Source of the DNA: Paracoccaceae bacterium
GTDB taxonomy: Bacteria; Pseudomonadota; Alphaproteobacteria; Rhodobacterales; Rhodobacteraceae
DNA: 64,000 nt
Direction: 5' to 3'
Assembly (NCBI GenBank): GCA_050633265.1
Contig: JBOEGE010000005.1
Span: 227,413-291,412 of the forward strand
The notes under the pieces: model-generated
Told to the model about the DNA's origin: nothing
The model's database searches: none
Seen by the model: only the letters and a program-made list of their open reading frames with translations
Translations under genes and position numbers: made by a program
Part shown: positions 1 to 64,000 of the stretch, piece by piece
Layout of the letters: the number at the start of each line of letters is the position of its first letter
How positions within the stretch are numbered: the stretch's first letter is position 1

Positions 1-101
1 GCGCCTGACATTCGAGAACTTCAAAAAGTATTATTTCTACCAATATCTCTCGACGGTCACGTTCTCGAATGTCATGCTAAATTGATATCGTAATTTGAAA
101 G

Positions 102-1079
102 GTGACAGTGTTTATGGGATGGAAAGGGACAATGCGCTCCGTGGCGGCAACCGCGCGCCGAATGGAGAAAGAAGCGCAAAGGCGGCACAAGCAATCGCTC
201 AAAGAACAGGTTGCAGCGAACGCAAACGATGCCGTGACGAGTTGGGAAAACTACCTCGAGGAACTTCTGTCTGTTCATACCAGTTTAGCCGAACGAATAG
301 ATTGGCAAGCTATGCTCGCTGTACCGGCGCCTACACGCCCCAAAACTGTCAGTACTCATCTCGATAGCGCTACACGGGCCTTGGAAAAATTTAAGCCGGG
401 AATACTTGATTTTTTGTCCGGCGGCACGGCGAAGAAAAGAGCTAAGCTCGAGAAAAACCTCAAGGCGGCACCGGACAAAGACCGTATTGAAAACGACCGC
501 CAACTTCGCAAATATGAAAACGCTCTCTCAGAGTGGGAATGCGATAACAGCCTCGCAAAAAAACTGATCAACGGTAATGATGCCGCCATCAAAGAGGTAT
601 TAAACGAGTTTCAAACGTTGAGTGAACACGATTTGATCGGCTCTTCAGTGCAGTTTTCCATATGCGACGGAGTCGTCCACGCGAAGCCTCAAGTCCATTC
701 TGACGAAGTCGTTCCTAACTTTCGACGTAAACAGCTTGCAAGTGGAAAGCTATCCGAAACGAAAATGCCTATTGGGCAATTCAATGAACTCTACCAAGAT
801 TATGTCGCGAGCGTTGCGCTTAAATTGGCCGGTGATCTGTTTCAAATCCTGCCATTGGATGAGGTATATGTAACATGTGAAAGTGAAATGCTTAATTCCG
901 CCACAGGACATCAGGAAGTAACACCCATTCTATCAGTTCAATTCGTGCGCAGAACCTTTCAGACATTGAACCTAAAGAGTATCGACCCATCAGACTCGAT
1001 GAATAATTTCAACCATGCCATGAAGTTTAGCAAAACGAAGGGGTTTTCTGCCGTTGTTGCGCTTGTGAGCGACGAATAG
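102..1079 (+). CDS. hypothetical protein in AT-rich segment (start uncertain: GTG 102, ATG 114 or ATG 132)
   Basis: Only long ORF here (325 aa). It has a basic helical N-terminus (ARRMEKEAQRRHKQ) and no motif I can name. The local base composition is visibly more AT-rich than the rest of the host DNA. Confidence 0.5.
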   Translation: MTVFMGWKGTMRSVAATARRMEKEAQRRHKQSLKEQVAANANDAVTSWENYLEELLSVHTSLAERIDWQAMLAVPAPTRPKTVSTHLDSATRALEKFKPGILDFLSGGTAKKRAKLEKNLKAAPDKDRIENDRQLRKYENALSEWECDNSLAKKLINGNDAAIKEVLNEFQTLSEHDLIGSSVQFSICDGVVHAKPQVHSDEVVPNFRRKQLASGKLSETKMPIGQFNELYQDYVASVALKLAGDLFQILPLDEVYVTCESEMLNSATGHQEVTPILSVQFVRRTFQTLNLKSIDPSDSMNNFNHAMKFSKTKGFSAVVALVSDE

Positions 1080-1173
1080 GGCGAACTTTCCAACAAGTAC
1101 CTAGGCCATGCAACACCGCATTCCCCCCGCTCCCCCGCCGCGCTAAACTCCCCCAGCAAAGCCCGGAGCCCCC

Positions 1174-1755
1174 ATGCCCTACCGCTGGAACGAGACAGAG
1201 ACCAAAGCCCCCGAATGGCGCGGCCATAGCGAATGGCACGCCCATGCCAATCCCCCCGCCCATGCATCCCACGCCGAGGGCGCAGCCCCCCTCGCCACCC
1301 TCACCCTCTGGCCAAACCGCTCGCTTGCCCCCAAAGGCTTTGCCGCAGCAATCCTGCTGCTCTTTACCCTCGGCACAATCCCCGTGCTCTCCCTGCTCGG
1401 CTCCAAACTGCTCTGGGTCATCGCCGCCTTTACCCTAAGCGTCCTCGCCGCCCTCTGGATCGCCCTTCAAAAAAGCTACCGTCGCGGCCTTGGTGAGGCG
1501 ATCCACATCTGGCCCGATCACCTGATCCTCACCAGAACCAATCCGCGCGGCCCCGATCAGATCTTCGAGGCCAACCCCTACTGGCTGCGCCTCACCATCC
1601 GCGCCAATGGCGGCCCGGTCGAGCAATACCTAACCCTCAAAGGCGGCCTCAAAGACCCAAAGCGCGAAGTCGAGCTCGGCGCCTTCCTCAGCCCCGAAGA
1701 ACGCCTCCAGCTGCGCGATGATCTCGCCTTTGTCCTTGGCCAGCTCAATCCCTAA
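1174..1755 (+). CDS. DUF2244-like integral membrane protein
   Basis: Two adjacent TM helices (AAAILLLFTLGTIPVLSLL / LLWVIAAFTLSVLAALWIAL) are followed by ANPYWLRL...YLTLKGG...VELGAFLSPEERLQL. I recall this pattern from DUF2244. Confidence 0.6.
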   Translation: MPYRWNETETKAPEWRGHSEWHAHANPPAHASHAEGAAPLATLTLWPNRSLAPKGFAAAILLLFTLGTIPVLSLLGSKLLWVIAAFTLSVLAALWIALQKSYRRGLGEAIHIWPDHLILTRTNPRGPDQIFEANPYWLRLTIRANGGPVEQYLTLKGGLKDPKREVELGAFLSPEERLQLRDDLAFVLGQLNP

Positions 1756-1941
1756 AGCCGCACACCCAAACCCATTCACAGTTGTGCAAATATCCCGGGG
1801 GAGAGCACAGCTCGGGGGCAGCGCCCCCATAAGCCCTCCCAAGCGCAAAACCGACCCAACCACCCTCAACCCGCCACAAAAACGCAAAAAGCCGCACCCA
1901 GTTTCCCAAGCGCGGCCCCTCAAAATCTCAAATGCCCAAGC

Positions 1942-2400
1942 TTACCCGAGCTTGTCTTTCACCATCGGCCCCGCCGCGCTAAAATCCATCTGCCCGGTGT
2001 ATTTCGCCTTAAGCGCCGCCATCACGCGGCCCATATCGCGAATTGATTCTGCTCCGGCCTCAGCAATCGCCGCATCAACAGCCGCAGCAGCCTCGTCATC
2101 GCTCAACTGGCGCGGCAGGAATTCCTCAATCACGGTGATCTCAAAAAGCTCCTTCTCGGCCAATTCAAGCCGCCCGCCTTCTTCATAAGCGCGCGCAGAT
2201 TCTTGCCGCTGCTTCACCATTTTGCCAAGAATCCCAAGCACATCGCCCTCAGCAACCCCGGTATCATCGCCCTCACCCCGAAGCGCAATATCGCGATCCT
2301 TGATGGCTGCATTGATCAGGCGCAGCGTCGAAAGTCGCTCCACATCCCTGGCCTTCATCGCAACCTTCAAAGAGTCGCTGATCTTTTCGCGTAGTCCCAT
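1942..2400 (-). CDS. yqeY: GatB/YqeY domain protein
   Basis: Contains LREKISDSLKVAMKARD..LSTLRLINAAIKDRDI...MVKQRQESARAYEEGGR.ELAEKE. ATG 2400 was chosen rather than the upstream ORF start at 2481. Confidence 0.85.
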   Translation of the reverse strand: MGLREKISDSLKVAMKARDVERLSTLRLINAAIKDRDIALRGEGDDTGVAEGDVLGILGKMVKQRQESARAYEEGGRLELAEKELFEITVIEEFLPRQLSDDEAAAAVDAAIAEAGAESIRDMGRVMAALKAKYTGQMDFSAAGPMVKDKLG

Positions 2401-2606
2401 TCGGTATCTCATCCCCTGACATTTCCGAAGTCCCCACACTACAGCGCCGCAATTCTCATAACAACCATTGATATTCCCCATAAGCGCTTGAAATCGTTAC
2501 GTTCCCAAATCTGCGCAAAAGCCGCCGCCAGCCCTTGACCCGCCCCGCCCCTTTCCATAGGTTCCCCACAATTTTGCACCCACAACCTGCCTCGGGGAGT
2601 CGCGCC

Positions 2607-3773
2607 ATGTCTGCTGTTGCCGCAACACAAGCTTCAGAGAAACCAACGGCCTGCCTCGCGCTGGCTGATGGCACATTGTTCTACGGCAAAGGCTTCGGCG
2701 CGCCGGGCCAAACGGTCGCGGAACTGTGCTTCAACACCGCGATGACCGGCTACCAAGAAATCATGACAGACCCGTCTTATGCCGGCCAAGTCGTGACCTT
2801 CACCTTCCCCCATATCGGCAACACAGGGATCAACCCAGAGGATGATGAAACGGGCGATCCAGTGGCCCAGGGGATGATCGTCAAATGGGATCCAACCGAG
2901 GCCTCAAACTGGCGCGCGACCCAAGAATTAAACGCCTGGCTGGCAGCGCGCGGCCGCATCGGCATGGGCGGCCTCGATACCCGCCGCCTCACCCGCGCCA
3001 TCCGCCAACACGGCGCGCCCCATGTCGCTCTGGCCTATGATCCCGAAGGCAACTTCGATATCGAAGCCCTGGTTGCCGCCGCGCGCGCTTTTGCTGGGCT
3101 CGAAGGGCAAGACCTGGCCAAAGATGTGAGCTGCACCCAAAGCTATGTCTGGGATGAAATGCGCTGGGCCTGGCCCGATGGTTTCCCCAAACGGACCGGC
3201 CCCGGCCACAAGGTCGTCGCCATTGATTTCGGCGCCAAACGCAACATCCTGCGCTGCCTGGCCTCGGCGGGCTGCGATGTCACTGTGCTGCCGGCAACGG
3301 CCACGGCTGAAGAGGTGCTCGCGCATAATCCGGCGGGCGTTTTCCTCTCTAATGGGCCGGGCGATCCGGCGGCCACAGGCGCATATGCGGTCCCGATGAT
3401 CAAAGGTATTCTGGCGGCAGACCTGCCCATCTTTGGCATCTGTCTGGGCCACCAAATGCTCGCGCTTGCGCTTGGCGCCAAGACCGTAAAGATGAATCAC
3501 GGCCATCACGGCGCGAACCATCCGGTTAAAGATAAAGAAACTGGTAAGGTTGAAATCACCTCGATGAACCATGGCTTTACCGTGGATGCCCAAACCCTGC
3601 CAAAAGGCGTTATGGAAACCCATGTCTCGCTGTTTGATGGCTCCAATTGCGGCATCCGCATGGAAGATAAACCAGTGTTTTCAGTGCAGTACCACCCAGA
3701 AGCCAGCCCGGGCCCGATGGACAGCTACTACCTGTTTGAACGGTTCACCGATGCGATGAGCGCCCGCGCCTAA
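2607..3773 (+). CDS. carA: carbamoyl-phosphate synthase small (glutaminase) subunit
   Basis: Contains LALADGTLFYGKGFGA, FNTAMTGYQEIMTDPSYAGQ, GICLGHQMLALA and FSVQYHPEASPGP. ATG 2607 was chosen within the longer ORF. Confidence 0.95.
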   Translation: MSAVAATQASEKPTACLALADGTLFYGKGFGAPGQTVAELCFNTAMTGYQEIMTDPSYAGQVVTFTFPHIGNTGINPEDDETGDPVAQGMIVKWDPTEASNWRATQELNAWLAARGRIGMGGLDTRRLTRAIRQHGAPHVALAYDPEGNFDIEALVAAARAFAGLEGQDLAKDVSCTQSYVWDEMRWAWPDGFPKRTGPGHKVVAIDFGAKRNILRCLASAGCDVTVLPATATAEEVLAHNPAGVFLSNGPGDPAATGAYAVPMIKGILAADLPIFGICLGHQMLALALGAKTVKMNHGHHGANHPVKDKETGKVEITSMNHGFTVDAQTLPKGVMETHVSLFDGSNCGIRMEDKPVFSVQYHPEASPGPMDSYYLFERFTDAMSARA

Positions 3774-3894
3774 AGCCAAACAACCGCCCAGAAGCCGCAC
3801 CAGCTTTTCCTTAGGGAAGGCGCTAAAATTAACGGCTTCTTAACCACAATTGATGAAACCTAGCTAAGACAATTCTGCACTTAAGCTGGCCTTC

Positions 3895-6378
3895 ATGACC
3901 TCACCTTCTCAGCATCCGCTGCGGCCCGATCCTGCATTTGGCCCTGCCCGCGCAACTGTGCGCGAAAACGCCACAGAGCCAGCCTCATTGCCCCGCGCAA
4001 CTGAGGCCCAAAGCGCAGATCAATCCCCCCGCTCTCCCGCCAAACCGGCCCAAACCCGCAAACCGCTGGGGCAAATGATGGTCGAGCTGGGGATGCTTAG
4101 CCCCGAAGATCTGATGCGCGCTGTGGCAATCCAGGCCCGCGAAGAAGCGCTCTTTGGTGATATCCTCCTTGCGCATGATATGGTCAGCGAGGCGGATCTG
4201 TTTCAAACCCTTGCGGTGCAATACAACGCCGAAGTGGCCGATTTCAAAACCCGCGCGCCGGATGTGCGCTTGATAGATATTGTCGGCGCGGATACCTGCC
4301 TGCGCGAAGGGATCCTGCCCTGGTATCGCGTTGGAAACATAACAATTGTGGCCTGCTGCCAGCCCGAACGTTTTGAAGCCCTGCGCGCCAAACTCTCGCC
4401 TGAATTTGGCAAAGTGCGCATGGCCATCGCCTCTGAAACCGCCCTTCACCAAGCGCTGCTCCTCTCGCGCCAGCGCCATCTTGCCGCCTCAGCAGAAACC
4501 CGCGTTGCCAAGCACGAAAGCTGCCGCGATTGGGATACCAAACCCTTCGCCCGCCTTGGCATCGCCGCCGCCTGCCTGGCCGCGGCCCTCATGCTCACCG
4601 CGCCCCATATTCTCTTTGGCCTGCTCTGCACATGGGCAATCATCACATTGCTGCTGAATTCCGCGCTGAAAGTCGGCGCGGCCATCGCCCAGACCCATTG
4701 GATGCAGCGCGATGACATCACCAATCAAGCGGCGCAAACCGCCAATAATACCGCGCCCATGCGCCTGCCCACCGTTTCAATCATGGTGCCGCTGTTTCGC
4801 GAACGCGAGATCGCAGGCCGCCTCATTCGCCGCCTTTCCCGGCTCAATTACCCGCGTGAATTGCTCGATATTTGCCTCGTTGTCGAAGAGGATGATGCGG
4901 TCACTCAAACGGCTGTGTCCAACACCAAACTGCCACGCTGGATGCGCCAAATCGTTGTCCCGCGCGGGGCCGTCAAAACCAAACCGCGGGCGCTGAATTT
5001 TGCGCTTGATTTCTGCCGTGGCTCGGTGATTGGGGTCTATGATGCCGAGGATGCGCCCGACCCCGATCAAATCCACAAAATCGTGCGCCGCTTTCATGAA
5101 CGTGGGCCCGAAGTCGCTTGCTTGCAAGGGATATTGGATTTTTACAACAGCCGCACAAACTGGCTATCGCGTTGTTTTACAATAGAATATGCAACTTGGT
5201 TCCGCCTTGTCCTGCCCGGGCTAGAGCGTATGGGCCTTGTTGTTCCTCTTGGTGGCACAACGCTGTTTTTTCGCCGCGAAGCGCTTGAGGAGCTCGGTGG
5301 ATGGGATGCGCATAACGTCACTGAAGACGCCGATCTTGGCATTCGCCTCGCGCGCCATGGCTACCGCACCGAACTGATTTCAACCGTTACCGAAGAAGAA
5401 GCAAACTGCCGCTTTTGGCCTTGGGTCAAGCAGCGTTCGCGTTGGCTCAAAGGCTATGCGATGACTTGGGCTGTGCATATGCGCAACCCGGCCGCCCTGT
5501 GGCGCGAGCTTGGCGCTTGGCGCTTTTTCGGGGTGCAATTGCTCTTCCTTGGAACCCTGTCGCAATTCATCCTCGCGCCGGTATTGTGGAGCTTCTGGGC
5601 CATACCGCTTGGCCTGTGGCATCCTTTGCGCGGCGTGCTCCCGATGGATGGGTTCATGATCCTTGGCGCGGTCTTTCTTGCCTCGGAACTGCTCTCGGTT
5701 TGGCTTGGGGTGCTTGCTGTCTCCGGGCCCAAACATCGCGGGCTTTGGCTCTGGGTGCCGACCATGCATTTCTATTTTCCGCTTGGCGCATTGGCCGCCT
5801 ATAAAGGGCTTTGGGAAGTGATCAAACGGCCCTATTTCTGGGATAAAACCGCCCATGGCATTGATGATATGGTCGAACATGTAAAGGCAGAAGAGGCCAA
5901 TTCAGCGCTCAATGAGGGGCGCGAGCCCTATGAAACAATGCCCCACAAACCCGCTGCCCCCGCGCCGCTTTCTGGCCTGCGCCCCGCGCCGCCAAAACCG
6001 GCCGAAATCCTGCTCCTGCGCGATCCGATCCCAGCCCCAGATCACCGCCCATCCCCGCAACAAAACGCAGCCATTGCCGCCGCTCTTAGCGCGCCAATCA
6101 ATGCCCCGCGCAGCGCAGAGGCCCTTGCCAAGGCCCCCAAGGCATCCGCGCCCTTGGAGCTTCTCGTTTTGACAAACCCAAGCGCCCTATCGCTGCAAAA
6201 ACCCGCACCATCTAGACCGGATGCACCGCCAAATTTCGCGGCCCTAAAATCCGCAGCCCCAAAATCCGTTGCAGCGCCAACAATCCCCGCAGCGCCGCCA
6301 ATGCCAAAGGCCCGCCCGCCCAAAATACAAGCGCGCCCAAACCTGAGCTTTGAACCAAGCCTGCTGATTGCAGAATAG
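3895..6378 (+). CDS. processive family-2 glycosyltransferase (membrane polysaccharide synthase) with N-terminal MshEN/GspE_N-type domain and Pro/Ala-rich C-terminal tail
   Basis: The GT2 core has YDAEDAPD and QRSRWLKG (the Q-x-x-R-W type motif) flanked by several TM helices. The N-terminus carries two tandem 24-residue MshEN-like motifs. The last ~140 aa are low-complexity P/A-rich. Confidence 0.8.
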   Translation: MTSPSQHPLRPDPAFGPARATVRENATEPASLPRATEAQSADQSPRSPAKPAQTRKPLGQMMVELGMLSPEDLMRAVAIQAREEALFGDILLAHDMVSEADLFQTLAVQYNAEVADFKTRAPDVRLIDIVGADTCLREGILPWYRVGNITIVACCQPERFEALRAKLSPEFGKVRMAIASETALHQALLLSRQRHLAASAETRVAKHESCRDWDTKPFARLGIAAACLAAALMLTAPHILFGLLCTWAIITLLLNSALKVGAAIAQTHWMQRDDITNQAAQTANNTAPMRLPTVSIMVPLFREREIAGRLIRRLSRLNYPRELLDICLVVEEDDAVTQTAVSNTKLPRWMRQIVVPRGAVKTKPRALNFALDFCRGSVIGVYDAEDAPDPDQIHKIVRRFHERGPEVACLQGILDFYNSRTNWLSRCFTIEYATWFRLVLPGLERMGLVVPLGGTTLFFRREALEELGGWDAHNVTEDADLGIRLARHGYRTELISTVTEEEANCRFWPWVKQRSRWLKGYAMTWAVHMRNPAALWRELGAWRFFGVQLLFLGTLSQFILAPVLWSFWAIPLGLWHPLRGVLPMDGFMILGAVFLASELLSVWLGVLAVSGPKHRGLWLWVPTMHFYFPLGALAAYKGLWEVIKRPYFWDKTAHGIDDMVEHVKAEEANSALNEGREPYETMPHKPAAPAPLSGLRPAPPKPAEILLLRDPIPAPDHRPSPQQNAAIAAALSAPINAPRSAEALAKAPKASAPLELLVLTNPSALSLQKPAPSRPDAPPNFAALKSAAPKSVAAPTIPAAPPMPKARPPKIQARPNLSFEPSLLIAE
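4063..4221 (+). other. tandem MshEN-type putative c-di-GMP binding motifs inside the GT2 gene
   Basis: PLGQMMVELGMLSPEDLMRAVAIQ - AREEA - LFGDILLAHDMVSEADLFQTLAVQ fits the remembered RLGxx(LVI)(LVI)xxG(LVI)(LVI)xxxxLxxxLxxQ pattern twice, with a 5-residue spacer. Confidence 0.6.
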
Positions 6379-6384
6379 CGCGGG

Positions 6385-7044
6385 CTAGAATTCCTGCTTT
6401 TGCGCGTCAATTTTCAGCCGCGTCACAAAGGCCTTGGAAATATGCGTGCGCAGCGCCTCATCCGCAGCATCCCCATCGCCCGCCTCAATCGCGCTGACAA
6501 TGCGATCATGTTCGGCCAATGCGATCTCATCACGCCCCTCAACGGCCAAAGATGTCGTCGCCAAAAGCGCCATCGAGCGATGCACCAAATCCAATTGCTG
6601 CACCAAAAACCGATTGTGTGAGGCCAGGTGAATCTGTTTGTGAAAGCGCCGATTGGAGCGCGAAAGCGCCTCTGGATCGCCCAAATAAGCACGATCCTCT
6701 TCGATCATATCGCGCAACAGCTGCACCTCCTCGGGCGCGGCATGGCGCGCGGCAAGGCGCGCGGCCAAGCCTTCGAGCTCGGTGCGCACAACATATAGCT
6801 CGGCCAATTGATTGTGATCAAGGGAGGCCACAATCAAAGAGCGCCCATCGCGCGCCAGCAAGGATTGCGTCTCAAGCCGTTGTAATGCTTCACGAATTGG
6901 CGTGCGCGAAACCCCAAACCGCTCGGCCAACTCGCTCTCAACAAGCCGATCGCCGGGCTTATAGGCCCCTGTGTCAATCGCCTCCAAAATCAGCCCATAG
7001 GCATCCTTTTGGGCGGGTCTGTGATCTGTCATTCGCCTCTCCAT
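6385..7044 (-). CDS. GntR family transcriptional regulator (FadR/FCD-type C-terminal domain)
   Basis: N-terminal wHTH with GDRLVESELAERFGVSRTPIREALQRLE, followed by a helical C-terminal domain. Confidence 0.85.
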   Translation of the reverse strand: MERRMTDHRPAQKDAYGLILEAIDTGAYKPGDRLVESELAERFGVSRTPIREALQRLETQSLLARDGRSLIVASLDHNQLAELYVVRTELEGLAARLAARHAAPEEVQLLRDMIEEDRAYLGDPEALSRSNRRFHKQIHLASHNRFLVQQLDLVHRSMALLATTSLAVEGRDEIALAEHDRIVSAIEAGDGDAADEALRTHISKAFVTRLKIDAQKQEF

Positions 7045-7140
7045 AGCCGAAGCCGCACCCTAACCGCGCAAGGGCCGATCGATCAAGCATCGCGCGCAAG
7101 TTTGATTGCTGTAAACGCCGCAAAGCGCTAGAGATACCCA

Positions 7141-7893
7141 ATGAAACCACCCGCACCCAACACCGATCAAACCGCCAGCCATGCGCCCGATTTCGCCCAT
7201 GTCCGCGAATGGGTCTTTGATCTCGACAATACGCTTTACCCCCCCGAAGTGCACCTGTTTGGCCAGATCGAGATCCGCATGACCGCCTGGGTGATGAGAG
7301 AGCTCGGCATCAATCGGGCCCGCGCCGATCACCTGCGCCAGCATTATTGGCACAGCTATGGCACCACGCTCACCGGGCTGATGCGCGAACATGGCATCTC
7401 GCCCGAGGGTTACCTTAGCGAGGTGCACGATATTGATTTCACCGTGCTGCAAAAGGCCCCCGATCTCGCGGCCAATATCGCCAATCTGCCGGGCCGCAAG
7501 ATCATCTATACCAATGGCACCCGCCCCTATGCCGAGCAAGTGCTTGAAGCGCGCGGGCTTTCGGGGCTTTTTGATGCGATCTATGGGGTCGAACACGCCG
7601 ATTTTCGCCCCAAGCCGGAACGCGCAGCCTTTGAGGCGATCTTTGCCATGGATGGGATCACCCCCACTCAGGCCGCAATGTTTGAGGATGATCCGCGCAA
7701 TCTTGCCGCGCCCCACGATATGGGCATGCGCACCGTATATGTGGCCCCAGCGCCCCTGCCGCCAAATGCGCATATCCATCACCACACCGATAATCTTACG
7801 GCCTTCTTGTCGCATCTGGGCGATGCGCCCTTTCCCGGGCCTGCGGATCGCCATAGTCTGCCCCCGATAAGCACAGGCGGGAAAGACCCATGA
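7141..7893 (+). CDS. HAD-superfamily pyrimidine 5'-nucleotidase-like hydrolase
   Basis: WVFDLDNTLY (the DxD nucleophile motif), YTNG and MFEDDPRNL. The stop overlaps the next gene's start (ATGA). Confidence 0.8.
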   Translation: MKPPAPNTDQTASHAPDFAHVREWVFDLDNTLYPPEVHLFGQIEIRMTAWVMRELGINRARADHLRQHYWHSYGTTLTGLMREHGISPEGYLSEVHDIDFTVLQKAPDLAANIANLPGRKIIYTNGTRPYAEQVLEARGLSGLFDAIYGVEHADFRPKPERAAFEAIFAMDGITPTQAAMFEDDPRNLAAPHDMGMRTVYVAPAPLPPNAHIHHHTDNLTAFLSHLGDAPFPGPADRHSLPPISTGGKDP

Positions 7894-9092
7894 GCAGGCG
7901 CGAAAAAACCGATGTCTTGATTGTTGGTGGCGGCATTGCCGGGCTGGTCGCAGCGGCGGCCTTTGGGCGGGCAGGATTTGAAACGATCCTTGTTGATCCG
8001 GCCCCGCCTATCGTGAGCGATGCCGATCCAAGCGCCGATCTGCGCTCGACCGCTTTTTTGCGCCCCGCGCGTGATCTGTTTGAGCATATCGGCATCTGGG
8101 GCGCGCTGAAAGATTGGGCCACGCCGCTTGAAGCCCTGCGCATTGTCGATACGATTGGCGATCCGCCCGAGCCGCGCGATCAACGCTTGTTTCGCGGCGA
8201 AGATCTGAACTATGCGCCCTTTGGCTGGAATTTCCTCAACTGGAAAATTCGCGCGGCCTTGCTTGAGGTTATCAGCGAGATGCCAGGGATTTCGCTGCGC
8301 TACGGCACCGGTTTCAAATCGCTTTTGACCCGCACCAACAGCGCGATTGTCGGGCTCAGCGATGGCGCGCGGATTGAGGCCAAGCTCGTCATCGGCGCCG
8401 ATGGCCGCGCCTCGCCCCTGCGCGAAGCGGCTGGGATTGCCGTTGAAACGATCCAATACGGCCAAAAAGCCCTCGCCTTTACCGCGATCCATGACGCGCC
8501 CCATGAAAACATCTCGACCGAGATATATCACCAAGGCGGCCCGTTCACGATGGTGCCCCTGCCCGATCATCAGGGGCGGCCCGCCTCTGCCATTGTCTGG
8601 ATGAATAAGGGGCCGCGCGCCCAGGCCCTGCTCAAGATGAAAGAGGCCGCGTTTAACAGCGAAATGGCTGCGCGAAGCTGCGATCTCTTTGGCGAAATCA
8701 AGCTGGCCTCGCGCCGCGCCGCCTTCCCGATCATCACCCAACGCGCCAAATCTCTTACCGCAGAGCGCACCGCTTTGATCGCCGAAGCTGCGCATGTTTT
8801 GCCGCCCATCGGCGCGCAGGGGCTCAACACATCGCTCAATGATATCGCCGCATTGCTCAGCGCCGCCGAGGCTGATCCGGCCCAGATCGGCAGCACAGTG
8901 ATGCTTGAAACCTATAACAAAGCCCGTGCGCGCGATATTGCCGTGCGCGCCCATGCAATTGATCTGTTCAACCGGGTGACCCGCGCGCCGCAAGCCCCGC
9001 TGCAAGCGCTGCGCCTTGCCGGGCTCAAAGCTGTGCATGATATAGCGCCCCTGCGCCGCCGCCTGATGCGCGCCGGAATGGAGCCGCTTTAA
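7890..9092 (+). CDS. UbiH/UbiF/VisC/COQ6-family FAD-dependent monooxygenase
   Basis: DVLIVGGGIAGLVAA Rossmann motif, LVIGADGRASPLRE and IAEAAHVLPPIGAQGLN. Confidence 0.85.
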   Translation: MSRREKTDVLIVGGGIAGLVAAAAFGRAGFETILVDPAPPIVSDADPSADLRSTAFLRPARDLFEHIGIWGALKDWATPLEALRIVDTIGDPPEPRDQRLFRGEDLNYAPFGWNFLNWKIRAALLEVISEMPGISLRYGTGFKSLLTRTNSAIVGLSDGARIEAKLVIGADGRASPLREAAGIAVETIQYGQKALAFTAIHDAPHENISTEIYHQGGPFTMVPLPDHQGRPASAIVWMNKGPRAQALLKMKEAAFNSEMAARSCDLFGEIKLASRRAAFPIITQRAKSLTAERTALIAEAAHVLPPIGAQGLNTSLNDIAALLSAAEADPAQIGSTVMLETYNKARARDIAVRAHAIDLFNRVTRAPQAPLQALRLAGLKAVHDIAPLRRRLMRAGMEPL

Positions 9093-9110
9093 GAGCCATA
9101 AAGCGGCCAA

Positions 9111-9192
9111 AACCCGCGCCATTTCGGGGCCGAACCCACGCCATTTCGAGGCCTAACCCACGCCATTTCGGGGCCGAACCTAGGCCAAATCG
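9111..9192. repeat. 22-bp tandem repeat, about 3.5 copies
   Basis: The units are acccgcgccatttcggggccga / acccacgccatttcgaggccta / acccacgccatttcggggccga / acctaggccaaatcgg, lying directly after the ubiH-family gene. Confidence 0.85.
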
Positions 9193-9193
9193 G

Positions 9194-9230
9194 TTAACTT
9201 TGATTAACAATTCCTTAGCAAAACCTTAAC
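9194..9230 (+). promoter_or_regulatory. four helically phased TTAAC/TTAGC half-sites (CtrA-box-like)
   Basis: TTAAC at 9194, TTAAC at 9204, TTAGC at 9215 and TTAAC at 9226, spaced 10/11/11 bp. TTAG-N7-TTAAC (9215-9230) is one mismatch from the TTAA-N7-TTAAC CtrA consensus. Confidence 0.3.
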
Positions 9231-9414
9231 AAAACGGGGTTTTTGCCGCAAAATCAGCCCCGCTCCCGGCCAAACGTGATTCTTTGGCCACAATTTACCT
9301 AAAGTAAACCTACAGACGCGCGCGCCCGCTTGCCAAGCAAAGCACTTGCCCGCAGACTCACCTTACTGAGGTAAAAAAGGGGCGCTATAAGCCCCGTTGA
9401 GTAGAGTGTGTATC

Positions 9415-9900
9415 ATGACTTATACGAGCGTCTTGCTGAATGGCTTCAGCTTGGGCCACTTGGCGCCATCCGCGCCGGGATCAAAGCCCCCAAGCCTGCT
9501 TGCGTTTGATCCGCGGGCCGTAATTTGTCTGCGTGTGATTGGATCAAGTGAAGAAGAAGATATCACCCATTCTTCCTATATTGATGGGATCGAAGTCTTT
9601 GGCTCCGGGCGGGCCTATGTTGAAAATCGCCCCCTCTTTCGCTACGCCCCCCATACCAAATGGCATGCAGCCCCAGTGCGCCATTTGAGCAAGGATCGCG
9701 GGCTTGTGCGCTTTGAGTTTGAAGCGACCAGTTTTAAATCCCCTGATCCCGGCGCGCCAAAATTGCGCGGGCTCTTTGTTTCAGTTGGCGAGGATATCCG
9801 CCCCGCTGCAAAAGAAGCCCAGGCCAAAATCACCAAGGCCCAGAACATCTTTCTCGACCCCGATCTGATCGTCCTCCAGAAAATCGCCCAGACCGGCTGA
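9415..9900 (+). CDS. hypothetical protein
   Basis: 161-aa ORF from ATG 9415 (the track ORF starts at 9397) with codon usage like its neighbours. It is followed by a clean intrinsic terminator. No recognisable motif. Confidence 0.45.
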   Translation: MTYTSVLLNGFSLGHLAPSAPGSKPPSLLAFDPRAVICLRVIGSSEEEDITHSSYIDGIEVFGSGRAYVENRPLFRYAPHTKWHAAPVRHLSKDRGLVRFEFEATSFKSPDPGAPKLRGLFVSVGEDIRPAAKEAQAKITKAQNIFLDPDLIVLQKIAQTG

Positions 9901-9942
9901 CCGCTTTTACCACGGGCCAAACCTCCCAATGGCCCCTCTTCC

Positions 9943-9979
9943 CCGCCAGGCGCAACCTCCCTTCGCCTGGCGGTTTTTC
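9943..9979 (+). terminator. intrinsic terminator
   Basis: CCGCCAGGCG-N11-CGCCTGGCGG followed by TTTTT. Confidence 0.75.
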
Positions 9980-10058
9980 GTGGCCCTCCCCCCTTTTGCG
10001 ATCTGCGCGCCCGCGCGGTTTTCCCCGATCAAAGGGAAAACACCGCCCCATTTCTCTT

Positions 10059-10080
10059 GTGTTAACACTTATTAAGTGTT
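10059..10080. promoter_or_regulatory. overlapping palindromes, candidate operator upstream of the lipoprotein array
   Basis: In GTGTTAACACTTATTAAGTGTT, GTGTTAACAC is a perfect 10-bp palindrome and AACACTTA-T-TAAGTGTT is a perfect 8-1-8 inverted repeat. The site is ~215 bp upstream of the first lipoprotein start. Confidence 0.35.
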
Positions 10081-10294
10081 CAAATTTTCCAAACAGCGCT
10101 GGATTGCTCAAACACGCCTTGGGGGAGGCAAAGAGCCGCCGGTGCACCGATCCCGCGCACAGGCCGCCAACAGGCAAGCGCATGTGCCAATATGAGCCAG
10201 AAGGCGCGATCCGATACAGCCCCCGCCACAAGAGGCCCAAACAAATTAATATTAATTAAAACAAATACTTACACAAATAAAAAGAGGGCAAACC

Positions 10295-11080
10295 TTGCTA
10301 AAACAAAACGCATTTCTCATCGTCACAACCTGTATTCTGGCCAGTTGCGGCGGGGTCAAAAGCGATGATGTTACCAAGGCACTGTTCAGCGATGTCGTGG
10401 TTTTGAGCAGCGATCTGAGCGCCATCACCATCAATGGCGCGCCCCTTTCCGCGCCAGAATATAATGCCGCGCTTGATTTCGGTTCGCTCAAGAACTGGCA
10501 CAGCGCGGATAACACCGAGCAAGGCTATCTGGGCGAAACCACGACGGGCAACTCGCGCGCTTTTGTCGGGGTTACCAATAACGCCGCTGTGCCCTTTGGC
10601 AATGGCACGGTCATGCGCGTAGTCCCGACCGCGCTGCCCACAGACGGCACGGCAACCTACCTTGGCAGCTACGTCGGCTATTTGTCCTCTCATGATGAAA
10701 CCAGCTCTGCGGCCTCAAACACGCTCTATGCTCGGCTGCTTGGCGATATGAGCATGACGGCGAATTTTGATGCTGCCAGCGGCGCGCAAGTCGATGGTAG
10801 GATTGAAAATCGCAGCCTTGAGGCCCCCGCAGATGACTCTTCCAACATCAATTCCGTCGATGACCTGATCCTTGTTGTCACTGCGCTCAACAGTGACGGC
10901 AGCTATCGCGGCACGACAAGCGGCGGCGATATTGAAAGCATCTCCTCTGGGGGTATTGACGGGGCATATGGCGGCCTGATCTCGGGCGACACCGGCCAAG
11001 AAACCATCGGCGCGGTGCGGCTTATTCATGACACGGGCAGTGAGAAATATATCGAAATCGGAGTCTTTATCGCCCAGTAA
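10295..11080 (+). CDS. lipoprotein, TbpB-like handle/beta-barrel family (paralog 1)
   Basis: TTG start after AGAGGG. Signal peptide with lipobox ILASC. C-terminal pattern GTATYLGSYVGY, MTANFD..VDGRIENR, DGSYRG, GAYGGLISG..QETIGAV, IEIGVFIAQ. Confidence 0.7.
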   Translation: MLKQNAFLIVTTCILASCGGVKSDDVTKALFSDVVVLSSDLSAITINGAPLSAPEYNAALDFGSLKNWHSADNTEQGYLGETTTGNSRAFVGVTNNAAVPFGNGTVMRVVPTALPTDGTATYLGSYVGYLSSHDETSSAASNTLYARLLGDMSMTANFDAASGAQVDGRIENRSLEAPADDSSNINSVDDLILVVTALNSDGSYRGTTSGGDIESISSGGIDGAYGGLISGDTGQETIGAVRLIHDTGSEKYIEIGVFIAQ

Positions 11081-11141
11081 CCCCGAAAATCCAGTAATCC
11101 CGAAAACCCAATCGCCCCTAAAACCCAGTAACTCCTAAAAT
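11074..11141. repeat. degenerate 17-bp tandem repeat (4 units) between paralogs 1 and 2
   Basis: The units are ccagtaaccccgaaaat / ccagtaatcccgaaaac / ccaatcgcccctaaaac / ccagtaactcctaaaat. The repeat starts in the last codons of paralog 1. Confidence 0.7.
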
Positions 11142-11242
11142 TCTGCCCCCCTAACACAGCGCCCAATTGCGCAATTCTAAACCGCCCGAAACGCTCCATG
11201 CCACGCAAATGCCGCCAAGGCCGCAATGAAACAGGAAATGAC

Positions 11243-12028
11243 ATGTTGAAACAAAATCTATCTCTCCTAGCCGCTGCGGCCGTTTTGGCCAGTTGCGGCG
11301 GCGCGAACAACATCGCTGAGATTGTGACCAAAACCATTGGGAATGATGTCATCGTGATGGGCGCCACGCCCGATCAGACCAGCATCAATGCGGCCATGTT
11401 GAGCGATGCAAGCTTTCAACCGGATCACGATGCGGGCGCGCTGAAAGCCTGGAGAACACCAAGCAGCGCCGACAAAGGCTATTTTGGGCAGAGCAGCTCG
11501 GGCGGCTCTGTTGTTTTTGTTGCGGGGACCAATGGCACAACCGAAAATATCTTGAGCCTCGCCATTGCCCGCACCGCGCCAACCACGCTGCCAACCTCCG
11601 GCACAACAACCTATACAGGCGATTACGCCGGGGTGTATGAACATGATGACACAGACCCCGATGAGTTGGATTTTATGACGGGGCTGGTCACCGGCGATGC
11701 CGAGATCGTTGCGGATTTCAAAAACAACACGGTTGAGGGCACCATCTCAAATCGTGTGCTGCGCAGTGCCGTCACAAACGAGGTTTCCTCAAGCTTCGAT
11801 CCGGCAGATGTCTCGCTGAGTATCAGCCCGCTTTACTCCGATGGATCCTTTAGCGGGGTCGCGACTGGCGGCCAATTGATAAGGACAGACCCTTCGCTCA
11901 CGGGAGAGTACCAAGGGCTCATCTCTGGCGCTGCCAGCCAAGAAGCCATCGGCGGGATCAGACTTGTTCACCAAGCCGACCCGGGCAACAGTTCGACCAT
12001 CGAGCTTGGTGTGTTTCTCGCTGAATAG
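11243..12028 (+). CDS. lipoprotein, TbpB-like handle/beta-barrel family (paralog 2)
   Basis: ATG 11243 (MLKQNLSLL, the same N-terminus as paralog 1) and lipobox VLASC. Same length as paralog 1 (261 aa). Contains GTTTYTGDYAGV, VADFK..VEGTISNR, DGSFSG, GEYQGLISG..QEAIGGI, IELGVFLAE. Confidence 0.7.
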   Translation: MLKQNLSLLAAAAVLASCGGANNIAEIVTKTIGNDVIVMGATPDQTSINAAMLSDASFQPDHDAGALKAWRTPSSADKGYFGQSSSGGSVVFVAGTNGTTENILSLAIARTAPTTLPTSGTTTYTGDYAGVYEHDDTDPDELDFMTGLVTGDAEIVADFKNNTVEGTISNRVLRSAVTNEVSSSFDPADVSLSISPLYSDGSFSGVATGGQLIRTDPSLTGEYQGLISGAASQEAIGGIRLVHQADPGNSSTIELGVFLAE

Positions 12029-12260
12029 CTGCTCGCCCGGCAGCCCCCCATAAGATTTGACCATCCAGTTCAAACTTTCTCGCGCGCCCAGGCCCTTTCG
12101 CCTCCGCGCGCGATTGACGCCCCTTAACAACACGTTAAGATTGAAAAATGTTGGCCGCTCAATGCCTAAACCCACAACAGCTAAACCAAAGCGGCCTTGG
12201 CAGCGCCCACCCATTTTCGCACATATGTAGCGACCAGTTTCGTAACGAGGATATCTTTAG

Positions 12261-13130
12261 ATGAACAACCGCCGCCCCCGCGCCGCTTTAATCGAATGCC
12301 CCAAAAAGAGAACGGCCGCGCTAAAAACGGCGCCGCTGCTCTTTCTCAGCGCCGCGCTTCTCGCCGCATGTGATCTCGGCCCGCGCACCGGCCCCATCGT
12401 TTCCAAAACCATTGGGCCCGACACGATCGTTTTGGGCGAAACCATTGCAGAGACAACGATAAATGGCGTCGAGCAAACTGACTTGGTGTTAGATCCTCTT
12501 TTCGACTACGGCCTGTTCAAAGGATGGCACGACACCTCAGCTCCAGTTTCTTTTAGGCGCGCCAAAACAGGGTATATAGGTGAAAGCACTTCAGGGGGCT
12601 CTTTCGCCTTTGTTGGCGGCTTCAAGGATTTATCCTCGCCCCATGGCAGTGCGATTTACGGGCGAACCGTCGAAACCAAAATACCCGATAAAGGCAAAGC
12701 GACCTATACGGGGCAATATGCCGCCACTGCTCGTGAGTTTGTTGGAGATCCATCCAACTCGACCATAGTTGACGGGCTGATAACTGGCGATACAAGCCTC
12801 ACAGTAGATTTTGAGACTTCCGCAGTGAGTGGCTCCATCACCAATCGTCTGAACAAACAGCCCTCAGGAAATTCTACATCTGTCCATCAAATCGCGGATC
12901 TTATTTTTGAACCCACGACCTTTAATAGAAAAGGGGAATTTTCCGGCTCAACCGCTGGTGGTGAGTATATACTAGACGATTCAGGTGTAAGCGGTACATT
13001 CGGCGGCTTGATTTCGGGCAGCCATGGCCAAGAAACTGTTGGCCGCGTCAATGTATTGCACGATTATAGAGAGCGAAATAATCCTGAAACCACCTACATA
13101 ATCGAAACCGGCGTTTTCATCGCCGAGTAG
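12261..13130 (+). CDS. lipoprotein, TbpB-like handle/beta-barrel family (paralog 3)
   Basis: Lipobox LLAAC. Contains GKATYTGQYAA, LTVDFE..VSGSITNR, GEFSGS, GTFGGLISG..QETVGRV, IETGVFIAE. More AT-rich than paralogs 1 and 2. Confidence 0.7.
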   Translation: MNNRRPRAALIECPKKRTAALKTAPLLFLSAALLAACDLGPRTGPIVSKTIGPDTIVLGETIAETTINGVEQTDLVLDPLFDYGLFKGWHDTSAPVSFRRAKTGYIGESTSGGSFAFVGGFKDLSSPHGSAIYGRTVETKIPDKGKATYTGQYAATAREFVGDPSNSTIVDGLITGDTSLTVDFETSAVSGSITNRLNKQPSGNSTSVHQIADLIFEPTTFNRKGEFSGSTAGGEYILDDSGVSGTFGGLISGSHGQETVGRVNVLHDYRERNNPETTYIIETGVFIAE

Positions 13131-13185
13131 CGGCTCAATTTTTGCCATCAATCACATTTCAGTTTCGTAACGAGGATCGTTCAAG

Positions 13186-14025
13186 ATGAACAAACACACG
13201 CCCCTTTTGCTTATCGCATTCGGCCTGCTCGCGGCATGCAGCACACCGGGTGAAACACTCAAGATTAACGGTGTAAATATGGGCTATGCCACTGTCTTTG
13301 TCGGCGATACCCCAAACGAAAGCTTTGTAGACGGTAAAAAGCTCCAAGATGCGGTGGCAGATCCAACCTTTGATATCGGTCCGTTCAAGGCCTGGGTAGA
13401 CGAATCCAAAGTGGCGCGCGGCTATATACACCATTCAGATTCAGGTGCCGCCACAGCTTTCGTTGCTTCAGTTGGGACCATGAATTACCCTCATAAACAC
13501 ACAGCAGAACAGAGGTCTGCTGGGCTCACTTTTCTTCGCCATATTGAACCGGCACAACCACCAGAGGGCACTGCCAAATTTATTGGGAAATATGCTGGCA
13601 TGAGGCGCGCATATTATGATGGCGAAGTTGAAAGCAGCATCATTTACTCCGGACAAATGTCTGGCGACGTGACACTCAATGCGGATTTCTCAAACTCTGA
13701 AGTGAGCGGCTCAATCACCAATCGACTATATCTCCACGCGCAAACCAATGAAATTATAACAAATCTTCCTCTTTCCGACATCACGCTTCACCCCACCGTG
13801 ATCAATAGTGATGGCTCCTACTCAGGCAATGCAACGGGTGGAGGACATGCACGTGACGTTATCGTCGACCCCGAGATTGGCGGCACCTATTCTGGATTGA
13901 TTGCCGGGGAAAGTGCTCAAGAAACGGTGGGCGGAGTCATTCTTCCCGTGATCAATCCGCGAGATAACCATCCACGCAGGTTCAATTATCTTGAATTTGG
14001 CGTTTTCATCGCCGAAGAGCCCTAA
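13186..14025 (+). CDS. lipoprotein, TbpB-like handle/beta-barrel family (paralog 4)
   Basis: Lipobox LLAAC. Contains GTAKFIGKYAG, LNADFS..VSGSITNR, DGSYSGN, GTYSGLIAG..QETVGGV, LEFGVFIAEEP. It shares an 18-nt leader with paralog 3. Confidence 0.7.
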   Translation: MNKHTPLLLIAFGLLAACSTPGETLKINGVNMGYATVFVGDTPNESFVDGKKLQDAVADPTFDIGPFKAWVDESKVARGYIHHSDSGAATAFVASVGTMNYPHKHTAEQRSAGLTFLRHIEPAQPPEGTAKFIGKYAGMRRAYYDGEVESSIIYSGQMSGDVTLNADFSNSEVSGSITNRLYLHAQTNEIITNLPLSDITLHPTVINSDGSYSGNATGGGHARDVIVDPEIGGTYSGLIAGESAQETVGGVILPVINPRDNHPRRFNYLEFGVFIAEEP

Positions 14026-14477
14026 ATCGGCCCCTTCAGGCGCTCTTCACTCAGCAAAACATTCGCCTCGACGTTGCCCACACCGGGCAGCGTCATGACA
14101 CGGCGGCGCAGGACGCGCTCAAAATCGGGCAGATCACGCGCAACGACCCTTAGGCGGTAATCATAAAGGCCGAGAACGTGCTGGACGGTCTGCACCTCGG
14201 GGATCGCCATCACAGCGCGCTCAAAATCCTCAAGCGAGACCCGCCCCTTGGTCGCAAGCTTCACGCCAAGAAAAATCGTCACCCCAAAACCAAGCGCGTT
14301 CATATCCAGATCAATGCGCCGCCCTGCAATGATCCCGGCCTCTTCCAGCCGCTTGATCCGGCGCCAAGCGGCTGGCTGCGAAAGCCCAAGGGCGCGCCCC
14401 AAAGCCCCCGCGCTTTGCCCTGCATCGCGCTGCAAGGCGGCCAGCAAAGCCCGGTCAATCTCATCCAGCGCGCTCAT
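14022..14477 (-). CDS. Lrp/AsnC family transcriptional regulator
   Basis: LDEIDRALLAALQRDAGQSAGALGRALGLSQPAAWRRIKRLEEAGII followed by a RAM/ACT-like C-terminal domain. Confidence 0.85.
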   Translation of the reverse strand: MSALDEIDRALLAALQRDAGQSAGALGRALGLSQPAAWRRIKRLEEAGIIAGRRIDLDMNALGFGVTIFLGVKLATKGRVSLEDFERAVMAIPEVQTVQHVLGLYDYRLRVVARDLPDFERVLRRRVMTLPGVGNVEANVLLSEERLKGPI

Positions 14478-14932
14478 AGGGGCAAGGCTTCGGTTGATTT
14501 GAGCGTGGCCACATGCATCAGCGCTTCAATGTCGGAAATATGCGGCAAGGCCAGGATTTTGGCCCGGTAAACCTGCTGATAATGGGGCATATCATGGGCG
14601 ATCACAGAGAGGCGCACATCAACCCGGCCAAGGAAGGTCTGGATTGCGATCACTTCGGGCACATTGCGCGCGGCCTCAAGGAATTCATCAAAGGCGCGCG
14701 GGTTGGTTTTATCCAGCGTAAAGCGCAGCGAGACCTCAACCGTATAGCCCAAGGCCGCCCAGCCAATCTCGGCATGTTGGCCGCGCAAAATGCCGGCCTC
14801 CTTCAGCTTCTCAAGCCGGCGCGAGAAGGTCGCCGGCGTCACCCCTGCCCGCTCGGCAAGCTCAGCACTTGGGCAGGCAGGATCCGCCTGAAGCTGGCGG
14901 AGAATCCTACGGTCTGTATCCGATATCTGCAT
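14474..14932 (-). CDS. Lrp/AsnC family transcriptional regulator (second copy, 4-nt overlap with the first)
   Basis: MQISDTDRRILRQLQADPACPSAELAERAGVTPATFSRRLEKLKEAGIL. This is the 3' third of the 514-aa track ORF. The rest of that ORF is antisense to ilvC and was discarded. Confidence 0.8.
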   Translation of the reverse strand: MQISDTDRRILRQLQADPACPSAELAERAGVTPATFSRRLEKLKEAGILRGQHAEIGWAALGYTVEVSLRFTLDKTNPRAFDEFLEAARNVPEVIAIQTFLGRVDVRLSVIAHDMPHYQQVYRAKILALPHISDIEALMHVATLKSTEALPL

Positions 14933-15046
14933 GAAAAATCCGAAAAATCCAAAAAGCGCGCATGATCTATTGCAGATACCGCGATAAACGTCAAACTTTG
15001 CAACACAATTCGCGCGCGGCGGCCCTAGATTGCCCTCAATCAATAA

Positions 15047-16090
<1,044 letters not shown>

Positions 16091-16110
16091 GCGCGGATTA
16101 TATGCGCGAA

Positions 16111-16140
16111 AGGCCCCTGCATTTGCGGGGGCCTTTTTGT
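16111..16140 (+). terminator. intrinsic terminator after ilvC
   Basis: AGGCCCC-N10-GGGGCCT followed by TTTTGT. Confidence 0.7.
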
Positions 16141-16160
16141 TTGGACAGGCTGCGCGCCGC

Positions 16161-16658
16161 TCAATAGCGCCCGATCACAACCATCGTTTTGCCCAGAACC
16201 TTGCCGCCTGCATCAACGGCCTTAAGCGTTGCGGTATATTTGTTGCCGCGCCCGCCAGAACAGGGCGGCAGATAGCCCTTCGAGGCATAATCCCCCGAGC
16301 TGCGCGCCTTACGAATGACCCGAACACCACCCCCCAATTTATCCGTCATCCCCGGCACCGAAGGCAGCTTGGCCGAAGCCCCTTTCACCGGATAGCCAAG
16401 CGTGCCATGCCCGCCCTTGGAAGAGAGCGGCGCATAGCTTTTATCATCATATTCAACGATGATCATGGCCGCCCCCGAGGGGATGCCAGTCACTTGCATC
16501 GGCGGGGTCGCGCCATTGCCACCATGCAATTTGCATTGCTGCCCAGCGGGGATATTCTTGCCGCCCCAAGGGGATAAAAGCTCGGCCTTCATCTCAGCAA
16601 ATGCTGGGCCGGCAAGAGCAAAGCTCGCCACAGCGGCCGCAAAAATCATACGCATCAC
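16161..16658 (-). CDS. secreted/periplasmic protein of unknown function (distant PEBP/YbhB-like pattern possible)
   Basis: Signal peptide MMRMIFAAAVASFALAGPAFA. GYLPPCSGGRGNKYTATLKAVD loosely recalls the PEBP Y-x-P-P...Y-x-F-x-L-x-A-L-D region. Confidence 0.45.
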   Translation of the reverse strand: MMRMIFAAAVASFALAGPAFAEMKAELLSPWGGKNIPAGQQCKLHGGNGATPPMQVTGIPSGAAMIIVEYDDKSYAPLSSKGGHGTLGYPVKGASAKLPSVPGMTDKLGGGVRVIRKARSSGDYASKGYLPPCSGGRGNKYTATLKAVDAGGKVLGKTMVVIGRY

Positions 16659-16728
16659 ATCTCTCCTATTGAACTCACATTCAGCCTAGGAGCGCCGCAG
16701 CTCTGCGTCAAGAAATCAGCCGCAGCCC

Positions 16729-18075
16729 CTAAGAACAGGCCGCTTTCACCGCATCAACCACATGCGCCACAGAGGCTTTCATCAGCGCCTCATCCTCGCT
16801 TTCCGCCATCACGCGAATAAGAGGCTCGGTCCCGGATTTGCGGATCAGCAAGCGGCCAGTGGCGGCCAGATCGGCTTCGGCCTGGGCAATTGCGGCCTTC
16901 ACTTGCGAGTCCTCAAGCGGATGCTGACCTGTTGCAAATCGTACATTTTCAAGCACTTGCGGAACGGTGTTAAAGCTCTTTGACAGCTCCGAGGCGCGCT
17001 TGCCTGTCTCGATCATCGCCGTGAGGAATTGCAAACCGGCAAGCAGGCCATCGCCCGTTGTGGCGTAATCCGTCATAACGATATGGCCCGATTGCTCGCC
17101 GCCAAGATTAAAGCCGCCCGCGCGCATCCGCTCAACAACATGCCGATCGCCCACGAAAGTGCGTTCAAGCGCAATGCCCTCGCCCTGCAAGTAGCGCTCA
17201 AGCCCGAGATTGGACATCACCGTGGCAACCAAAGCCCCGCCGCTAAGCAGCCCCGCCTTGGCCCATCGAACAGCCAAAAGACCCATCAATTGATCGCCGT
17301 CGCAAACTGCGCCCGTCTCATCAATGATCATCACCCGGTCCGCATCGCCATCAAGGCAAATGCCAACATCGGCCCCATATTCAACCACCATCCGCGAGGC
17401 CAAATCCGTATCGGTCGAACCGCATCCCTTGTTGATATTCGTCCCGTCCGGCGCCACGCCAATAGGGATCACATCCGCGCCAAGCTCCCAAAGGGCCTCG
17501 GGGGCATTGCGATAAGCCGCGCCATTCGCGCAATCAATAACAACCTTTAAACCGCTCAGCGACAACCCGCGTGGCAAGGTCGATTTGAGCCGCTCATTAT
17601 AGCGAAAACGCCCGTCATCAATCCGCTTGGCCCGCCCGATATTCTCAGCCCTGGCAGGCTCAACCCCCTCAAAGGTCATCCGCTCGATCTCAAGCTCGGC
17701 CTCATCAGAAAGCTTAAACCCATCAGGCCCAAAGAACTTGATGCCATTGTCATGATGCGGATTGTGCGAGGCCGAAATCATCACCCCAACATCCGCCCGC
17801 ATCGAGGTCGTCAGCATGCCAACTGCGGGCGTTGGCACTGGCCCAAGCAAGAACACGTTCATCCCCGTCGAGGTAAACCCAGCCGTGAGCGCATTTTCAA
17901 ACATATAGCCCGATTGGCGCGTATCCTTGCCGATCACAACCCGGTGCGCCGCCGATCCATCGCGGCGAAAATAGCGCCCCGCGGCCGCCCCAAGGCGCAT
18001 CGCCATCTCGGCCGTCATTGGATAGGCATTGGCCCGCCCGCGCACACCATCAGTGCCAAATAATTTCTTGCTCAT
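16729..18075 (-). CDS. glmM: phosphoglucosamine mutase
   Basis: [23 protein letters not shown] and GGEQSGH. Confidence 0.95.
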
Positions 18076-18077
18076 TG

Positions 18078-19091
18078 TTACTCCTCAACGCCGCCTGTCG
18101 CAGCCAACCAAAGCCGCAGCGCCTGATCCGTTTCAAACATATCATGCACCCGTACCATCTGCACCCCTTGCGCGATCCCCGCAAGCGCAACAGCCACCGA
18201 ACCGGGCATGCGCGCATCGGCCTCGCCCCCGCCAATCGCCCCGATAAAGCGCTTGCGAGAGGCGCCCAAAAGGATGGCGCAGCCAAGCCCGTGAAAGGCC
18301 GAAATCCGCGCCAAAAGAGCAAGGTTATGCGCCTGGGTTTTGCCAAATCCGATGCCGGGATCAACGATGATCTGCGCCCGCGAAATGCCCGCCGCCTCGG
18401 CCACAGCAATGCGCGCCTCAAGATAGTCATAGACCTCAAACAACACATCATCATAGCGCGGCGCTTGCTGCATGGTCTTGGGATCGCCCTTGGCATGCAT
18501 CAAACAAATCGGTGCTGCGCGCGCCGCCGCCAAGGCCGCCATGGCGCCATCAAACTCCATCGCACTGACATCATTGATCATATCCGCGCCCGCATTCAGC
18601 GCCGCCGCAGCCACATCGGCTTTGCGCGTATCAATCGAGATCGGCGCGCTTACCCCTGCGCGGCGCAGGCCCTCAATCGCCGGAACAACCCGCGCGATCT
18701 CCTCTGCGCAAGAGACAAAATCCGCGCCCGGGCGGGTGCTTTCGCCGCCAATATCCAAGATATCCGCGCCGCCCTGCGCCATGCCCGCACCATGCAAAAC
18801 CGCCGCTTCTGCCGCCTCAAATTTCCCGCCATCGGAAAAACTATCCGGGGTAACATTCACGATCCCCATAAGGCGCGGCGCCTCAAATCCAAGGCCCAAA
18901 ATAGGCGCGCGCTTTGCGGTGAGCCGGGCCAAAACCTCATCCGGCATGTCAACCGCCGGGATGATCTGCGCAGGCCCGTCGCGGCGCAACAGCTCGACCT
19001 GCGCAAACCAGCACCAACCGCCCGCCAAAGCAAAGGCGCCCTCGGGCCGCGCGGGATCATATTGTACGATGGGGCGGTAAATCATGCTCAT
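18078..19091 (-). CDS. folP: dihydropteroate synthase
   Basis: [26 protein letters not shown] and DPGIGFGKT. Confidence 0.93.
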
Positions 19092-19112
19092 GTATTACAT
19101 TCGCTTATGCCG

Positions 19113-20066
19113 CTAAACATTTGGCAATTTTGCATTTCTTCCATCAAACACCAGAACGCCCGGCGCCGCGCCGCCCGCCGTTTCAACACCGATCAGCAAG
19201 ACATCCGCGGCCTCAAACTGCGCCGCAAACCAGCCCGCCAACGCCGCTGTATCGCGCACATCCGGCGCACCGCTGCGATCCAAAACCATCTTTGAAGGCG
19301 CCCAAACAATCGTCTGGCCATTCTTCATCGCCCAATCAATCTCGGTCCCGGTTTCAACAACAACACAGCGCGGATCATGCCCGGCAAGCACCCAAGCCTG
19401 CTGCTCAATCGCCAGCAAATCAATGCGCCGCTGTGCAGCAGGCGCGCCCGATGCAGGCCGGGCGCCTTGCCCCAGACCAACGCAGAAAATCAAAGGCTGG
19501 CTGCGCGCCTCAAGCTGATCAATCCAACCGCTCAGATAGGGCGATCCAATCGCCTCTGCACTTAGGCAAACGATCAAGGGCGGCACGATTGGCGCCTCAT
19601 TTTCACCTGCTGCCTCGCCCGCCGCAACAGCCGTTCGAACAATCTCAACCCCCAATGCGCCGGGCCCGCGATCCAATTTCTCAATCCGCACAAAGACCCG
19701 CATCGCGCGCGGCTCGTTTAAAATCCGCTCTGCAATCCGCTCGGCCAATGTCTCCAAAAGATTGAGCCGCTCTGCCTCAAGCTCAAGGCGGATGGCTTCG
19801 GTGATCCGATCATAAGAAAGGATGCGATCCACATCATCCGCAACAGGCCCCTTGCCCGCGCGCACCTCGACGACAATGTTGAAACAGATCCGCTGGCGCA
19901 CGCCGCGCTCGGCCTGAAACGCCCCGATTTCGACCTCAACAATATGATCGCGCAGGGAAATCCGATCCCGCGGCGCCTCATGCCCGGCCTCTTGCGTTGC
20001 CGCAGCGCGCGCTTCGGGGTGATCGAAGGCATGAGAAATATCAGATGTCATCAGGCAAGGCCCCAA
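19113..20066 (-). CDS. folB: dihydroneopterin aldolase with ~180-aa C-terminal extension of unknown function
   Basis: The N-terminal ~130 aa contain VEIGAFQAERGVRQRICFNIVVEV...YDRI...ETLAERIAERIL, as in FolB. The remainder is unassigned. Confidence 0.75.
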   Translation of the reverse strand: MGPCLMTSDISHAFDHPEARAAATQEAGHEAPRDRISLRDHIVEVEIGAFQAERGVRQRICFNIVVEVRAGKGPVADDVDRILSYDRITEAIRLELEAERLNLLETLAERIAERILNEPRAMRVFVRIEKLDRGPGALGVEIVRTAVAAGEAAGENEAPIVPPLIVCLSAEAIGSPYLSGWIDQLEARSQPLIFCVGLGQGARPASGAPAAQRRIDLLAIEQQAWVLAGHDPRCVVVETGTEIDWAMKNGQTIVWAPSKMVLDRSGAPDVRDTAALAGWFAAQFEAADVLLIGVETAGGAAPGVLVFDGRNAKLPNV

Positions 20067-20179
20067 ATGGCGGTTGCCGAAGCTCTAGCGCATTTGGCAG
20101 GCCAAGGCCAGAATGCGCATAGGCATTGCTGGGCGTAAGTTTGCCCAGAAAAATTACAGTTTTGAAGGAAACCGCAGGA

Positions 20180-20860
20180 TCAGGCCTTTGAGCCGGGCAT
20201 GCGGTAGAAATGATGCACACCAATCGTTGTGGTGCGCGGGAATTTACGCGCCCAGCGCGGATTGACCGCCCGCGTGTGATAATGGGTCGCGCCCTTTGTC
20301 AGCGCGCGATTTGCGCCTTTGAGCATCAGAGCGGCGATTTTACCTGCGCGTTGATAAGCGGCCGGCTCGCGGATCACTTCTTTATGGCCGTCGCAAGTAT
20401 AGGTGAACTGGCACTGATAGCGCTTGCCCGTCCCTTGCCGCACAACGCCACAAACGCTGGTTGGAAAACGGCTGCTGTCTTTGCGGTTCAGGATCACTTC
20501 AGCAACGGCAAATTGCCCCTTAACGCTCTCACCGCGCGCCTCAAAATACAGCGCTTCGGTCAGACAGCTCCATGCTTCGCCACCATTGGCGCGGGGCTGG
20601 GCATCAAGCCATTTGCGGCTGTATTGCACGGCTGGTGCCTTGGCCGGGGTCTTGGATGCACTCACAACAGAGCGCGAAATATGCGATGTATCCAGATCGC
20701 GCAACGCCACATGCTCTTGGCCCAAAAGCGCGCTCATTTCGCTGCCCAAAGCAACCGCAGGATCGTTTGAGCTCGAAACCGTTACATCGCCAAACGCCGT
20801 TTGAGCCATGCCCAAACACGCCACTAGGCATACAGCCCGCGTCAATACTCGCATCGTCAT
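20180..20860 (-). CDS. SleB-like cell wall hydrolase (Hydrolase_2 family), secreted
   Basis: Signal peptide, then CLTEALYFEARGESVKGQFAVAEVILNR......VCGVV....QFTY.CDG. Confidence 0.8.
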   Translation of the reverse strand: MTMRVLTRAVCLVACLGMAQTAFGDVTVSSSNDPAVALGSEMSALLGQEHVALRDLDTSHISRSVVSASKTPAKAPAVQYSRKWLDAQPRANGGEAWSCLTEALYFEARGESVKGQFAVAEVILNRKDSSRFPTSVCGVVRQGTGKRYQCQFTYTCDGHKEVIREPAAYQRAGKIAALMLKGANRALTKGATHYHTRAVNPRWARKFPRTTTIGVHHFYRMPGSKA

Positions 20861-21069
20861 TCAGCCCCCAAGGCACACCAAAACAGGCGCCGCAGATCAA
20901 AAGTCAGCGTTCCCTTTAGGGCAAGTTTGCCAAATCGTCCAGCTTTGGGGGTCTCTGGGCCGCGCTTCCCCTACGTCGAAAGAAGGGGATTCGATGTAAA
21001 TGCAAGCGAAAATTCGGCCGAGCACTTGGCCGATCTCAATAAAATCAATACGTTAACTGTTTCGCTTTT

Positions 21070-23664
21070 CTACACAGACTGTTGAATGGCCAAATGCGCC
21101 GCAGCAAGCCGCGCAATAGGCACACGGTAGGGCGAACAGGACACATAATCAAAGCCCGCCGCCCGACAAAAGGCGATAGATTCGGGGTTGCCCCCATGCT
21201 CGCCACAGATCGAAACCGTGATCCCCGGGCGGGCCGCCCGCGCCCGCTCTGCCCCGATCGTCAACAGCTCGCCAACACCCTCAGCATCAAGCGTGTGAAA
21301 CGGATCCTCGGGGAAAACGCCAAGGTTCACATATTGGTTCATAAAGCGCCCCGCATCATCGCGCGAAAGCCCATATGTCATCTGCGTGAGGTCATTCGTC
21401 CCAAAGGAGAGGAACTCGGCGTATTGGGCGATCTCATTGGCGCGCAGGGCGGCGCGTGGCGTTTCAACCATCACCCCAAGCTTATAGTCAAAATCGGCGC
21501 GTTTCTCGGTGCGCACTTCTGCCGCAACCGCATCAATGCGCGCCTTAACCATCTCAACCTCGCGCTTGGCCGAAACCAAGGGGATCATGATCTCGGGCGC
21601 CATTGTTGCGCCCTTCTTGGCCGCCTCAATCGTCGCTTCAAAAATTGCGCGGGCCTGCATGTCGTAAATCTCGGGGATGGTGATCCCAAGGCGCACACCG
21701 CGCATCCCCAACATCGGGTTAAACTCGCCCAAAGCCTCAATCCGGCGCACCACCGTCGAGAGCGGCAAATCAAGCGCATCCGCCAGCTCGCGCATCCCAT
21801 CGCGATCGGAGGGCAGGAATTCATGCAAAGGCGGATCAAACAGGCGAATGCAAACCGGCCGCCCCGACATGATCTGAAACAGCTCGCGAAAATCGGCCCG
21901 CTGCATGGGCAAAAGCCGGGCCAAAGCCTCGGCGCGATCCGGCGCCTCATCGGCAAAAATCATCTCGCGCATCACCGTGAGCCGCTCACCCTCAAAGAAC
22001 ATATGCTCTGTGCGGCAAAGCCCGATGCCCTCGGCCTGAAAATTGCGCGCAACGGCCGCATCAGCAGGCGTATCCGCATTGGCCCGAACACCAATATCAC
22101 GCGCCTCATCGGCCCAATCCATCAAAGACTGAAACGCATCATCAAGCGCAGGCTCAAGCATCACCGCCGCCCCAACAAGCGCTTGGCCCGCCGTGCCATC
22201 AAGGGTGATCAAATCGCCCTCATGGAAAAGGCGGCCATCCGCGGCGCGCAATGTCTTCTCGCGCAGATTGATCTTGATCCCGTTCGCCCCAACAATACAG
22301 GGCAGCCCAAGCCCGCGCGCAATCACCGCCGCGTGGCTGGTCATCCCGCCGCGCTCGGTCAAAACCCCAACAGAAGAATGCATGCCGCGAATATCCTCAG
22401 GCGCGGTTTCCCGGCGCACAAGGATGCAAGCCTCACCGCGCGCCGCCGAGGCCTGCGCCGCAGAAGAAGACAAAACGATCCGCCCAACCGCCCCGCCCGG
22501 CGAGGCGCCAATACCGCGCACGAATGGGTCGCGCGTCCCCTCTTGATCGACCTGCGGGTGCAGCAGCTCAGAAAGCGAGCGCGGCGCAATGCGGGTCACC
22601 GCCTCGCGCTCAGGGATCACCCCATCACGCGCAAGCGCAACCGCGATCCGAACCGCCGCCCGCGCCGAGCGCTGAACCCGCACCGCATCCAAAATAGAGA
22701 GCTGCCCGCCCTCAATGGTAAACTCGATCTGCATCTCTTCACGCAGCTTGATCCGGCACAAAGCCCCATAAGCGATCAAGGTTTGAAATATCTCTGGTTC
22801 AAGCTCTTCAAGCGAGGGCCCGCGCGTATCGCGGGTCAAAAAGATCGTGCCCTTATCGCCGCTCAGCGCATCGCGCCCTTGGCTTTGGCTCAGATAGCGC
22901 CCCTTAACCTTGGGCAGGCCCGTGCCCCCATCGACAAATTGAATAACCCCAGAACCGCTCTGCGCCGGGCCAATTCCAAGCGCCATCTGCTGCACAACAA
23001 GCCCAAGCCCCGCATCCGCAGGCGCGCCCTTGGCCTGGCGCAGCAATCGCGCCGATGTGCCCTCCCATGCCCGCGCCATCGAGCGCAAAACTTCCGTAAG
23101 CTGCGCGCCAGTATCTTGGGGGAAGCTCTCATCTGTCTCATCTTGATAGGCCTGAAGCGCCGCTTGAAGCGCATCCGCCCCCTGCCCCTTGTCCAATTCG
23201 AACATTTCAGGGTCCAAACGGGCCACATGAATGGAGTATGCTTGCACAAATCGAAGATAAAGCGCATCCGCCGTGGCTTGGCCATGGCTCTTGATCAATT
23301 CGGCGTGGCGCGCATCATTCATCCCGATATTCAGGATCGCCCCCGGCCCGCCCCAATCCGGATCCGCCGAAGACGGGCGCACAGACAGAAGCGGCGCGGC
23401 GCCAAAATGCTTCAAGAGCGCCTTTGCTTCGGGGCGCTGTCCGGCGGCAATCTTGTGAACCGCATCAAAGGACAAAGCCACTGTTTCAGGCACAGGCAGA
23501 TCGAGCCGGATCAGCCGCTGCAAGCATTTCGCCCGCCCGCCATGGGTCTCTGTTGCGATGGGGGCAACGCGGCGAATACGCGTAAACCCGGAAAATTCGA
23601 CGTCTTGCTGCACTGCGGCGCTCCTGTGATCGCCAAAGGATATACCCCCGCGCAGATCATGCAA
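21070..23664 (-). CDS. ppdK: pyruvate, phosphate dikinase
   Basis: GGMTSHAAVIARGLGLPCIVG (phospho-His loop), GLCRTEHMFF, SFGTNDLTQ and ICGEHGG. The N-terminal ~40 aa and the start are uncertain. Confidence 0.9.
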   Translation of the reverse strand: MHDLRGGISFGDHRSAAVQQDVEFSGFTRIRRVAPIATETHGGRAKCLQRLIRLDLPVPETVALSFDAVHKIAAGQRPEAKALLKHFGAAPLLSVRPSSADPDWGGPGAILNIGMNDARHAELIKSHGQATADALYLRFVQAYSIHVARLDPEMFELDKGQGADALQAALQAYQDETDESFPQDTGAQLTEVLRSMARAWEGTSARLLRQAKGAPADAGLGLVVQQMALGIGPAQSGSGVIQFVDGGTGLPKVKGRYLSQSQGRDALSGDKGTIFLTRDTRGPSLEELEPEIFQTLIAYGALCRIKLREEMQIEFTIEGGQLSILDAVRVQRSARAAVRIAVALARDGVIPEREAVTRIAPRSLSELLHPQVDQEGTRDPFVRGIGASPGGAVGRIVLSSSAAQASAARGEACILVRRETAPEDIRGMHSSVGVLTERGGMTSHAAVIARGLGLPCIVGANGIKINLREKTLRAADGRLFHEGDLITLDGTAGQALVGAAVMLEPALDDAFQSLMDWADEARDIGVRANADTPADAAVARNFQAEGIGLCRTEHMFFEGERLTVMREMIFADEAPDRAEALARLLPMQRADFRELFQIMSGRPVCIRLFDPPLHEFLPSDRDGMRELADALDLPLSTVVRRIEALGEFNPMLGMRGVRLGITIPEIYDMQARAIFEATIEAAKKGATMAPEIMIPLVSAKREVEMVKARIDAVAAEVRTEKRADFDYKLGVMVETPRAALRANEIAQYAEFLSFGTNDLTQMTYGLSRDDAGRFMNQYVNLGVFPEDPFHTLDAEGVGELLTIGAERARAARPGITVSICGEHGGNPESIAFCRAAGFDYVSCSPYRVPIARLAAAHLAIQQSV

Positions 23665-23685
23665 TGGAAACGTTACAGAATTGTC

Positions 23686-25914
23686 TTATTGGCCATCAAT
23701 CCGGTTCAGATCGGCCACAGAAAGGCAGATGCCGCGAATACGCGCGAGCAGATTAAGCCGATTGCGCCGCACGACCTGTTTGTCGGAATTGACCTGCACC
23801 GCCTCAAAAAACGCATCAATCGGGGCGCGCAAACTGGCCATGGCCTCCATCGCGGCGGTGAAATCTTCGGCCTTCATCGCAGGGGCAATTGCGCTGTCCG
23901 CCGCATCCAATGCCGCAAACAAAGCCCGCTCAACATCCTCTTCGGCATATTTGATATCCGCGCCAAAGGAATATTCGACCCCGTCTTTTTCCTCAGCCTG
24001 GGTGAGGATATTGTTGGCGCGCTTAAACCCAGCAAGCAGGTTTTCGCCATCATCCGTGGCCAGCATCGCGCCCAAAGCCCGCGCGCGTTTGACCAAAAGC
24101 GTGAGATCATCATTGCCCGGCATCCCGATACAGGCATCAATCACATCGTGGCGAATGCCCTCTTCGCGCAGGTGCACCTTGAGGCGATCGTGCAAAAACG
24201 CCAGCAAATCGGCCGAACGATCCGGCAATTCCGCCTGAACGCGCGCAATCTCATCCGGGGCCTCGCCCTCAAGCGCATCAATCACCGTGCGCGCCGCCGC
24301 GCCAAAGACGCCGTGATCGGCGATCTCATCGAGCATGTTTTGCAGCAGTTTGACGGCCGCGCCATTGCCATTCTGCGCAATCTCGTGGCGCAAAAGCTGA
24401 TTGCCGATGAAGTGATCCAAAGGCAGGCGTGCCTCGCGATCAAGGATGATGCGGATCACCCCAAGCGCCGCACGGCGCAGCGCAAAGGGATCTTTTGAGC
24501 CGGTCGGCTTTTCATCAATCGCCCAAAACCCTGTGAGCGTATCAAGCTTATCGGCCAGCGCGACAGTGGCCGCAACCGCGCCAGTTGGCACATCATCCGA
24601 GGGGCCGAGCGGCGAATAATGCTGCTCACAAGCCTGCGCCACCTCATCCGGATAGCCCGCCGCTTGCGCATAGTAGCGCCCCATAAGCCCTTGAAGTTCG
24701 GGGAATTCATAGACCATCTCAGAGCTGAGATCGGCCTTGGCAACCTCAGCCGCCTGTTTGGCCAGCTTCTCATCCGCGCCAATGGGTTTGGCCAGCCCCG
24801 CGGCCAAAGCTTTGATCCGCGCGATGCGATCGGCCTGAGAGCCGAGCTTGTTGTGAAAGGTCACATTGGAAAGGCGGGCTGTCCAGTCTTCCATGCCGCT
24901 TTTGGCAACGCGAAGATCGTTTTCCCAGAAGAATTTCGCATCTGAAAGCCGCGCCGCCAGAACCTTTTGATTGCCCGCCAATACGGTCGCGCCATTGTCG
25001 GCGGTTTCGCGGTTGGCAACGGTGATGAATTTCTCAATCCGGCCAGTCTTGGGATTGCGCACAGAGAAGAATTTCTGATGCTCTTTCATCGAGGTTTGCA
25101 GCACTTCGGGCGGCAGGCCAAGGAAATCCTCGCCAATCTCGCCCATGAGCACGACAGGCCATTCGACCAGCCCGGCAACCTCGGCCAGAAGACCATTATC
25201 TTCAACCAATTCAAGGCCTTGCGCAAAGGCCATATTCTGGGCGTCGGCTTTGATATGTTCGGCGCGGCTGGCGCCGTCAAGGATCACATTGGCGCGTTTG
25301 AGCTTGGCTTGGTAATCGTCAAACGAGCTGACCGAAAAGCGCGCAGGCCCCATGAAACGGTGCCCCTCAGTGCTGTCGCCCGCGACGATTCCATCGACAT
25401 CGAGCGGCACAATCTGCGCGCCGGCCTCATCCGTTAGAATGCACAAGATCGAATGCAGCGGGCGCACCCAGCGCAATGAACCTGCCCCCCAGCGCATGGA
25501 TTTGGGCCATGGGAAATTGCGGATCGCGGCCTCAAGCACCTGCGCAACGATTTCGGCGGCGGGGCGCCCTTCGCGGGTGATCGAAGCAAAGAACACTTGG
25601 CCCTTTTTCTCATCGCGAATTTCCAGATCATCGCGGGTTAGCCCAGTTGCGCGCAAAAAGCCCTCAACCGCCTTATCGGGCGCATCAACGCGGGGGCCTT
25701 TGCGCTCTTCGCGCGTGGTTGGGCTCTCGGCGGTGAGGCCCTCAACCGAAAGCGCAAGGCGGCGCGGGGTCGAAAACGCGCCCGCCGAGCCATAGGTCAG
25801 CCCTGCATCAACAAGCCCGTCCGTGATCAGTTTTTGCAGATCAGCGCAGGCGCGCGCCTGCATACGGGCGGGGATTTCTTCGCTAAAGAGCTCGATCAGA
25901 AGATCCGGCATCAT
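23686..25914 (-). CDS. glyS: glycine--tRNA ligase beta subunit
   Basis: [18 protein letters not shown] plus a full-length GlyS-like pattern. Start/stop overlap with the upstream gene. Confidence 0.93.
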   Translation of the reverse strand: MMPDLLIELFSEEIPARMQARACADLQKLITDGLVDAGLTYGSAGAFSTPRRLALSVEGLTAESPTTREERKGPRVDAPDKAVEGFLRATGLTRDDLEIRDEKKGQVFFASITREGRPAAEIVAQVLEAAIRNFPWPKSMRWGAGSLRWVRPLHSILCILTDEAGAQIVPLDVDGIVAGDSTEGHRFMGPARFSVSSFDDYQAKLKRANVILDGASRAEHIKADAQNMAFAQGLELVEDNGLLAEVAGLVEWPVVLMGEIGEDFLGLPPEVLQTSMKEHQKFFSVRNPKTGRIEKFITVANRETADNGATVLAGNQKVLAARLSDAKFFWENDLRVAKSGMEDWTARLSNVTFHNKLGSQADRIARIKALAAGLAKPIGADEKLAKQAAEVAKADLSSEMVYEFPELQGLMGRYYAQAAGYPDEVAQACEQHYSPLGPSDDVPTGAVAATVALADKLDTLTGFWAIDEKPTGSKDPFALRRAALGVIRIILDREARLPLDHFIGNQLLRHEIAQNGNGAAVKLLQNMLDEIADHGVFGAAARTVIDALEGEAPDEIARVQAELPDRSADLLAFLHDRLKVHLREEGIRHDVIDACIGMPGNDDLTLLVKRARALGAMLATDDGENLLAGFKRANNILTQAEEKDGVEYSFGADIKYAEEDVERALFAALDAADSAIAPAMKAEDFTAAMEAMASLRAPIDAFFEAVQVNSDKQVVRRNRLNLLARIRGICLSVADLNRIDGQ

Positions 25915-26471
25915 TCAGTCCTTTCAGGGGCTTGAGGCGCATCCGCCCCAACTTCGGGCGCGGGCGGGCAGCCCTCGGGCGCAGGGTTGCCATCAAATAC
26001 GGTCTCCCCGCAGGCATTGATCTGATGCCAGGCATAGGCGCGCCCATCCTCAAAAACCGCGATCACCCGATCAATGCCATAATGAATATTCTCTTCGCCC
26101 AAAAAGGCCGTCGCTTCGCCCTCTTCCAGCGCTTTGCCAATGGCTTTGGCATCAAAACACTCAAACCAGCCCGGCGCGACATTTGGCTCGGGATTGAGAT
26201 AAGTCTCATAGGTTTCGGTCATCATCGCGGTCGACATGGGCAGGGTAAAACAGGCCCGATAGCGGATCGGTGAGGAATTTGCATCAATCCCCTCAAAGCC
26301 CTCAGACGGAACGATTTCTGCCTCGCCAAACAGGGTCGTCATGCGCACATCCCCCCCCTGCACAGAGGCTGGGATCGGCTCGTAAAAGCCGTATTCCTGA
26401 AAATAATACATCGCGCTGCCAACGATCAGAGCTGTAATCACAATCACACCTGCCAGTATTTTACCCATCAT
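25911..26471 (-). CDS. membrane-anchored protein of unknown function, inserted between glyQ and glyS
   Basis: One N-terminal TM helix ([20 protein letters not shown]). Translationally coupled on both sides (4-nt overlaps). Confidence 0.65.
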
Positions 26472-27409
26472 CCGCGCGCTGCCTCATATCCGCCAGCATC
26501 CGTGAGAACAAATGCATCCGCGCAGGCCTTGGAGAGATTGCGCACCCGGCCAATATAGGCTTGGCGCTCGGTCACCGAAATAACCCCGCGTGCGTCCAAA
26601 AGGTTGAACAGATGGCTCGCTTTGATGCATTGATCATAGGCCGGATGGGCCATGATGATCCGCTTGCCGGTTTTGGGATCAATCGCCTCTTGCGCGAGGA
26701 TCGCTTCGCATTCGGCCTCGGCCTCTTCAAAATGGCGCAGCAACACATCCGTATTGGCCACATCGAAATTCCAGCGCGAATATTCCTGTTCGGTTTGGCG
26801 GAACACATCGCCATAGGTCAGCGGGATCGGCGCGCTTGGATCATTATAGGGCATATCCATCACATGATCCGCACCAAGCACATACATCGCAAGGCGCTCA
26901 AGGCCATAGGTCAGCTCGCCCGAAACAGGGTGGCAATCATGGCCGCCCACTTGCTGAAAATAAGTAAATTGCGAGACTTCCATCCCATCGCACCAAACTT
27001 CCCAGCCAAGACCCCATGCGCCAAGCGTCGGGCTTTCCCAATCATCCTCAACAAAGCGGATGTCGTGCATCTCCATGTCGATCCCGATCGCTTCAAGCGA
27101 GCCGAGATAAAGCGCCTGAAGGTTGGGCGGGCTTGGTTTGATCACAACTTGGTATTGGTAATAATGCTGAAGGCGGTTTGGATTCTCGCCGTAGCGCCCG
27201 TCCGTTGGCCGGCGCGATGGCTGAACATAAGCCGCCGCCCAAGGCCGATTGCCCAAAGCGCGCAGCGTTGTGGCCGGGTGAAATGTGCCCGCGCCCACTT
27301 CCATATCATAGGGTTGCAGCGCCGCGCAGCCCTGTGCCGCCCAGTAAGCTTGGAGCCGCAGGATAATTTCCTGAAAACTTTTCGGCGGATTGGATGTGCT
27401 GCTGGCCAT
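26468..27409 (-). CDS. glyQ: glycine--tRNA ligase alpha subunit
   Basis: [34 protein letters not shown] and [26 protein letters not shown]. Confidence 0.95.
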
Positions 27410-27566
27410 GGCTGCCCCCTTACTAAAGCGGGTCCTGATTAGGCGAGCTACAGCGCAGGGTCAATTGCGCGTGACATGATATTGACCTTTCACCTGTTTC
27501 TGTTTTCTTGCTAGAGGGAAGTGACGCTGCGCCAATTGGCAGCGTTAGGGAATAGAGTAAGGGCAT

Positions 27567-29324
27567 ATGACAAGAAATTTTAAGGCCATCTGGCTAGTAA
27601 CAATCGTTTTTCTGGCCGCTTTTGGCGCGCCGCACACCGCAACCGCACAACAAAGCGTTTGGATTCAGATCGAGGCGCAACCAAGCCTTCGAGAAGCTGA
27701 AGCCCGCGCGCGCGATTATTCTGCCCAAATCGGCAATGTCGCAGGCTTTGCGCTTGGATCGGGCTGGTATGGCATCGCGCTTGGGCCGTTTTCGCCCGAT
27801 GATGCGCAATCAACCCTGCGCCAATTGCGCCGGGATCGCCAAATCCCCTCCGACAGCTATATCGCCGATGGCGCAAGCTATCGCCGCCAGTTCTGGCCCG
27901 TGGGGGGCGCCGCAATCGCAAGTGCTGCGCCAAACACCCCCGCGCCAAGCCTGACCCAACCCGCCATCGGCGCAACCCCGGCCGCCCAACCGACCCCCCC
28001 AGCCCCGCTTGACGAAACGCCCGCACAGGCGCGCCGCTCTGAGCGCGAGCTGAACCGAGAAGCGCGCGAGGCCCTTCAAATCGCGATGCAATGGGAAGGC
28101 GTCTACACCAGCGCGATTGACGGCGCTTTTGGCCCCGGCACCCGCAAAGCCATGGCCGCCTGGCAGGATATGAACGGCTATGAAGCGACCGGTATCTTAA
28201 CCTCCAAACAGCGCGCAGCTCTGCTCAAAGGCTATGCGGATGTTCTGGCCGCTCTGGCGCTTGCCCCTGTGCAAGATGATGTCGCAGGGATCCAGGTTGA
28301 AATGCCAACCGGCATGGTTGAATTCGATCGCTACGAGCCGCCATTTGCCCATTACAAAGCCAAAGATGGCTCTGGCGTGCGGGTTGTCCTGATCAGCCAA
28401 AGCGGTGATCGCGCCTCGCTTGGTGGGCTTTATGACATCATGCAAACGCTTGAAATCGTCCCTGTTGAGGGCGAACGCAACATCGGCAAATCGAGCTTCA
28501 CCCTCACCGGCACCAATGCAAGCATCGCCTCTCATACCTATGCCGCACTTGAGGGCGGGCAAATCAAAGGGTTCAGCCTGATCTGGCCCGCCGGGGATGA
28601 ACGCCGCCGCAATATGGCTGTCAAAGCGATGGAGGCCTCGTTCACGCCGATTGAGGGCCTGCTGCCGGATGTCTACGGTGAAACCGCCGCACAAAGCATT
28701 GACCTTCTCTCAGGCTTGGAAATCCGCAGCGCCGACACAACGGCAACCGGCTTTTACGTTGATAGCACGGGCCAAGTCCTCACGACCGCCGCCGCGCTTG
28801 ATCAATGCAGCCGCATCACGCTCGATGATAGCTATGATGCTGAAATCATCGCCCAAAACGCTGATTTTGCCCTGCTCAAACCAAGCGAGGCGCTCTCGCC
28901 TATGGGCTTTGCTGCGTTTCAGCCGGGCATTCCGCGGCTCAACGCTGAGGTCGCCGTTTCGGGCTATAGCTATGGCGGGCGGCTTCCAGCCCCATCGCTG
29001 ACCTATGGCGCCTTGGCCGAGCTTAAGGGCCTAGACGGCAATGAAGATGTGATCCGGCTTGCGCTTGCGGCCCTTCCCGGCGATGCGGGCGCACCTGTCT
29101 ATGATGGGCGCGGCTCGGTTCTTGGGATGCTCTTGGGGCAAAGCAAAGGCGCGCGCGCCCTGCCTGCCGAGGTTAGCCTTGCGGCCAATATGGAAAGCAT
29201 CGTGCGCTTCCTCTCGGACAATGGGATCAGCCCGGCAGCCAGCGAAGGCGGCGCCGATCTGCAACCCGAAGACCTGATCAAACAGGCCACAGACATGACC
29301 GTTTTGGTGGGCTGCTGGAAGTAA
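27567..29324 (+). CDS. secreted SPOR + peptidoglycan-binding(PG_binding_1) + trypsin-like domain protein, apparently lacking catalytic His and Ser
   Basis: Signal peptide. SPOR-like VWIQIEAQPS...GWYGIALGPF. PG-binding ALQ..MQWEGVYTSAIDGAFGPGTRKAM. Chymotrypsin-fold C-terminus with VLTTAAAL where LTNAHV is expected and GDAGAP where GDSGGP is expected. Confidence 0.7.
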   Translation: MTRNFKAIWLVTIVFLAAFGAPHTATAQQSVWIQIEAQPSLREAEARARDYSAQIGNVAGFALGSGWYGIALGPFSPDDAQSTLRQLRRDRQIPSDSYIADGASYRRQFWPVGGAAIASAAPNTPAPSLTQPAIGATPAAQPTPPAPLDETPAQARRSERELNREAREALQIAMQWEGVYTSAIDGAFGPGTRKAMAAWQDMNGYEATGILTSKQRAALLKGYADVLAALALAPVQDDVAGIQVEMPTGMVEFDRYEPPFAHYKAKDGSGVRVVLISQSGDRASLGGLYDIMQTLEIVPVEGERNIGKSSFTLTGTNASIASHTYAALEGGQIKGFSLIWPAGDERRRNMAVKAMEASFTPIEGLLPDVYGETAAQSIDLLSGLEIRSADTTATGFYVDSTGQVLTTAAALDQCSRITLDDSYDAEIIAQNADFALLKPSEALSPMGFAAFQPGIPRLNAEVAVSGYSYGGRLPAPSLTYGALAELKGLDGNEDVIRLALAALPGDAGAPVYDGRGSVLGMLLGQSKGARALPAEVSLAANMESIVRFLSDNGISPAASEGGADLQPEDLIKQATDMTVLVGCWK

Positions 29325-29346
29325 TCACCCACCTGTCATCAACGAT

Positions 29347-29386
29347 AAGGGCGCCGCAGGATCATCCCCGCAGCGCCCTTTTTCTT
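29347..29386 (+). terminator. intrinsic terminator
   Basis: AAGGGCGC..GCGCCCTT hairpin followed by TTTCTTT. Confidence 0.6.
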
Positions 29387-29441
29387 TGGCCGCTCCCGCG
29401 CCACCACAGCAGCCGCGAACCCCGCCGCAAACCCAACCCGC

Positions 29442-30890
29442 CTAAGCGCGCCAGAATTTCACCGTCAGAATTGCATAAACCGCCATCAGCTCAAGCCGCC
29501 CGATCAGCATCCCCGCCGCCAACAGCCACTTGGCCGTATCATTCAGCGGCGCGAAATTGCCCGCCGGCCCAATGGTATCGCCAAGCCCGGGGCCCACATT
29601 GGCCAATGCCGTTGCCGCGCCCGAAATCGAGGTGATGAAATCAAGCCCGGTCGCCGAAAGCAACACCGCCAAAACCCCAATCGAGACAATAAACATCACG
29701 AAAAACGCCATCACCGAAGACAGAACCTCATCGCTCACCGGCCGCCCATCATAGCGCGGCGTGAACATCCCGTGCGGCGAGTGGATCTTGCGGATCTGCG
29801 CGCGGATGGAGGAAAACAAAAGCTGATAGCGAAAGATTTTCACCGAACAACAGGTCGAGCCCGCACAGCCCCCCACAAGCCCCAAAAAGAAGAACATAAC
29901 GACAGGGAAAGGCCCCCAAAGCTGATAATCAACCGAAGCATATCCCGTCCCTGTGATGATCGAGGTTACGTTAAACGCCGCCTCGCGAAACGAGTGCTCC
30001 ATGTGATCATTATTCGCCACGATCCGATAAATCGTCAGCACGAGGATCAGCACAACATTCACGATCAAATAGACCCGCACCTGGCTGTCGCGCAGGATCG
30101 GCTTGGCATTGCCTGCAAGCATCTGCACATAGCGCACGAAGGGCAAAGAGGCGAGAATCATAAAGACCGCCGCGACATATTCCGCCGGCCCCTGAAACGC
30201 CCCGAAAGAGGCATCATGGGTTGAAAAACCGCCCGTCGACATGGTGGTGAGCGCGTGATTAAGCGCCTCCCAACCATTGAGCCCAACAAGCATATAGGCG
30301 ACCATACAGGCCAGTGTCAGAGAGAGATAAATCACCGAAATGCGGCTGGCGATCTGGGCGGCGCGGGGCAGAACTTTCCCATCAGTATCAAAGGCTTCGG
30401 TGCGGAAAATCTGCATCCCACCAACCCGCAGCTCGGGCAGAAAGACCATCGCCACAACAATAATCCCGACCCCGCCAAACCACTGCAACATCGAGCGCCA
30501 AAGCAACAAGCCGCGCGGCATCTCATCAAGGCCTGCAAACACCGTCGAGCCCGTTGTCGTCATCCCTGACATCGCCTCGAAAAACGCATCCACCACCCGC
30601 GCTTCTGTCGCGCCAAAAACAAAGGGAATGGCGGCAAAAACCGGCAACATCAGCCAAACACCCGTTGTGAGCAGGAAGGTTTGCTGCAACGAAAGCCGGT
30701 CTGAGACACCGTTTGAACAGGCCAGCGCAGTAAAGCCGCCCACAACAATCGTCAGCACACCGGATTCAAAAAACACCGTCCAATGGGCCGCGCCATCGAA
30801 CAGATCAACAAACATAGGGATCGCCATCGTCGCGCCCAAGGCAGCCACAAGCAGACCGATCACATATCCAACGGGGCGCAGATCAAACAT
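29442..30890 (-). CDS. trkH: TrkH-family potassium uptake protein
   Basis: 482-aa polytopic membrane protein with repeated MTTTG/STGGFS/ITGTGY/ANVGPGLG selectivity-filter-like loops. Confidence 0.9.
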   Translation of the reverse strand: MFDLRPVGYVIGLLVAALGATMAIPMFVDLFDGAAHWTVFFESGVLTIVVGGFTALACSNGVSDRLSLQQTFLLTTGVWLMLPVFAAIPFVFGATEARVVDAFFEAMSGMTTTGSTVFAGLDEMPRGLLLWRSMLQWFGGVGIIVVAMVFLPELRVGGMQIFRTEAFDTDGKVLPRAAQIASRISVIYLSLTLACMVAYMLVGLNGWEALNHALTTMSTGGFSTHDASFGAFQGPAEYVAAVFMILASLPFVRYVQMLAGNAKPILRDSQVRVYLIVNVVLILVLTIYRIVANNDHMEHSFREAAFNVTSIITGTGYASVDYQLWGPFPVVMFFFLGLVGGCAGSTCCSVKIFRYQLLFSSIRAQIRKIHSPHGMFTPRYDGRPVSDEVLSSVMAFFVMFIVSIGVLAVLLSATGLDFITSISGAATALANVGPGLGDTIGPAGNFAPLNDTAKWLLAAGMLIGRLELMAVYAILTVKFWRA

Positions 30891-31040
30891 GGCCGCAAGG
30901 CTTGGCCCTGCCCGCGCGCGCTGTCAAGCATGGGGCGCTTTGCGGATCATTCAACAGGGGCAACAGGCGCAAATTGGCAACGTGAACAGGCGCAACCCAC
31001 AGCAGCCCTGCGAACCCGCGCTGCAAGAACCGCCGCCGAA

Positions 31041-32144
31041 CTAACCGATGTGAAACAGCGTGTTAAACAGTTTGGGATCAAGGCTCTCTGCGGCAAAGGT
31101 TTCGCCCTCAACCAAAACAGAAACGGCATCATGGCTGTGCAGGCTTTCTTGATGGCTCGCAATGATGCGAAAATCGCCGATGCGCCCATCGTTTTGCAAA
31201 GCTTCGCAGAAAAGCCGCGCCGCATCCTCAACAAAAATCGGGTTGGCCGCATTGAGCTCGGCAAAGGCCTGCTCGTCTTCGCGTTTGACCATCACTTGCG
31301 TCTCCGTTGGAACGGCCGCGCGGCAGAAATCGATCAAATCCTCAAACCAAAGACAGGGCTGATCGGCCGATAATTCAACCGAAATCCGCGCCACAGAGCG
31401 CTGCGAATGAGGCGTTGCCATTTGCCCGCGGGTTTGGCGCGCATGTTCGGAAAGTTCAAGCGAACAAGGGCAAGTGGAGCTATAAACATAGTCCAAATGT
31501 ATGATTTTTTTAATTTTGCCCGCCACCTCGACCAGCTCAAGCGCGATGTCATAATACTGATACCCCTGCAAACCAGAGCGCAATGACGCGACTTTCATCG
31601 GGAAGCTAAAGCGCATCTGAATCCGGGCATCAAAGCTCTCAAGATCCGAGATATAATCCTCAAGCGCCGCTTCGATCACCTCAAACGAAAACACCCGTTC
31701 GGCATGTTTATAGAATGAGCGCATGATGCGGCTCATGTTGATGCCCTTTTTGCCCGCTTCAAGCGAAACGGTCCCCGTGACCGAGGTCTCAAGCGACAGG
31801 TCGCCGCCATCGCGGGTGCGAAAGCGGATTGGCAGGCGGAAATTGGAAATCCCGACATGTTGGATATGGCGCTTGGCCCCTTTGATCAGGCTCTCGGGGC
31901 CGTTTTGCAGATCAGGAAGCGTGGCGCGGTAAGCTTCATCAACTTCGAATTCTTCTGGGTAAGCCCTTGCAAGCGCTGGATAATTTGGCAAAGGAGCATC
32001 GGGCAAAAGCCGCGCAAGGTTTGGCTCAAGCGCGGCCAGCTCACTTGGCGGAACATGCGCCGCCCATGCGCGCAAAATCTCTAGCGCGCGCGCCGCCTCA
32101 TCACGATCTGGGATCGCGCCGTTTTCTGGCGTATGTACGTTCAT
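31041..32144 (-). CDS. folE2: GTP cyclohydrolase FolE2 (type IB)
   Basis: GINMSRIMRSFY, YSSTCPCS and HQESLHSHDA, with the long N-terminal extension I recall for alphaproteobacterial versions. Confidence 0.85.
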   Translation of the reverse strand: MNVHTPENGAIPDRDEAARALEILRAWAAHVPPSELAALEPNLARLLPDAPLPNYPALARAYPEEFEVDEAYRATLPDLQNGPESLIKGAKRHIQHVGISNFRLPIRFRTRDGGDLSLETSVTGTVSLEAGKKGINMSRIMRSFYKHAERVFSFEVIEAALEDYISDLESFDARIQMRFSFPMKVASLRSGLQGYQYYDIALELVEVAGKIKKIIHLDYVYSSTCPCSLELSEHARQTRGQMATPHSQRSVARISVELSADQPCLWFEDLIDFCRAAVPTETQVMVKREDEQAFAELNAANPIFVEDAARLFCEALQNDGRIGDFRIIASHQESLHSHDAVSVLVEGETFAAESLDPKLFNTLFHIG

Positions 32145-32230
32145 GATAACCCCCGCTGCGCGTTGCAGTGCTAATGTAAGCGATCACGGCCCATTATCCA
32201 AGGTTAGCACCAAGCCGCCCATCACAGCGC

Positions 32231-32272
32231 ATAAAAACGCCCGCAACCAAGGCGGCGCGGGCGCTTTTATTT
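32231..32272 (-). terminator. bidirectional-looking intrinsic terminator after metZ
   Basis: CGCCCGC-N12-GCGGGCG, with an A-run on the left (a U-run on the minus strand) and a T-run on the right. Confidence 0.65.
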
Positions 32273-32288
32273 TGCAAAATCAAAGCCC

Positions 32289-33470
32289 CTAGAGCTGATC
32301 GAGCGCTTGCAAAAGATCGGCAATCAAATCGCTTGGATCTTCAAGCCCGGCAGAGAGCCGCACCAAGCCCGGCGTGATTCCAACGATCGCTTTTTGATCC
32401 TCGGGAAGGCGCTGATGGGTCGTGGTTGCGGGATGGGTGACGATGGATTTTGCATCGGCAAAGTTGTTGGAAATGGTGAAAACCTTCAATGCATTCAACA
32501 TCTTAAAGCATGCTTCTTTGCCGCCCTTTACGTCAAAAGCAAGCACAGTCCCGCCCGAGGAGGATTGCGCCATGGCCACGCTATGTTGGGGATGGCTTGG
32601 CAGCTGCGGATAGCGCACCGCATTGAGCGCAGGATGCTCTTCAAGCGCCTCGGCAATCGCGAGGGCAGTGCGGGCCTGTTCGCGCACGCGCAGGTCCATC
32701 GTCTCAAGCGCTTTGAGCTGAACCCAAGCGGTAAACGGGCTCATCGCGCCGCCGGTGTGCTTCATATAGGCCTCAATCGGGCCGCGGATCAGATCGCGCG
32801 ATCCGGTGATCAGCCCGCCAAGGCAGCGCCCCTGCCCATCCACATGTTTGGTCGTTGAGACGATGGAAATATCCGCGCCGCAGGCCTTTGCATAAGAGAA
32901 AATCGGCGTGGCCATCGCATCATCCACAAGCACCAAAGCGCCATTGGCATGGGCCACTTCGCAGACATGGCGCAGATCAATCACTTCGACGGTTGGATTG
33001 GAGATGCTCTCAAGGAAAACAAGCCGCGTATCAGGGCGAATGGCCGCCTCCCAAGCGGCATTATCCGTCCCGTCAACCAGCGTCAGCTCAACCCCAAAGC
33101 GGCAAAGCACCTCTTCAAGCACATAGAGACAAGAGCCAAACAGCGCGCGCGAGGCCACGACATGATCGCCCGCCTTCAGCAGCGCCATCAGCGCGCCATT
33201 GACCGCCGCCATACCAGAGGCGCAAGCAAACGCATCCTCATAGCCAAGCAACCCAGCAAGGCGATCCTCAAACATCCGCGTGGTTGGATTGCCATAACGC
33301 GCATAGATAAACTCATCCGCGCCAAGCTCTACAAAGCGGGCCTCGGCCGCTTCGGCCGTTTCATATACAAAGCCCTGCGTGAGAAATATCGCCTCGGAAA
33401 CTTCGCCATATTGGCTGCGCCGCGTGCCCTCATGCACCAATTTCGTGCGTGTATTCCAATCCTTGCTCAT
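32289..33470 (-). CDS. metZ: O-succinylhomoserine sulfhydrylase (Cys/Met PLP-dependent family)
   Basis: RTKLVHEG, a full-length trans-sulfuration family pattern, and a PLP-lysine context of STTKHVDGQGR. Confidence 0.88.
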   Translation of the reverse strand: MSKDWNTRTKLVHEGTRRSQYGEVSEAIFLTQGFVYETAEAAEARFVELGADEFIYARYGNPTTRMFEDRLAGLLGYEDAFACASGMAAVNGALMALLKAGDHVVASRALFGSCLYVLEEVLCRFGVELTLVDGTDNAAWEAAIRPDTRLVFLESISNPTVEVIDLRHVCEVAHANGALVLVDDAMATPIFSYAKACGADISIVSTTKHVDGQGRCLGGLITGSRDLIRGPIEAYMKHTGGAMSPFTAWVQLKALETMDLRVREQARTALAIAEALEEHPALNAVRYPQLPSHPQHSVAMAQSSSGGTVLAFDVKGGKEACFKMLNALKVFTISNNFADAKSIVTHPATTTHQRLPEDQKAIVGITPGLVRLSAGLEDPSDLIADLLQALDQL

Positions 33471-33490
33471 CCGGCAACCCTTTCATTGGC

Positions 33491-33540
33491 CAAACAAAAA
33501 CCCCCACCTCAATCAAGAGCCGGGGGTGCGCGTGGGGGCA
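33491..33540 (-). terminator. leader terminator/attenuator directly upstream of the metZ RBS
   Basis: The minus-strand RNA is CCCCCACGCGCACCCCCGGCUCUUGAUUGAGGUGGGGGUUUUUGUUU. Two C-runs compete for one G-run, and a U-tract ends ~20 nt before the ATG. Confidence 0.6.
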
Positions 33541-33625
33541 TCCCTGACCTCTTTAGCGGTTTATTTAACGTGGCCCGCAATCCGGTGAACAAAGCGCCAC
33601 AATATCGAAGCGATACCGTGCAGGC
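33541..33625 (-). promoter_or_regulatory. candidate SAM-responsive riboswitch aptamer (SAM-II/metA-motif-like), unverified
   Basis: The minus-strand RNA GUGGCGCUUUGUUCACCGGAUUGCGGGCCACGUUAAAUAAACCGCUAAAGAGG has a GUGGC/GCCAC stem, and a GCGG in the loop can pair with the downstream CCGC (pseudoknot-like). The A-rich ..GCUAAAG tail resembles what I remember of SAM-II. Confidence 0.35.
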
Positions 33626-33721
33626 GCGCGCGCGTCAATAACCGTCACGTCTGCGTAACCGTTCCTTCATCGCTTTGTCGTATGTTGGCACTATCGAGGG
33701 GCTACAAGATGTAGTGGGAGC

Positions 33722-34660
33722 ATGGGGATGCCACTGATTAAGATCAATGCACGCGCGGCAAAAATCGCCCTTGATGGCGCCTGTCTGCTGCGGGCGCAGG
33801 CGGCGCTGAAACCGGGCGAACCGATTGTCATCCTGATCCACGGCTATAAGTTTTCGCCCTTCCATGCCCGCGCCAAAAACTCCCCCCATGATCATATCCT
33901 TTCCCTCGCCCCAAAAGCAAAAGGGCGGCGCGCCATCTCTTGGCCGCGCCATTTGGGCTTTGGGCGGGGCAAAACGGATGAAGGCCTGTGCATCGCCTTT
34001 GGTTGGCATGCCCAAGGCGCGCTCTGGCAGGCCCGGCGTGAAGCCGCTTTTGCCGCGCGCGCATTGGCCGGGCTGATTGATCGCCTCGGCGCGCGCAATC
34101 CAATCCATATCATGGCCCATTCGCTTGGCGCGCGCGTCGCACTCAAGGCCCTGCCCGCGCTGACAAGCGGCAAGGTCGCGCGGATTATCCTGATGGCGCC
34201 TGCCGCCTTTCAATCCGAAGCCCATGCTGCCCTAAAGGCCCCACAAGCCCGGCGCGTTGAAATCCTCAACGTGGCCAGCCGCGAAAACGATCTCTTTGAC
34301 GCAGCCTTTGAAGCCCTGATCAAACCGCAAGATCGCAGCGATCGCGCCCTTGGCTCTGGGCTTGGCCATAGGGATCAGCGCTGGCTCGACATCCAGATCG
34401 ACAACCCGCAAACCCTTGATCGCTTGGCCGCTATGGGCTTTCGCATCGCCCCGCCGGGAAGGCGCATCTGCCATTGGTCCTCTTATCTGCGCCCCGGGCT
34501 TTTCGCCTTTTACGCCGCTTTCCTGCGCCAGCCAGAACGCCTGCCACTGGCAACGCTCGCCATGCACCTGCCCCGCCACCACGCTGCGCGCTGGTCTCGG
34601 CTTATCGCGCGGCCGCGGCTGGGTCTCTCCTTGCTGTTTGCCAAAAAACAGTCATTCTAA
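33722..34660 (+). CDS. alpha/beta hydrolase (DUF900-like)
   Basis: VILIHGYKFSP and the nucleophile elbow IMAHSLGARV (G/A-x-S-x-G). Confidence 0.65.
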   Translation: MGMPLIKINARAAKIALDGACLLRAQAALKPGEPIVILIHGYKFSPFHARAKNSPHDHILSLAPKAKGRRAISWPRHLGFGRGKTDEGLCIAFGWHAQGALWQARREAAFAARALAGLIDRLGARNPIHIMAHSLGARVALKALPALTSGKVARIILMAPAAFQSEAHAALKAPQARRVEILNVASRENDLFDAAFEALIKPQDRSDRALGSGLGHRDQRWLDIQIDNPQTLDRLAAMGFRIAPPGRRICHWSSYLRPGLFAFYAAFLRQPERLPLATLAMHLPRHHAARWSRLIARPRLGLSLLFAKKQSF

Positions 34661-34680
34661 GCGCCCAACAGGAGGCGCTT

Positions 34681-35388
34681 ATGACCGATCCAATCGACCT
34701 TTATTACTGGCCAACCCCGAACGGGTGGAAAATCTCAATTGCTCTCGAAGAAATGGGCCTGCCCTATAATCTTCACCTGATCAATATCGGCGCAGGCGAA
34801 CAATTCGCGCCCGATTTCCTCAAAATCGCCCCCAACAACCGCATGCCCGCAATCATTGATCCCGATGGCCCCGATGGCGCGCCGATCTCGATCTTTGAAA
34901 GCGGCGCGATCCTGCAATATCTGGCGCGCAAAACCGGCAAATTCTGCGGGCCAAGCCAGCGCGATCGCATCAACGTGGATCAATGGTTGATGTGGCAAAT
35001 GGGCGGGCTTGGGCCGATGGCGGGCCAAGCGCATCACTTCTTGAAATATGCCCCTGCCATGGATCCGCCCCACGATCTGCCCTACGCCAAAGATCGCTAT
35101 CGCAATGAAACGGCGCGGCTTTACGGGGTCTTGGATCGCCAACTGGCGCAGAATGAATATGTCGCCGGGGATTTCTATTCCATTGCCGATATGGCGATCT
35201 GGCCCTGGGCGCATATCTGGAAGAACCAAGAGCAAACCCTTGATGACAAACCGCATTTAGCCCGCTGGATTGATCTGATCGCCGCCCGCCCGGCTGTTCA
35301 AAAGGGGCGCGAACTGGCCGCCGACAAACGCAGCAACCTGCAAGACAACAAAAAAGCGCAGGACATCCTGTTTAAGCGCAAATCTTAA
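34681..35388 (+). CDS. glutathione S-transferase, YfcG/YghU-like (Nu class)
   Basis: MTDPIDLYYWPTPNGWKISIALEEMGLPY and ESGAILQYLA. ATG 34681 was chosen within the longer ORF. Confidence 0.85.
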   Translation: MTDPIDLYYWPTPNGWKISIALEEMGLPYNLHLINIGAGEQFAPDFLKIAPNNRMPAIIDPDGPDGAPISIFESGAILQYLARKTGKFCGPSQRDRINVDQWLMWQMGGLGPMAGQAHHFLKYAPAMDPPHDLPYAKDRYRNETARLYGVLDRQLAQNEYVAGDFYSIADMAIWPWAHIWKNQEQTLDDKPHLARWIDLIAARPAVQKGRELAADKRSNLQDNKKAQDILFKRKS

Positions 35389-35397
35389 CGCAATTCC

Positions 35398-35987
35398 CTA
35401 AGGGCGGGCGTTTTCATAATGCGCCCGCCGTTTGGGGCTGCGGATCCAAAGCTGATGCAAAATAACCAATGCATGAGCAAGCTTCAGCCCGAACACAGCC
35501 CAAAGAATGCGTGCCAAAACCCAAAGCCCCTGATTGCCCCGCGCAATAAGCGCCTCGGACAAAACAAAGCAGCTCAGATAATAAAACGCCATGATCAACC
35601 CGGCCGCGCCAACCGCCATATGCAAGCCGCGCCAAGGCCACTGAATATAGGTTCTCAGCATATCGCGGTGAAACAGCCCATAAGCATAGACCATCGCGTA
35701 AACCGCTGAAGAAATTGAGAAATACCGCGCCGCCAGAACATCCGAATTGATGTAAAGAACCGCCGCGACCGAAATCAGCATCAAGCCCCATGTGCTCGCC
35801 AAAACCGCATCGCGCGCAATCGTTGGCAGGCTCAGAACCATGCCTTTCACGCTGCAAAAATTCACCGCAAACATAAACGGAACATACATCGCCGTGGCAA
35901 TCACCAGCGGCGAGATACCATCCGAAGAGGCTTTGCCAAGCTCTGTTTGTGCACCCAAATAGATGCAGGCAATGGGGGGGATCGGAA
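35398..35987 (-). pseudogene. polytopic membrane protein gene, probably 5'-truncated by the prophage insertion
   Basis: The ORF 35398..36174 looks like real TM protein only left of ~35990. The upstream 60 codons are Cys/Arg/Phe-rich junk overlapping the repressor gene, with no plausible start. Confidence 0.4.
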
Positions 35988-36164
35988 TGAATTGGAATGG
36001 TGAGCACGTTCTAAATTGGAATGCATGAAAGGGCTCATCTCTGAAAGGCCTTTGTTTATGGGCGATCCGACAAACGCGGGCAAAATTGGCCGATTGGCAA
36101 GAGCGGCACGTTTTATTTTGGAATAGAGCCGCTCGATGCCGCATCTCACCAAACGCGGCATCAA

Positions 36165-36818
36165 CTATGGCCACTCATGCATCGATGCGACCACTCGCCC
36201 GATGATCTCAAAATTGGCCTCATCCAATGGGAGATCGAGCTCGCGCGGTGGGTAAACCTTATTAGCGCTGATCAATGAGATGCTATCTTTGCCCGTCCTT
36301 TGGACGTGCTTGACCACCAGCTCATCCCATATCCGCACCACGTATGTGCTGCCATCGGATGGCATTGCCTGGGCGCGATCCACCAAAATCAGATCACCAT
36401 CGATCAGCTTGGGCTCCATACTGTCACCCTTGACCCGCACGATGTGGAGCATCTTGGGATCAAGGCCCTTGCCTTTGATCCAGCTCTCTTGAAACGCATA
36501 GTGCGTGATCTCCAAGGGATCAGAGACGAAAGAGCCGCCATTACCAGCACTTGCGGAAACAGTATATTTCGGCACCGTCACAAATGATGGCGAGCTCGCC
36601 GTGCTGGTTTCGGAACCAATCCCAGCCTCAAAGAGCTCATTGAGGTCCACTCCGTAAACAGTCCTCAGCGCCCCCAAGACTTCGTGATCGGCGCGCTGCT
36701 TTCCCGTTTCGATGTGTCGAATTTTGTCAGGCGACACGCCAAGCGGCTCGGCAAATGCTTCGCGAGATAGACCCATATTGCGTCTAATCTGGGAAATATT
36801 ATCATTAAATTCAGCCAT
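36165..36818 (-). CDS. phage repressor, XRE HTH + S24 (LexA/CI-like) peptidase domain
   Basis: IRRNMGLSREAFAEPLGVSPDKIRHIETGK, then VKGDSMEPKLIDGDLILVD with a downstream K in VVKHV. The gene faces outward next to the element end, as in Mu. Confidence 0.85.
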   Translation of the reverse strand: MAEFNDNISQIRRNMGLSREAFAEPLGVSPDKIRHIETGKQRADHEVLGALRTVYGVDLNELFEAGIGSETSTASSPSFVTVPKYTVSASAGNGGSFVSDPLEITHYAFQESWIKGKGLDPKMLHIVRVKGDSMEPKLIDGDLILVDRAQAMPSDGSTYVVRIWDELVVKHVQRTGKDSISLISANKVYPPRELDLPLDEANFEIIGRVVASMHEWP

Positions 36819-36827
36819 TTACAGATT

Positions 36828-36882
36828 TATTGTCCATATTGGTCAATACCCCCCTTGCTTAGAGTGTAACTATTGGTCATAT
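36828..36882. promoter_or_regulatory. candidate operators in the divergent repressor/early promoter region
   Basis: TATTGTCCA (36828), TATTGGTCA (36838) and TATTGGTCA (36871). The last two are 33 bp apart. Confidence 0.4.
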
Positions 36883-36913
36883 TCTGGCTCATGCCACCAC
36901 GGCACATCGAGAC

Positions 36914-37204
36914 ATGAGGCAACATATGACACTTTCTGACAACATCTTCCAGCCTGGAGTGATCCTGCACGAGGTTATCGCTGGCGCTTTCAAGGCAAGC
37001 GGGTCCAGTTTCGACGCATGGTGCGTCGAGAATAACGTGAACCGCACCACCGCTCGCCAAGCGACCTACGGCCAATCTGGCGGTGATCGCGGCAAAGAGC
37101 TCCTTTCCCGCATGATCAATGATGCGGGCCGTGAGGTGGTATCGATCAGCTACCGCGCCCGCATCGATGCTGAGGCTAAGCGCTGCAATGAGGCGGCGGC
37201 ATGA
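36914..37204 (+). CDS. Ner/Cro-like small DNA-binding protein (candidate lytic-switch regulator)
   Basis: First gene of the rightward operon, at the Mu ner position. FDAWCVENNVNRTTARQATYG looks HTH-like. Confidence 0.45.
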   Translation: MRQHMTLSDNIFQPGVILHEVIAGAFKASGSSFDAWCVENNVNRTTARQATYGQSGGDRGKELLSRMINDAGREVVSISYRARIDAEAKRCNEAAA

Positions 37205-37425
37205 GCTTGATTACAAACATCAAGCGCGCCGAGTGCGCCCAACGTGCCGCCGCTGAGGAGGCCCTCCAGGGCCTCTCAGATAAGGACAAGGCCAACTTTG
37301 CGTTGTCCCTGTTGATGAAAATCACAGACCCAGACGCGGCGGCGGTGGTGCGCTTTGCGGGCAGTCAGCTCGCCGAGCTCGCCAATATCCTGATGCGCGA
37401 AGCCTTTGAGCGGGAGTGCGGATAA
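37201..37425 (+). CDS. hypothetical phage protein
   Basis: 74-aa ORF with 4-nt overlaps on both sides (translational coupling). Confidence 0.5.
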   Translation: MSLITNIKRAECAQRAAAEEALQGLSDKDKANFALSLLMKITDPDAAAVVRFAGSQLAELANILMREAFERECG

Positions 37426-37691
37426 TGAGCCACGTTCCTGAGCACATCCAAAACGCCGCCTTTGAGGGTCATATGGCTACGGTCGAGACCCTCAAGGCAT
37501 CCCTGGGCCGCGCGCCTACCCATGAGGAAACGCTCCTCGCGCTGGCTGAGGCCTTTGGCGACATGATGGGCATCTATGCCGGATCAGGCGCTCAGCCCCA
37601 CCAGATCGATGCCGTGAACCGGATCGCCCAGCGAGCCTATACCACCATGCTCTCCAAGATCATGGCGCATGATTGCGAGGGCTCGGCATGA
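37425..37691 (+). CDS. hypothetical phage protein
   Basis: ATG 37425 overlaps the previous stop (TAATG). Confidence 0.5.
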   Translation: MSHVPEHIQNAAFEGHMATVETLKASLGRAPTHEETLLALAEAFGDMMGIYAGSGAQPHQIDAVNRIAQRAYTTMLSKIMAHDCEGSA

Positions 37692-37936
37692 CCGCCGTTA
37701 TTGAGGTTGAACGCTTTGGCGCGCTCGCGGTCGTCACCAGGGATGGTGTCGAGGTCTGGGGTCCTGGGCCAATCGCCCAGGCTGAGAACAAGCGAGACAC
37801 GCTGGAGCGCCAGGCGCGCCGAAAGCGCCGCCAGTGCATGACATGCAGTGACCAATTCATGAGCGAGGGAGCGCACCACAGAATGTGCGCCAAGTGCCGC
37901 TCAGGGGCGAGCGCCATCTTTGATGGTGCGGTGTAA
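37688..37936 (+). CDS. small zinc-ribbon protein
   Basis: ATG 37688 overlaps the previous stop. Contains CMTCSDQF...HHRMCAKC (CxxC...CxxC). Confidence 0.5.
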   Translation: MTAVIEVERFGALAVVTRDGVEVWGPGPIAQAENKRDTLERQARRKRRQCMTCSDQFMSEGAHHRMCAKCRSGASAIFDGAV

Positions 37937-37941
37937 AGACG

Positions 37942-40215
37942 ATGGGGCAGGCTTTGCGAAAATCAGACCTAGAGGGTGCGGATGCGCCTGGGTTCTCAAT
38001 AGTGGTTCAAGATCACATTGAGAACCCGATTGGGAACCCTTTGGGAACCCCCGAAAAGTGGCTTGATGCATCTGCCCTTTCTGATCTGGCTGGCATCGCT
38101 ATCCAAGTGGCGCGTCGTGCCATGAAATCCCGAAAGTGGCGCGGTGCCGATCTCCTGGTCCAAGAGGTCCAGATCGGGCGTGGTGGTGCTGGTGGCAAGG
38201 CGCTCCAGGTGCATGTTGATAGCTTGCCCGCCGATCTGCGCGAGAGCTGGTATATCAGCCACGGCATCACGCTCAATGAAAGGCCTGACACCGAGACCGG
38301 CAAGACGGTCCTGGTGCCAGAGCAAACCTATCAGAATGACGCGCGCTTTGAGGCCGATCTGGCCTTGGCGCGGTGGCGGCAAGAGGTGATCCGGCCCATC
38401 CTGATCCTTGAGAAAGGCTCGCCCGCGCGCGCTGAGCTGATCGAGGAGCTGGCCCAGACCCCGCGCCTATTCCCAAACGGCAACCGCAAAAAGGTGGCCA
38501 AGTCTGCACTATATAACTGGGTGCGCGATTTCGAGGCCGAGGGTTTGAATGGCCTGATCCGCAAGCGCCGCGCCGATAGCGGTGCCAAGCGCCAAAAGGT
38601 CACCCGTGCCTGGGATGCGTTCTTTGAAGCGCACATCGATGCGGCCAAGCATGCCGAGATCAGCGATGAGCTGACCACCTACATCCGATCCCTCTGGGCG
38701 GCTGGTGAGCGCGGCTGGCGCTCGGTCACTGAGAAATCCACCACCCGCCTGATCGAGATGAGCCGAGGCCTTAATGTTCTGGCCTTTGATGCGCTGGAGC
38801 TGGGCCGGTGCGGTGACACCAACGCCAAGGGCACCCAGTTCGGCCTTTGCAACGTGAACCGCCGCCAGGTGGAGCATCACCGCGAATATGCGCTCCTCGC
38901 GATCAAGGACAAAGACAACGCGGTATTCCAGGACAACTATATGCCCTCGATCCGGCGTGACTATTCCAGCCTGTTGCCGCGCCAGATTGTCGTGGGTGAC
39001 GTTCACCCAGTGGACATCATGATGCGCCGCGAGGATGGCACGGTGGTCTATCCCAAGGCGATTGCCTGGTATGATGTGGCCACCAATGAAATCCACATGA
39101 CGTTTGTGCTTTGCGAGCCTGGTGAAGGCATCCGGCGCGAGCATGTGGCCCAGAGCTTTGAGGCGATGGTCGATGAGTGGGGCCTCCCAGAGATGCTCTA
39201 TCTCGACAACGGGTCAGAGTATTCCTGGGATGCCATGATCGGCGGTTTCACCCAGCTCTCAAAGCTCACCCAGGGCGGGCTCAAAGTCTTTGATCTCGAC
39301 GGTGATCCCAATGTCGCCAAGCGCGTTGCAAATGGTCGCGAGGCGGTTGTGCGCTCGATGCCATACAACGCGAAAGGCAAGCCAGGCATCGAGGGTGCCT
39401 TTGGCAATATCGAGCAAGTCTTTTTCGCCACAATCCCTGGCTGGACCGCTGGCGACCGCATGAACAAAAAGACCCACGCCAAGGGCAAGGACCCAGTGGC
39501 CTTTGATGGTGATGCGCATGCATTCCTTGAGACCGCTGGCACCGCCCTGGAGTGGTATCACAAGCGCCCTCAGCACGGGCGGCTTGCGGGCATGAGCCCC
39601 AATGAGGCCTTGCGCAATTTCATTGATCAGGGATGGGGTAAGACAACGCTCTCGCGCCCTGAGGTTCTGGCCCTGGCCTTTGCTGAGGAGGTCGAGCGCA
39701 TGCCAGATCGCGGGCGTGTCAGCTACACCCCACGGCGCGGCGAGACCATGTATTTCTATGCGGATGAGCTCCTCGGCCTTGATCACAAGATCACGCTCAG
39801 GGTGCCCGCGTTCAATCCCGAATTTGTGTTCTGTTTCGCCGATGGTGAGCTGATCTGCCAAGCCTTCCCTGAGCAAACCTTTGGCGTCCTCGATGGCGCT
39901 GGCGCTCATGAGGTCAACCGGCGCGGCAAGGCGTTCCGCCGCCAGATCGCCGAAAAGCGCAAGCATGTGGCCCTCCTCAGTCTCACCGAGGAAACCGAGC
40001 GCCACATCGCCCACATGCCCGATGCTCCAGAGGCTCCAGTCGCCGCGATTGTGGACGCTGGGATCATCGACCGCATGGCCCGCATGCAAGGGGAAAGCCG
40101 CAAGGCGCTCTTGGATGAGGCCGAAAACAAGAAACCCAAAGGCCCAGTCGAGCAATGGAAAACAGGCCCCAATGAGGTCCTGGCTGGGTTCCAATTTGCA
40201 GAGGATGAGGAATGA
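37942..40215 (+). CDS. Mu-type DDE transposase (MuA-like)
   Basis: 757 aa. The N-terminal winged helix (KWLDASALSDLAGI..RKWRG..ALQVHVDSLPADLRESWY) matches the Mu end/enhancer-binding domain pattern. The rve-like core has VVGDVHPVDIM and LYLDNGSEY. Confidence 0.88.
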   Translation: MGQALRKSDLEGADAPGFSIVVQDHIENPIGNPLGTPEKWLDASALSDLAGIAIQVARRAMKSRKWRGADLLVQEVQIGRGGAGGKALQVHVDSLPADLRESWYISHGITLNERPDTETGKTVLVPEQTYQNDARFEADLALARWRQEVIRPILILEKGSPARAELIEELAQTPRLFPNGNRKKVAKSALYNWVRDFEAEGLNGLIRKRRADSGAKRQKVTRAWDAFFEAHIDAAKHAEISDELTTYIRSLWAAGERGWRSVTEKSTTRLIEMSRGLNVLAFDALELGRCGDTNAKGTQFGLCNVNRRQVEHHREYALLAIKDKDNAVFQDNYMPSIRRDYSSLLPRQIVVGDVHPVDIMMRREDGTVVYPKAIAWYDVATNEIHMTFVLCEPGEGIRREHVAQSFEAMVDEWGLPEMLYLDNGSEYSWDAMIGGFTQLSKLTQGGLKVFDLDGDPNVAKRVANGREAVVRSMPYNAKGKPGIEGAFGNIEQVFFATIPGWTAGDRMNKKTHAKGKDPVAFDGDAHAFLETAGTALEWYHKRPQHGRLAGMSPNEALRNFIDQGWGKTTLSRPEVLALAFAEEVERMPDRGRVSYTPRRGETMYFYADELLGLDHKITLRVPAFNPEFVFCFADGELICQAFPEQTFGVLDGAGAHEVNRRGKAFRRQIAEKRKHVALLSLTEETERHIAHMPDAPEAPVAAIVDAGIIDRMARMQGESRKALLDEAENKKPKGPVEQWKTGPNEVLAGFQFAEDEE

Positions 40216-40937
40216 GCGATTTCATAAAAACAGCCCAAGCCGAGCAAGCGTTTGAGATGTGTCAAACCGTGCTCAAGGCTCGGCCATATAGTAAGATCGG
40301 CCAGATCACCGGCGATCCAGGCACCGGCAAATCGACACTGACCAACTGGCTCGCTGATGAGTTTGAAGGGGTGCGGGTCGAGTGCTGGATGGACATGGGT
40401 GACAAGGCCCTCCTGGAGGAGATCGCAATGGGCTTGAACGCCCGTGGCGCAAGCCTCGATGTGAGCGGCACCGCGCCCACCTTATTCCGCAAGATCAAGG
40501 GTGAGTGCGCTGGCAAGCTGATCATCATCGATGAGGCCAATCAGCTCAAATGGGCCACCCTCGAAAAGCTGCGCGGCCTGTCTGACATCGGCGGCGCGGG
40601 TCTGATCCTCGCGGGCACTGACATCCTAGCCAAGCGCCTGATCGAGGCGCGGGTGCGGGTGTATCTTGCCCAGCTTCGCCAGCGGATCGGGGCCAAAAAG
40701 GTGCTGATGAAACCCATCACCGATGATGCCGAGCTCGCCGCTTATGTGATCGCGCCACGCTTTGGGCAGGTCACCAAGGGCACCGCCAAGCGGTTCCGCA
40801 TCCTGACCCAAGGCCAGTGGCGCTCAGCGCTGGAGCTGGCCGATGCATGCGAGCGCCTGATGGCCAATGAGGGCATCACCAAGATCAATGAGCGCGTGGT
40901 CGAGACCGCCGCCGCATGGATGGCGGGGAGGAGCTGA
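40212..40937 (+). CDS. MuB-like AAA+ ATPase (transposition target-capture protein)
   Basis: Walker A GDPGTGKST and Walker B LIIIDEAN. Immediately follows and overlaps the transposase gene. Confidence 0.8.
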   Translation: MSDFIKTAQAEQAFEMCQTVLKARPYSKIGQITGDPGTGKSTLTNWLADEFEGVRVECWMDMGDKALLEEIAMGLNARGASLDVSGTAPTLFRKIKGECAGKLIIIDEANQLKWATLEKLRGLSDIGGAGLILAGTDILAKRLIEARVRVYLAQLRQRIGAKKVLMKPITDDAELAAYVIAPRFGQVTKGTAKRFRILTQGQWRSALELADACERLMANEGITKINERVVETAAAWMAGRS

Positions 40938-41305
40938 TGATGGCCTTTCCTGAAAACGTCCAAGAGCTGGTCTCGGTTGCCGCAATCTACGCCCTCGATG
41001 GCGCACCCTTCACCGCCGCTGATCGGCTCCACAAGGCCGCTGATGCACTCAAGATGGGCGCTATCGCGGCGGGCTATCCGATCCCAGAGGCCATGCAAAC
41101 CAAGCTCAAGCCGCTCGATGCTGACCTCGCCTGGGCGCTGCAATACGCCGAGGAGGATGCGCAGTTTAGCGCCGAGTTCAATGGTGAGGATGGCTACACC
41201 ACCGCCGATGCCCGCCGCCTTGAAACCGTGTTGCGCCGCCTGGCGCGCGAGGCTGGCTATGCGCTCCCCGAAACCGCCCAAACCGCTGGAGGTTCTCATG
41301 ATTAA
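40937..41305 (+). CDS. hypothetical phage early protein
   Basis: ATG overlaps the MuB-like stop (TGATG). Acidic, helical, no motif. Confidence 0.45.
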   Translation: MMAFPENVQELVSVAAIYALDGAPFTAADRLHKAADALKMGAIAAGYPIPEAMQTKLKPLDADLAWALQYAEEDAQFSAEFNGEDGYTTADARRLETVLRRLAREAGYALPETAQTAGGSHD

Positions 41306-41774
41306 GAGCGCAATCTCCAAACGCGCCAAGGCGCTGATCGAGAGCCGCAAGCCTGACTTTGTGATCGGGCCGAGCGCTGAGGAGCCTTACATGCTGCGGT
41401 GGTGGTGGATACCCCGCAATCGGTTCCTCAATGTCTATGTGCATGTGATCATGCGCGATGATGATGATCGCGCCTTGCATGATCATCCCTGGCCATCGCT
41501 TTCGCTTTTGGTCGAGGGCCAGATCGATGAGGCCTATCGCGCCCGCAATGGGGATCACATCGTGCGCCGCTTGTCTGAGGGTGAGTGGGTCTGGCGCGGG
41601 GCCAAGTTCCTGCACCGTCTCATGCTCCCAGGCGCACCAGCGATCACCGTATTCATCACCGGCCCGCGCATCCGAGAGTGGGGCTTTGCATGCCCCCAAG
41701 GCTGGGTCCACTGGCGCGATTTTGTCGCCAAGGACAACGCCGGATCGATTGGCCGAGGATGTGGGGAGGTCTGA
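41298..41774 (+). CDS. hypothetical phage protein with cupin-like His motif
   Basis: ATG 41298 within track ORF 40977..41774. Contains LHDHPWPSLSLLVEG...FLHRL. Confidence 0.5.
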   Translation: MIKSAISKRAKALIESRKPDFVIGPSAEEPYMLRWWWIPRNRFLNVYVHVIMRDDDDRALHDHPWPSLSLLVEGQIDEAYRARNGDHIVRRLSEGEWVWRGAKFLHRLMLPGAPAITVFITGPRIREWGFACPQGWVHWRDFVAKDNAGSIGRGCGEV

Positions 41775-41826
41775 CCTCCCAACCCGCAAACCAAACCGCA
41801 ACCCACGTCTAACCAAAGGACAGACA

Positions 41827-42441
41827 ATGCAAAATGATGAAATCCCAAAGGGTTATATGAAGAACGCCGAGGGCGCTCTGATGCCCATCAACAAGGTGAA
41901 ACCCGCTCATATCCAAGAGGATAAGACGGTGCGCCGCCTGATCGATCAAGCCAAGGCGGTGAGCGCCCAGCTTGCCAAGTTCAAGGCTGATGCGATGGGC
42001 GATGCCCAGGCATTCCGCGCCATGATCGCCGATCAATACGGTGCCACCAAAGGCGGTGCCAAGGGCAACATGACCCTGCGCTCCTATGACGGTGAGATGA
42101 TGGTCCAGGTCCAAGTCTCTGAGACCATCGATTTCGGTGTCGAGCTGCAAGCGGCCAAAGAGCTGATCGATGAGTGCATCGGCAAGTGGTCCAAGGGCTC
42201 CAATAACAACATCAAGGTGCTGGTGAATGACGCTTTCCGCGTCAACAAAGAGCGCAACATCGACACGGGCCGAGTGCTCGGCCTTCGCCGCCTGGAGATC
42301 GATGATCCGATCTGGGCCAAGGCGATGGATGCGATCTCTGATGCCGTTCGGGTGACCGGATCGCGCAGCTACATCCGCTTCTATGAAACCGATCTTGAGG
42401 GTGGCCGCAAGGCGATCCCTCTGGACCTGGCATCGGTCTAA
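41827..42441 (+). CDS. DUF3164-family protein (common in Mu-like early regions)
   Basis: ATG 41827. The IPKGYMKNAEGALMPINKVKP..DK.V pattern plus position make this a recollection-level match. Confidence 0.6.
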   Translation: MQNDEIPKGYMKNAEGALMPINKVKPAHIQEDKTVRRLIDQAKAVSAQLAKFKADAMGDAQAFRAMIADQYGATKGGAKGNMTLRSYDGEMMVQVQVSETIDFGVELQAAKELIDECIGKWSKGSNNNIKVLVNDAFRVNKERNIDTGRVLGLRRLEIDDPIWAKAMDAISDAVRVTGSRSYIRFYETDLEGGRKAIPLDLASV

Positions 42442-42491
42442 CCGAGCCACAACCCAACGGCCAAAACGGCCACAACACAAGGTAAGAAACC

Positions 42492-42764
42492 ATGACAAAA
42501 GCAGACCTTTTGAAAGCCATCTCAGCCGATGCCGGTGAAACCGCCGCAACCGTTGATGCGGTCCTGACATCCCTGGCCAACGTCACATCCAAGGCGCTCG
42601 GCGAGGGTGAGGATGTGACCATCCCAGGCTTGCTCAAGCTCGACACGAAAGAGCGCGCCGCCCGCAAAGGCCGCAACCCCAAGACTGGCGAGGAGATCGA
42701 CATCGCCGCCAAGACCGTTGTTTCGGTGAAGGTCCTCAAGGGCCTGGCTGATCACGTCGCCTAA
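42492..42764 (+). CDS. HU/IHF-family DNA-binding protein, phage-encoded
   Basis: MTKADLLKAIS...VTIPGLLKLDTKERAARKGRNPKTGEEIDIAAKTVVSVKVLKGL. Confidence 0.9.
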   Translation: MTKADLLKAISADAGETAATVDAVLTSLANVTSKALGEGEDVTIPGLLKLDTKERAARKGRNPKTGEEIDIAAKTVVSVKVLKGLADHVA

Positions 42765-42770
42765 CCAGTC

Positions 42771-42802
42771 GCCACCGCGCCGCCCTCCCTCGGCGCGGTG
42801 GC
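42771..42802 (+). other. strong 12-bp-stem hairpin after the HU gene (no U-tract)
   Basis: GCCACCGCGCCG-N8-CGGCGCGGTGGC. Confidence 0.5.
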
Positions 42803-42821
42803 ACCATCGAGGAGAGACATC

Positions 42822-43070
42822 ATGACCACGCCCTGGACAGAAAAAGGCACTCGCGCCAAGTGCCGCCGTAAGCTCAAGGCCATCAAGCGCAAAGTGAGTA
42901 AAATGGCTGAGGAGATCGCCTATGATTGGGGTGATGTGGATCAGTCGATTGTGAGCTCATGCGATGAGATGATCGAGGCGGTCGATCTGCATGCCGGTGA
43001 GATCGAGACCTATATGACTGAGCGGGTGAAAGAGGCTCAAGATGGCGATCAACTGAGGATGCCGGTGTGA
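42822..43070 (+). CDS. hypothetical phage protein
   Basis: ATG 42822 preceded by GAGGAGAG. The track start at 42798 lies inside the hairpin. Confidence 0.45.
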   Translation: MTTPWTEKGTRAKCRRKLKAIKRKVSKMAEEIAYDWGDVDQSIVSSCDEMIEAVDLHAGEIETYMTERVKEAQDGDQLRMPV

Positions 43071-43306
43071 GCGCCCATCACGTTACCATCACCGAGATCG
43101 CCAAGGTCTCAGGCCTCACCCGCAAGCATGTGCGCCGCATGGCCTATCGCGCCACCCTGGGCCGCTCCTGGTGCGGTGCTGACATGCGCTTGACCACTCC
43201 CGCAAAAGGTGAATGGTCGGTCGAATTTACCACCCTGCCGGACCACATCCGCGAGGCTTTCGTGATGGTGGGCCAAGAGGAGCTCCCGCTCCCAGGGATC
43301 GCCTGA
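43067..43306 (+). CDS. small protein with Mu-type winged-helix DNA-binding domain
   Basis: GTG start overlapping the previous stop. VTITEIAKVSGLTRKHVRRMAYRA...W.....EWSVEFTTLPDHIREAF resembles the N-terminal domain of the transposase in this same element. Confidence 0.5.
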   Translation: MSAHHVTITEIAKVSGLTRKHVRRMAYRATLGRSWCGADMRLTTPAKGEWSVEFTTLPDHIREAFVMVGQEELPLPGIA

Positions 43307-43357
43307 GCACAAATTAAATTGGAATGGCGCTGAGCTCGCCATTGATGAGGACTTGAT

Positions 43358-43852
43358 ATGAGCAACCCAAAGACATCCCCACAGCGCCGCAATAGCGATC
43401 TGGCTATGATCCATATCGGAGCCAAGCGGCTCTTTGGTGATGTCTCAAAAGGGGGCGATGGCCGCGAGGCCTATGAGGATTGGCTGGAGCGCCACACTGG
43501 CAAACGCTCGGCGGGCAAGCTGACCACCGGCCAGCGCATCGATCTGATCAAGATGATGCGCAAGGATGGCCTGATCCCTGATCGATCCATTGGCGGCAAA
43601 GGTCCCACGGCGGGTGGCGAGGAGCGCCCGACATCATCCCAGTGGGCCAAGATCGCGGCGCTTGGCCGTGCAATGGGCTGGGCGCAAGGCCTGGAGGATG
43701 AGCGCTTGCGGTCCTTTGTGAAGCGCACCGCCAAGGTCAGCTCCACCAAGTTCCTGAGCCGCACCCAGGCGAGCAAGGTGATCATGGGCCTGGAGGTCTG
43801 GGTCGCCGAGCGCCAGGACCTCAATGAGGGGGGCGGCAATGCAGTGTCCTAA
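43358..43852 (+). CDS. gemA: GemA/gp16-like protein (DUF1018)
   Basis: DLAMIHIGAKRLFGD...YEDWLERHTGKRSAGKLT..QRIDLIKMMRKDG....QWAKI.AL...GW. Confidence 0.7.
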   Translation: MSNPKTSPQRRNSDLAMIHIGAKRLFGDVSKGGDGREAYEDWLERHTGKRSAGKLTTGQRIDLIKMMRKDGLIPDRSIGGKGPTAGGEERPTSSQWAKIAALGRAMGWAQGLEDERLRSFVKRTAKVSSTKFLSRTQASKVIMGLEVWVAERQDLNEGGGNAVS

Positions 43853-44051
43853 ATGTGGTGGCCGCGCCTACGTCTATGCGACCAAGCCAGCCGGAACCCT
43901 CAAACAACGCTATCGCCAATGCCGCATATGCGGCCACCGCTTCTCCACTTGGGAGGAGATCGAGGATCGCGAATTGCGCGGATATGAGAGCGCGAAAAAG
44001 GCACTCGCGCCCGATCTTTTTGAAACCGCCGATACCGCGAAAGCCAAGTGA
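43839..44051 (+). CDS. Ogr/Delta-type zinc-finger protein (candidate late transcription activator)
   Basis: MQCPKCGG...YRQCRICGHRFSTWEEI, with CxxC-N21-CxxC spacing as in P2 Ogr. Overlaps the gemA end by 14 nt. Confidence 0.55.
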   Translation: MQCPKCGGRAYVYATKPAGTLKQRYRQCRICGHRFSTWEEIEDRELRGYESAKKALAPDLFETADTAKAK

Positions 44052-44052
44052 A

Positions 44053-44391
44053 ATGGGGGCGAGAGGCAAGGGCCGTGTAGCGGCACCCGCTGCACACCCC
44101 TTGGCGGGGATCGGGCACAATGGCGCGCCCGATGATGAGGCGCTCACCCTCGATGATCTGGCCATGCGCCTCTTTGAGGTGATTGGCCCGCGCGCTGATC
44201 TGGAGATCGAGCCCTTTGAATGCGGAGCGCCCTGGACCGCCCATGCGACCGAGGAGGAGCTCAAGCGCCTCGGCACCCTCCAGGCCCGCATCATCCGCCG
44301 CGAGCAAGCGCTCAAAGAGCTCAAGGCCGAGCGCAAGCGGATCATGAATAGAAACATCCGGCGCATGCGCCGAGCTGATGGCAAAGAGTGA
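44053..44391 (+). CDS. hypothetical phage protein (basic C-terminus)
   Basis: ATG 44053, 1 nt after the previous stop. Contains GIGHNGAPDD and a C-terminal coiled/basic RKRIMNRNIRRMRR. Confidence 0.45.
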   Translation: MGARGKGRVAAPAAHPLAGIGHNGAPDDEALTLDDLAMRLFEVIGPRADLEIEPFECGAPWTAHATEEELKRLGTLQARIIRREQALKELKAERKRIMNRNIRRMRRADGKE

Positions 44392-44404
44392 AAAGGAGAA
44401 GTTT

Positions 44405-44608
44405 ATGGAAGAATATGAAGCTCTGGTGGCGGCGATTGTAATGATCGACGGCGCAATTCAGAACCTTGAGGACGTCGATCACGAAGGGCCAGCCCGTATT
44501 ATTTTGAATGACACTCGCAACGTGTTGAATGCTGAGCGCGTGGCTATGCTGGGGAACGGGGCGCAACGCCCGTTCTCGGCTCTTGAGGCTCTGGAGGGAA
44601 AGCAATGA
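44405..44608 (+). CDS. hypothetical phage protein
   Basis: ATG 44405 has a strong AAGGAG 7 nt upstream. An alternative ATG exists at 44378. Confidence 0.45.
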   Translation: MEEYEALVAAIVMIDGAIQNLEDVDHEGPARIILNDTRNVLNAERVAMLGNGAQRPFSALEALEGKQ

Positions 44609-45522
44609 GCCTGGCTGAGGACGCAATCAAAAGCGCCGCCACGCGCCGCCTGGCGCGCTCGGTGGTTATCAAGGATGCCGAGGCCTATGAGCGCCTATAT
44701 GGTGAGCTCCAGACGGGCATGACCAATGCCTGGTCAGAGGCCATGCGCGAGGGCATAGCCGCCGCCCTGGACCGCCTGAGAGACCTTGGGCCAGGCAAGT
44801 TTACCCGCGAGGATGGTGACGCCATCATGCGCGTCCTGGAGGCCTCGGTGGGGCCTGAGGCGATTGCCGCCGCTATGCGCGAGCCGGTGATCAACTTGAC
44901 CGATGCGCTATTTCGCACGGGCGCTGAGGAGGTTGGCCAGGCGGCGGGTGTCGCCATCGCCTTCGCCCGCCCCGATCTGGATGCGCTCGATGTGCTCAAG
45001 ACTGGCAACCTCTATTGGGTGGGCAATAGCTGGAACATCCGCACTCAGAACACCATCGCCAAAATCCTTGAGGATTACTTCACCGAGGGCATGACCCGCG
45101 AGGGGCTGACCCAGCGTTTCGCCGAGGACTTCGCGGGCATGACCGATAGGAGCCGACACTATTGGGAGATGCTGGCCGATCACACCGCCACCAAGACGCG
45201 CGAGATCGGGCGGGTGTCTGGCTATGAGCGGGCGGGCGTCGAGCGTGTCCAGGTGCGCGCCCAGCTCGATGAGGGCACCACCGAGATATGCCGCCAGATG
45301 CATGGCCGGATCATCGAGGTGACCAAGATGCGCGCCCAGGTAGCCGAGTATCTGGACGCCGTAGCCGTGCGCGATGAGCCGCGCGCCAAGGCCGCTTGGG
45401 CCATGAATAGCGATGATGATGTGGACCTCAGCGAGATCGCCGATGAGGACCTCGATGCATCCATCGCCAGCCCGCCCTATCACTTCCGGTGCCGCACAAT
45501 CACGGTGGCATATTTCGGATAG
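44605..45522 (+). CDS. head morphogenesis protein, Mu gpF / SPP1 gp7 family
   Basis: YWEMLADHTATKTREIGRVSGY...VQVRAQLDEGTTEICRQMHG....PPYHFRCR. Confidence 0.7.
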   Translation: MSLAEDAIKSAATRRLARSVVIKDAEAYERLYGELQTGMTNAWSEAMREGIAAALDRLRDLGPGKFTREDGDAIMRVLEASVGPEAIAAAMREPVINLTDALFRTGAEEVGQAAGVAIAFARPDLDALDVLKTGNLYWVGNSWNIRTQNTIAKILEDYFTEGMTREGLTQRFAEDFAGMTDRSRHYWEMLADHTATKTREIGRVSGYERAGVERVQVRAQLDEGTTEICRQMHGRIIEVTKMRAQVAEYLDAVAVRDEPRAKAAWAMNSDDDVDLSEIADEDLDASIASPPYHFRCRTITVAYFG

Positions 45523-45780
45523 GCGGAACGCGATAAAATGGAATGACTTGACGAAAACGACCGGATGGCGCATCTAGGGCGGGTCAACAGCGGATTTAGA
45601 AACCTGCGATTGACCACTGACCCAAGCACGGATGCGCCCCGGTGAAGGCGACTTCATCAAGGACTTCCGGGGGCTGCGCGTGTATGTCCAAGGCTTTGGC
45701 CCAAAGACGCGCAGATGCCGTGCTTGGCGGTGTTTCTAACCCCCGGAGGGCTGCGGCCCTCCCTATTGGGAGACCAAGCC

Positions 45781-46299
45781 ATGAACGCATTGACGTTCCA
45801 CGATACCACCATGACCATCATCGAGCGGGGCGGTGCGCCCTGGATGCCAGGGCCAGAGATTGGCGCGGCGTTGGGATATGAGGACCCCGCCGCTTCTATC
45901 AGGCAGTCCTTTGAGCGCCATCGTGCTGAGTTCACTGAGCAAATGACCACCCGTATTAAATTGGGACGGGTGGGTGAAACGCAAAGGATCACCCGCGTAT
46001 TCTCCCCACGCGGCGCGCTCCTCCTTGCCATGCATGCCCAAACGGATCGGGCGGTGGCCTTTCGCGCTTGGGTGCTCGATGTGCTGGAGGGCAAGGTGCC
46101 CCTGCCGGGCTTTGAGGATCGGCGCATCGCGATGGCGCAAGCCATCCTCGATCATCACCCACGCTGGAAGGCGCACCGCCGCTATCGCGGCATGGGCTTG
46201 ACCCTGCGCGAGGTGGCCAAGCTGACCGATGTGTCGCTGATCACTGCGCGCCGTGACGCCGCCGACCTGCGCCGCCTGGGGCTGGAGGTGGCGCAATGA
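45781..46299 (+). CDS. Bro-N domain protein with C-terminal HTH (antirepressor-like)
   Basis: LTFHDTTMTIIERGGAPWMPGPEIGAALGYEDP...RVFSPRGALLLAMHAQTDRAVAFRAWVLDVL. The C-terminus has LTLREVAKLTDVSLITARRD. Confidence 0.65.
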   Translation: MNALTFHDTTMTIIERGGAPWMPGPEIGAALGYEDPAASIRQSFERHRAEFTEQMTTRIKLGRVGETQRITRVFSPRGALLLAMHAQTDRAVAFRAWVLDVLEGKVPLPGFEDRRIAMAQAILDHHPRWKAHRRYRGMGLTLREVAKLTDVSLITARRDAADLRRLGLEVAQ

Positions 46300-46460
46300 A
46301 ATGTCATGAGAGGCAGGACCACATCAACGAGGCGCGCGACATCGCGGCGGGGATGCAAAGCCTGATCTGTGAGGCCCCAAAGGAGGTGGTGATCGAGGCT
46401 AACGCACTCTATGCGTTGCTGAATTGCATCATCGAGAGGCTTGATGCGGCCTCAAAATAG
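46296..46460 (+). CDS. small hypothetical protein (54 aa, below the ORF-track cutoff)
   Basis: ATGA overlap with the Bro-N gene. Translation is MKCHERQDHINEARDIAAGMQSLICEAPKEVVIEANALYALLNCIIERLDAASK. Ends just before the terminator. Confidence 0.4.
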   Translation: MKCHERQDHINEARDIAAGMQSLICEAPKEVVIEANALYALLNCIIERLDAASK

Positions 46461-46465
46461 GGAAC

Positions 46466-46496
46466 GGGCGGGATCTGATACGGTCCCGCCCTTTTC
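46466..46496. terminator. terminator hairpin between convergent phage operons
   Basis: GGGCGGGA-N10-TCCCGCCC followed by TTTT. Confidence 0.7.
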
Positions 46497-46701
46497 ATTT
46501 GTCCGCCTTGCCATCGAGCTTGCGCTCGATCCGCTCCAGTGAGTGCCCGATCCGGTCAAGGGCCTCATCGTGGTGCTTGGACTGCATATCCTGTTTTGTC
46601 TCCAGGATCGCCACGCGCCCCTTGAGGTGGAACCATTGCGCCACTAGGCCGATCACCATGCCGCCCCATGTGAGAATGTCTTTGAGGTTCACTTCCATCA
46701 C
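46495..46701 (-). CDS. small single-TM protein (holin/antiholin candidate or unknown)
   Basis: One TM helix (ILTWGGMVIGLVAQWF) plus a charged helical tail. It is the last gene of the leftward operon. Confidence 0.4.
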   Translation of the reverse strand: MMEVNLKDILTWGGMVIGLVAQWFHLKGRVAILETKQDMQSKHHDEALDRIGHSLERIERKLDGKADK

Positions 46702-47135
46702 GATACCCCCGCAATCAGCTTGCGCGCATGCCAGCGCAACGCGCCGAGGCGCACGGCCCCAAACATAGCACCGCGCCAGAGGCCAGGCATGCCCAGGACG
46801 CCAAGCGCCTCATGGAATACCTGGTCACACCGCCGCCGCGTATAGAAGCCGCTTTCCAGCATCCAATCATGAAGCGCCGCCGCCTGGATGTAGTCTGGGT
46901 GCGCCATCGGCACCAGCATCCGAAACGGCAAGGGCACTGATGCGCCATCGAATTGGAACCCATCGGGCACCTCGATCACCTCATCGGGATGCTCAAGGCT
47001 CCCCACGGCATAGCGGAAACCCTCCATCACCTCCCAGCGTGGCCGCTGGAAACCAGGGGGCAAAAAGCGCCTGATCCCGTGCGCATTGCTGGGCACGGCC
47101 ATGATCACCAGGCGATCCGTAAAGCTCGACATCAC
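46698..47135 (-). CDS. DUF1353-family protein
   Basis: GFQFDGASVPLPFRML....HPDYIQAAALHDW pattern. Confidence 0.6.
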   Translation of the reverse strand: MMSSFTDRLVIMAVPSNAHGIRRFLPPGFQRPRWEVMEGFRYAVGSLEHPDEVIEVPDGFQFDGASVPLPFRMLVPMAHPDYIQAAALHDWMLESGFYTRRRCDQVFHEALGVLGMPGLWRGAMFGAVRLGALRWHARKLIAGVS

Positions 47136-47410
47136 ACGCCCGCCCCGCTGATCTTGGATAGCTCAGCGCGCCGCTCGGCGCTCGCAATCGTGTGGAGGTC
47201 GCAAAGCTCGGTCGAGTAAAGACCCGCCGCGCATGCTCGCGCCACAGTCTCATCGATCCGGTCCTGGTCCTCGATGGTTTCACCTTGCGCCCCTGGGAGC
47301 GCATCGCCGATCACGCGATCAACGCCCTCGACACTGGCCGGTTGCAAAGTCGAACACCCCGCCACCGTCAATGCAACGCTCAAAAACAGAGCTAGCTTTG
47401 TCAGCCGCAT
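47132..47410 (-). CDS. outer-membrane lipoprotein spanin (Rz1-like o-spanin) candidate
   Basis: Internal ATG 47410 gives MRLTKLALFLSVALTVAGCST (lipobox). It overlaps the preceding gene out of frame by ~90 nt. Confidence 0.6.
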   Translation of the reverse strand: MRLTKLALFLSVALTVAGCSTLQPASVEGVDRVIGDALPGAQGETIEDQDRIDETVARACAAGLYSTELCDLHTIASAERRAELSKISGAGV

Positions 47411-47537
47411 CTCCTGCCTCCTGATTTTGTTCCATGACATCGACCTGGGCGCTCTCGCGTCCAAGCCCGTAAATGCTGGCGGCAATGGCAAGGATCGCCA
47501 CCGCCGCCAGCCCGATCAACATGAGCCGCGCGCGCAT
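47319..47537 (-). CDS. inner-membrane spanin (Rz-like i-spanin) candidate
   Basis: ATG 47537 shares a base with the lysozyme stop (TGATG). It has an N-terminal TM helix (LMLIGLAAVAILAIAASIYGL) and a periplasmic tail with 2 Cys. Confidence 0.5.
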   Translation of the reverse strand: MRARLMLIGLAAVAILAIAASIYGLGRESAQVDVMEQNQEAGDAADKASSVFERCIDGGGVFDFATGQCRGR

Positions 47538-48355
47538 CACGCGACCCCGCGCATGCAAAGCTCGGTCTCCTCGGTGCGCCGGTTGACCAGCCCGCGCACA
47601 ACGCGCCCGCCAGCCTTGTTCCACCAGCCGAGCGCGGTGCATGCCCCCGCAATGCTGCCCTCATTCAAGCGCCGCACTGCGGTGCTCTTTGAGGTGCCTG
47701 ACACCCCCACGTTGTAAGCGAGGCTGGTGAATGCCACGTCACGCGGGATGGGGAGCCGGTTTGCAAGGGTTTGGGAGGTAAAGGCGGGCCGCAATCGGTC
47801 GCGATAGGAGATGATCTCGCGCGAGAACATCGCATCACACTGGGCTTTGGTGTAGCTTTGGCCGAGCTGCACCCCCTTGGTCTCGCCGTAGCAGACCGTA
47901 GGGACGCCCACGATGTCGAGATAGGCCTCCAAACGGAGGCCCTCCCATCGTCCAATAAAGGGCACTGCCATCTCCAAGAAAGCGGTATCAACAGATGATC
48001 CGCCATCGGGGGTCACGGCCACATCCGGCGCGGGCGCTTCAATCGTGGGCGTTTTTGACATGGCCAAGACGCTACGATCCTGGAGCGCTAAGACCATCAC
48101 AAGCCCAAGCGCCAGCGCCCCTAGAAACCAGGGCGAGCGCATCTTGGTGCGGTCGATACCCTGATCCCAGAGCCGCCCGATGATGCCATAGATCAGGAGC
48201 GCTACACCCAGCATCCACCAGATGCGGGGATTGGTGTCGATCTCAAAGCCCCAAAAGATCACCTCAGGCAAGAGGAGACAAAAGAGGCTGGCGTAAAAGG
48301 CCCACATGCTATGCGCAGTTTTGGCCACTGATTTCCAATTCGCGATGAGTTTCAT
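47537..48355 (-). CDS. GH24 (T4/lambda-type) lysozyme fused to a ~110-aa N-terminal region with three TM helices
   Basis: The catalytic region is FIGRWEGLRLEAYLDIVGVPTVCYGET and the C-terminal end is GLVNRR..E. The N-terminus has WAFYASLFCLLLPEVIFWGF, IWWMLGVALLIYGIIG and WFLGALALGLVMVLAL. Confidence 0.8.
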   Translation of the reverse strand: MKLIANWKSVAKTAHSMWAFYASLFCLLLPEVIFWGFEIDTNPRIWWMLGVALLIYGIIGRLWDQGIDRTKMRSPWFLGALALGLVMVLALQDRSVLAMSKTPTIEAPAPDVAVTPDGGSSVDTAFLEMAVPFIGRWEGLRLEAYLDIVGVPTVCYGETKGVQLGQSYTKAQCDAMFSREIISYRDRLRPAFTSQTLANRLPIPRDVAFTSLAYNVGVSGTSKSTAVRRLNEGSIAGACTALGWWNKAGGRVVRGLVNRRTEETELCMRGVA

Positions 48356-48381
48356 CGGTCATTCCTTTCGAGGTTGAGGGC

Positions 48382-48951
48382 TTAGCCGGTTTGCAGATCG
48401 CTCAGGACAAAGGCCTGGAGCTGGAGGATGTGCTGGGACCACTCGCGCATGTTGGATGGCGCATTGGCGGTGAAGGCGTAGCGGCGCAAACGCCAGGCCA
48501 GGAAGTCGATCACCAGTTCGCCCTCATCGCGATCCGCGAGGGCCTCGATGCTCTCAGGATCGACCTGGCCATCCTCAGCGCTGATGCCCACCTTGCTCAG
48601 GAGGATCGCGGTGATCTTGGCACCTTGCAGCACGGCGCAATCAAACACTGCCACGGCCAGCTTGGGTGGCATCACCTCGCATGCGAAAGCATCCCAGAGC
48701 TCACCGGCGTTTGGTGCCGTGCGCCCGCTGGCGTGGCCGCTCATCGAGAATTGCACGGCCTGATCAAACACGGTGGGGATCGGTTGTGCCTGGCTCTGGT
48801 CACCACCTGTCTGCGGATCGCCAGCGCCTTGCATCTCACCAGCACCGGCTTGCGCCTGGGCATTGGTATCGCCTTGGGTCGTGGTTTGGGTTTTCGCCTC
48901 AGCGGCCTTTTTGGCGGCGGCCTTCTTCTGGGCTTCGGTCTGTTTTGCCAT
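48382..48951 (-). CDS. hypothetical phage protein (low-complexity K/A/Q N-terminus; C-terminal half faintly PG_binding_3/GH108-C-like)
   Basis: MAKQTEAQKKAAAKKAAEAK... followed by VFDCAVLQGAKITAILLSKVGISAEDGQVDPESIEAL. Confidence 0.35.
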   Translation of the reverse strand: MAKQTEAQKKAAAKKAAEAKTQTTTQGDTNAQAQAGAGEMQGAGDPQTGGDQSQAQPIPTVFDQAVQFSMSGHASGRTAPNAGELWDAFACEVMPPKLAVAVFDCAVLQGAKITAILLSKVGISAEDGQVDPESIEALADRDEGELVIDFLAWRLRRYAFTANAPSNMREWSQHILQLQAFVLSDLQTG

Positions 48952-48992
48952 GTGAGTTCTCCTCTGGCTGGGTTGAAGTTGAACGGGATCGC

Positions 48993-49412
48993 CTACCTTT
49001 GGCGCACCGCCAGCCCACGGGCGCGCAATGCGCCTGTGAGCTCATCGGCCACATCTTGGCCAAGCTCTGGGGCGAGAAAGTCGAGACCCTCGCGCTCCAG
49101 CTCATCCACCGCTCGCGCCAGCCAAGGGTTGCCCTTGCGGGCAGGTTGCTTGACCGATTTTGCGGGGTGTCTCCCGCCCTTCCAGGCGAGCGCTTTCTTG
49201 CGTTTTGGTTTGATGGTGAGCGCGGGCCTGCCATCGTGAACGGCGCGCGCATAGGGCGTGTTGACTGACAAAATGGCATCGTCTTGACCAACTGGCTCGG
49301 CGGGCACATGCGCCTTGCGCAAATCGCCTTTGTCAAAGGGCACATTGCCTTTACGTGTCGCGATCTCGCGTAGCTTTTCCGCTACCTGGAGGCTGATGCG
49401 TTGGAGGTTCAT
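48993..49412 (-). CDS. HK97 gp10 / virion-morphogenesis (tail completion) family protein
   Basis: NVPFDKGDLRKA....ILSVNTPYARAVHDG....NPWLARAV pattern. Confidence 0.45.
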   Translation of the reverse strand: MNLQRISLQVAEKLREIATRKGNVPFDKGDLRKAHVPAEPVGQDDAILSVNTPYARAVHDGRPALTIKPKRKKALAWKGGRHPAKSVKQPARKGNPWLARAVDELEREGLDFLAPELGQDVADELTGALRARGLAVRQR

Positions 49413-51145
49413 GAGAGCACCTCGATGCCCAGCCCACCGCTGCCACCGCCTGGCTTTGCGCGCCCATCGGCGGCAAGGGCAACGGCCCAGAAAAGGTCAC
49501 CATGCCCCTCATCATTGCGCTCGGCATCATACTTGATCGAGGTGCCGCTGGTGATCTTTTGGATCGAGTGCATTTGCGCCAGGACATCGGGATCATTCGG
49601 CAACAGGAGGCGGCGCTCCTCGGCCAGCTTGAGCACGTTCAAAGCAAGCTTTGACTTGCGCTGAGCTGAGAACCAAACGCCCTCAAAACGCTCTGGGCTG
49701 GCGGTGTGGAGCTCCTCGGCGAGTTGCATGCCGAGGCCCGTCTTGTCGATCTTCCAGCTCTCAATATCGAAACGCCCATCAACCTCATGGATGGTGGCTT
49801 TCTGCGCATCGAATTTCATGCCCTTGTGCATTTCGTGGTGCATGAGGGCAAAGCGATCTTTCCACTTTTTCCCATCGACCTCCTGGCCCACCAAGGCGAT
49901 GGCCGTGCGGTCATTGATCCGGCCCACATCGACACCACCGCGCAAGCGGCCATAGCGATGCGGCAAGATGCGCTCCTCGGTGAGCGAGTGGAGGAGCTCC
50001 CAGGACAAGAGCGCTGAACCATTCTCGGCCCACTGGCACTCATAGAACATGGCCCAGCTCTCGCTATCAAAGAGCATGCGCAGCTCATCGAGACCGCCAG
50101 GCAAGGGCATTCCTTGGCTGATCGCGTCCTCGATGGTGATGGTTTTGCGCGACCAATGGCCGTGCTTGTTTTTGTGGTTGGTGGCGATCTCCCAGAACAA
50201 TGACCCAGGCAAGAACGGTGTGGAAAACACCGTGACGCGGCCACCCATTGCGGTGATCGATGGGATCACCGCCGCCCAAAGCATGCGCTGATTGCGCACC
50301 CAGGCAAACTCATCGAGCCAAACATCGCCAGGCCAACCCTGGGCGGTGCGGAAGTTGGTGGACATGGCCACGATCTCGGTGCCCATGATCTTGAGTTTGT
50401 TGGCCTTGTCCTCATCGATCAGGACCTCCAGGCGCGCGGCGTGGTGGCGCACATAGGCGAGGATGATCTGGGCTTGGCGCTCGGATGCTGAGACCACAAT
50501 CTGAGGGCGTCCAGCCATCGCGCCGAGGAGCACGGCCAACCCCACAACGTAAGAGAAACCGATCTGGCGCGCCTTGAGGATGATGCGGAACCGGCCCTCA
50601 TCCTCAAGAAACTCGGTTTGATACCCATAGAGCCCATATTCGGGATCAAGGACGCGGGCCAATGCCTCGGATGAGACCGCATTGGAAACCGTGGGCCGAG
50701 GCTTGGGCTTGGGTTGCGATTTATTCACTCGATCCAATGACTTGGTGAGCATGGCGAGGCGTTGCGCCTGGGCGTTGCTTGGGTTTTTGACGCGGCTGAG
50801 CCGGTGAATTTGAGCCTCGATCCCGTCCGATGTCTCGCGCCGCTTGCGCAAGTCACTGCCCCAATCGCCTTTGGAGGCCCAGGCGCGCACCGTGCGCTCA
50901 GAGCACCCGATCACCGTCGCAATCTCGCTGGTGCTGTCACCGGCCATGTAGCGGGCCAATGCATCCTCTTTTTGCGCCTCGGTGAATTTGGGAGGGCGAC
51001 CTGGGCGCTTGGATGTGGCTGAGAGCCGCTGAGAGGACTTAGAATGCGTCAAGTCATTCTTTTTTGGGTGAGTGGTGCCGATAGGTGGACAATGCCCCTC
51101 AGCGGCGCTCTCTGTTGATGTATTGGAAACAGGTTGCTTTGCCAT
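49409..51145 (-). CDS. terminase large subunit, P2 gpP-like (N-terminal HTH + ATPase/nuclease)
   Basis: The N-terminal HTH is ARYMAGDSTSEIATVIGCSERTVRAWASKGDW. Also contains YQTEFLEDEGRFRIILKARQIGFSY, VVSASERQA and VWLDEFAWV. Confidence 0.8.
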   Translation of the reverse strand: MAKQPVSNTSTESAAEGHCPPIGTTHPKKNDLTHSKSSQRLSATSKRPGRPPKFTEAQKEDALARYMAGDSTSEIATVIGCSERTVRAWASKGDWGSDLRKRRETSDGIEAQIHRLSRVKNPSNAQAQRLAMLTKSLDRVNKSQPKPKPRPTVSNAVSSEALARVLDPEYGLYGYQTEFLEDEGRFRIILKARQIGFSYVVGLAVLLGAMAGRPQIVVSASERQAQIILAYVRHHAARLEVLIDEDKANKLKIMGTEIVAMSTNFRTAQGWPGDVWLDEFAWVRNQRMLWAAVIPSITAMGGRVTVFSTPFLPGSLFWEIATNHKNKHGHWSRKTITIEDAISQGMPLPGGLDELRMLFDSESWAMFYECQWAENGSALLSWELLHSLTEERILPHRYGRLRGGVDVGRINDRTAIALVGQEVDGKKWKDRFALMHHEMHKGMKFDAQKATIHEVDGRFDIESWKIDKTGLGMQLAEELHTASPERFEGVWFSAQRKSKLALNVLKLAEERRLLLPNDPDVLAQMHSIQKITSGTSIKYDAERNDEGHGDLFWAVALAADGRAKPGGGSGGLGIEVLS

Positions 51146-51160
51146 TGCCGCTCACACCCC

Positions 51161-52441
51161 TCAGGATCGCGCCAGGAGGGCCACGAGGACATCCATTGAC
51201 CCAGAGGATGCTGAGCGCTCAATGGGTGCTCCTGAGGCCGCTGAGCCGCTCTGAGCGGAATTGGCCAAAGCGGGCATGAGCACACGCGCCTCCTCGGCGG
51301 TGATGATCCCAGAGCTCACCAGCCCTGGCAGGTCCTTGGCGTCGTCGCCTGGCGGGGTCAGATCAAGCGGGCGGAATGCAATCTCGCCCGCGCCAAGCGA
51401 TGCCTCGGCATTGCCTGGCTTGAGGCCCAGCTCTTTGAGGATCGGGCGGAGTTGGTCCAGCATGCGCCGCCGCTTGGGCTTGAGGGTCAGATGCTCAAAG
51501 GTGAAAAGCTGCCCCGTCACCTCGCCGCCACCGCCAAGCTGGCCAGCGGTCATGATGCCGAGGACGCGCGGCGGGGTGCCGTGCGCCACGGGAATGCGAT
51601 CCCGCGCGGCATCGATCAGTTTGAGGAAATCGCCATCTTTGACCTCAGCGGTGAGGCGCTTGATGTCGATCTGACCCTCCTCTCCAGTGGTCATGACCAG
51701 TGTGCGGTGGGCGTTGTCGAGCCCCTGGTGCTCATTACGGAAAAAGTCTTGGATCGCCTTTTTCTGAGCGGCTGATGGGGTCAAACCTTTGAACGTGATC
51801 GCATACTCTGGGATCGCGTTATTCTTGAAAAACGAGGCATTGTAGCGGGTTGCCGCCAAGGCCAGCTCCAGCATTCCCTCAGCGCCGATCCATGTTGGCA
51901 AGGCATAGCGCCGCCCCATCGGGCAAGGTTCGCGCAAGTGGACAATCTCGCGGGAGGTGAATGTCACCTTGCGCGTGTCGCCGTTGGGCTTGCCGATCCG
52001 CTGGAGGTAGCCATCGCGAAAACGGCTCATGGTGATCGCGGGCAAGCGCCGCAAGCCGATGATGCGCTCGCCATCGCTGGATCGGATCACCTGGAGGAAG
52101 GCGTTGCCATAGGTGCCGAGATCGAGGTCGAGCAACATGAAAAGCTCAGTCGCGCCGGTATCGCAAAGCTCCTCGATCCGCTCAGCCTCGCCCAAGAGAC
52201 CGCCACCGAATGCGCCCTCGGCCTTCACATGGATCGCGCGGCTATGCTCGGCGCTGGCACGGTAAAGCGCTGAGAGACTGCGCACTGGGATCGGCCAGAG
52301 AAACTCACCATCCAAGCCGACCTCGGCCCGTGACGTGAGCAAGCCATCGATCTCGGATTTATGCACCGAGATGGTGACCGCCTCGGCGGTGGATTGGGCC
52401 TCTGTTTCGGAGCCTGCGGGTGGGGTTTCATCTTTGCTCAT
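51161..52441 (-). CDS. portal protein, PBSX/P2 gpQ family
   Basis: LDLGTYGNAFLQVIRS..GERIIGLRRLPAITM and YALPTWIGAEGMLELALAATRYNASFFKNNAIP. ATG 52441 is preferred to TTG 52462. Confidence 0.75.
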   Translation of the reverse strand: MSKDETPPAGSETEAQSTAEAVTISVHKSEIDGLLTSRAEVGLDGEFLWPIPVRSLSALYRASAEHSRAIHVKAEGAFGGGLLGEAERIEELCDTGATELFMLLDLDLGTYGNAFLQVIRSSDGERIIGLRRLPAITMSRFRDGYLQRIGKPNGDTRKVTFTSREIVHLREPCPMGRRYALPTWIGAEGMLELALAATRYNASFFKNNAIPEYAITFKGLTPSAAQKKAIQDFFRNEHQGLDNAHRTLVMTTGEEGQIDIKRLTAEVKDGDFLKLIDAARDRIPVAHGTPPRVLGIMTAGQLGGGGEVTGQLFTFEHLTLKPKRRRMLDQLRPILKELGLKPGNAEASLGAGEIAFRPLDLTPPGDDAKDLPGLVSSGIITAEEARVLMPALANSAQSGSAASGAPIERSASSGSMDVLVALLARS

Positions 52442-52598
52442 GAGCAAAGAGATACCGCGCAAAATAATGCGACAATATCCCCCTAAGCCATTGAAAGTTT
52501 AGTTATAAACCAGAACCCGCCCACCTATCTGGCACGGCATTAACTGATCAGGCAAGAGTGATTTCAGGAATTTTTTGAAACGCTGAGGAGGCGAGCCA

Positions 52599-53525
52599 TT
52601 GGCTAAGCTCACAGACCTATCAGTTAGCTTTTTGTCCCTGGTCAAAACACCAGCCACGGGCAAGGGCCTGACCTTGAAAGCCGCCGATGGTGAGCGCCCC
52701 GCCGCTTTCGATCTGGTGGTCAAAAATGACGACATGATGCGCGCCTATGGCGTGGTCTATGCGCCTGATCAGGAGGACGCGCACGGCGACACCGCCGATG
52801 CCGACACCATCCGCAAAGCTCAAGCCGAGTTCATGCGCGAGGGTCGCCTCAAGAACATCGACACCGAGCACTCATTCACCAGCGAGATGGCCTATGTGGC
52901 CGAGAGCTGGCTGGTGCGCAAAGGTGATCCGCTTTTCCCTGATGAGCCTGAGGGCTCTTGGGCTGTAGGCATCCAGATCGGCGACCCCGACCTCTGGAAG
53001 CAACTGAAATCCGGCGAGCTGACTGGCATCTCATTGGCTGGGATCGCTCGCATGGAGCCTGGGCCGGATGATCCAGCCCACCCTCGGTATACCGAGAAAG
53101 ACGCCGCGCCTGGATGGGTCGAGCGTTTCATCAAAGCGCTGACCGGCGTGAACCCCCAAGAACCTGTCGAGGAGACTGACATGACCAAAGATGAGGTCCA
53201 GGCATTGGTTGGCGAAACACTGAAAAGTGTGCTGCCCGATGCGCTCAAGGACGCAATGAAAACCGCTGGCGATCCGCCCGCGAAAGAAGAACCCACCGAG
53301 GTGGAAAAGGCCGTTGCCGCCGTGCTCAAGGCGCATGGCATCGAGCCGAAAGAGCCCGCCGCTGGTGAAGGTGAAGGCGATCAGACCGACATCCAAAAGG
53401 CTGTCGATGAGGCCGTCACAAAGGCGCTCGGCACCAAGGTCGATGATGCCATCACCAAGGCCCTGGCAAAGGGCGTGACCGAAACCGACCCAACCACGGG
53501 CGCAACCGAGGAGAGCTTCGCATGA
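52599..53525 (+). CDS. capsid scaffold / XkdF-like prohead protease fusion (P2 gpO position)
   Basis: TTG start after GAGGAGG. Contains VSFLSLVKTPATGKG, YAPDQEDAHGDTADADTIRKAQAEFM and GELTGISLAG. The C-terminal half is acidic and helical. Confidence 0.6.
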   Translation: MAKLTDLSVSFLSLVKTPATGKGLTLKAADGERPAAFDLVVKNDDMMRAYGVVYAPDQEDAHGDTADADTIRKAQAEFMREGRLKNIDTEHSFTSEMAYVAESWLVRKGDPLFPDEPEGSWAVGIQIGDPDLWKQLKSGELTGISLAGIARMEPGPDDPAHPRYTEKDAAPGWVERFIKALTGVNPQEPVEETDMTKDEVQALVGETLKSVLPDALKDAMKTAGDPPAKEEPTEVEKAVAAVLKAHGIEPKEPAAGEGEGDQTDIQKAVDEAVTKALGTKVDDAITKALAKGVTETDPTTGATEESFA

Positions 53526-54457
53526 GCCTGATCACCATCAACGGCCAACAGATCGACGATATTGTCGCGGTTTCCAAAGGCATGATCGATGCCGAGGACC
53601 TGCGCAATGGCGGCGAGCTGAAACCACAGGCCGCATCCCGCCTGATCTCGATGCTTTTCCAGGACACTTTCCTGACAAAGATCACAACCGAACGCATGAG
53701 CCGCCTGACCAAGGATGTGGACGTGCTGGACATCATGCGCCGCCAACTGGTGCGCGTTCCCCAAGGCACTGACCCTGATGCGGGTCAATTCGGCGATGCC
53801 GCTGAGTTCGGCTGCAAGCTGACCGCCCTGGATGTGCAGCTTTTCCCCACCCTGACCTTGGATTTCCTGCGTGAAAACAAGGACAACCCCAACCTGCTGA
53901 AAGAAATCGAGACGGGTTTCAACACTCGCCTGACCACCGATCTTGTCGATCTGGGTTTCAACGGCATTGCCGATGATGCGGCGGGCGCTGATCGCGCGGC
54001 CAAGTTCATCCGGCTCAACAAAGGTTGGCTCCAGATCATGCGCGATGCGGGCAACACGCCCAAGATCGACATCGATCCCGCGACCGATGGCTGGATCGCG
54101 TCCCTGCGCACCATCATGGATGCGTCTGACACGCGGTTCCGCAGCTCCTCGGTGTTCCTCATGAATGAAGCCGATGCCGATGAGTATGCGCGCGAGCTGA
54201 ATGCGCCGATCACCGGCACGGCGATGAATGCCGATAGCCCGTTGCGCCGCTTTGAAGGCAAGGCCATCGAGGCCCACCCTGACATGCCGCGCGGCTCGGT
54301 GGCGTTCACGCCGCTGAAAAACCTGGTCTATGGCGTGAGCACTGATGTGCGCCGTGATCGCGCCTATCACTCGCGCAAGCGGGTCCTCGAATACACCTTC
54401 GATATGGCGGTGGATTACGAGGTGGCGGTCAAGCAAGCCGCTGTGCTGGGCGAGTAA
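53522..54457 (+). CDS. major capsid protein (P2 gpN / XkdG position)
   Basis: 311 aa, directly after and overlapping the scaffold gene. The assignment rests mainly on position and size. Confidence 0.6.
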   Translation: MSLITINGQQIDDIVAVSKGMIDAEDLRNGGELKPQAASRLISMLFQDTFLTKITTERMSRLTKDVDVLDIMRRQLVRVPQGTDPDAGQFGDAAEFGCKLTALDVQLFPTLTLDFLRENKDNPNLLKEIETGFNTRLTTDLVDLGFNGIADDAAGADRAAKFIRLNKGWLQIMRDAGNTPKIDIDPATDGWIASLRTIMDASDTRFRSSSVFLMNEADADEYARELNAPITGTAMNADSPLRRFEGKAIEAHPDMPRGSVAFTPLKNLVYGVSTDVRRDRAYHSRKRVLEYTFDMAVDYEVAVKQAAVLGE

Positions 54458-54460
54458 ACC

Positions 54461-54883
54461 ATGCCTGAGGTCGCAATCGTCACACCGGCTGAGATCAGAG
54501 CCTTTGCCAACCTCCCTAGCGAGGTTCCTGAAGCTCTCCTCACCAAGCACATCGAGATCGCCGAGCGCGCTCTCGCAAGTGCCGCCGGTGTGGCGGTTGC
54601 GCCTGAGGGCCTGGAGCAAGAATGGACCGAGGCGCTCACCGTGCGCGCCTTGGCCAGCGTCTTTCCCTGGCTAAATACCTTCGCGCTCGATGGCGCGGCA
54701 AAGGTGGGGCGTCTGGAGGGATCGGTCGAATACCGTTTCCTCGATGCCGATGAGGTCGAGGCGAAAGTCAAAGGATTGATGAGCCGTTTCGAGGAGCTGG
54801 TGGCCAAGGTCACCCCCGCCGATCCGGCTGACGAAACACAAGGCCAAGCCAGCGCTGACACCGCCTGGCTCGGCGCTATCTGA
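54461..54883 (+). CDS. head-tail connector (gp6-like) protein
   Basis: ITPAEIRAFANLPSEVPEALLTKHIEIAERAL is a typical N-terminus for this family. Confidence 0.45.
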   Translation: MPEVAIVTPAEIRAFANLPSEVPEALLTKHIEIAERALASAAGVAVAPEGLEQEWTEALTVRALASVFPWLNTFALDGAAKVGRLEGSVEYRFLDADEVEAKVKGLMSRFEELVAKVTPADPADETQGQASADTAWLGAI

Positions 54884-54892
54884 GGACCGTTC

Positions 54893-55399
54893 ATGCGCCT
54901 GCGCACCCGCCTTTCTGAGGAGCTCAAAGCCCGCCTGATCGCCACCTTGCCTGAGGCGGTGGAGACGGTCTGGGATCACGTTGCCGTTGTGGTGATGGTC
55001 GAGCAACTCAAATTTACCTCAGCCGGTGGGCTGGAGGGTGACTGGGAGCGCCGCACCCAATTTGAGGGCGTTGTGCGCGCCGAGCTGCGCGCCGATGCCA
55101 TCGATAGTCTGGAGGTCGAGCCTCTGATCACCAACCTGGTGGCTGATCCCGTGTTTCTTGGTTTTGAGGCTGAGCTTGAGGTCGATCAGATCAGCGAAAA
55201 GGCCCGCATTGTGCTGGCCGAGTGGCGTGACACCATCCGCGATCAGGATGTGGCCAGCGCCTTGCGCTTCACTGTCACCGGCACCATCGCCGCCTATCAT
55301 GGCCCAGCGGTGCGCCCTCAGCTCCTGGTGGGCCAAGCGCCTGACATCGGCGCGGGCAATGCCGAGGCCTATGATGGCTCGATTGGCGGTGACGCATGA
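54893..55399 (+). CDS. hypothetical virion protein (head-tail joining/tail completion position)
   Basis: Assigned by position only. Confidence 0.4.
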   Translation: MRLRTRLSEELKARLIATLPEAVETVWDHVAVVVMVEQLKFTSAGGLEGDWERRTQFEGVVRAELRADAIDSLEVEPLITNLVADPVFLGFEAELEVDQISEKARIVLAEWRDTIRDQDVASALRFTVTGTIAAYHGPAVRPQLLVGQAPDIGAGNAEAYDGSIGGDA

Positions 55400-55866
55400 G
55401 CGATTTCGACACCACCGAGAATGACCGCCGCCTCGCCAACATCGCCCAGATGGGCGTGGTCGAGGAGGTCAAGTATTCCAACCCGCCCAAGGCGCGGGTG
55501 CGCGTGGGTGAGCTTCTCACCGGCTGGCTGCGCATGGGTGTGCGCCGCGCTGGCGATGCGCATGAGAGCTGGGCCTATAGCGTGGGTGAGGAGGTCCTGG
55601 TGGTCTCGACATCCGGCAACATGGCCCAGGGTGTGATTGTGTGCAGCTTGGCCAATGGTGCCAACGTGGCTCAAGCCGCTGAGGGCAAGTTCAAAACAAC
55701 CTACCCAGGCGGCGAGATCATCGAGATCGCTGGCGGTGTGGTGACCATCACCGCGCCTGGCAATGTGATCGTGAATGGCGATGTGATCGCCAACGGGATC
55801 AGCCTGATCAATCACGTCCACGGCGGCATCTCGCCTGGCCCAGACGATACGGGGAAACCCAAATGA
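55396..55866 (+). CDS. baseplate assembly protein V (spike/hub, gpV-like)
   Basis: RLANIAQMGVVEEV......ARVRVG..LTGWL and INHVHGG. Confidence 0.75.
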   Translation: MSDFDTTENDRRLANIAQMGVVEEVKYSNPPKARVRVGELLTGWLRMGVRRAGDAHESWAYSVGEEVLVVSTSGNMAQGVIVCSLANGANVAQAAEGKFKTTYPGGEIIEIAGGVVTITAPGNVIVNGDVIANGISLINHVHGGISPGPDDTGKPK

Positions 55867-56216
55867 GTGTGATTGGCCTTAACGCAAACAACGGGCGCGC
55901 CATCGATGGCCTGGATCACTTGCGCCAATCGGTGCGCGACATCCTGATCACGCCCCTGGGATCGCGCGTCATGCGCCGTGACTATGGGTCTGGGCTCTTT
56001 GAGCTCATCGATGCCAACCTGACACCGCTCACCCTGGCGCTGATCTATGCGGCCACCGTCGATGCTCTGCGCAAGTGGGAGCCTCGCTTGCGGGTCACTC
56101 GCGTCCAGGCCGAGGCCTTGCCTGAGGAGCTGGAGGCTGGGCGCATCTCGATCACCCTTGATGGGCAATATCTGCCCAGCGGTGAGGAAATCCGGCTGGA
56201 TGGGGTGGTGCTATGA
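55863..56216 (+). CDS. baseplate protein gpW/gp25 family
   Basis: LRQSVRDILITPLGSRVMRRDYGSGLFELID. Confidence 0.8.
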   Translation: MSVIGLNANNGRAIDGLDHLRQSVRDILITPLGSRVMRRDYGSGLFELIDANLTPLTLALIYAATVDALRKWEPRLRVTRVQAEALPEELEAGRISITLDGQYLPSGEEIRLDGVVL

Positions 56217-57205
56217 GGTTCACGGCCATCAACCTCGACCGCTTGCCCGCGCCTCAGATCATCGAGCAACCTGATTTCGAGACCATCTTTGCCGCTCGCA
56301 AGGCCCGCCTGATCGAGCTTGCGCCACACCTTGCGCCAGCTCTGGAGCTGGAGAGTGAGCCGCTGGTCAAGCTCCTCCAGGAGGATAGCTATCGCGAGCT
56401 CATCTTGCGCGCCGCCGTTCAAGACGCGGGCGCTGGAAACCTTTTGGCCTATGCCTCCGGTGCGCTTCTTGACCACCTCGCCGCCTTTTATGGGGTCGAG
56501 CGGTTGGTGATCCAAGAGGCTGATGCATCGGTGAGCCCTCCCATCGAGGAGGTCCTGGAGGATGATGCCCGCTTGCGTGCCCGCGTCCAGCTTGCGCCTG
56601 AGGGGTTCACCACCGCTGGCTCAATCGGCTCTTACTTGTTCTGGGCGCTTAGCTCGTCTGCGTTTATCAAGGATGTGGACATCCGTGCTCCTCGGTTTTC
56701 AAAAGCCGAGATCGCGCCGGAATTGCAGGCCCAGCTACCTGAAAGCGCGATTGTTTTAGTCGTTGATGATGATGCTGGCTTGGAAAACCCGATGCCTGGG
56801 GATGTGGCTCTCTCGGTTTTGTCCAGCCAAGGTAATGGCGTTCCTTCTGCTGAGTTGATCGATGGGGTTCTCGCAACAACTTTGCCCCGCCGCCCTTTGA
56901 CAGATCGGCCAATCGCAAAGGCCGCGATCATCCAGGAATACACCGTCGAGGCCGAGCTGATCCTCTATGATGGGCCTGATGCTGAGCTGGTGCGCCAGGC
57001 ATCCGTTGCCGCCGTTCAAGCCTTTGTCGATGAGCATCATCGCCTCGGCCATGACATCACCATCGCGGGCTTGCATGCCGCGCTTTACCGCGAGGGCGTC
57101 CAGGACATCCACATCACCGCCCCCGCTGCAACTCTTGAGATCGGGAGCGATACCGCCGCGCATTGCACCCAGATCACCGTAACCGTGGGAGGCCGCGATG
57201 TCTGA
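56213..57205 (+). CDS. baseplate J-like protein
   Basis: Size, position after gpW, and the N-terminus LPAPQIIEQPDFETIFAARKARL. Confidence 0.75.
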   Translation: MRFTAINLDRLPAPQIIEQPDFETIFAARKARLIELAPHLAPALELESEPLVKLLQEDSYRELILRAAVQDAGAGNLLAYASGALLDHLAAFYGVERLVIQEADASVSPPIEEVLEDDARLRARVQLAPEGFTTAGSIGSYLFWALSSSAFIKDVDIRAPRFSKAEIAPELQAQLPESAIVLVVDDDAGLENPMPGDVALSVLSSQGNGVPSAELIDGVLATTLPRRPLTDRPIAKAAIIQEYTVEAELILYDGPDAELVRQASVAAVQAFVDEHHRLGHDITIAGLHAALYREGVQDIHITAPAATLEIGSDTAAHCTQITVTVGGRDV

Positions 57206-57872
57206 TATTGATCGCCTTTTGCCGCCAAGCGCCACCACCTCTGAGCGCGCCATCGAGACCGTGATCGCTGAGCGCACCATCGGCATCAAGGCCCCAATCG
57301 CCACGCTTTGGAATGTGGATACATGCCCTGAGGAGCTCTTGCCCTGGATGGCTTGGGCGTTCTCGGTCGAGGTCTGGGATCATGCCTGGTCTGAAACCAT
57401 CAAGCGCAATGTCATCCGCAACTCGATCCAAGTGCATCGCATGAAAGGCACCCGCCGCGCGGTGGAGCTGGCCCTGGAAGCGCTTGAGATGCGCATCGAT
57501 CTGCATGAGGGCTTTGAGCTTGATGAGCACGGCGATCCTTATGGCCCGCCCCATACCTTCACCCTCGACGCCTTTGCTGAGGACATCTTTGACGCTGGGT
57601 TTCAGATCAATCCCAAGCTGCATGCCCTGGTCACTGAGCTGATCCGCAACGTCAAGCCCGTGCGCTCTCACTTCACCTTGCGCATCGGCGAAAAGCGCGG
57701 CGGCACCGTCACCGTGCGCACCGGATCACACCAGCGGCTCAAGGATGAGCGCCAGGTCACACCGGCCTTGCCGATCGATACCCATGCGCCGCGCCTATCC
57801 GCCCGCTCTGGCCACCGCCAAACCGCCGTGAGCCATCACATCCACCGCTTTGATATGGGAGACGCCGCATGA
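57198..57872 (+). CDS. tail protein I (P2 gpI family)
   Basis: LLPPSATTSERAIE....LWNVDTCPEELLPWMAWAFSVEVWD..W.E..KR.VI..SI.VHR.KGT. Confidence 0.8.
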   Translation: MSDIDRLLPPSATTSERAIETVIAERTIGIKAPIATLWNVDTCPEELLPWMAWAFSVEVWDHAWSETIKRNVIRNSIQVHRMKGTRRAVELALEALEMRIDLHEGFELDEHGDPYGPPHTFTLDAFAEDIFDAGFQINPKLHALVTELIRNVKPVRSHFTLRIGEKRGGTVTVRTGSHQRLKDERQVTPALPIDTHAPRLSARSGHRQTAVSHHIHRFDMGDAA

Positions 57873-58393
57873 CCGCTGGCACCGACATCCTGACTACCAA
57901 GGGCATCACGAAAATCCGCAATGCAGCGGGATCGGGGAGCCAGGTCAAAATCAAATACATCGCCCTCGGTGATGGCCAGGGCGCGGGCTATGCGCCCAAT
58001 CCGGCCCAGGTCACCTTGCGCCGCGAGCTCCTGCGCACCGAGATCGAGCGTCACTATCCGGTTGGCTCCAATGCCTGGCACGTCAAGGCCAGTTTCCCAA
58101 CGGATGCCACGGCGATCACCGTGCGCGAGATGGGTTTCCTCGATGAGGATGGCGATCTGATCGCGCTCTGGGCTGGTGCCGATGTGGGTGATGATCGGCG
58201 CACGGGTGTGATCGAGTATCTGATCGCCCACGTTCTGGCCTTTGATGGCATCGCCGATGGTATCCTGGTCGTGGATGCGCCGCTCGATGAATACCTCGAT
58301 CACGCGGTGCTCAAGCTCACCACTGATGCCATCCAAACTGACCTCTTGCTCAAGCAAGCCAAACAATTCCGCGATCTCGGTATCGCCGCATAA
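57869..58393 (+). CDS. tail fibre protein, collar/N-terminal (gpH N-terminal-like) domain only
   Basis: LTTKGITKIRNAAGSGSQVKIKYIALGDG.....P.P.QV.L..E......MGFLDEDGDLIALW. Confidence 0.65.
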   Translation: MTAGTDILTTKGITKIRNAAGSGSQVKIKYIALGDGQGAGYAPNPAQVTLRRELLRTEIERHYPVGSNAWHVKASFPTDATAITVREMGFLDEDGDLIALWAGADVGDDRRTGVIEYLIAHVLAFDGIADGILVVDAPLDEYLDHAVLKLTTDAIQTDLLLKQAKQFRDLGIAA

Positions 58394-58408
58394 AGGAGGA
58401 TTTCCACA

Positions 58409-59191
58409 ATGGACCCGATGCAAAACCTGAACAACGCGGCGGATGCCCTGAACCAAGTGGCCCAGCGGGCCGGTGGGTTCTGGGATGATGCCGATGCGCA
58501 AATCGCGCAACGCCAAGCGGCTTACGATGCTCTTGGCGCTGATCTGGTCAATGTTGTCAATGATCGGATGTATTTCCCCGCAACGATTGACCCTGATGAT
58601 CCCAACCCCACGAATGAGCGCGGTGGAGTGTTTACCACCCTTGGCGCTGCGATCAATGCGGCTCCGTCTGGTTCTTACATTGTTGTCTCACTGTTGGCCG
58701 GAAAGACCCACAACCTCGATGCCAGCGTGTGGATCACCAGTAAGACGATTGTGGTCACGCGCACTGGTGGGGGCGATAACCCTGTGGTGATGATTGGAAA
58801 CACGTCCAACGGCGCGACAAATTCGCCAGTTCGGTTAAACTCAGGCGCAATGGCGGCAATCCGTTTCGTGAACGTCGATATTGAGTATGCGCCGAAAACG
58901 GATGCCGGATTGCCTTGGGCGGCTTCGCCCCTTTGTGCGCCATCCTATGGGACCCAAATCTTTGTGTCTTTGTATGGGGTGAGCGTGACTGGGCCAGCCG
59001 AGGCATTCCTGGTCAGCACCTATGCCGGTTCAACCGCCTTTCTCAATCTTGGCGTGGTGGGCTTGGATGGGGTGAATGGCGCTCAGGTGTCACTCGGGAT
59101 GCTGGTCGTAGGTCAATACAACGTCTCTTTGGCCAACGGCTCACAAATCCATGCTGGCGGCACAGTCGGCACGAATGTCCTGATCAACTGA
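58409..59191 (+). CDS. putative distal tail fibre / receptor-binding protein
   Basis: Assigned by position after the collar domain. The middle region is beta-rich with a repetitive G/N/T/V composition. Confidence 0.4.
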   Translation: MDPMQNLNNAADALNQVAQRAGGFWDDADAQIAQRQAAYDALGADLVNVVNDRMYFPATIDPDDPNPTNERGGVFTTLGAAINAAPSGSYIVVSLLAGKTHNLDASVWITSKTIVVTRTGGGDNPVVMIGNTSNGATNSPVRLNSGAMAAIRFVNVDIEYAPKTDAGLPWAASPLCAPSYGTQIFVSLYGVSVTGPAEAFLVSTYAGSTAFLNLGVVGLDGVNGAQVSLGMLVVGQYNVSLANGSQIHAGGTVGTNVLIN

Positions 59192-59201
59192 GGAGCTGAC
59201 T

Positions 59202-59708
59202 ATGAATTTCGACATCACATATGAGGGCCGCACAACGCTGGCGGTTGACTATGAAGGTGCAATCGCACTTGGGTATCCGGTTGCCGTCATTGGTGTGGCG
59301 CTTAAAGGTGCGGCAAAGGCTGAGATCGCTGCCTTTGCTGAGGTTTACCGCAACAAAATCACCCACGCCACGGCGGGCAAGCTGGCCGAATATCGGATCA
59401 AAGAGGAGATCGCCCGCGATCCTGCTAGCGCCTCTGAAGCTGAGCTTGAGACCCTGAGCCGCGAGGCAAAGGCGCGCGGCACCAACCGCACCGGCCTGAT
59501 CGGCCAGATCAACGCCCAATCCGCCGCCTATCGCCAGATCGCGCTCCTGATCGGTGCGCTTGAGGCCGAGGCTGGTGCTGGTATCGCCCTCATCCCAGAT
59601 GATGCGCCTGACATCGAAACCCAAATTTCCACCGTGCTTGGGGCTGCAAAGGCCCAGGCTGAAACGGCCTTCAATGAGGCCCTTGCTCTGATCAATGGAG
59701 GTTCCTAA
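59202..59708 (+). CDS. hypothetical tail-associated protein (fibre assembly position)
   Basis: Assigned by position between the fibre and sheath genes. Alanine-rich and helical. Confidence 0.35.
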   Translation: MNFDITYEGRTTLAVDYEGAIALGYPVAVIGVALKGAAKAEIAAFAEVYRNKITHATAGKLAEYRIKEEIARDPASASEAELETLSREAKARGTNRTGLIGQINAQSAAYRQIALLIGALEAEAGAGIALIPDDAPDIETQISTVLGAAKAQAETAFNEALALINGGS

Positions 59709-60877
59709 TGCCTGAGCAATTTCTCCACGGCGTCGAGGTTGTCGAGATCGACACCGGCACACGCCCAATCCGCACCGTGCGCTCCTCGGTCATTGGCCTG
59801 GTGGGCACCGCCCCTGATGCTGATGCCGCCAAGTTCCCGCTGAATACGCCTGTCCTTGTGGCTGGCAAGCGCTCTGATGCCGCTGGCTTGGGAGCCACTG
59901 GCACCCTGGCACCGGCCATCGATGACATCTTTGACCAGGTTGGGGCCGTTGTGGTCGTGATCCGCGTCGAGGAAGGCGCTGACGATGCCGCCACGCTGAG
60001 CAATATCATCGGCGGCACCGACGATGTGACCGGCCAGCCTGAGGGCTTGCAAGTGCTCCTGGCCGCTGAGAGCGTGGTCAAGGTCGCGCCCCGCATCATC
60101 GTGGTCCCTGAGTTCTCTCAGGAGCAAGCGGTGGTTTCTGAGCTGGTCTCGATTGCCACTAAGCTGCGCGCCGTGATCATCGCGGATGGCCCCAACTCGA
60201 CCGATGCGGATGCCATCACATACCGTGAAAACTTTGGTTCTGATCGCATCTATCTGGTCGATCCTTGGGTCAAGGTCTGGGATACTGAAACCAGCACCGA
60301 GATCGTGCGGCCCGCATCCGCCCGCGTGGCTGGTGTGATCGCCAAGTCCGATGCTGAGCGTGGTTTCTGGCACTCGCCATCCAACCGCCTGATCGATGGG
60401 ATCACCGGCACCGCCCGTGCCATCGATTTCACCCTGGGTGACGCGACATCGCGGGCCAACATTCTCAATGAGAATGAGGTCACCACCATCATCCAGCGGG
60501 ATGGCTATCGCCTTTGGGGCAACCGCACCCTGAGCGCTGATCCCAAGTGGGCAATGCTCAAGCGCCGCCGCGTGGCTGACATGATCAATGAGAGCATCAT
60601 GCAAGCCCATTTCTGGGCGGTGGATCGCAATGCGGATCGCACCTATTTCGAGGACGTGATCGAGGGCGTGAACGCTTACGGGCGACGCATGATCACCGTG
60701 GGTGCCTTGGTGGGCTTCAAATGCTGGGCCGATCCTGATCTCAACACGCCTGAGGCGCTTGAGGCTGGCAAGGTCTACTTTGACTATGACTGGGTGGAAA
60801 CGCCCACCGCCGAGCACATCACTTTCCGTTCCATGATCAACAATGGCTACCTGTCTGAGGTCCTGCCAACGGCCTAA
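59708..60877 (+). CDS. contractile tail sheath protein (gpFI family)
   Basis: MPEQFLHGVEVVEIDTGTRPIRTVRSSVIGLVGTAP, and near the C-terminus RDGYRLWGNRTLS. Confidence 0.88.
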   Translation: MPEQFLHGVEVVEIDTGTRPIRTVRSSVIGLVGTAPDADAAKFPLNTPVLVAGKRSDAAGLGATGTLAPAIDDIFDQVGAVVVVIRVEEGADDAATLSNIIGGTDDVTGQPEGLQVLLAAESVVKVAPRIIVVPEFSQEQAVVSELVSIATKLRAVIIADGPNSTDADAITYRENFGSDRIYLVDPWVKVWDTETSTEIVRPASARVAGVIAKSDAERGFWHSPSNRLIDGITGTARAIDFTLGDATSRANILNENEVTTIIQRDGYRLWGNRTLSADPKWAMLKRRRVADMINESIMQAHFWAVDRNADRTYFEDVIEGVNAYGRRMITVGALVGFKCWADPDLNTPEALEAGKVYFDYDWVETPTAEHITFRSMINNGYLSEVLPTA

Positions 60878-60892
60878 GGAGGGCTTATTCCA

Positions 60893-61399
60893 ATGCGTGA
60901 TCTTCTGAAATTCATGAATACCTTTGTCGATGGCTACGGCTTTGCCGGTGTGGCCTCGGCGGTGGAGGTGCCCAAGATCGAGGTCGCAACCCGCGATTTC
61001 TCGGCGGCGGGCATGGCTGGCCCCATCGAGGTGCGCATGGCGCGCCTGGCCAACGCGCTCACGGCCAAGCTGACCTTTGAAGGCTTTGACCCGCATCTCT
61101 ATGAGACGCTGGACATCACCGAGGGCTCGCTGATCCCCTTCACCTGTAAGGGTTCAACCGAGGACGGTGACGGGGCAACGCATGCGCACAATGTGGCAAT
61201 GCGCGGTTTCACCAAGGTCCTGGATGAGGGTGAGTGGAAGGATGGCGAAAGCGTCCCGCTCAAGCTCGATATGAGCCTGCGCTATTACCGGCGCGAGCGC
61301 GATGGCGTGGAGCTCTTTGAAATTGACCAGGAAAACATGATTTTCCGCGTCAAAGGCAAGGACCTCTTGGCCGAGCACCGCGCCAATATTGGCCGCTGA
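60893..61399 (+). CDS. tail tube protein (gpFII family)
   Basis: LKFMNTFVDGYGFAGVASAVEVPKIE..T.DF.AGGM.GPIEV. Confidence 0.85.
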   Translation: MRDLLKFMNTFVDGYGFAGVASAVEVPKIEVATRDFSAAGMAGPIEVRMARLANALTAKLTFEGFDPHLYETLDITEGSLIPFTCKGSTEDGDGATHAHNVAMRGFTKVLDEGEWKDGESVPLKLDMSLRYYRRERDGVELFEIDQENMIFRVKGKDLLAEHRANIGR

Positions 61400-61412
61400 G
61401 GGGAGCTGACAC

Positions 61413-61706
61413 ATGGCACATACTGAAACCTATGAGCTCCAATACCCCTTCACCCACAAGGGTGAGGAGGTCACCGAGCTGACCATCCGCCGCCCCAAGA
61501 TGCGCGACCTCAAGAAGTTCGAGGGGATCAAGGACAAGATGAAAAAGAGCTTCACCATGCTCTCTGATCTTGCCGAGATCGGCCCCGATACCGTGGAGGA
61601 GCTGGACCCCGTTGATTTCAACGCGGCCTCGGTGATGATCGCGGGTTTTTTGGGCGTATCGGAGGAGGAAATCCAAAAGATTTCAGGGCAATTTCCCTCT
61701 TCATGA
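61413..61706 (+). CDS. tail assembly chaperone gpE
   Basis: YELQYPFTHKGEEVTELTIRRPKMRDLKKF, positioned between the tube and tape-measure genes. Confidence 0.8.
   Translation: MAHTETYELQYPFTHKGEEVTELTIRRPKMRDLKKFEGIKDKMKKSFTMLSDLAEIGPDTVEELDPVDFNAASVMIAGFLGVSEEEIQKISGQFPSS
61646..61652 (+). other. -1 programmed frameshift slippery heptamer T_TTT_TTG
   Basis: The gpE zero frame reads GGT TTT TTG. The -1 frame is open from 61652 to 61825. Confidence 0.7.
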
Positions 61707-61825
61707 GCCGACACTTCCACTGGCAACCATCCGAGATTGATGCGTTGCCAGTGGATGAGCTCCTCGATGCCTTCGAGGATGCCAAAGACTATCTGAGAAT
61801 TGAGGCGGAGGCGCGAAACTCATGA
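61652..61825 (+). CDS. gpE' extension (E+E' fusion = 61413..61652 joined to 61652..61825 by -1 frameshift)
   Basis: The -1 frame gives GRIGGGNPKDFRAISLFMSRHFHWQPSEIDALPVDELLDAFEDAKDYLRIEAEARNS. The FHW.P.E...L motif is typical of GpE' proteins. Confidence 0.7.
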   Translation, partial: GRIGGGNPKDFRAISLFMSRHFHWQPSEIDALPVDELLDAFEDAKDYLRIEAEARNS

Positions 61826-64000
61826 TCCCTACAAGTGTTGGCGTCGATGTCCTTGTGAGCCTGGCAGACAGGCTCACAGCCCCCCTCAGGAATGCCGAGG
61901 ATACCGTGGCCAGAGCCAGCGAGCGCATGCAAAAGCGCCTGGCCTTGTCTATGAAACTGGCGGGCGGTGGTGCCGCCGCCGCTGGCATCGCCTACGGTGC
62001 GCAACGCCTGGTCACAGGCTTCACCGATAGCATCCGCGATGTGGAGCGCGCCAAGGGCGAGCTGGCCACCTTGGGTGTGCGCGACCTCGATGCCGTGGTG
62101 CGCCGTGGCCAGGAGATGCAAATGCAGCTTGCGGGTGTCACGGCGGATGCCTTTGTGCGCGCTTCTTATGACATCAAGTCTGGGATCAGCTCACTCACCG
62201 ATCAGGGCGTGGCCGATATGACCGCCTCGGCCATGTTGGTGGCCAAGGCGACCAAGGGCCAAGCTGAGCAAATGACCTCCCTTTTTGCGACCTCTTACGG
62301 GATTTTCAAAAAGCAGATGGAGGACCTTACTGACGCGGAATTTGGCGAGCAATTTGGCGCGGCTCTTTCGGCCTCGGTGCAACAATTCAAAACCGATGGC
62401 GCAGCGATGCAACAGGCCATCGAGAGCGCGGGCGCGGGTGCTGTCAATCTCGGCATGGATATGACCGAGCAACTCACCCTCCTGGGTATGATGCAACAAC
62501 AGATGCAGGCCGGTGAGGCTGGCACAGCCCTGCGCGCTTTTGCGACCAACGCCGCCAAAGCACATGAGGCCTTTGGCAAGATGCAAGTGAGCGCGGATCG
62601 CCCCGTGCGGGTGCGCATCCTGGATGAGAATGGCGGATTGCGGGACATGCCTGACATCCTGGCCGATCTCCAGGCGCGCTATGGCGAGACCCTTGATGCC
62701 TTTGAGGCGGCTGAGATCAAAGAGGCCTTTGGCACCGATGAGGCCATGAAAATGATCAACGCCCTCTATGGCCAGGAGGCGGCGGTGCGCGCCAATGCTG
62801 ATGCGCTCGATGATGCGGCTCAGCAAGGCTCTGAGTTCACCTCAGTGATGGCCGCTGCCGCTGATAACAACTGGGATGCCACAATGGTGCTGATGTCCCA
62901 AAAGATGGACGTGATCACCCAAAAGATTGGCGAGCGCCTCTTGCCCGTTGTGCAACGCCTGGTGCCCTATATCGACGCTTTCATCGCCACCGCCTTTGAC
63001 TGGATCGATGCCAACCCAGAGCTGATCACTGGGATCGGCGGGGTGGTCGTGGGCTTGGGTGCTCTTGCGGCGGTGATCGCGCCCATCCTGATCGGCGCGG
63101 GTGCGCTGGTGAGCGGATGGGCCATGATGAGCTTTGGGGCCACCAAGCTGGTGCTGAGCCTGGCGGGCATGGCCAAATGGGTGCTGGGCGCGGGCAAAGG
63201 CCTCTTGTGGCTCGGTCGCACCGTGCTCCCATTGGTGGGCAAGGCCGTGCTCTTTCTGGGCCGTGCGCTCATCGCCAACCCTATAGGCGCAATCATCATG
63301 GCCATCGCAACGGCGGCTTATCTTATCTATGAATATTGGGAGCCGATTGCCGATTTCTTTACAGGGCTTTGGGATCAGATCGGTGGCGATGTTATGGCCG
63401 CTTGGGAGTTGATAAAGTCGGTTTTCCTCAATTACACGCCCGCTGGTTTGATCTACTCCCATTGGGAAGGGATCACGGGTTTCTTTGGGCGGCTCTGGGA
63501 TCGCATCAAAGGCGGTGTGAGCGCGGGCTGGGAGCTGATCAAATCCACGTTCCTCAACTATCATCCGGTGGGCTTGATCCTATCGAATTGGGATAGCATC
63601 GCCGAGACCTTTGCGGGCTACTGGGATAGCATCAAAACCGGCGTTTCCACTGGCTGGGAGGCCATCAAGTCACGCTTGGCTGGGTTCTCGCCTGCCACCA
63701 CAATCACCAACGCCTGGTCTGGGATCAGCTCGACATTTTCGGGCTACTGGGATGCCATCAAAACCGGCGTTTCCACTGGCTGGGATGCGATCAAGACGCT
63801 CTTTCTGGACTATCACCCACTCGGCCTGATCATTTCCAACTGGAGCTCCATTGCTGGCACCTTTGCGGGATACTGGACCTCGATCAAGGACGGGATCGCA
63901 ACGGGCTGGGAGGCCATCAAAACCAAGCTCGGCGAGTTCGGACCCGCTGCCCTGATTGAGGCAACCTGGGCAGGTGTGGTTGATTGGTTTGGATCGCTTT
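61822..64000 (+). CDS. tail tape measure protein (partial, runs off the window; not in the ORF track)
   Basis: ATG 61822 overlaps the E' stop (ATGA), and I translated it by hand with no stop to 64000. The core contains TADAFVRASYDIKSGISSL...QMQAGEAGTALRAF, then TM-like segments and W-rich repeats. Confidence 0.85.
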   Translation, partial: MIPTSVGVDVLVSLADRLTAPLRNAEDTVARASERMQKRLALSMKLAGGGAAAAGIAYGAQRLVTGFTDSIRDVERAKGELATLGVRDLDAVVRRGQEMQMQLAGVTADAFVRASYDIKSGISSLTDQGVADMTASAMLVAKATKGQAEQMTSLFATSYGIFKKQMEDLTDAEFGEQFGAALSASVQQFKTDGAAMQQAIESAGAGAVNLGMDMTEQLTLLGMMQQQMQAGEAGTALRAFATNAAKAHEAFGKMQVSADRPVRVRILDENGGLRDMPDILADLQARYGETLDAFEAAEIKEAFGTDEAMKMINALYGQEAAVRANADALDDAAQQGSEFTSVMAAAADNNWDATMVLMSQKMDVITQKIGERLLPVVQRLVPYIDAFIATAFDWIDANPELITGIGGVVVGLGALAAVIAPILIGAGALVSGWAMMSFGATKLVLSLAGMAKWVLGAGKGLLWLGRTVLPLVGKAVLFLGRALIANPIGAIIMAIATAAYLIYEYWEPIADFFTGLWDQIGGDVMAAWELIKSVFLNYTPAGLIYSHWEGITGFFGRLWDRIKGGVSAGWELIKSTFLNYHPVGLILSNWDSIAETFAGYWDSIKTGVSTGWEAIKSRLAGFSPATTITNAWSGISSTFSGYWDAIKTGVSTGWDAIKTLFLDYHPLGLIISNWSSIAGTFAGYWTSIKDGIATGWEAIKTKLGEFGPAALIEATWAGVVDWFGSL
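63337..64000 (+). repeat. 126-bp (42-aa) in-frame tandem repeats within the tape measure gene, 5 full units plus a partial one
   Basis: Units start at 63337, 63463, 63589, 63715, 63841 and 63967. The protein consensus is W(E/D/S)xIxxxFxG(Y/L)WDxIKxGVSxGW(E/D)xIKxxFLxYxPxGLIxSN. Units 3 and 4 share long near-identical DNA stretches. Confidence 0.9.

Follow-up and report, generated by a model that had tools for sequence, protein, structure and literature searches.

A complete-looking Mu-style transposable prophage with P2/PBSX-type head and tail genes in a marine Paracoccaceae host

Results

Genes and features of the locus

The window, i.e., the whole stretch of 64,000 nucleotides analysed from Paracoccaceae contig JBOEGE010000005.1 (positions 227,413 to 291,412), carries in its right-hand part the features listed here in window coordinates, with strand and supporting matches.

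35969..35972 (no strand), predicted left copy of the target duplication, GCAA (from 4-bp duplications in 3/3 relatives; right copy outside the window)
35973..36164 (+), left end, attL-like (alignment; unique terminal 16-mer)
36165..36818 (-), HTH and peptidase S24 repressor (Peptidase_S24 8.6e-24, HTH_31; phrog_4 repressor 1.5e-44)
36914..37936 (+), four small early ORFs of 96, 74, 91 and 87 aa (ORF reading)
37942..40215 (+), MuA-family DDE transposase TnpA, 757 aa (phrog_310 2.2e-52)
40212..40937 (+), MuB-like AAA+ transposition ATPase TnpB (AAA_22 1.7e-15; phrog_296 "DNA transposition protein" 1e-33)
41827..42441 (+), DUF3164 protein (PF11363 3e-74)
42492..42764 (+), HU-type DNA-bending protein (Bac_DNA_binding 6.6e-25)
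43358..43852 (+), GemA (PF06252 4.7e-20)
43824..44051 (+), Ogr/Delta-type zinc-finger protein (PF04606 34.9 bits, cut-off 26.3)
44605..45522 (+), MuF/SPP1 gp7-like minor head protein (Pfam and TIGR01641 below cut-off; PHROG minor-head families)
45715..46299 (+), Bro-N/anti-repressor-like gene (Bro-N 9e-10; phrog_5060 Ant 2.5e-28)
46466..46491 (+), strong stem-loop terminator (10-bp stem, 8 G-C pairs, then a T run)
46495..49412 (-), distal operon part, in transcription order orf139, orf189, lysozyme, orf119, DUF1353 (Pfam), orf68
49409..51145 (-), large terminase TerL (Pfam: N-terminal HTH, Terminase_6N ATPase, Terminase_6C nuclease)
51161..52462 (-), portal of PBSX/HK97 type, not Mu DUF935 type (Phage_portal PF04860 1.8e-27)
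52463..52598 (no strand), putative divergent late control region (sequence reading between portal and protease operons)
52599..53525 (+), XkdF-type head maturation protease/scaffold (Peptidase_S78_2 2e-29; phrog_3017 4e-32)
53522..54457 (+), major capsid, distant P2 family (Phage_cap_P2 28.9 bits, cut-off 27; phrog_1623 9e-39)
54461..55399 (+), two head-completion/head-tail joining ORFs, 140 and 168 aa (position; one weak adaptor match)
55396..57872 (+), baseplate V (spike), W, J, I (Pfam; 29-41% identity to P2 V, W, J, I)
57869..59708 (+), tail fibre N-terminal gene and two ORFs of 260 and 168 aa (Phage_tail_fib 4.8e-14)
59708..61399 (+), sheath FI and tube FII (Pfam; 41% and 39% identity to P2 FI, FII)
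61413..61823 (+), tail chaperones E and E' (Phage_TAC_7 1.6e-16)
61822..64000 (+), tape-measure protein, cut by the window end (PhageMin_Tail 2.3e-17)

An earlier note on this DNA, made from the letters alone, had read a Mu-type transposition arm joined to a P2/PBSX-type virion arm. The gene content it described was real overall, and several details were corrected. In the early arm, which is distantly Mu-like, the outward-facing S24 repressor (LexA/CI-like, probably self-cleaving) was found as described, reading toward the left end, as were the transposase, the MuB-like ATPase, DUF3164 and GemA. TnpA aligned with MuA over 419 aa at 23% identity, D353/D422/E484 falling on MuA D269/D336/E392, and matched the Mu transpososome structure PDB 4FCY at 3.5e-4; its relatives carry Mu-transpos_C. 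TnpB was 28% identical to MuB. The Mu winged-helix N-terminus assigned to the transposase gave only weak matches, and the supposed Ner-like gene (ORF 36914-37204, 96 aa) matched no family, being Ner-like only in that it occupies the place of Mu ner. In the 87-aa ORF, paired cysteines would fit a zinc ribbon, and relatives have a zf-dskA_traR gene there. The DUF3164 start was chosen by comparison with 204-aa relatives; this family is typical of Mu-like early regions. Gam and Mor/C of Mu were absent from this prophage copy, and Gam was present in one relative of 51% identity.

An Ogr/Delta gene, overlooked earlier, follows GemA; its product was 95% identical to that of an S. delicatus gene with the same Pfam call and is presumed to be a P2-type late-gene activator in place of Mor/C. 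The MuF-like gene stands apart from the portal gene. Its reading as a Mu-F-type head morphogenesis gene drew support from PHROG minor-head families (1e-11 to 1e-13) and from its counterpart at the matching place in Tibeticola (39% identity), whereas its scores fell just below curated cut-offs (Pfam 25.6 vs 29.6; TIGR01641 39.1 vs 39.65) and BLAST gave no similarity to Mu gp30. The terminator beyond the Bro-N gene separates two convergent transcription units.

The second of these is the leftward portal-TerL-lysis operon. As the note had stated, portal and terminase diverge from the protease and capsid genes in the P2 manner and the lysis genes lie downstream of the terminase on the minus strand; the order within the operon is portal then TerL, in contrast to P then Q in P2. 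TerL has a gpP-like build and was 26% identical to P2 gpP over 561 aa (2e-30), and its closest relatives among characterised phages were cos-packaging P2-like phages (25-28% identity). Against Mu gp28 the similarity was 25% over 197 aa, confined to the ATPase part, and the portal showed none to Mu gp29, so that neither has the close Mu homology that would have spoken against a P2/PBSX-type arm. The best NCBIfam match of the portal was TIGR01540 (portal_PBSX), with a score below the model cut-off. No gpM-like small terminase subunit was found among the Pfam, PHROG and NCBIfam-type profile matches of the window ORFs, and no pac site was identified. Downstream, orf139 resembles HK97 gp10 by eye and always adjoins TerL, being kept down to a relative of 43% identity; the lysozyme (47537-48355, minus; Phage_lysozyme 3.4e-34) has an N-terminal membrane segment, and orf119 has a lipoprotein signal and is spanin-like.

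The rightward operon held every gene that the note had named, from scaffold-protease and capsid through V-W-J-I, fibre, FI, FII and E/E' to the tape measure. The tail is of the P2 kind, with 38-41% identity. By analogy to the P2 pP/pO region, the interval between the divergent operons would be a late control region. Cluster mates of the capsid bear the PGAP name "P2 family phage major capsid protein", and comparison with Mu gpT showed no similarity. Both head-completion ORFs are kept in relatives. The 260- and 168-aa ORFs after the fibre gene matched no family and might be a distal fibre part or a chaperone. The P2-style slip site held up: the -1 heptamer T_TTT_TTG (61646-61652) lies in X_XXY_YYZ phase and the -1 frame past it is open to 61823, overlapping the tape-measure ATG, although the TTTTTTG count itself is not above chance (12 seen vs 14 expected). 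After the tape measure, relatives carry gpU, gpX and gpD and then the right end.

Ends of the element and target duplications

The left boundary, earlier placed at 35988, was corrected to T35973 (terminal TGGGGGGGATCGGAAT), where similarity to relatives begins exactly in a seven-sequence alignment; the terminal 16-mer occurs once in the window. The left end includes a pair of composite repeats of 32 nt each (35991-36022, 36093-36124), in which lie three direct WTTGGAATR sites, presumed to be transposase-binding sites. Nor is the element confined to the window: its right terminus (...TTGGTCCGGTCCA) is predicted at 66.6-67.4 kb, about 72 bp past the gpD-like gene, which leaves the last ~3 kb outside. 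Among relatives the ends are conserved and sharply bounded, and similarity breaks off at ...GGTCCGGTCCA on the right. The note had proposed looking for a terminal inverted repeat and a 5-bp duplication. Both ends were available for three relatives; in each the termini were TG...CA, and the duplication abutting them was 4 bp (GAAT, CTGT and TCTC, for elements of 31,472, 31,422 and 31,106 bp). The right flanks of relatives comprised at least 12 distinct sequences, and more than 12 insertion sites were counted. The prophage is read as an intact-looking temperate myovirus of ~30.6-31.5 kb, running from 35973 to roughly 66.6-67.4 kb.

In agreement with the note, no scanned ORF of the window matched an integrase family, nor did any match a replication or initiator family, and neither was present downstream of gpD in relatives. 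No att site or excisionase was found, no helicase loader or origin-type gene appeared among the ORFs scanned, and a search for internal element ends gave no end-like sequence inside the window. We looked for right-end/left-end junctions: IMG/VR held none, and the sole match in JGI metagenomes was a chance one inside an unrelated gene. Contigs break off at or near the element ends, many carrier contigs being 30-33 kb; strain heterogeneity in metagenomes could explain these breaks equally well.

Distribution of the lineage

At least 8 IMG/VR contigs of 29-34 kb encode both TnpA (70-96% identity) and TerL (80-98%), and all long contigs were collinear with the prophage map, beginning at the left end. 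The same architecture was present in many Rhodobacteraceae genomes. The betaproteobacterium Tibeticola shares the gene order; there, identity to the window proteins is 49% for TerL, 41% for the portal, 46% for the capsid and 39% for MuF, but only 22% for the transposase. Because of this spread, sequence comparison indicates an old, stable and widespread lineage: the "mosaic" of the note stands as a joining of two arms and not as the recent event that the word implied. The conserved order and the 39-49% identical late proteins in Tibeticola also argue that this TerL type is habitually coupled to transposition. Among the cultured phages searched, none represents the lineage; a detectable TnpA relative was encoded by just two isolated INPHARED phages, Bacillus phage BalMu-1 and Faecalibacterium phage Mushu.

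Discussion

The locus holds a single prophage with a Mu-type and a P2-type arm. We infer that it probably replicates by transposition and fills its heads from integrated copies (headful packaging), the likeliest of the mechanisms considered. SOS-type cleavage of the S24 repressor would free the rightward early operon, yielding TnpA and the MuB-like ATPase, which, assisted by the phage-encoded HU, would replicate the prophage into further chromosomal positions. The Ogr/Delta protein would then turn on both late units, i.e., the leftward portal-TerL-lysis and the rightward protease-capsid-baseplate-tail operons. Since no free replicon would be made, the gpP-like terminase would have to act on integrated copies; as no separate small subunit was found, its N-terminal HTH may be what picks out a site close to one end of the element. 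If the head has about the capacity of P2 (33.6 kb, the P2 record length), it would take up ~2-3 kb of host DNA in addition to the ~31 kb of phage DNA, as Mu heads do. An infecting linear genome would insert through a 4-bp staggered cut made by the transposase, and target choice is possibly motif-directed.

The earlier note saw a puzzle here, gpP-type terminases being known from cos packaging and replicative transposition requiring headful packaging. In a rival reading, transposase and MuB would serve for integration (perhaps excision) only, the excised genome replicating as a circle or concatemer through host functions and being cut at cos or pac, with virions free of host DNA. The gpP build of TerL, its best matches among cos-type P2-like phages, the P2-like tail module and Ogr regulator, and a genome size within the 29.7-37.6 kb range of the P2-like records matched are all consistent with such a cycle. 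We nevertheless regard it as unlikely: the replication genes, excisionase and integrase that were sought were not found, neither large contig collection gave an end-to-end junction, the long contigs all start at the left end, and MuB, GemA and DUF3164 are the set carried by replicative transposable phages (PMC8705779). The puzzle was overstated: TerL and gpP share just 26% identity, no gpM homologue was found, and TerL belongs to a family that travels consistently with transposition modules; judged from sequence, packaging appears less puzzling than first claimed.

A domesticated or defective prophage that no longer moves, e.g., a tailocin or GTA-like producer, has a slimmer chance still. Gene transfer agents are a known trait of Rhodobacteraceae (PMC4062626), a deleted derivative of the element exists (L013), and no virion of the lineage has been isolated; yet in the window every ORF for head, tail, lysis, transposition and repressor is open, the ends are conserved, and relatives occur as virus-sized metagenome contigs. 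The many sites that close relatives occupy, with intact 4-bp duplications, indicate recent movement. Least probable by far is that a Mu-like remnant lies beside an independent P2/PBSX-like prophage, as might be read from the different family affinities of the arms and their convergent transcription toward a strong terminator. This was refuted by ends common to both arms: one TG..CA pair with its target duplication encloses both in three genomes, no integrase, second repressor or element end lies between or within them, and the arrangement is kept from Rhodobacteraceae to Tibeticola. The note's view of one prophage was therefore upheld.

The single transposable prophage resembles the Mu-like phages (proposed "Saltoviridae": Mu, SuMu, B3, D3112, BcepMu, RcapMu) in its leftward repressor at the left end, in its rightward early operon with MuA-family transposase, MuB-like ATPase, small ORFs and GemA, and in its TG...CA termini, short target duplication, many insertion sites and want of an integrase; its lysozyme is 32% identical to Mu gp22. 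It differs in a 4-bp duplication (5 or 6 bp reported), a length of ~31 kb (36-39 kb reported), a transposase just 23% identical to MuA, Ogr/Delta in lieu of Mor/C, late genes in two divergent operons at mid-map, and a portal, capsid and protease that are not of the Mu types (DUF935, gpT, gpI), which are core genes of reference transposable phages (PMC8705779). The short duplication, small genome, non-Mu head, Ogr and possible motif-directed targets set it apart from described transposable phages. With P2 (Peduoviridae) it shares divergent portal-terminase and scaffold-capsid operons, a gpP-build TerL, tail genes V-W-J-I and FI-FII-E/E'-T-U-D at 29-41% identity, an identical T_TTT_TTG slip site within E and an Ogr-type zinc-finger regulator; unlike P2, it has no tyrosine integrase, attP, Cox/C switch, gpA/gpB rolling-circle replication, gpM or gpO (an XkdF-type protease takes the gpO place), its portal precedes TerL with lysis genes after, gpX lies between U and D, and a MuF-like gene is present. 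The likeness to Bacillus PBSX/XkdF is at family level only (portal TIGR01540, sub-cut-off; protease Peptidase_S78_2); PBSX lacks a transposition module and arranges its genes differently. BalMu-1 and Mushu, from Firmicutes hosts, encode relatives of the transposase at 26% identity over 30% of its length, and no DNA similarity to them was found. Burkholderia phage KS10 keeps a Mu-type head (BcepMu gp29-like portal, D3112-like TerL and TerS, Mor, B3-like capsid), and its authors report no TG..CA ends and no direct repeats found (PMC2628397). Like the portal-TerL-lysis operon of the present element, its MuF-portal-terminase-lysis block runs opposite to the transposition genes (PMC2628397), so Mu gene order is not fixed.

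Ends and unity of the element

Relatives of the prophage were fetched with its transposase, large terminase (TerL), tube protein and gpD-like protein as queries, and at least 8 IMG/VR contigs of 29–34 kb carried the transposase (70–96% identity) and TerL (80–98%) together. Beyond the point at which the window stops, the relatives hold the tape measure (~1070 aa), gpU, gpX and gpD and nothing further. Similarity among 12 aligned right flanks halted sharply at ...AAATTTGGTCCGGTCCA, ~72 bp past gpD; among 7 aligned left flanks it began sharply at TGGGGGGGATCGGAAT, which places the left end at window position 35973 and not at 35988 as in the earlier note. The termini are of the form TG...CA (TGGGG... 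at the left end in the window, ...GTCCA at the right end of the relatives), and in all three genomes with both ends they were directly flanked by 4-bp duplications. The chance of three perfect 4-bp matches is about (1/256)^3, and none of the three extended to 5 bp. The closest metagenome contig is ~30.6 kb.

Target duplications and element lengths in the genomes with both ends
S. delicatus FNBP01000005: duplication GAAT, element 31,472 bp
ERZ27315451 k141_24111: duplication CTGT, element 31,422 bp
JBNKPH010000019: duplication TCTC, element 31,106 bp

No copy of either element end was found inside the window, so that the two arms, which the earlier note would have assigned to adjacent prophages had ends lain between them, stand as a single element. 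The window holds no tRNA gene, and no integrase or recombinase family was matched anywhere among its ORFs or in the right end of the relatives, in agreement with the first reading. The left 190 bp contain two 32-nt composite repeats carrying three direct WTTGGAATR sites, and the right end of the relatives bears a comparable unit; both are likely transposase-binding sites.

The window is part of a 709,461-bp contig of an NCBI MAG labelled Paracoccaceae bacterium, and its own right end is predicted to read ...TTGGTCCGGTCCA followed by GCAA at ~66.6–67.4 kb. A search for this end by exact match to the tube protein gave only a 6.5-kb Logan contig, the window transposase was absent from the records as a called gene, and the best match to the window's genome among GTDB representatives was 91% identical. 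The IMG/VR prophage entries fall short of both element ends because they were clipped at gene boundaries.

A minus-strand ORF at 35414–35972, with no Pfam match, continues open through the left junction, and the insertion therefore probably severed a host gene from its 5' portion. One fetched locus (L013, IMGVR_UViG_3300033128_000035, 1–5364) is a deleted derivative in which the transposase C-terminus and MuB are fused to a tape-measure fragment, followed by gpU, gpX, a gpD-like region over two ORFs and a normal right end, all in 5.4 kb. This could represent a decaying copy, or it could be an assembly artefact.

Gene content of the early and late arms

Every sizeable ORF from 36.1 to 64 kb was taken into family scans (Pfam, PHROG, NCBIfam). 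These bore out the gene list of the earlier note for this region, so that its observation holds in content, with coordinates and several labels corrected: the labels "Ner-like" and "Mu winged helix" found no backing in a family match.

Features of the early arm
36165–36818, minus strand: HTH and peptidase S24 repressor (family scan)
between repressor and transposase, plus strand: four small ORFs, the start of the rightward operon
37942–40215, plus strand: transposase TnpA, 757 aa (phrog_310, 2e-52)
40212–40937, plus strand: MuB-like AAA+ ATPase (AAA_22; phrog_296, 1e-33; 28% identity to MuB)
downstream of the MuB-like gene, plus strand: DUF3164, then HU protein, then GemA (PF06252, 4.7e-20) (family scan)
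43824–44051, plus strand: Ogr/Delta zinc-finger gene (34.9 bits, cut-off 26.3)
44605–45522, plus strand: MuF/SPP1-gp7-like minor head gene (family scan)
after the MuF-like gene, plus strand: Bro-N/anti-repressor-like gene (family scan)
46466–46491: strong terminator between the early arm and the leftward late unit

TnpA aligned with MuA over 419 aa at 23% identity, with the DDE triad aligned, and matched the Mu transpososome structure (PDB 4FCY); Pfam DDE_2 by itself was sub-threshold. The Ogr/Delta gene occupies the position of Mor on the Mu map, and Mor/C (PF08765) was not matched in any ORF scanned. An ORF at 43855–44391 was dropped as a gene, as it masks the true Ogr gene and a 112-aa gene at ~44053–44391. 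A shared DNA-binding domain was looked for at the N-termini of TerL and TnpA, and no similarity was found. A Mu Gam gene, which the window element does not have, lies at 6365–6892 of a 30,582-bp contig (L071, ERZ22666005 k127_30864369) whose transposase is 51% identical to TnpA.

Features of the late arm
52462 to 51161, minus strand: portal, PF04860, first gene of the leftward late unit
51145 to 49409, minus strand: TerL, of gpP build, after the portal
rest of the leftward unit, in order, minus strand: conserved 139-aa ORF, 189-aa ORF, lysozyme, lipoprotein-signal ORF, DUF1353, 68-aa ORF
first gene of the rightward late unit, divergent from the portal, plus strand: XkdF-type protease/scaffold
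after the protease, plus strand: P2-family capsid (by HMM only, just above cut-off)
after the capsid, plus strand: two small joining ORFs, then gpV, W, J, I, then fibre genes
after the fibre genes, plus strand: sheath, tube, E/E', and tape measure running past the window end

The slip heptamer of E, T_TTT_TTG at 61646–61652, is correctly phased, and reading in the −1 frame meets no stop before the tape-measure start, which upholds the P2-style slip site first read there. Nothing resembling a small terminase subunit (gpM-like) was returned by PHROG, Pfam or NCBIfam for the ORFs beside TerL or after the capsid. In direct comparison TerL was nearer to gpP than to Mu gp28. Public names for this protein conflict: JGI and UniProt have "Mu-like prophage FluMu protein gp28", PGAP gives a generic name, and one P. 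inhibens record uses the gpP name, "terminase ATPase subunit". The 139-aa ORF resembles HK97 gp10 by eye only. In the lysozyme region (47132–48355, minus strand) the N-terminal hydrophobic segment corresponds to DUF7940 with a weak holin PHROG match, and no separate holin was identified around it; the next ORF, with a lipoprotein signal (LTVAGC), is spanin-like.

Comparison with Mu-like phages and P2

The element has in common with Mu-like phages a MuA-family DDE transposase, an adjoining MuB-type AAA+ ATPase, GemA and TG...CA termini, the last being reported for Mu- and B3-like phages (PMC8705779). Reference transposable phages have genomes of 36–39 kb and 5- or 6-bp target duplications, with Mor/C and the Mu-type head set among their core genes, and have been defined partly by that head and packaging core, the genome size and the duplication (PMC8705779); in contrast, the relatives measured here were 31,106–31,472 bp, the duplication was 4 bp in all three, and an Ogr_Delta protein is present instead of Mor/C. 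The Mu head core consists of a DUF935 portal, gpI protease and gpT capsid, whereas the head genes here encode a PF04860 portal, an XkdF-type protease and a P2-family capsid. BLAST of the portal, capsid and MuF-like protein against Mu gp29, gpT and gp30 showed no similarity, the match of TerL to Mu gp28 was confined to 197 aa of the ATPase domain, and the lysozyme was 32% identical to that of Mu; the close homology to gp29/gp28 that the earlier note had named as contrary to its reading is thus absent for the portal, and for TerL the similarity is restricted to this domain. KS10, a Burkholderia Mu-like phage with rearranged gene order, kept the Mu head (PMC2628397). Judged by sequence, the element groups with transposable phages on its transposition features, and departs from them in size, duplication, regulator and head.

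The tail is P2-like, with W, J, I, FI and FII 38–41% identical, V 29%, and the E/E' slip site common to both. Identity was 26% between TerL and gpP (561 aa aligned) and 23% between the portal and gpQ (254 aa aligned); only the P2-family HMM recognised the capsid (gpN in P2), an XkdF-type protease is in the place of gpO, and no homologue of gpM turned up. Within the operon the portal precedes TerL, whereas P2 has P then Q. P2-type tyrosine integrase and the gpA/gpB replication families were not matched in the window or the right end of the relatives. All similarities outside the tail are distant. From these identities to Mu and P2, a Mu arm plus a P2/PBSX arm was a fair label.

Distribution and age of the lineage

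The 90% TerL cluster to which the window's protein belongs also takes in Phaeobacter inhibens, P. piscinae, Tritonibacter mobilis, Sulfitobacter delicatus, Cognatishimia and Ca. Rhodobacter oscarellae. Carrier contigs that agree in length (49,231 and 47,095 bp) between the transposase and TerL tables suggest more co-occurrences beyond those confirmed. The gene order recurs in a prophage of Tibeticola sediminis (Betaproteobacteria): repressor, TnpA, MuB, GemA, zinc ribbon and MuF are followed by an oppositely transcribed block of lysis genes, TerL and portal, after which lie XkdF protease, capsid, V, J and I; identity to the window was 49% for TerL, 41% for the portal, 46% for the capsid and 39% for MuF, and only 22% for the transposase. 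Since this architecture is shared across Rhodobacteraceae and Tibeticola, we take it to represent an old lineage of transposable phages and not a recent accident, and the "mosaic" of the earlier note does not hold as a recent join. An outgroup locus (L033, TerL 43% identical) has the head block in common, and its remaining ORFs had no Pfam match.

No isolated member of the lineage was found in INPHARED, where the best TerL matches were P2-like phages (25–28% identical) and the only transposase matches were BalMu-1 and Mushu (26% over 30% of the protein). Megablast of the 24-kb core against PLSDB plasmids and INPHARED phages gave no match, and searches of the open literature found only classical Mu-like phages and no description of this lineage.

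The lineage keeps the transposition core with nearly all else exchanged: a P2/PBSX-type head, a P2 tail, Ogr, a genome of ~31 kb and 4-bp duplications. Replicative transposition would not be obligatorily tied to the Mu head, and elements of this kind may be overlooked, or given wrong boundaries, by prophage finders or searches that rely on Mu head genes or on size. The lineage is common in ecologically important roseobacters, including Phaeobacter, Sulfitobacter and Tritonibacter, with the architecture reaching Betaproteobacteria; such phages would cause insertional mutation, and possibly transduction, in marine bacteria, and culturable hosts exist for study of a P2-type terminase on integrated DNA.

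A compact Mu-like element in Pseudomonas helleri CP181271 (L072/L073, 9058–21203), with a transposase 37% identical to that of the window, has a repressor, transposase, MuB, GemA, two Mor genes, Mu gpT capsid and tape measure in a span of ~11 kb; no portal or terminase was called in it, and it is possibly a prophage in decay or a satellite-like element.

Replication and packaging

What the sequences show directly are the sharp ends, the target duplications of the relatives, a large variety of insertion sites and the genes listed above. With a transposase and MuB present, and no replication initiator, integrase or excisionase found in the element, integration and replication would most likely proceed by transposition as in Mu. 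Junctions of a circle or tandem (right end, 0–12 nt, left end) were not present in IMG/VR; a single match in JGI metagenomes lay within an unrelated high-GC coding region and was rejected as chance. All long contigs were collinear with the prophage map, and contigs often broke off at an element end or no more than tens of bases from it. The junction absence, collinearity and breaks would give transposition indirect support.

If replication is by transposition, packaging must start on integrated copies. The earlier note saw an open question here, as it associated a gpP-type terminase with cos packaging; this concern is weakened because TerL shares only 26% identity with gpP, no gpM was detected, and this type of TerL is consistently linked with transposition modules. 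The interpretation in the note survives as a single transposable prophage with a P2-type virion, but not as a mosaic of recent origin whose packaging is paradoxical. P2 has a record length of 33.6 kb; if a P2-family head holds about this much, a genome of ~31 kb is predicted to leave ~2–3 kb for host DNA, which is Mu's proportion. Alongside the absence of a detected small subunit, we tentatively propose that the P2-type TerL may read a site at the element end directly, through its own N-terminal HTH, after which it could either run to headful or cut both ends to yield unit-length DNA.

Host motif adjoining the insertions

The same ~40-bp host motif was seen directly after the 4-bp target in 4 independent insertions, as in CCAG|CCCCCCAACCCCCCCGGGATATTTCCAAACCGGAGAAG; its pattern can be written C5-6 N3-4 C5-6 ..GGRTATTT.

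Copies of the motif in right flanks of fetched loci
L052: 11042–11085
L053: 11041–11085
L054: 7973–8010
L066: 3041–3085
looser versions: L047, 11041–11080; left flank of L060, ~2420–2477

When the window and 0.93 Mb of fetched loci were scanned with a regex for this motif, no further copy turned up. These flanks suggest that target choice is motif-directed, unlike that of Mu, and the transposition machinery may prefer a specific C-rich host motif over near-random targets. That the lineage has solved the packaging of transposed integrated copies apart from Mu, and jointly has 4-bp staggered integration and C-rich host-motif targeting, is a combination we put forward tentatively and judge rather improbable as a whole. 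Of the 4 motif-adjoining insertions, one belongs to an element whose right end is divergent.
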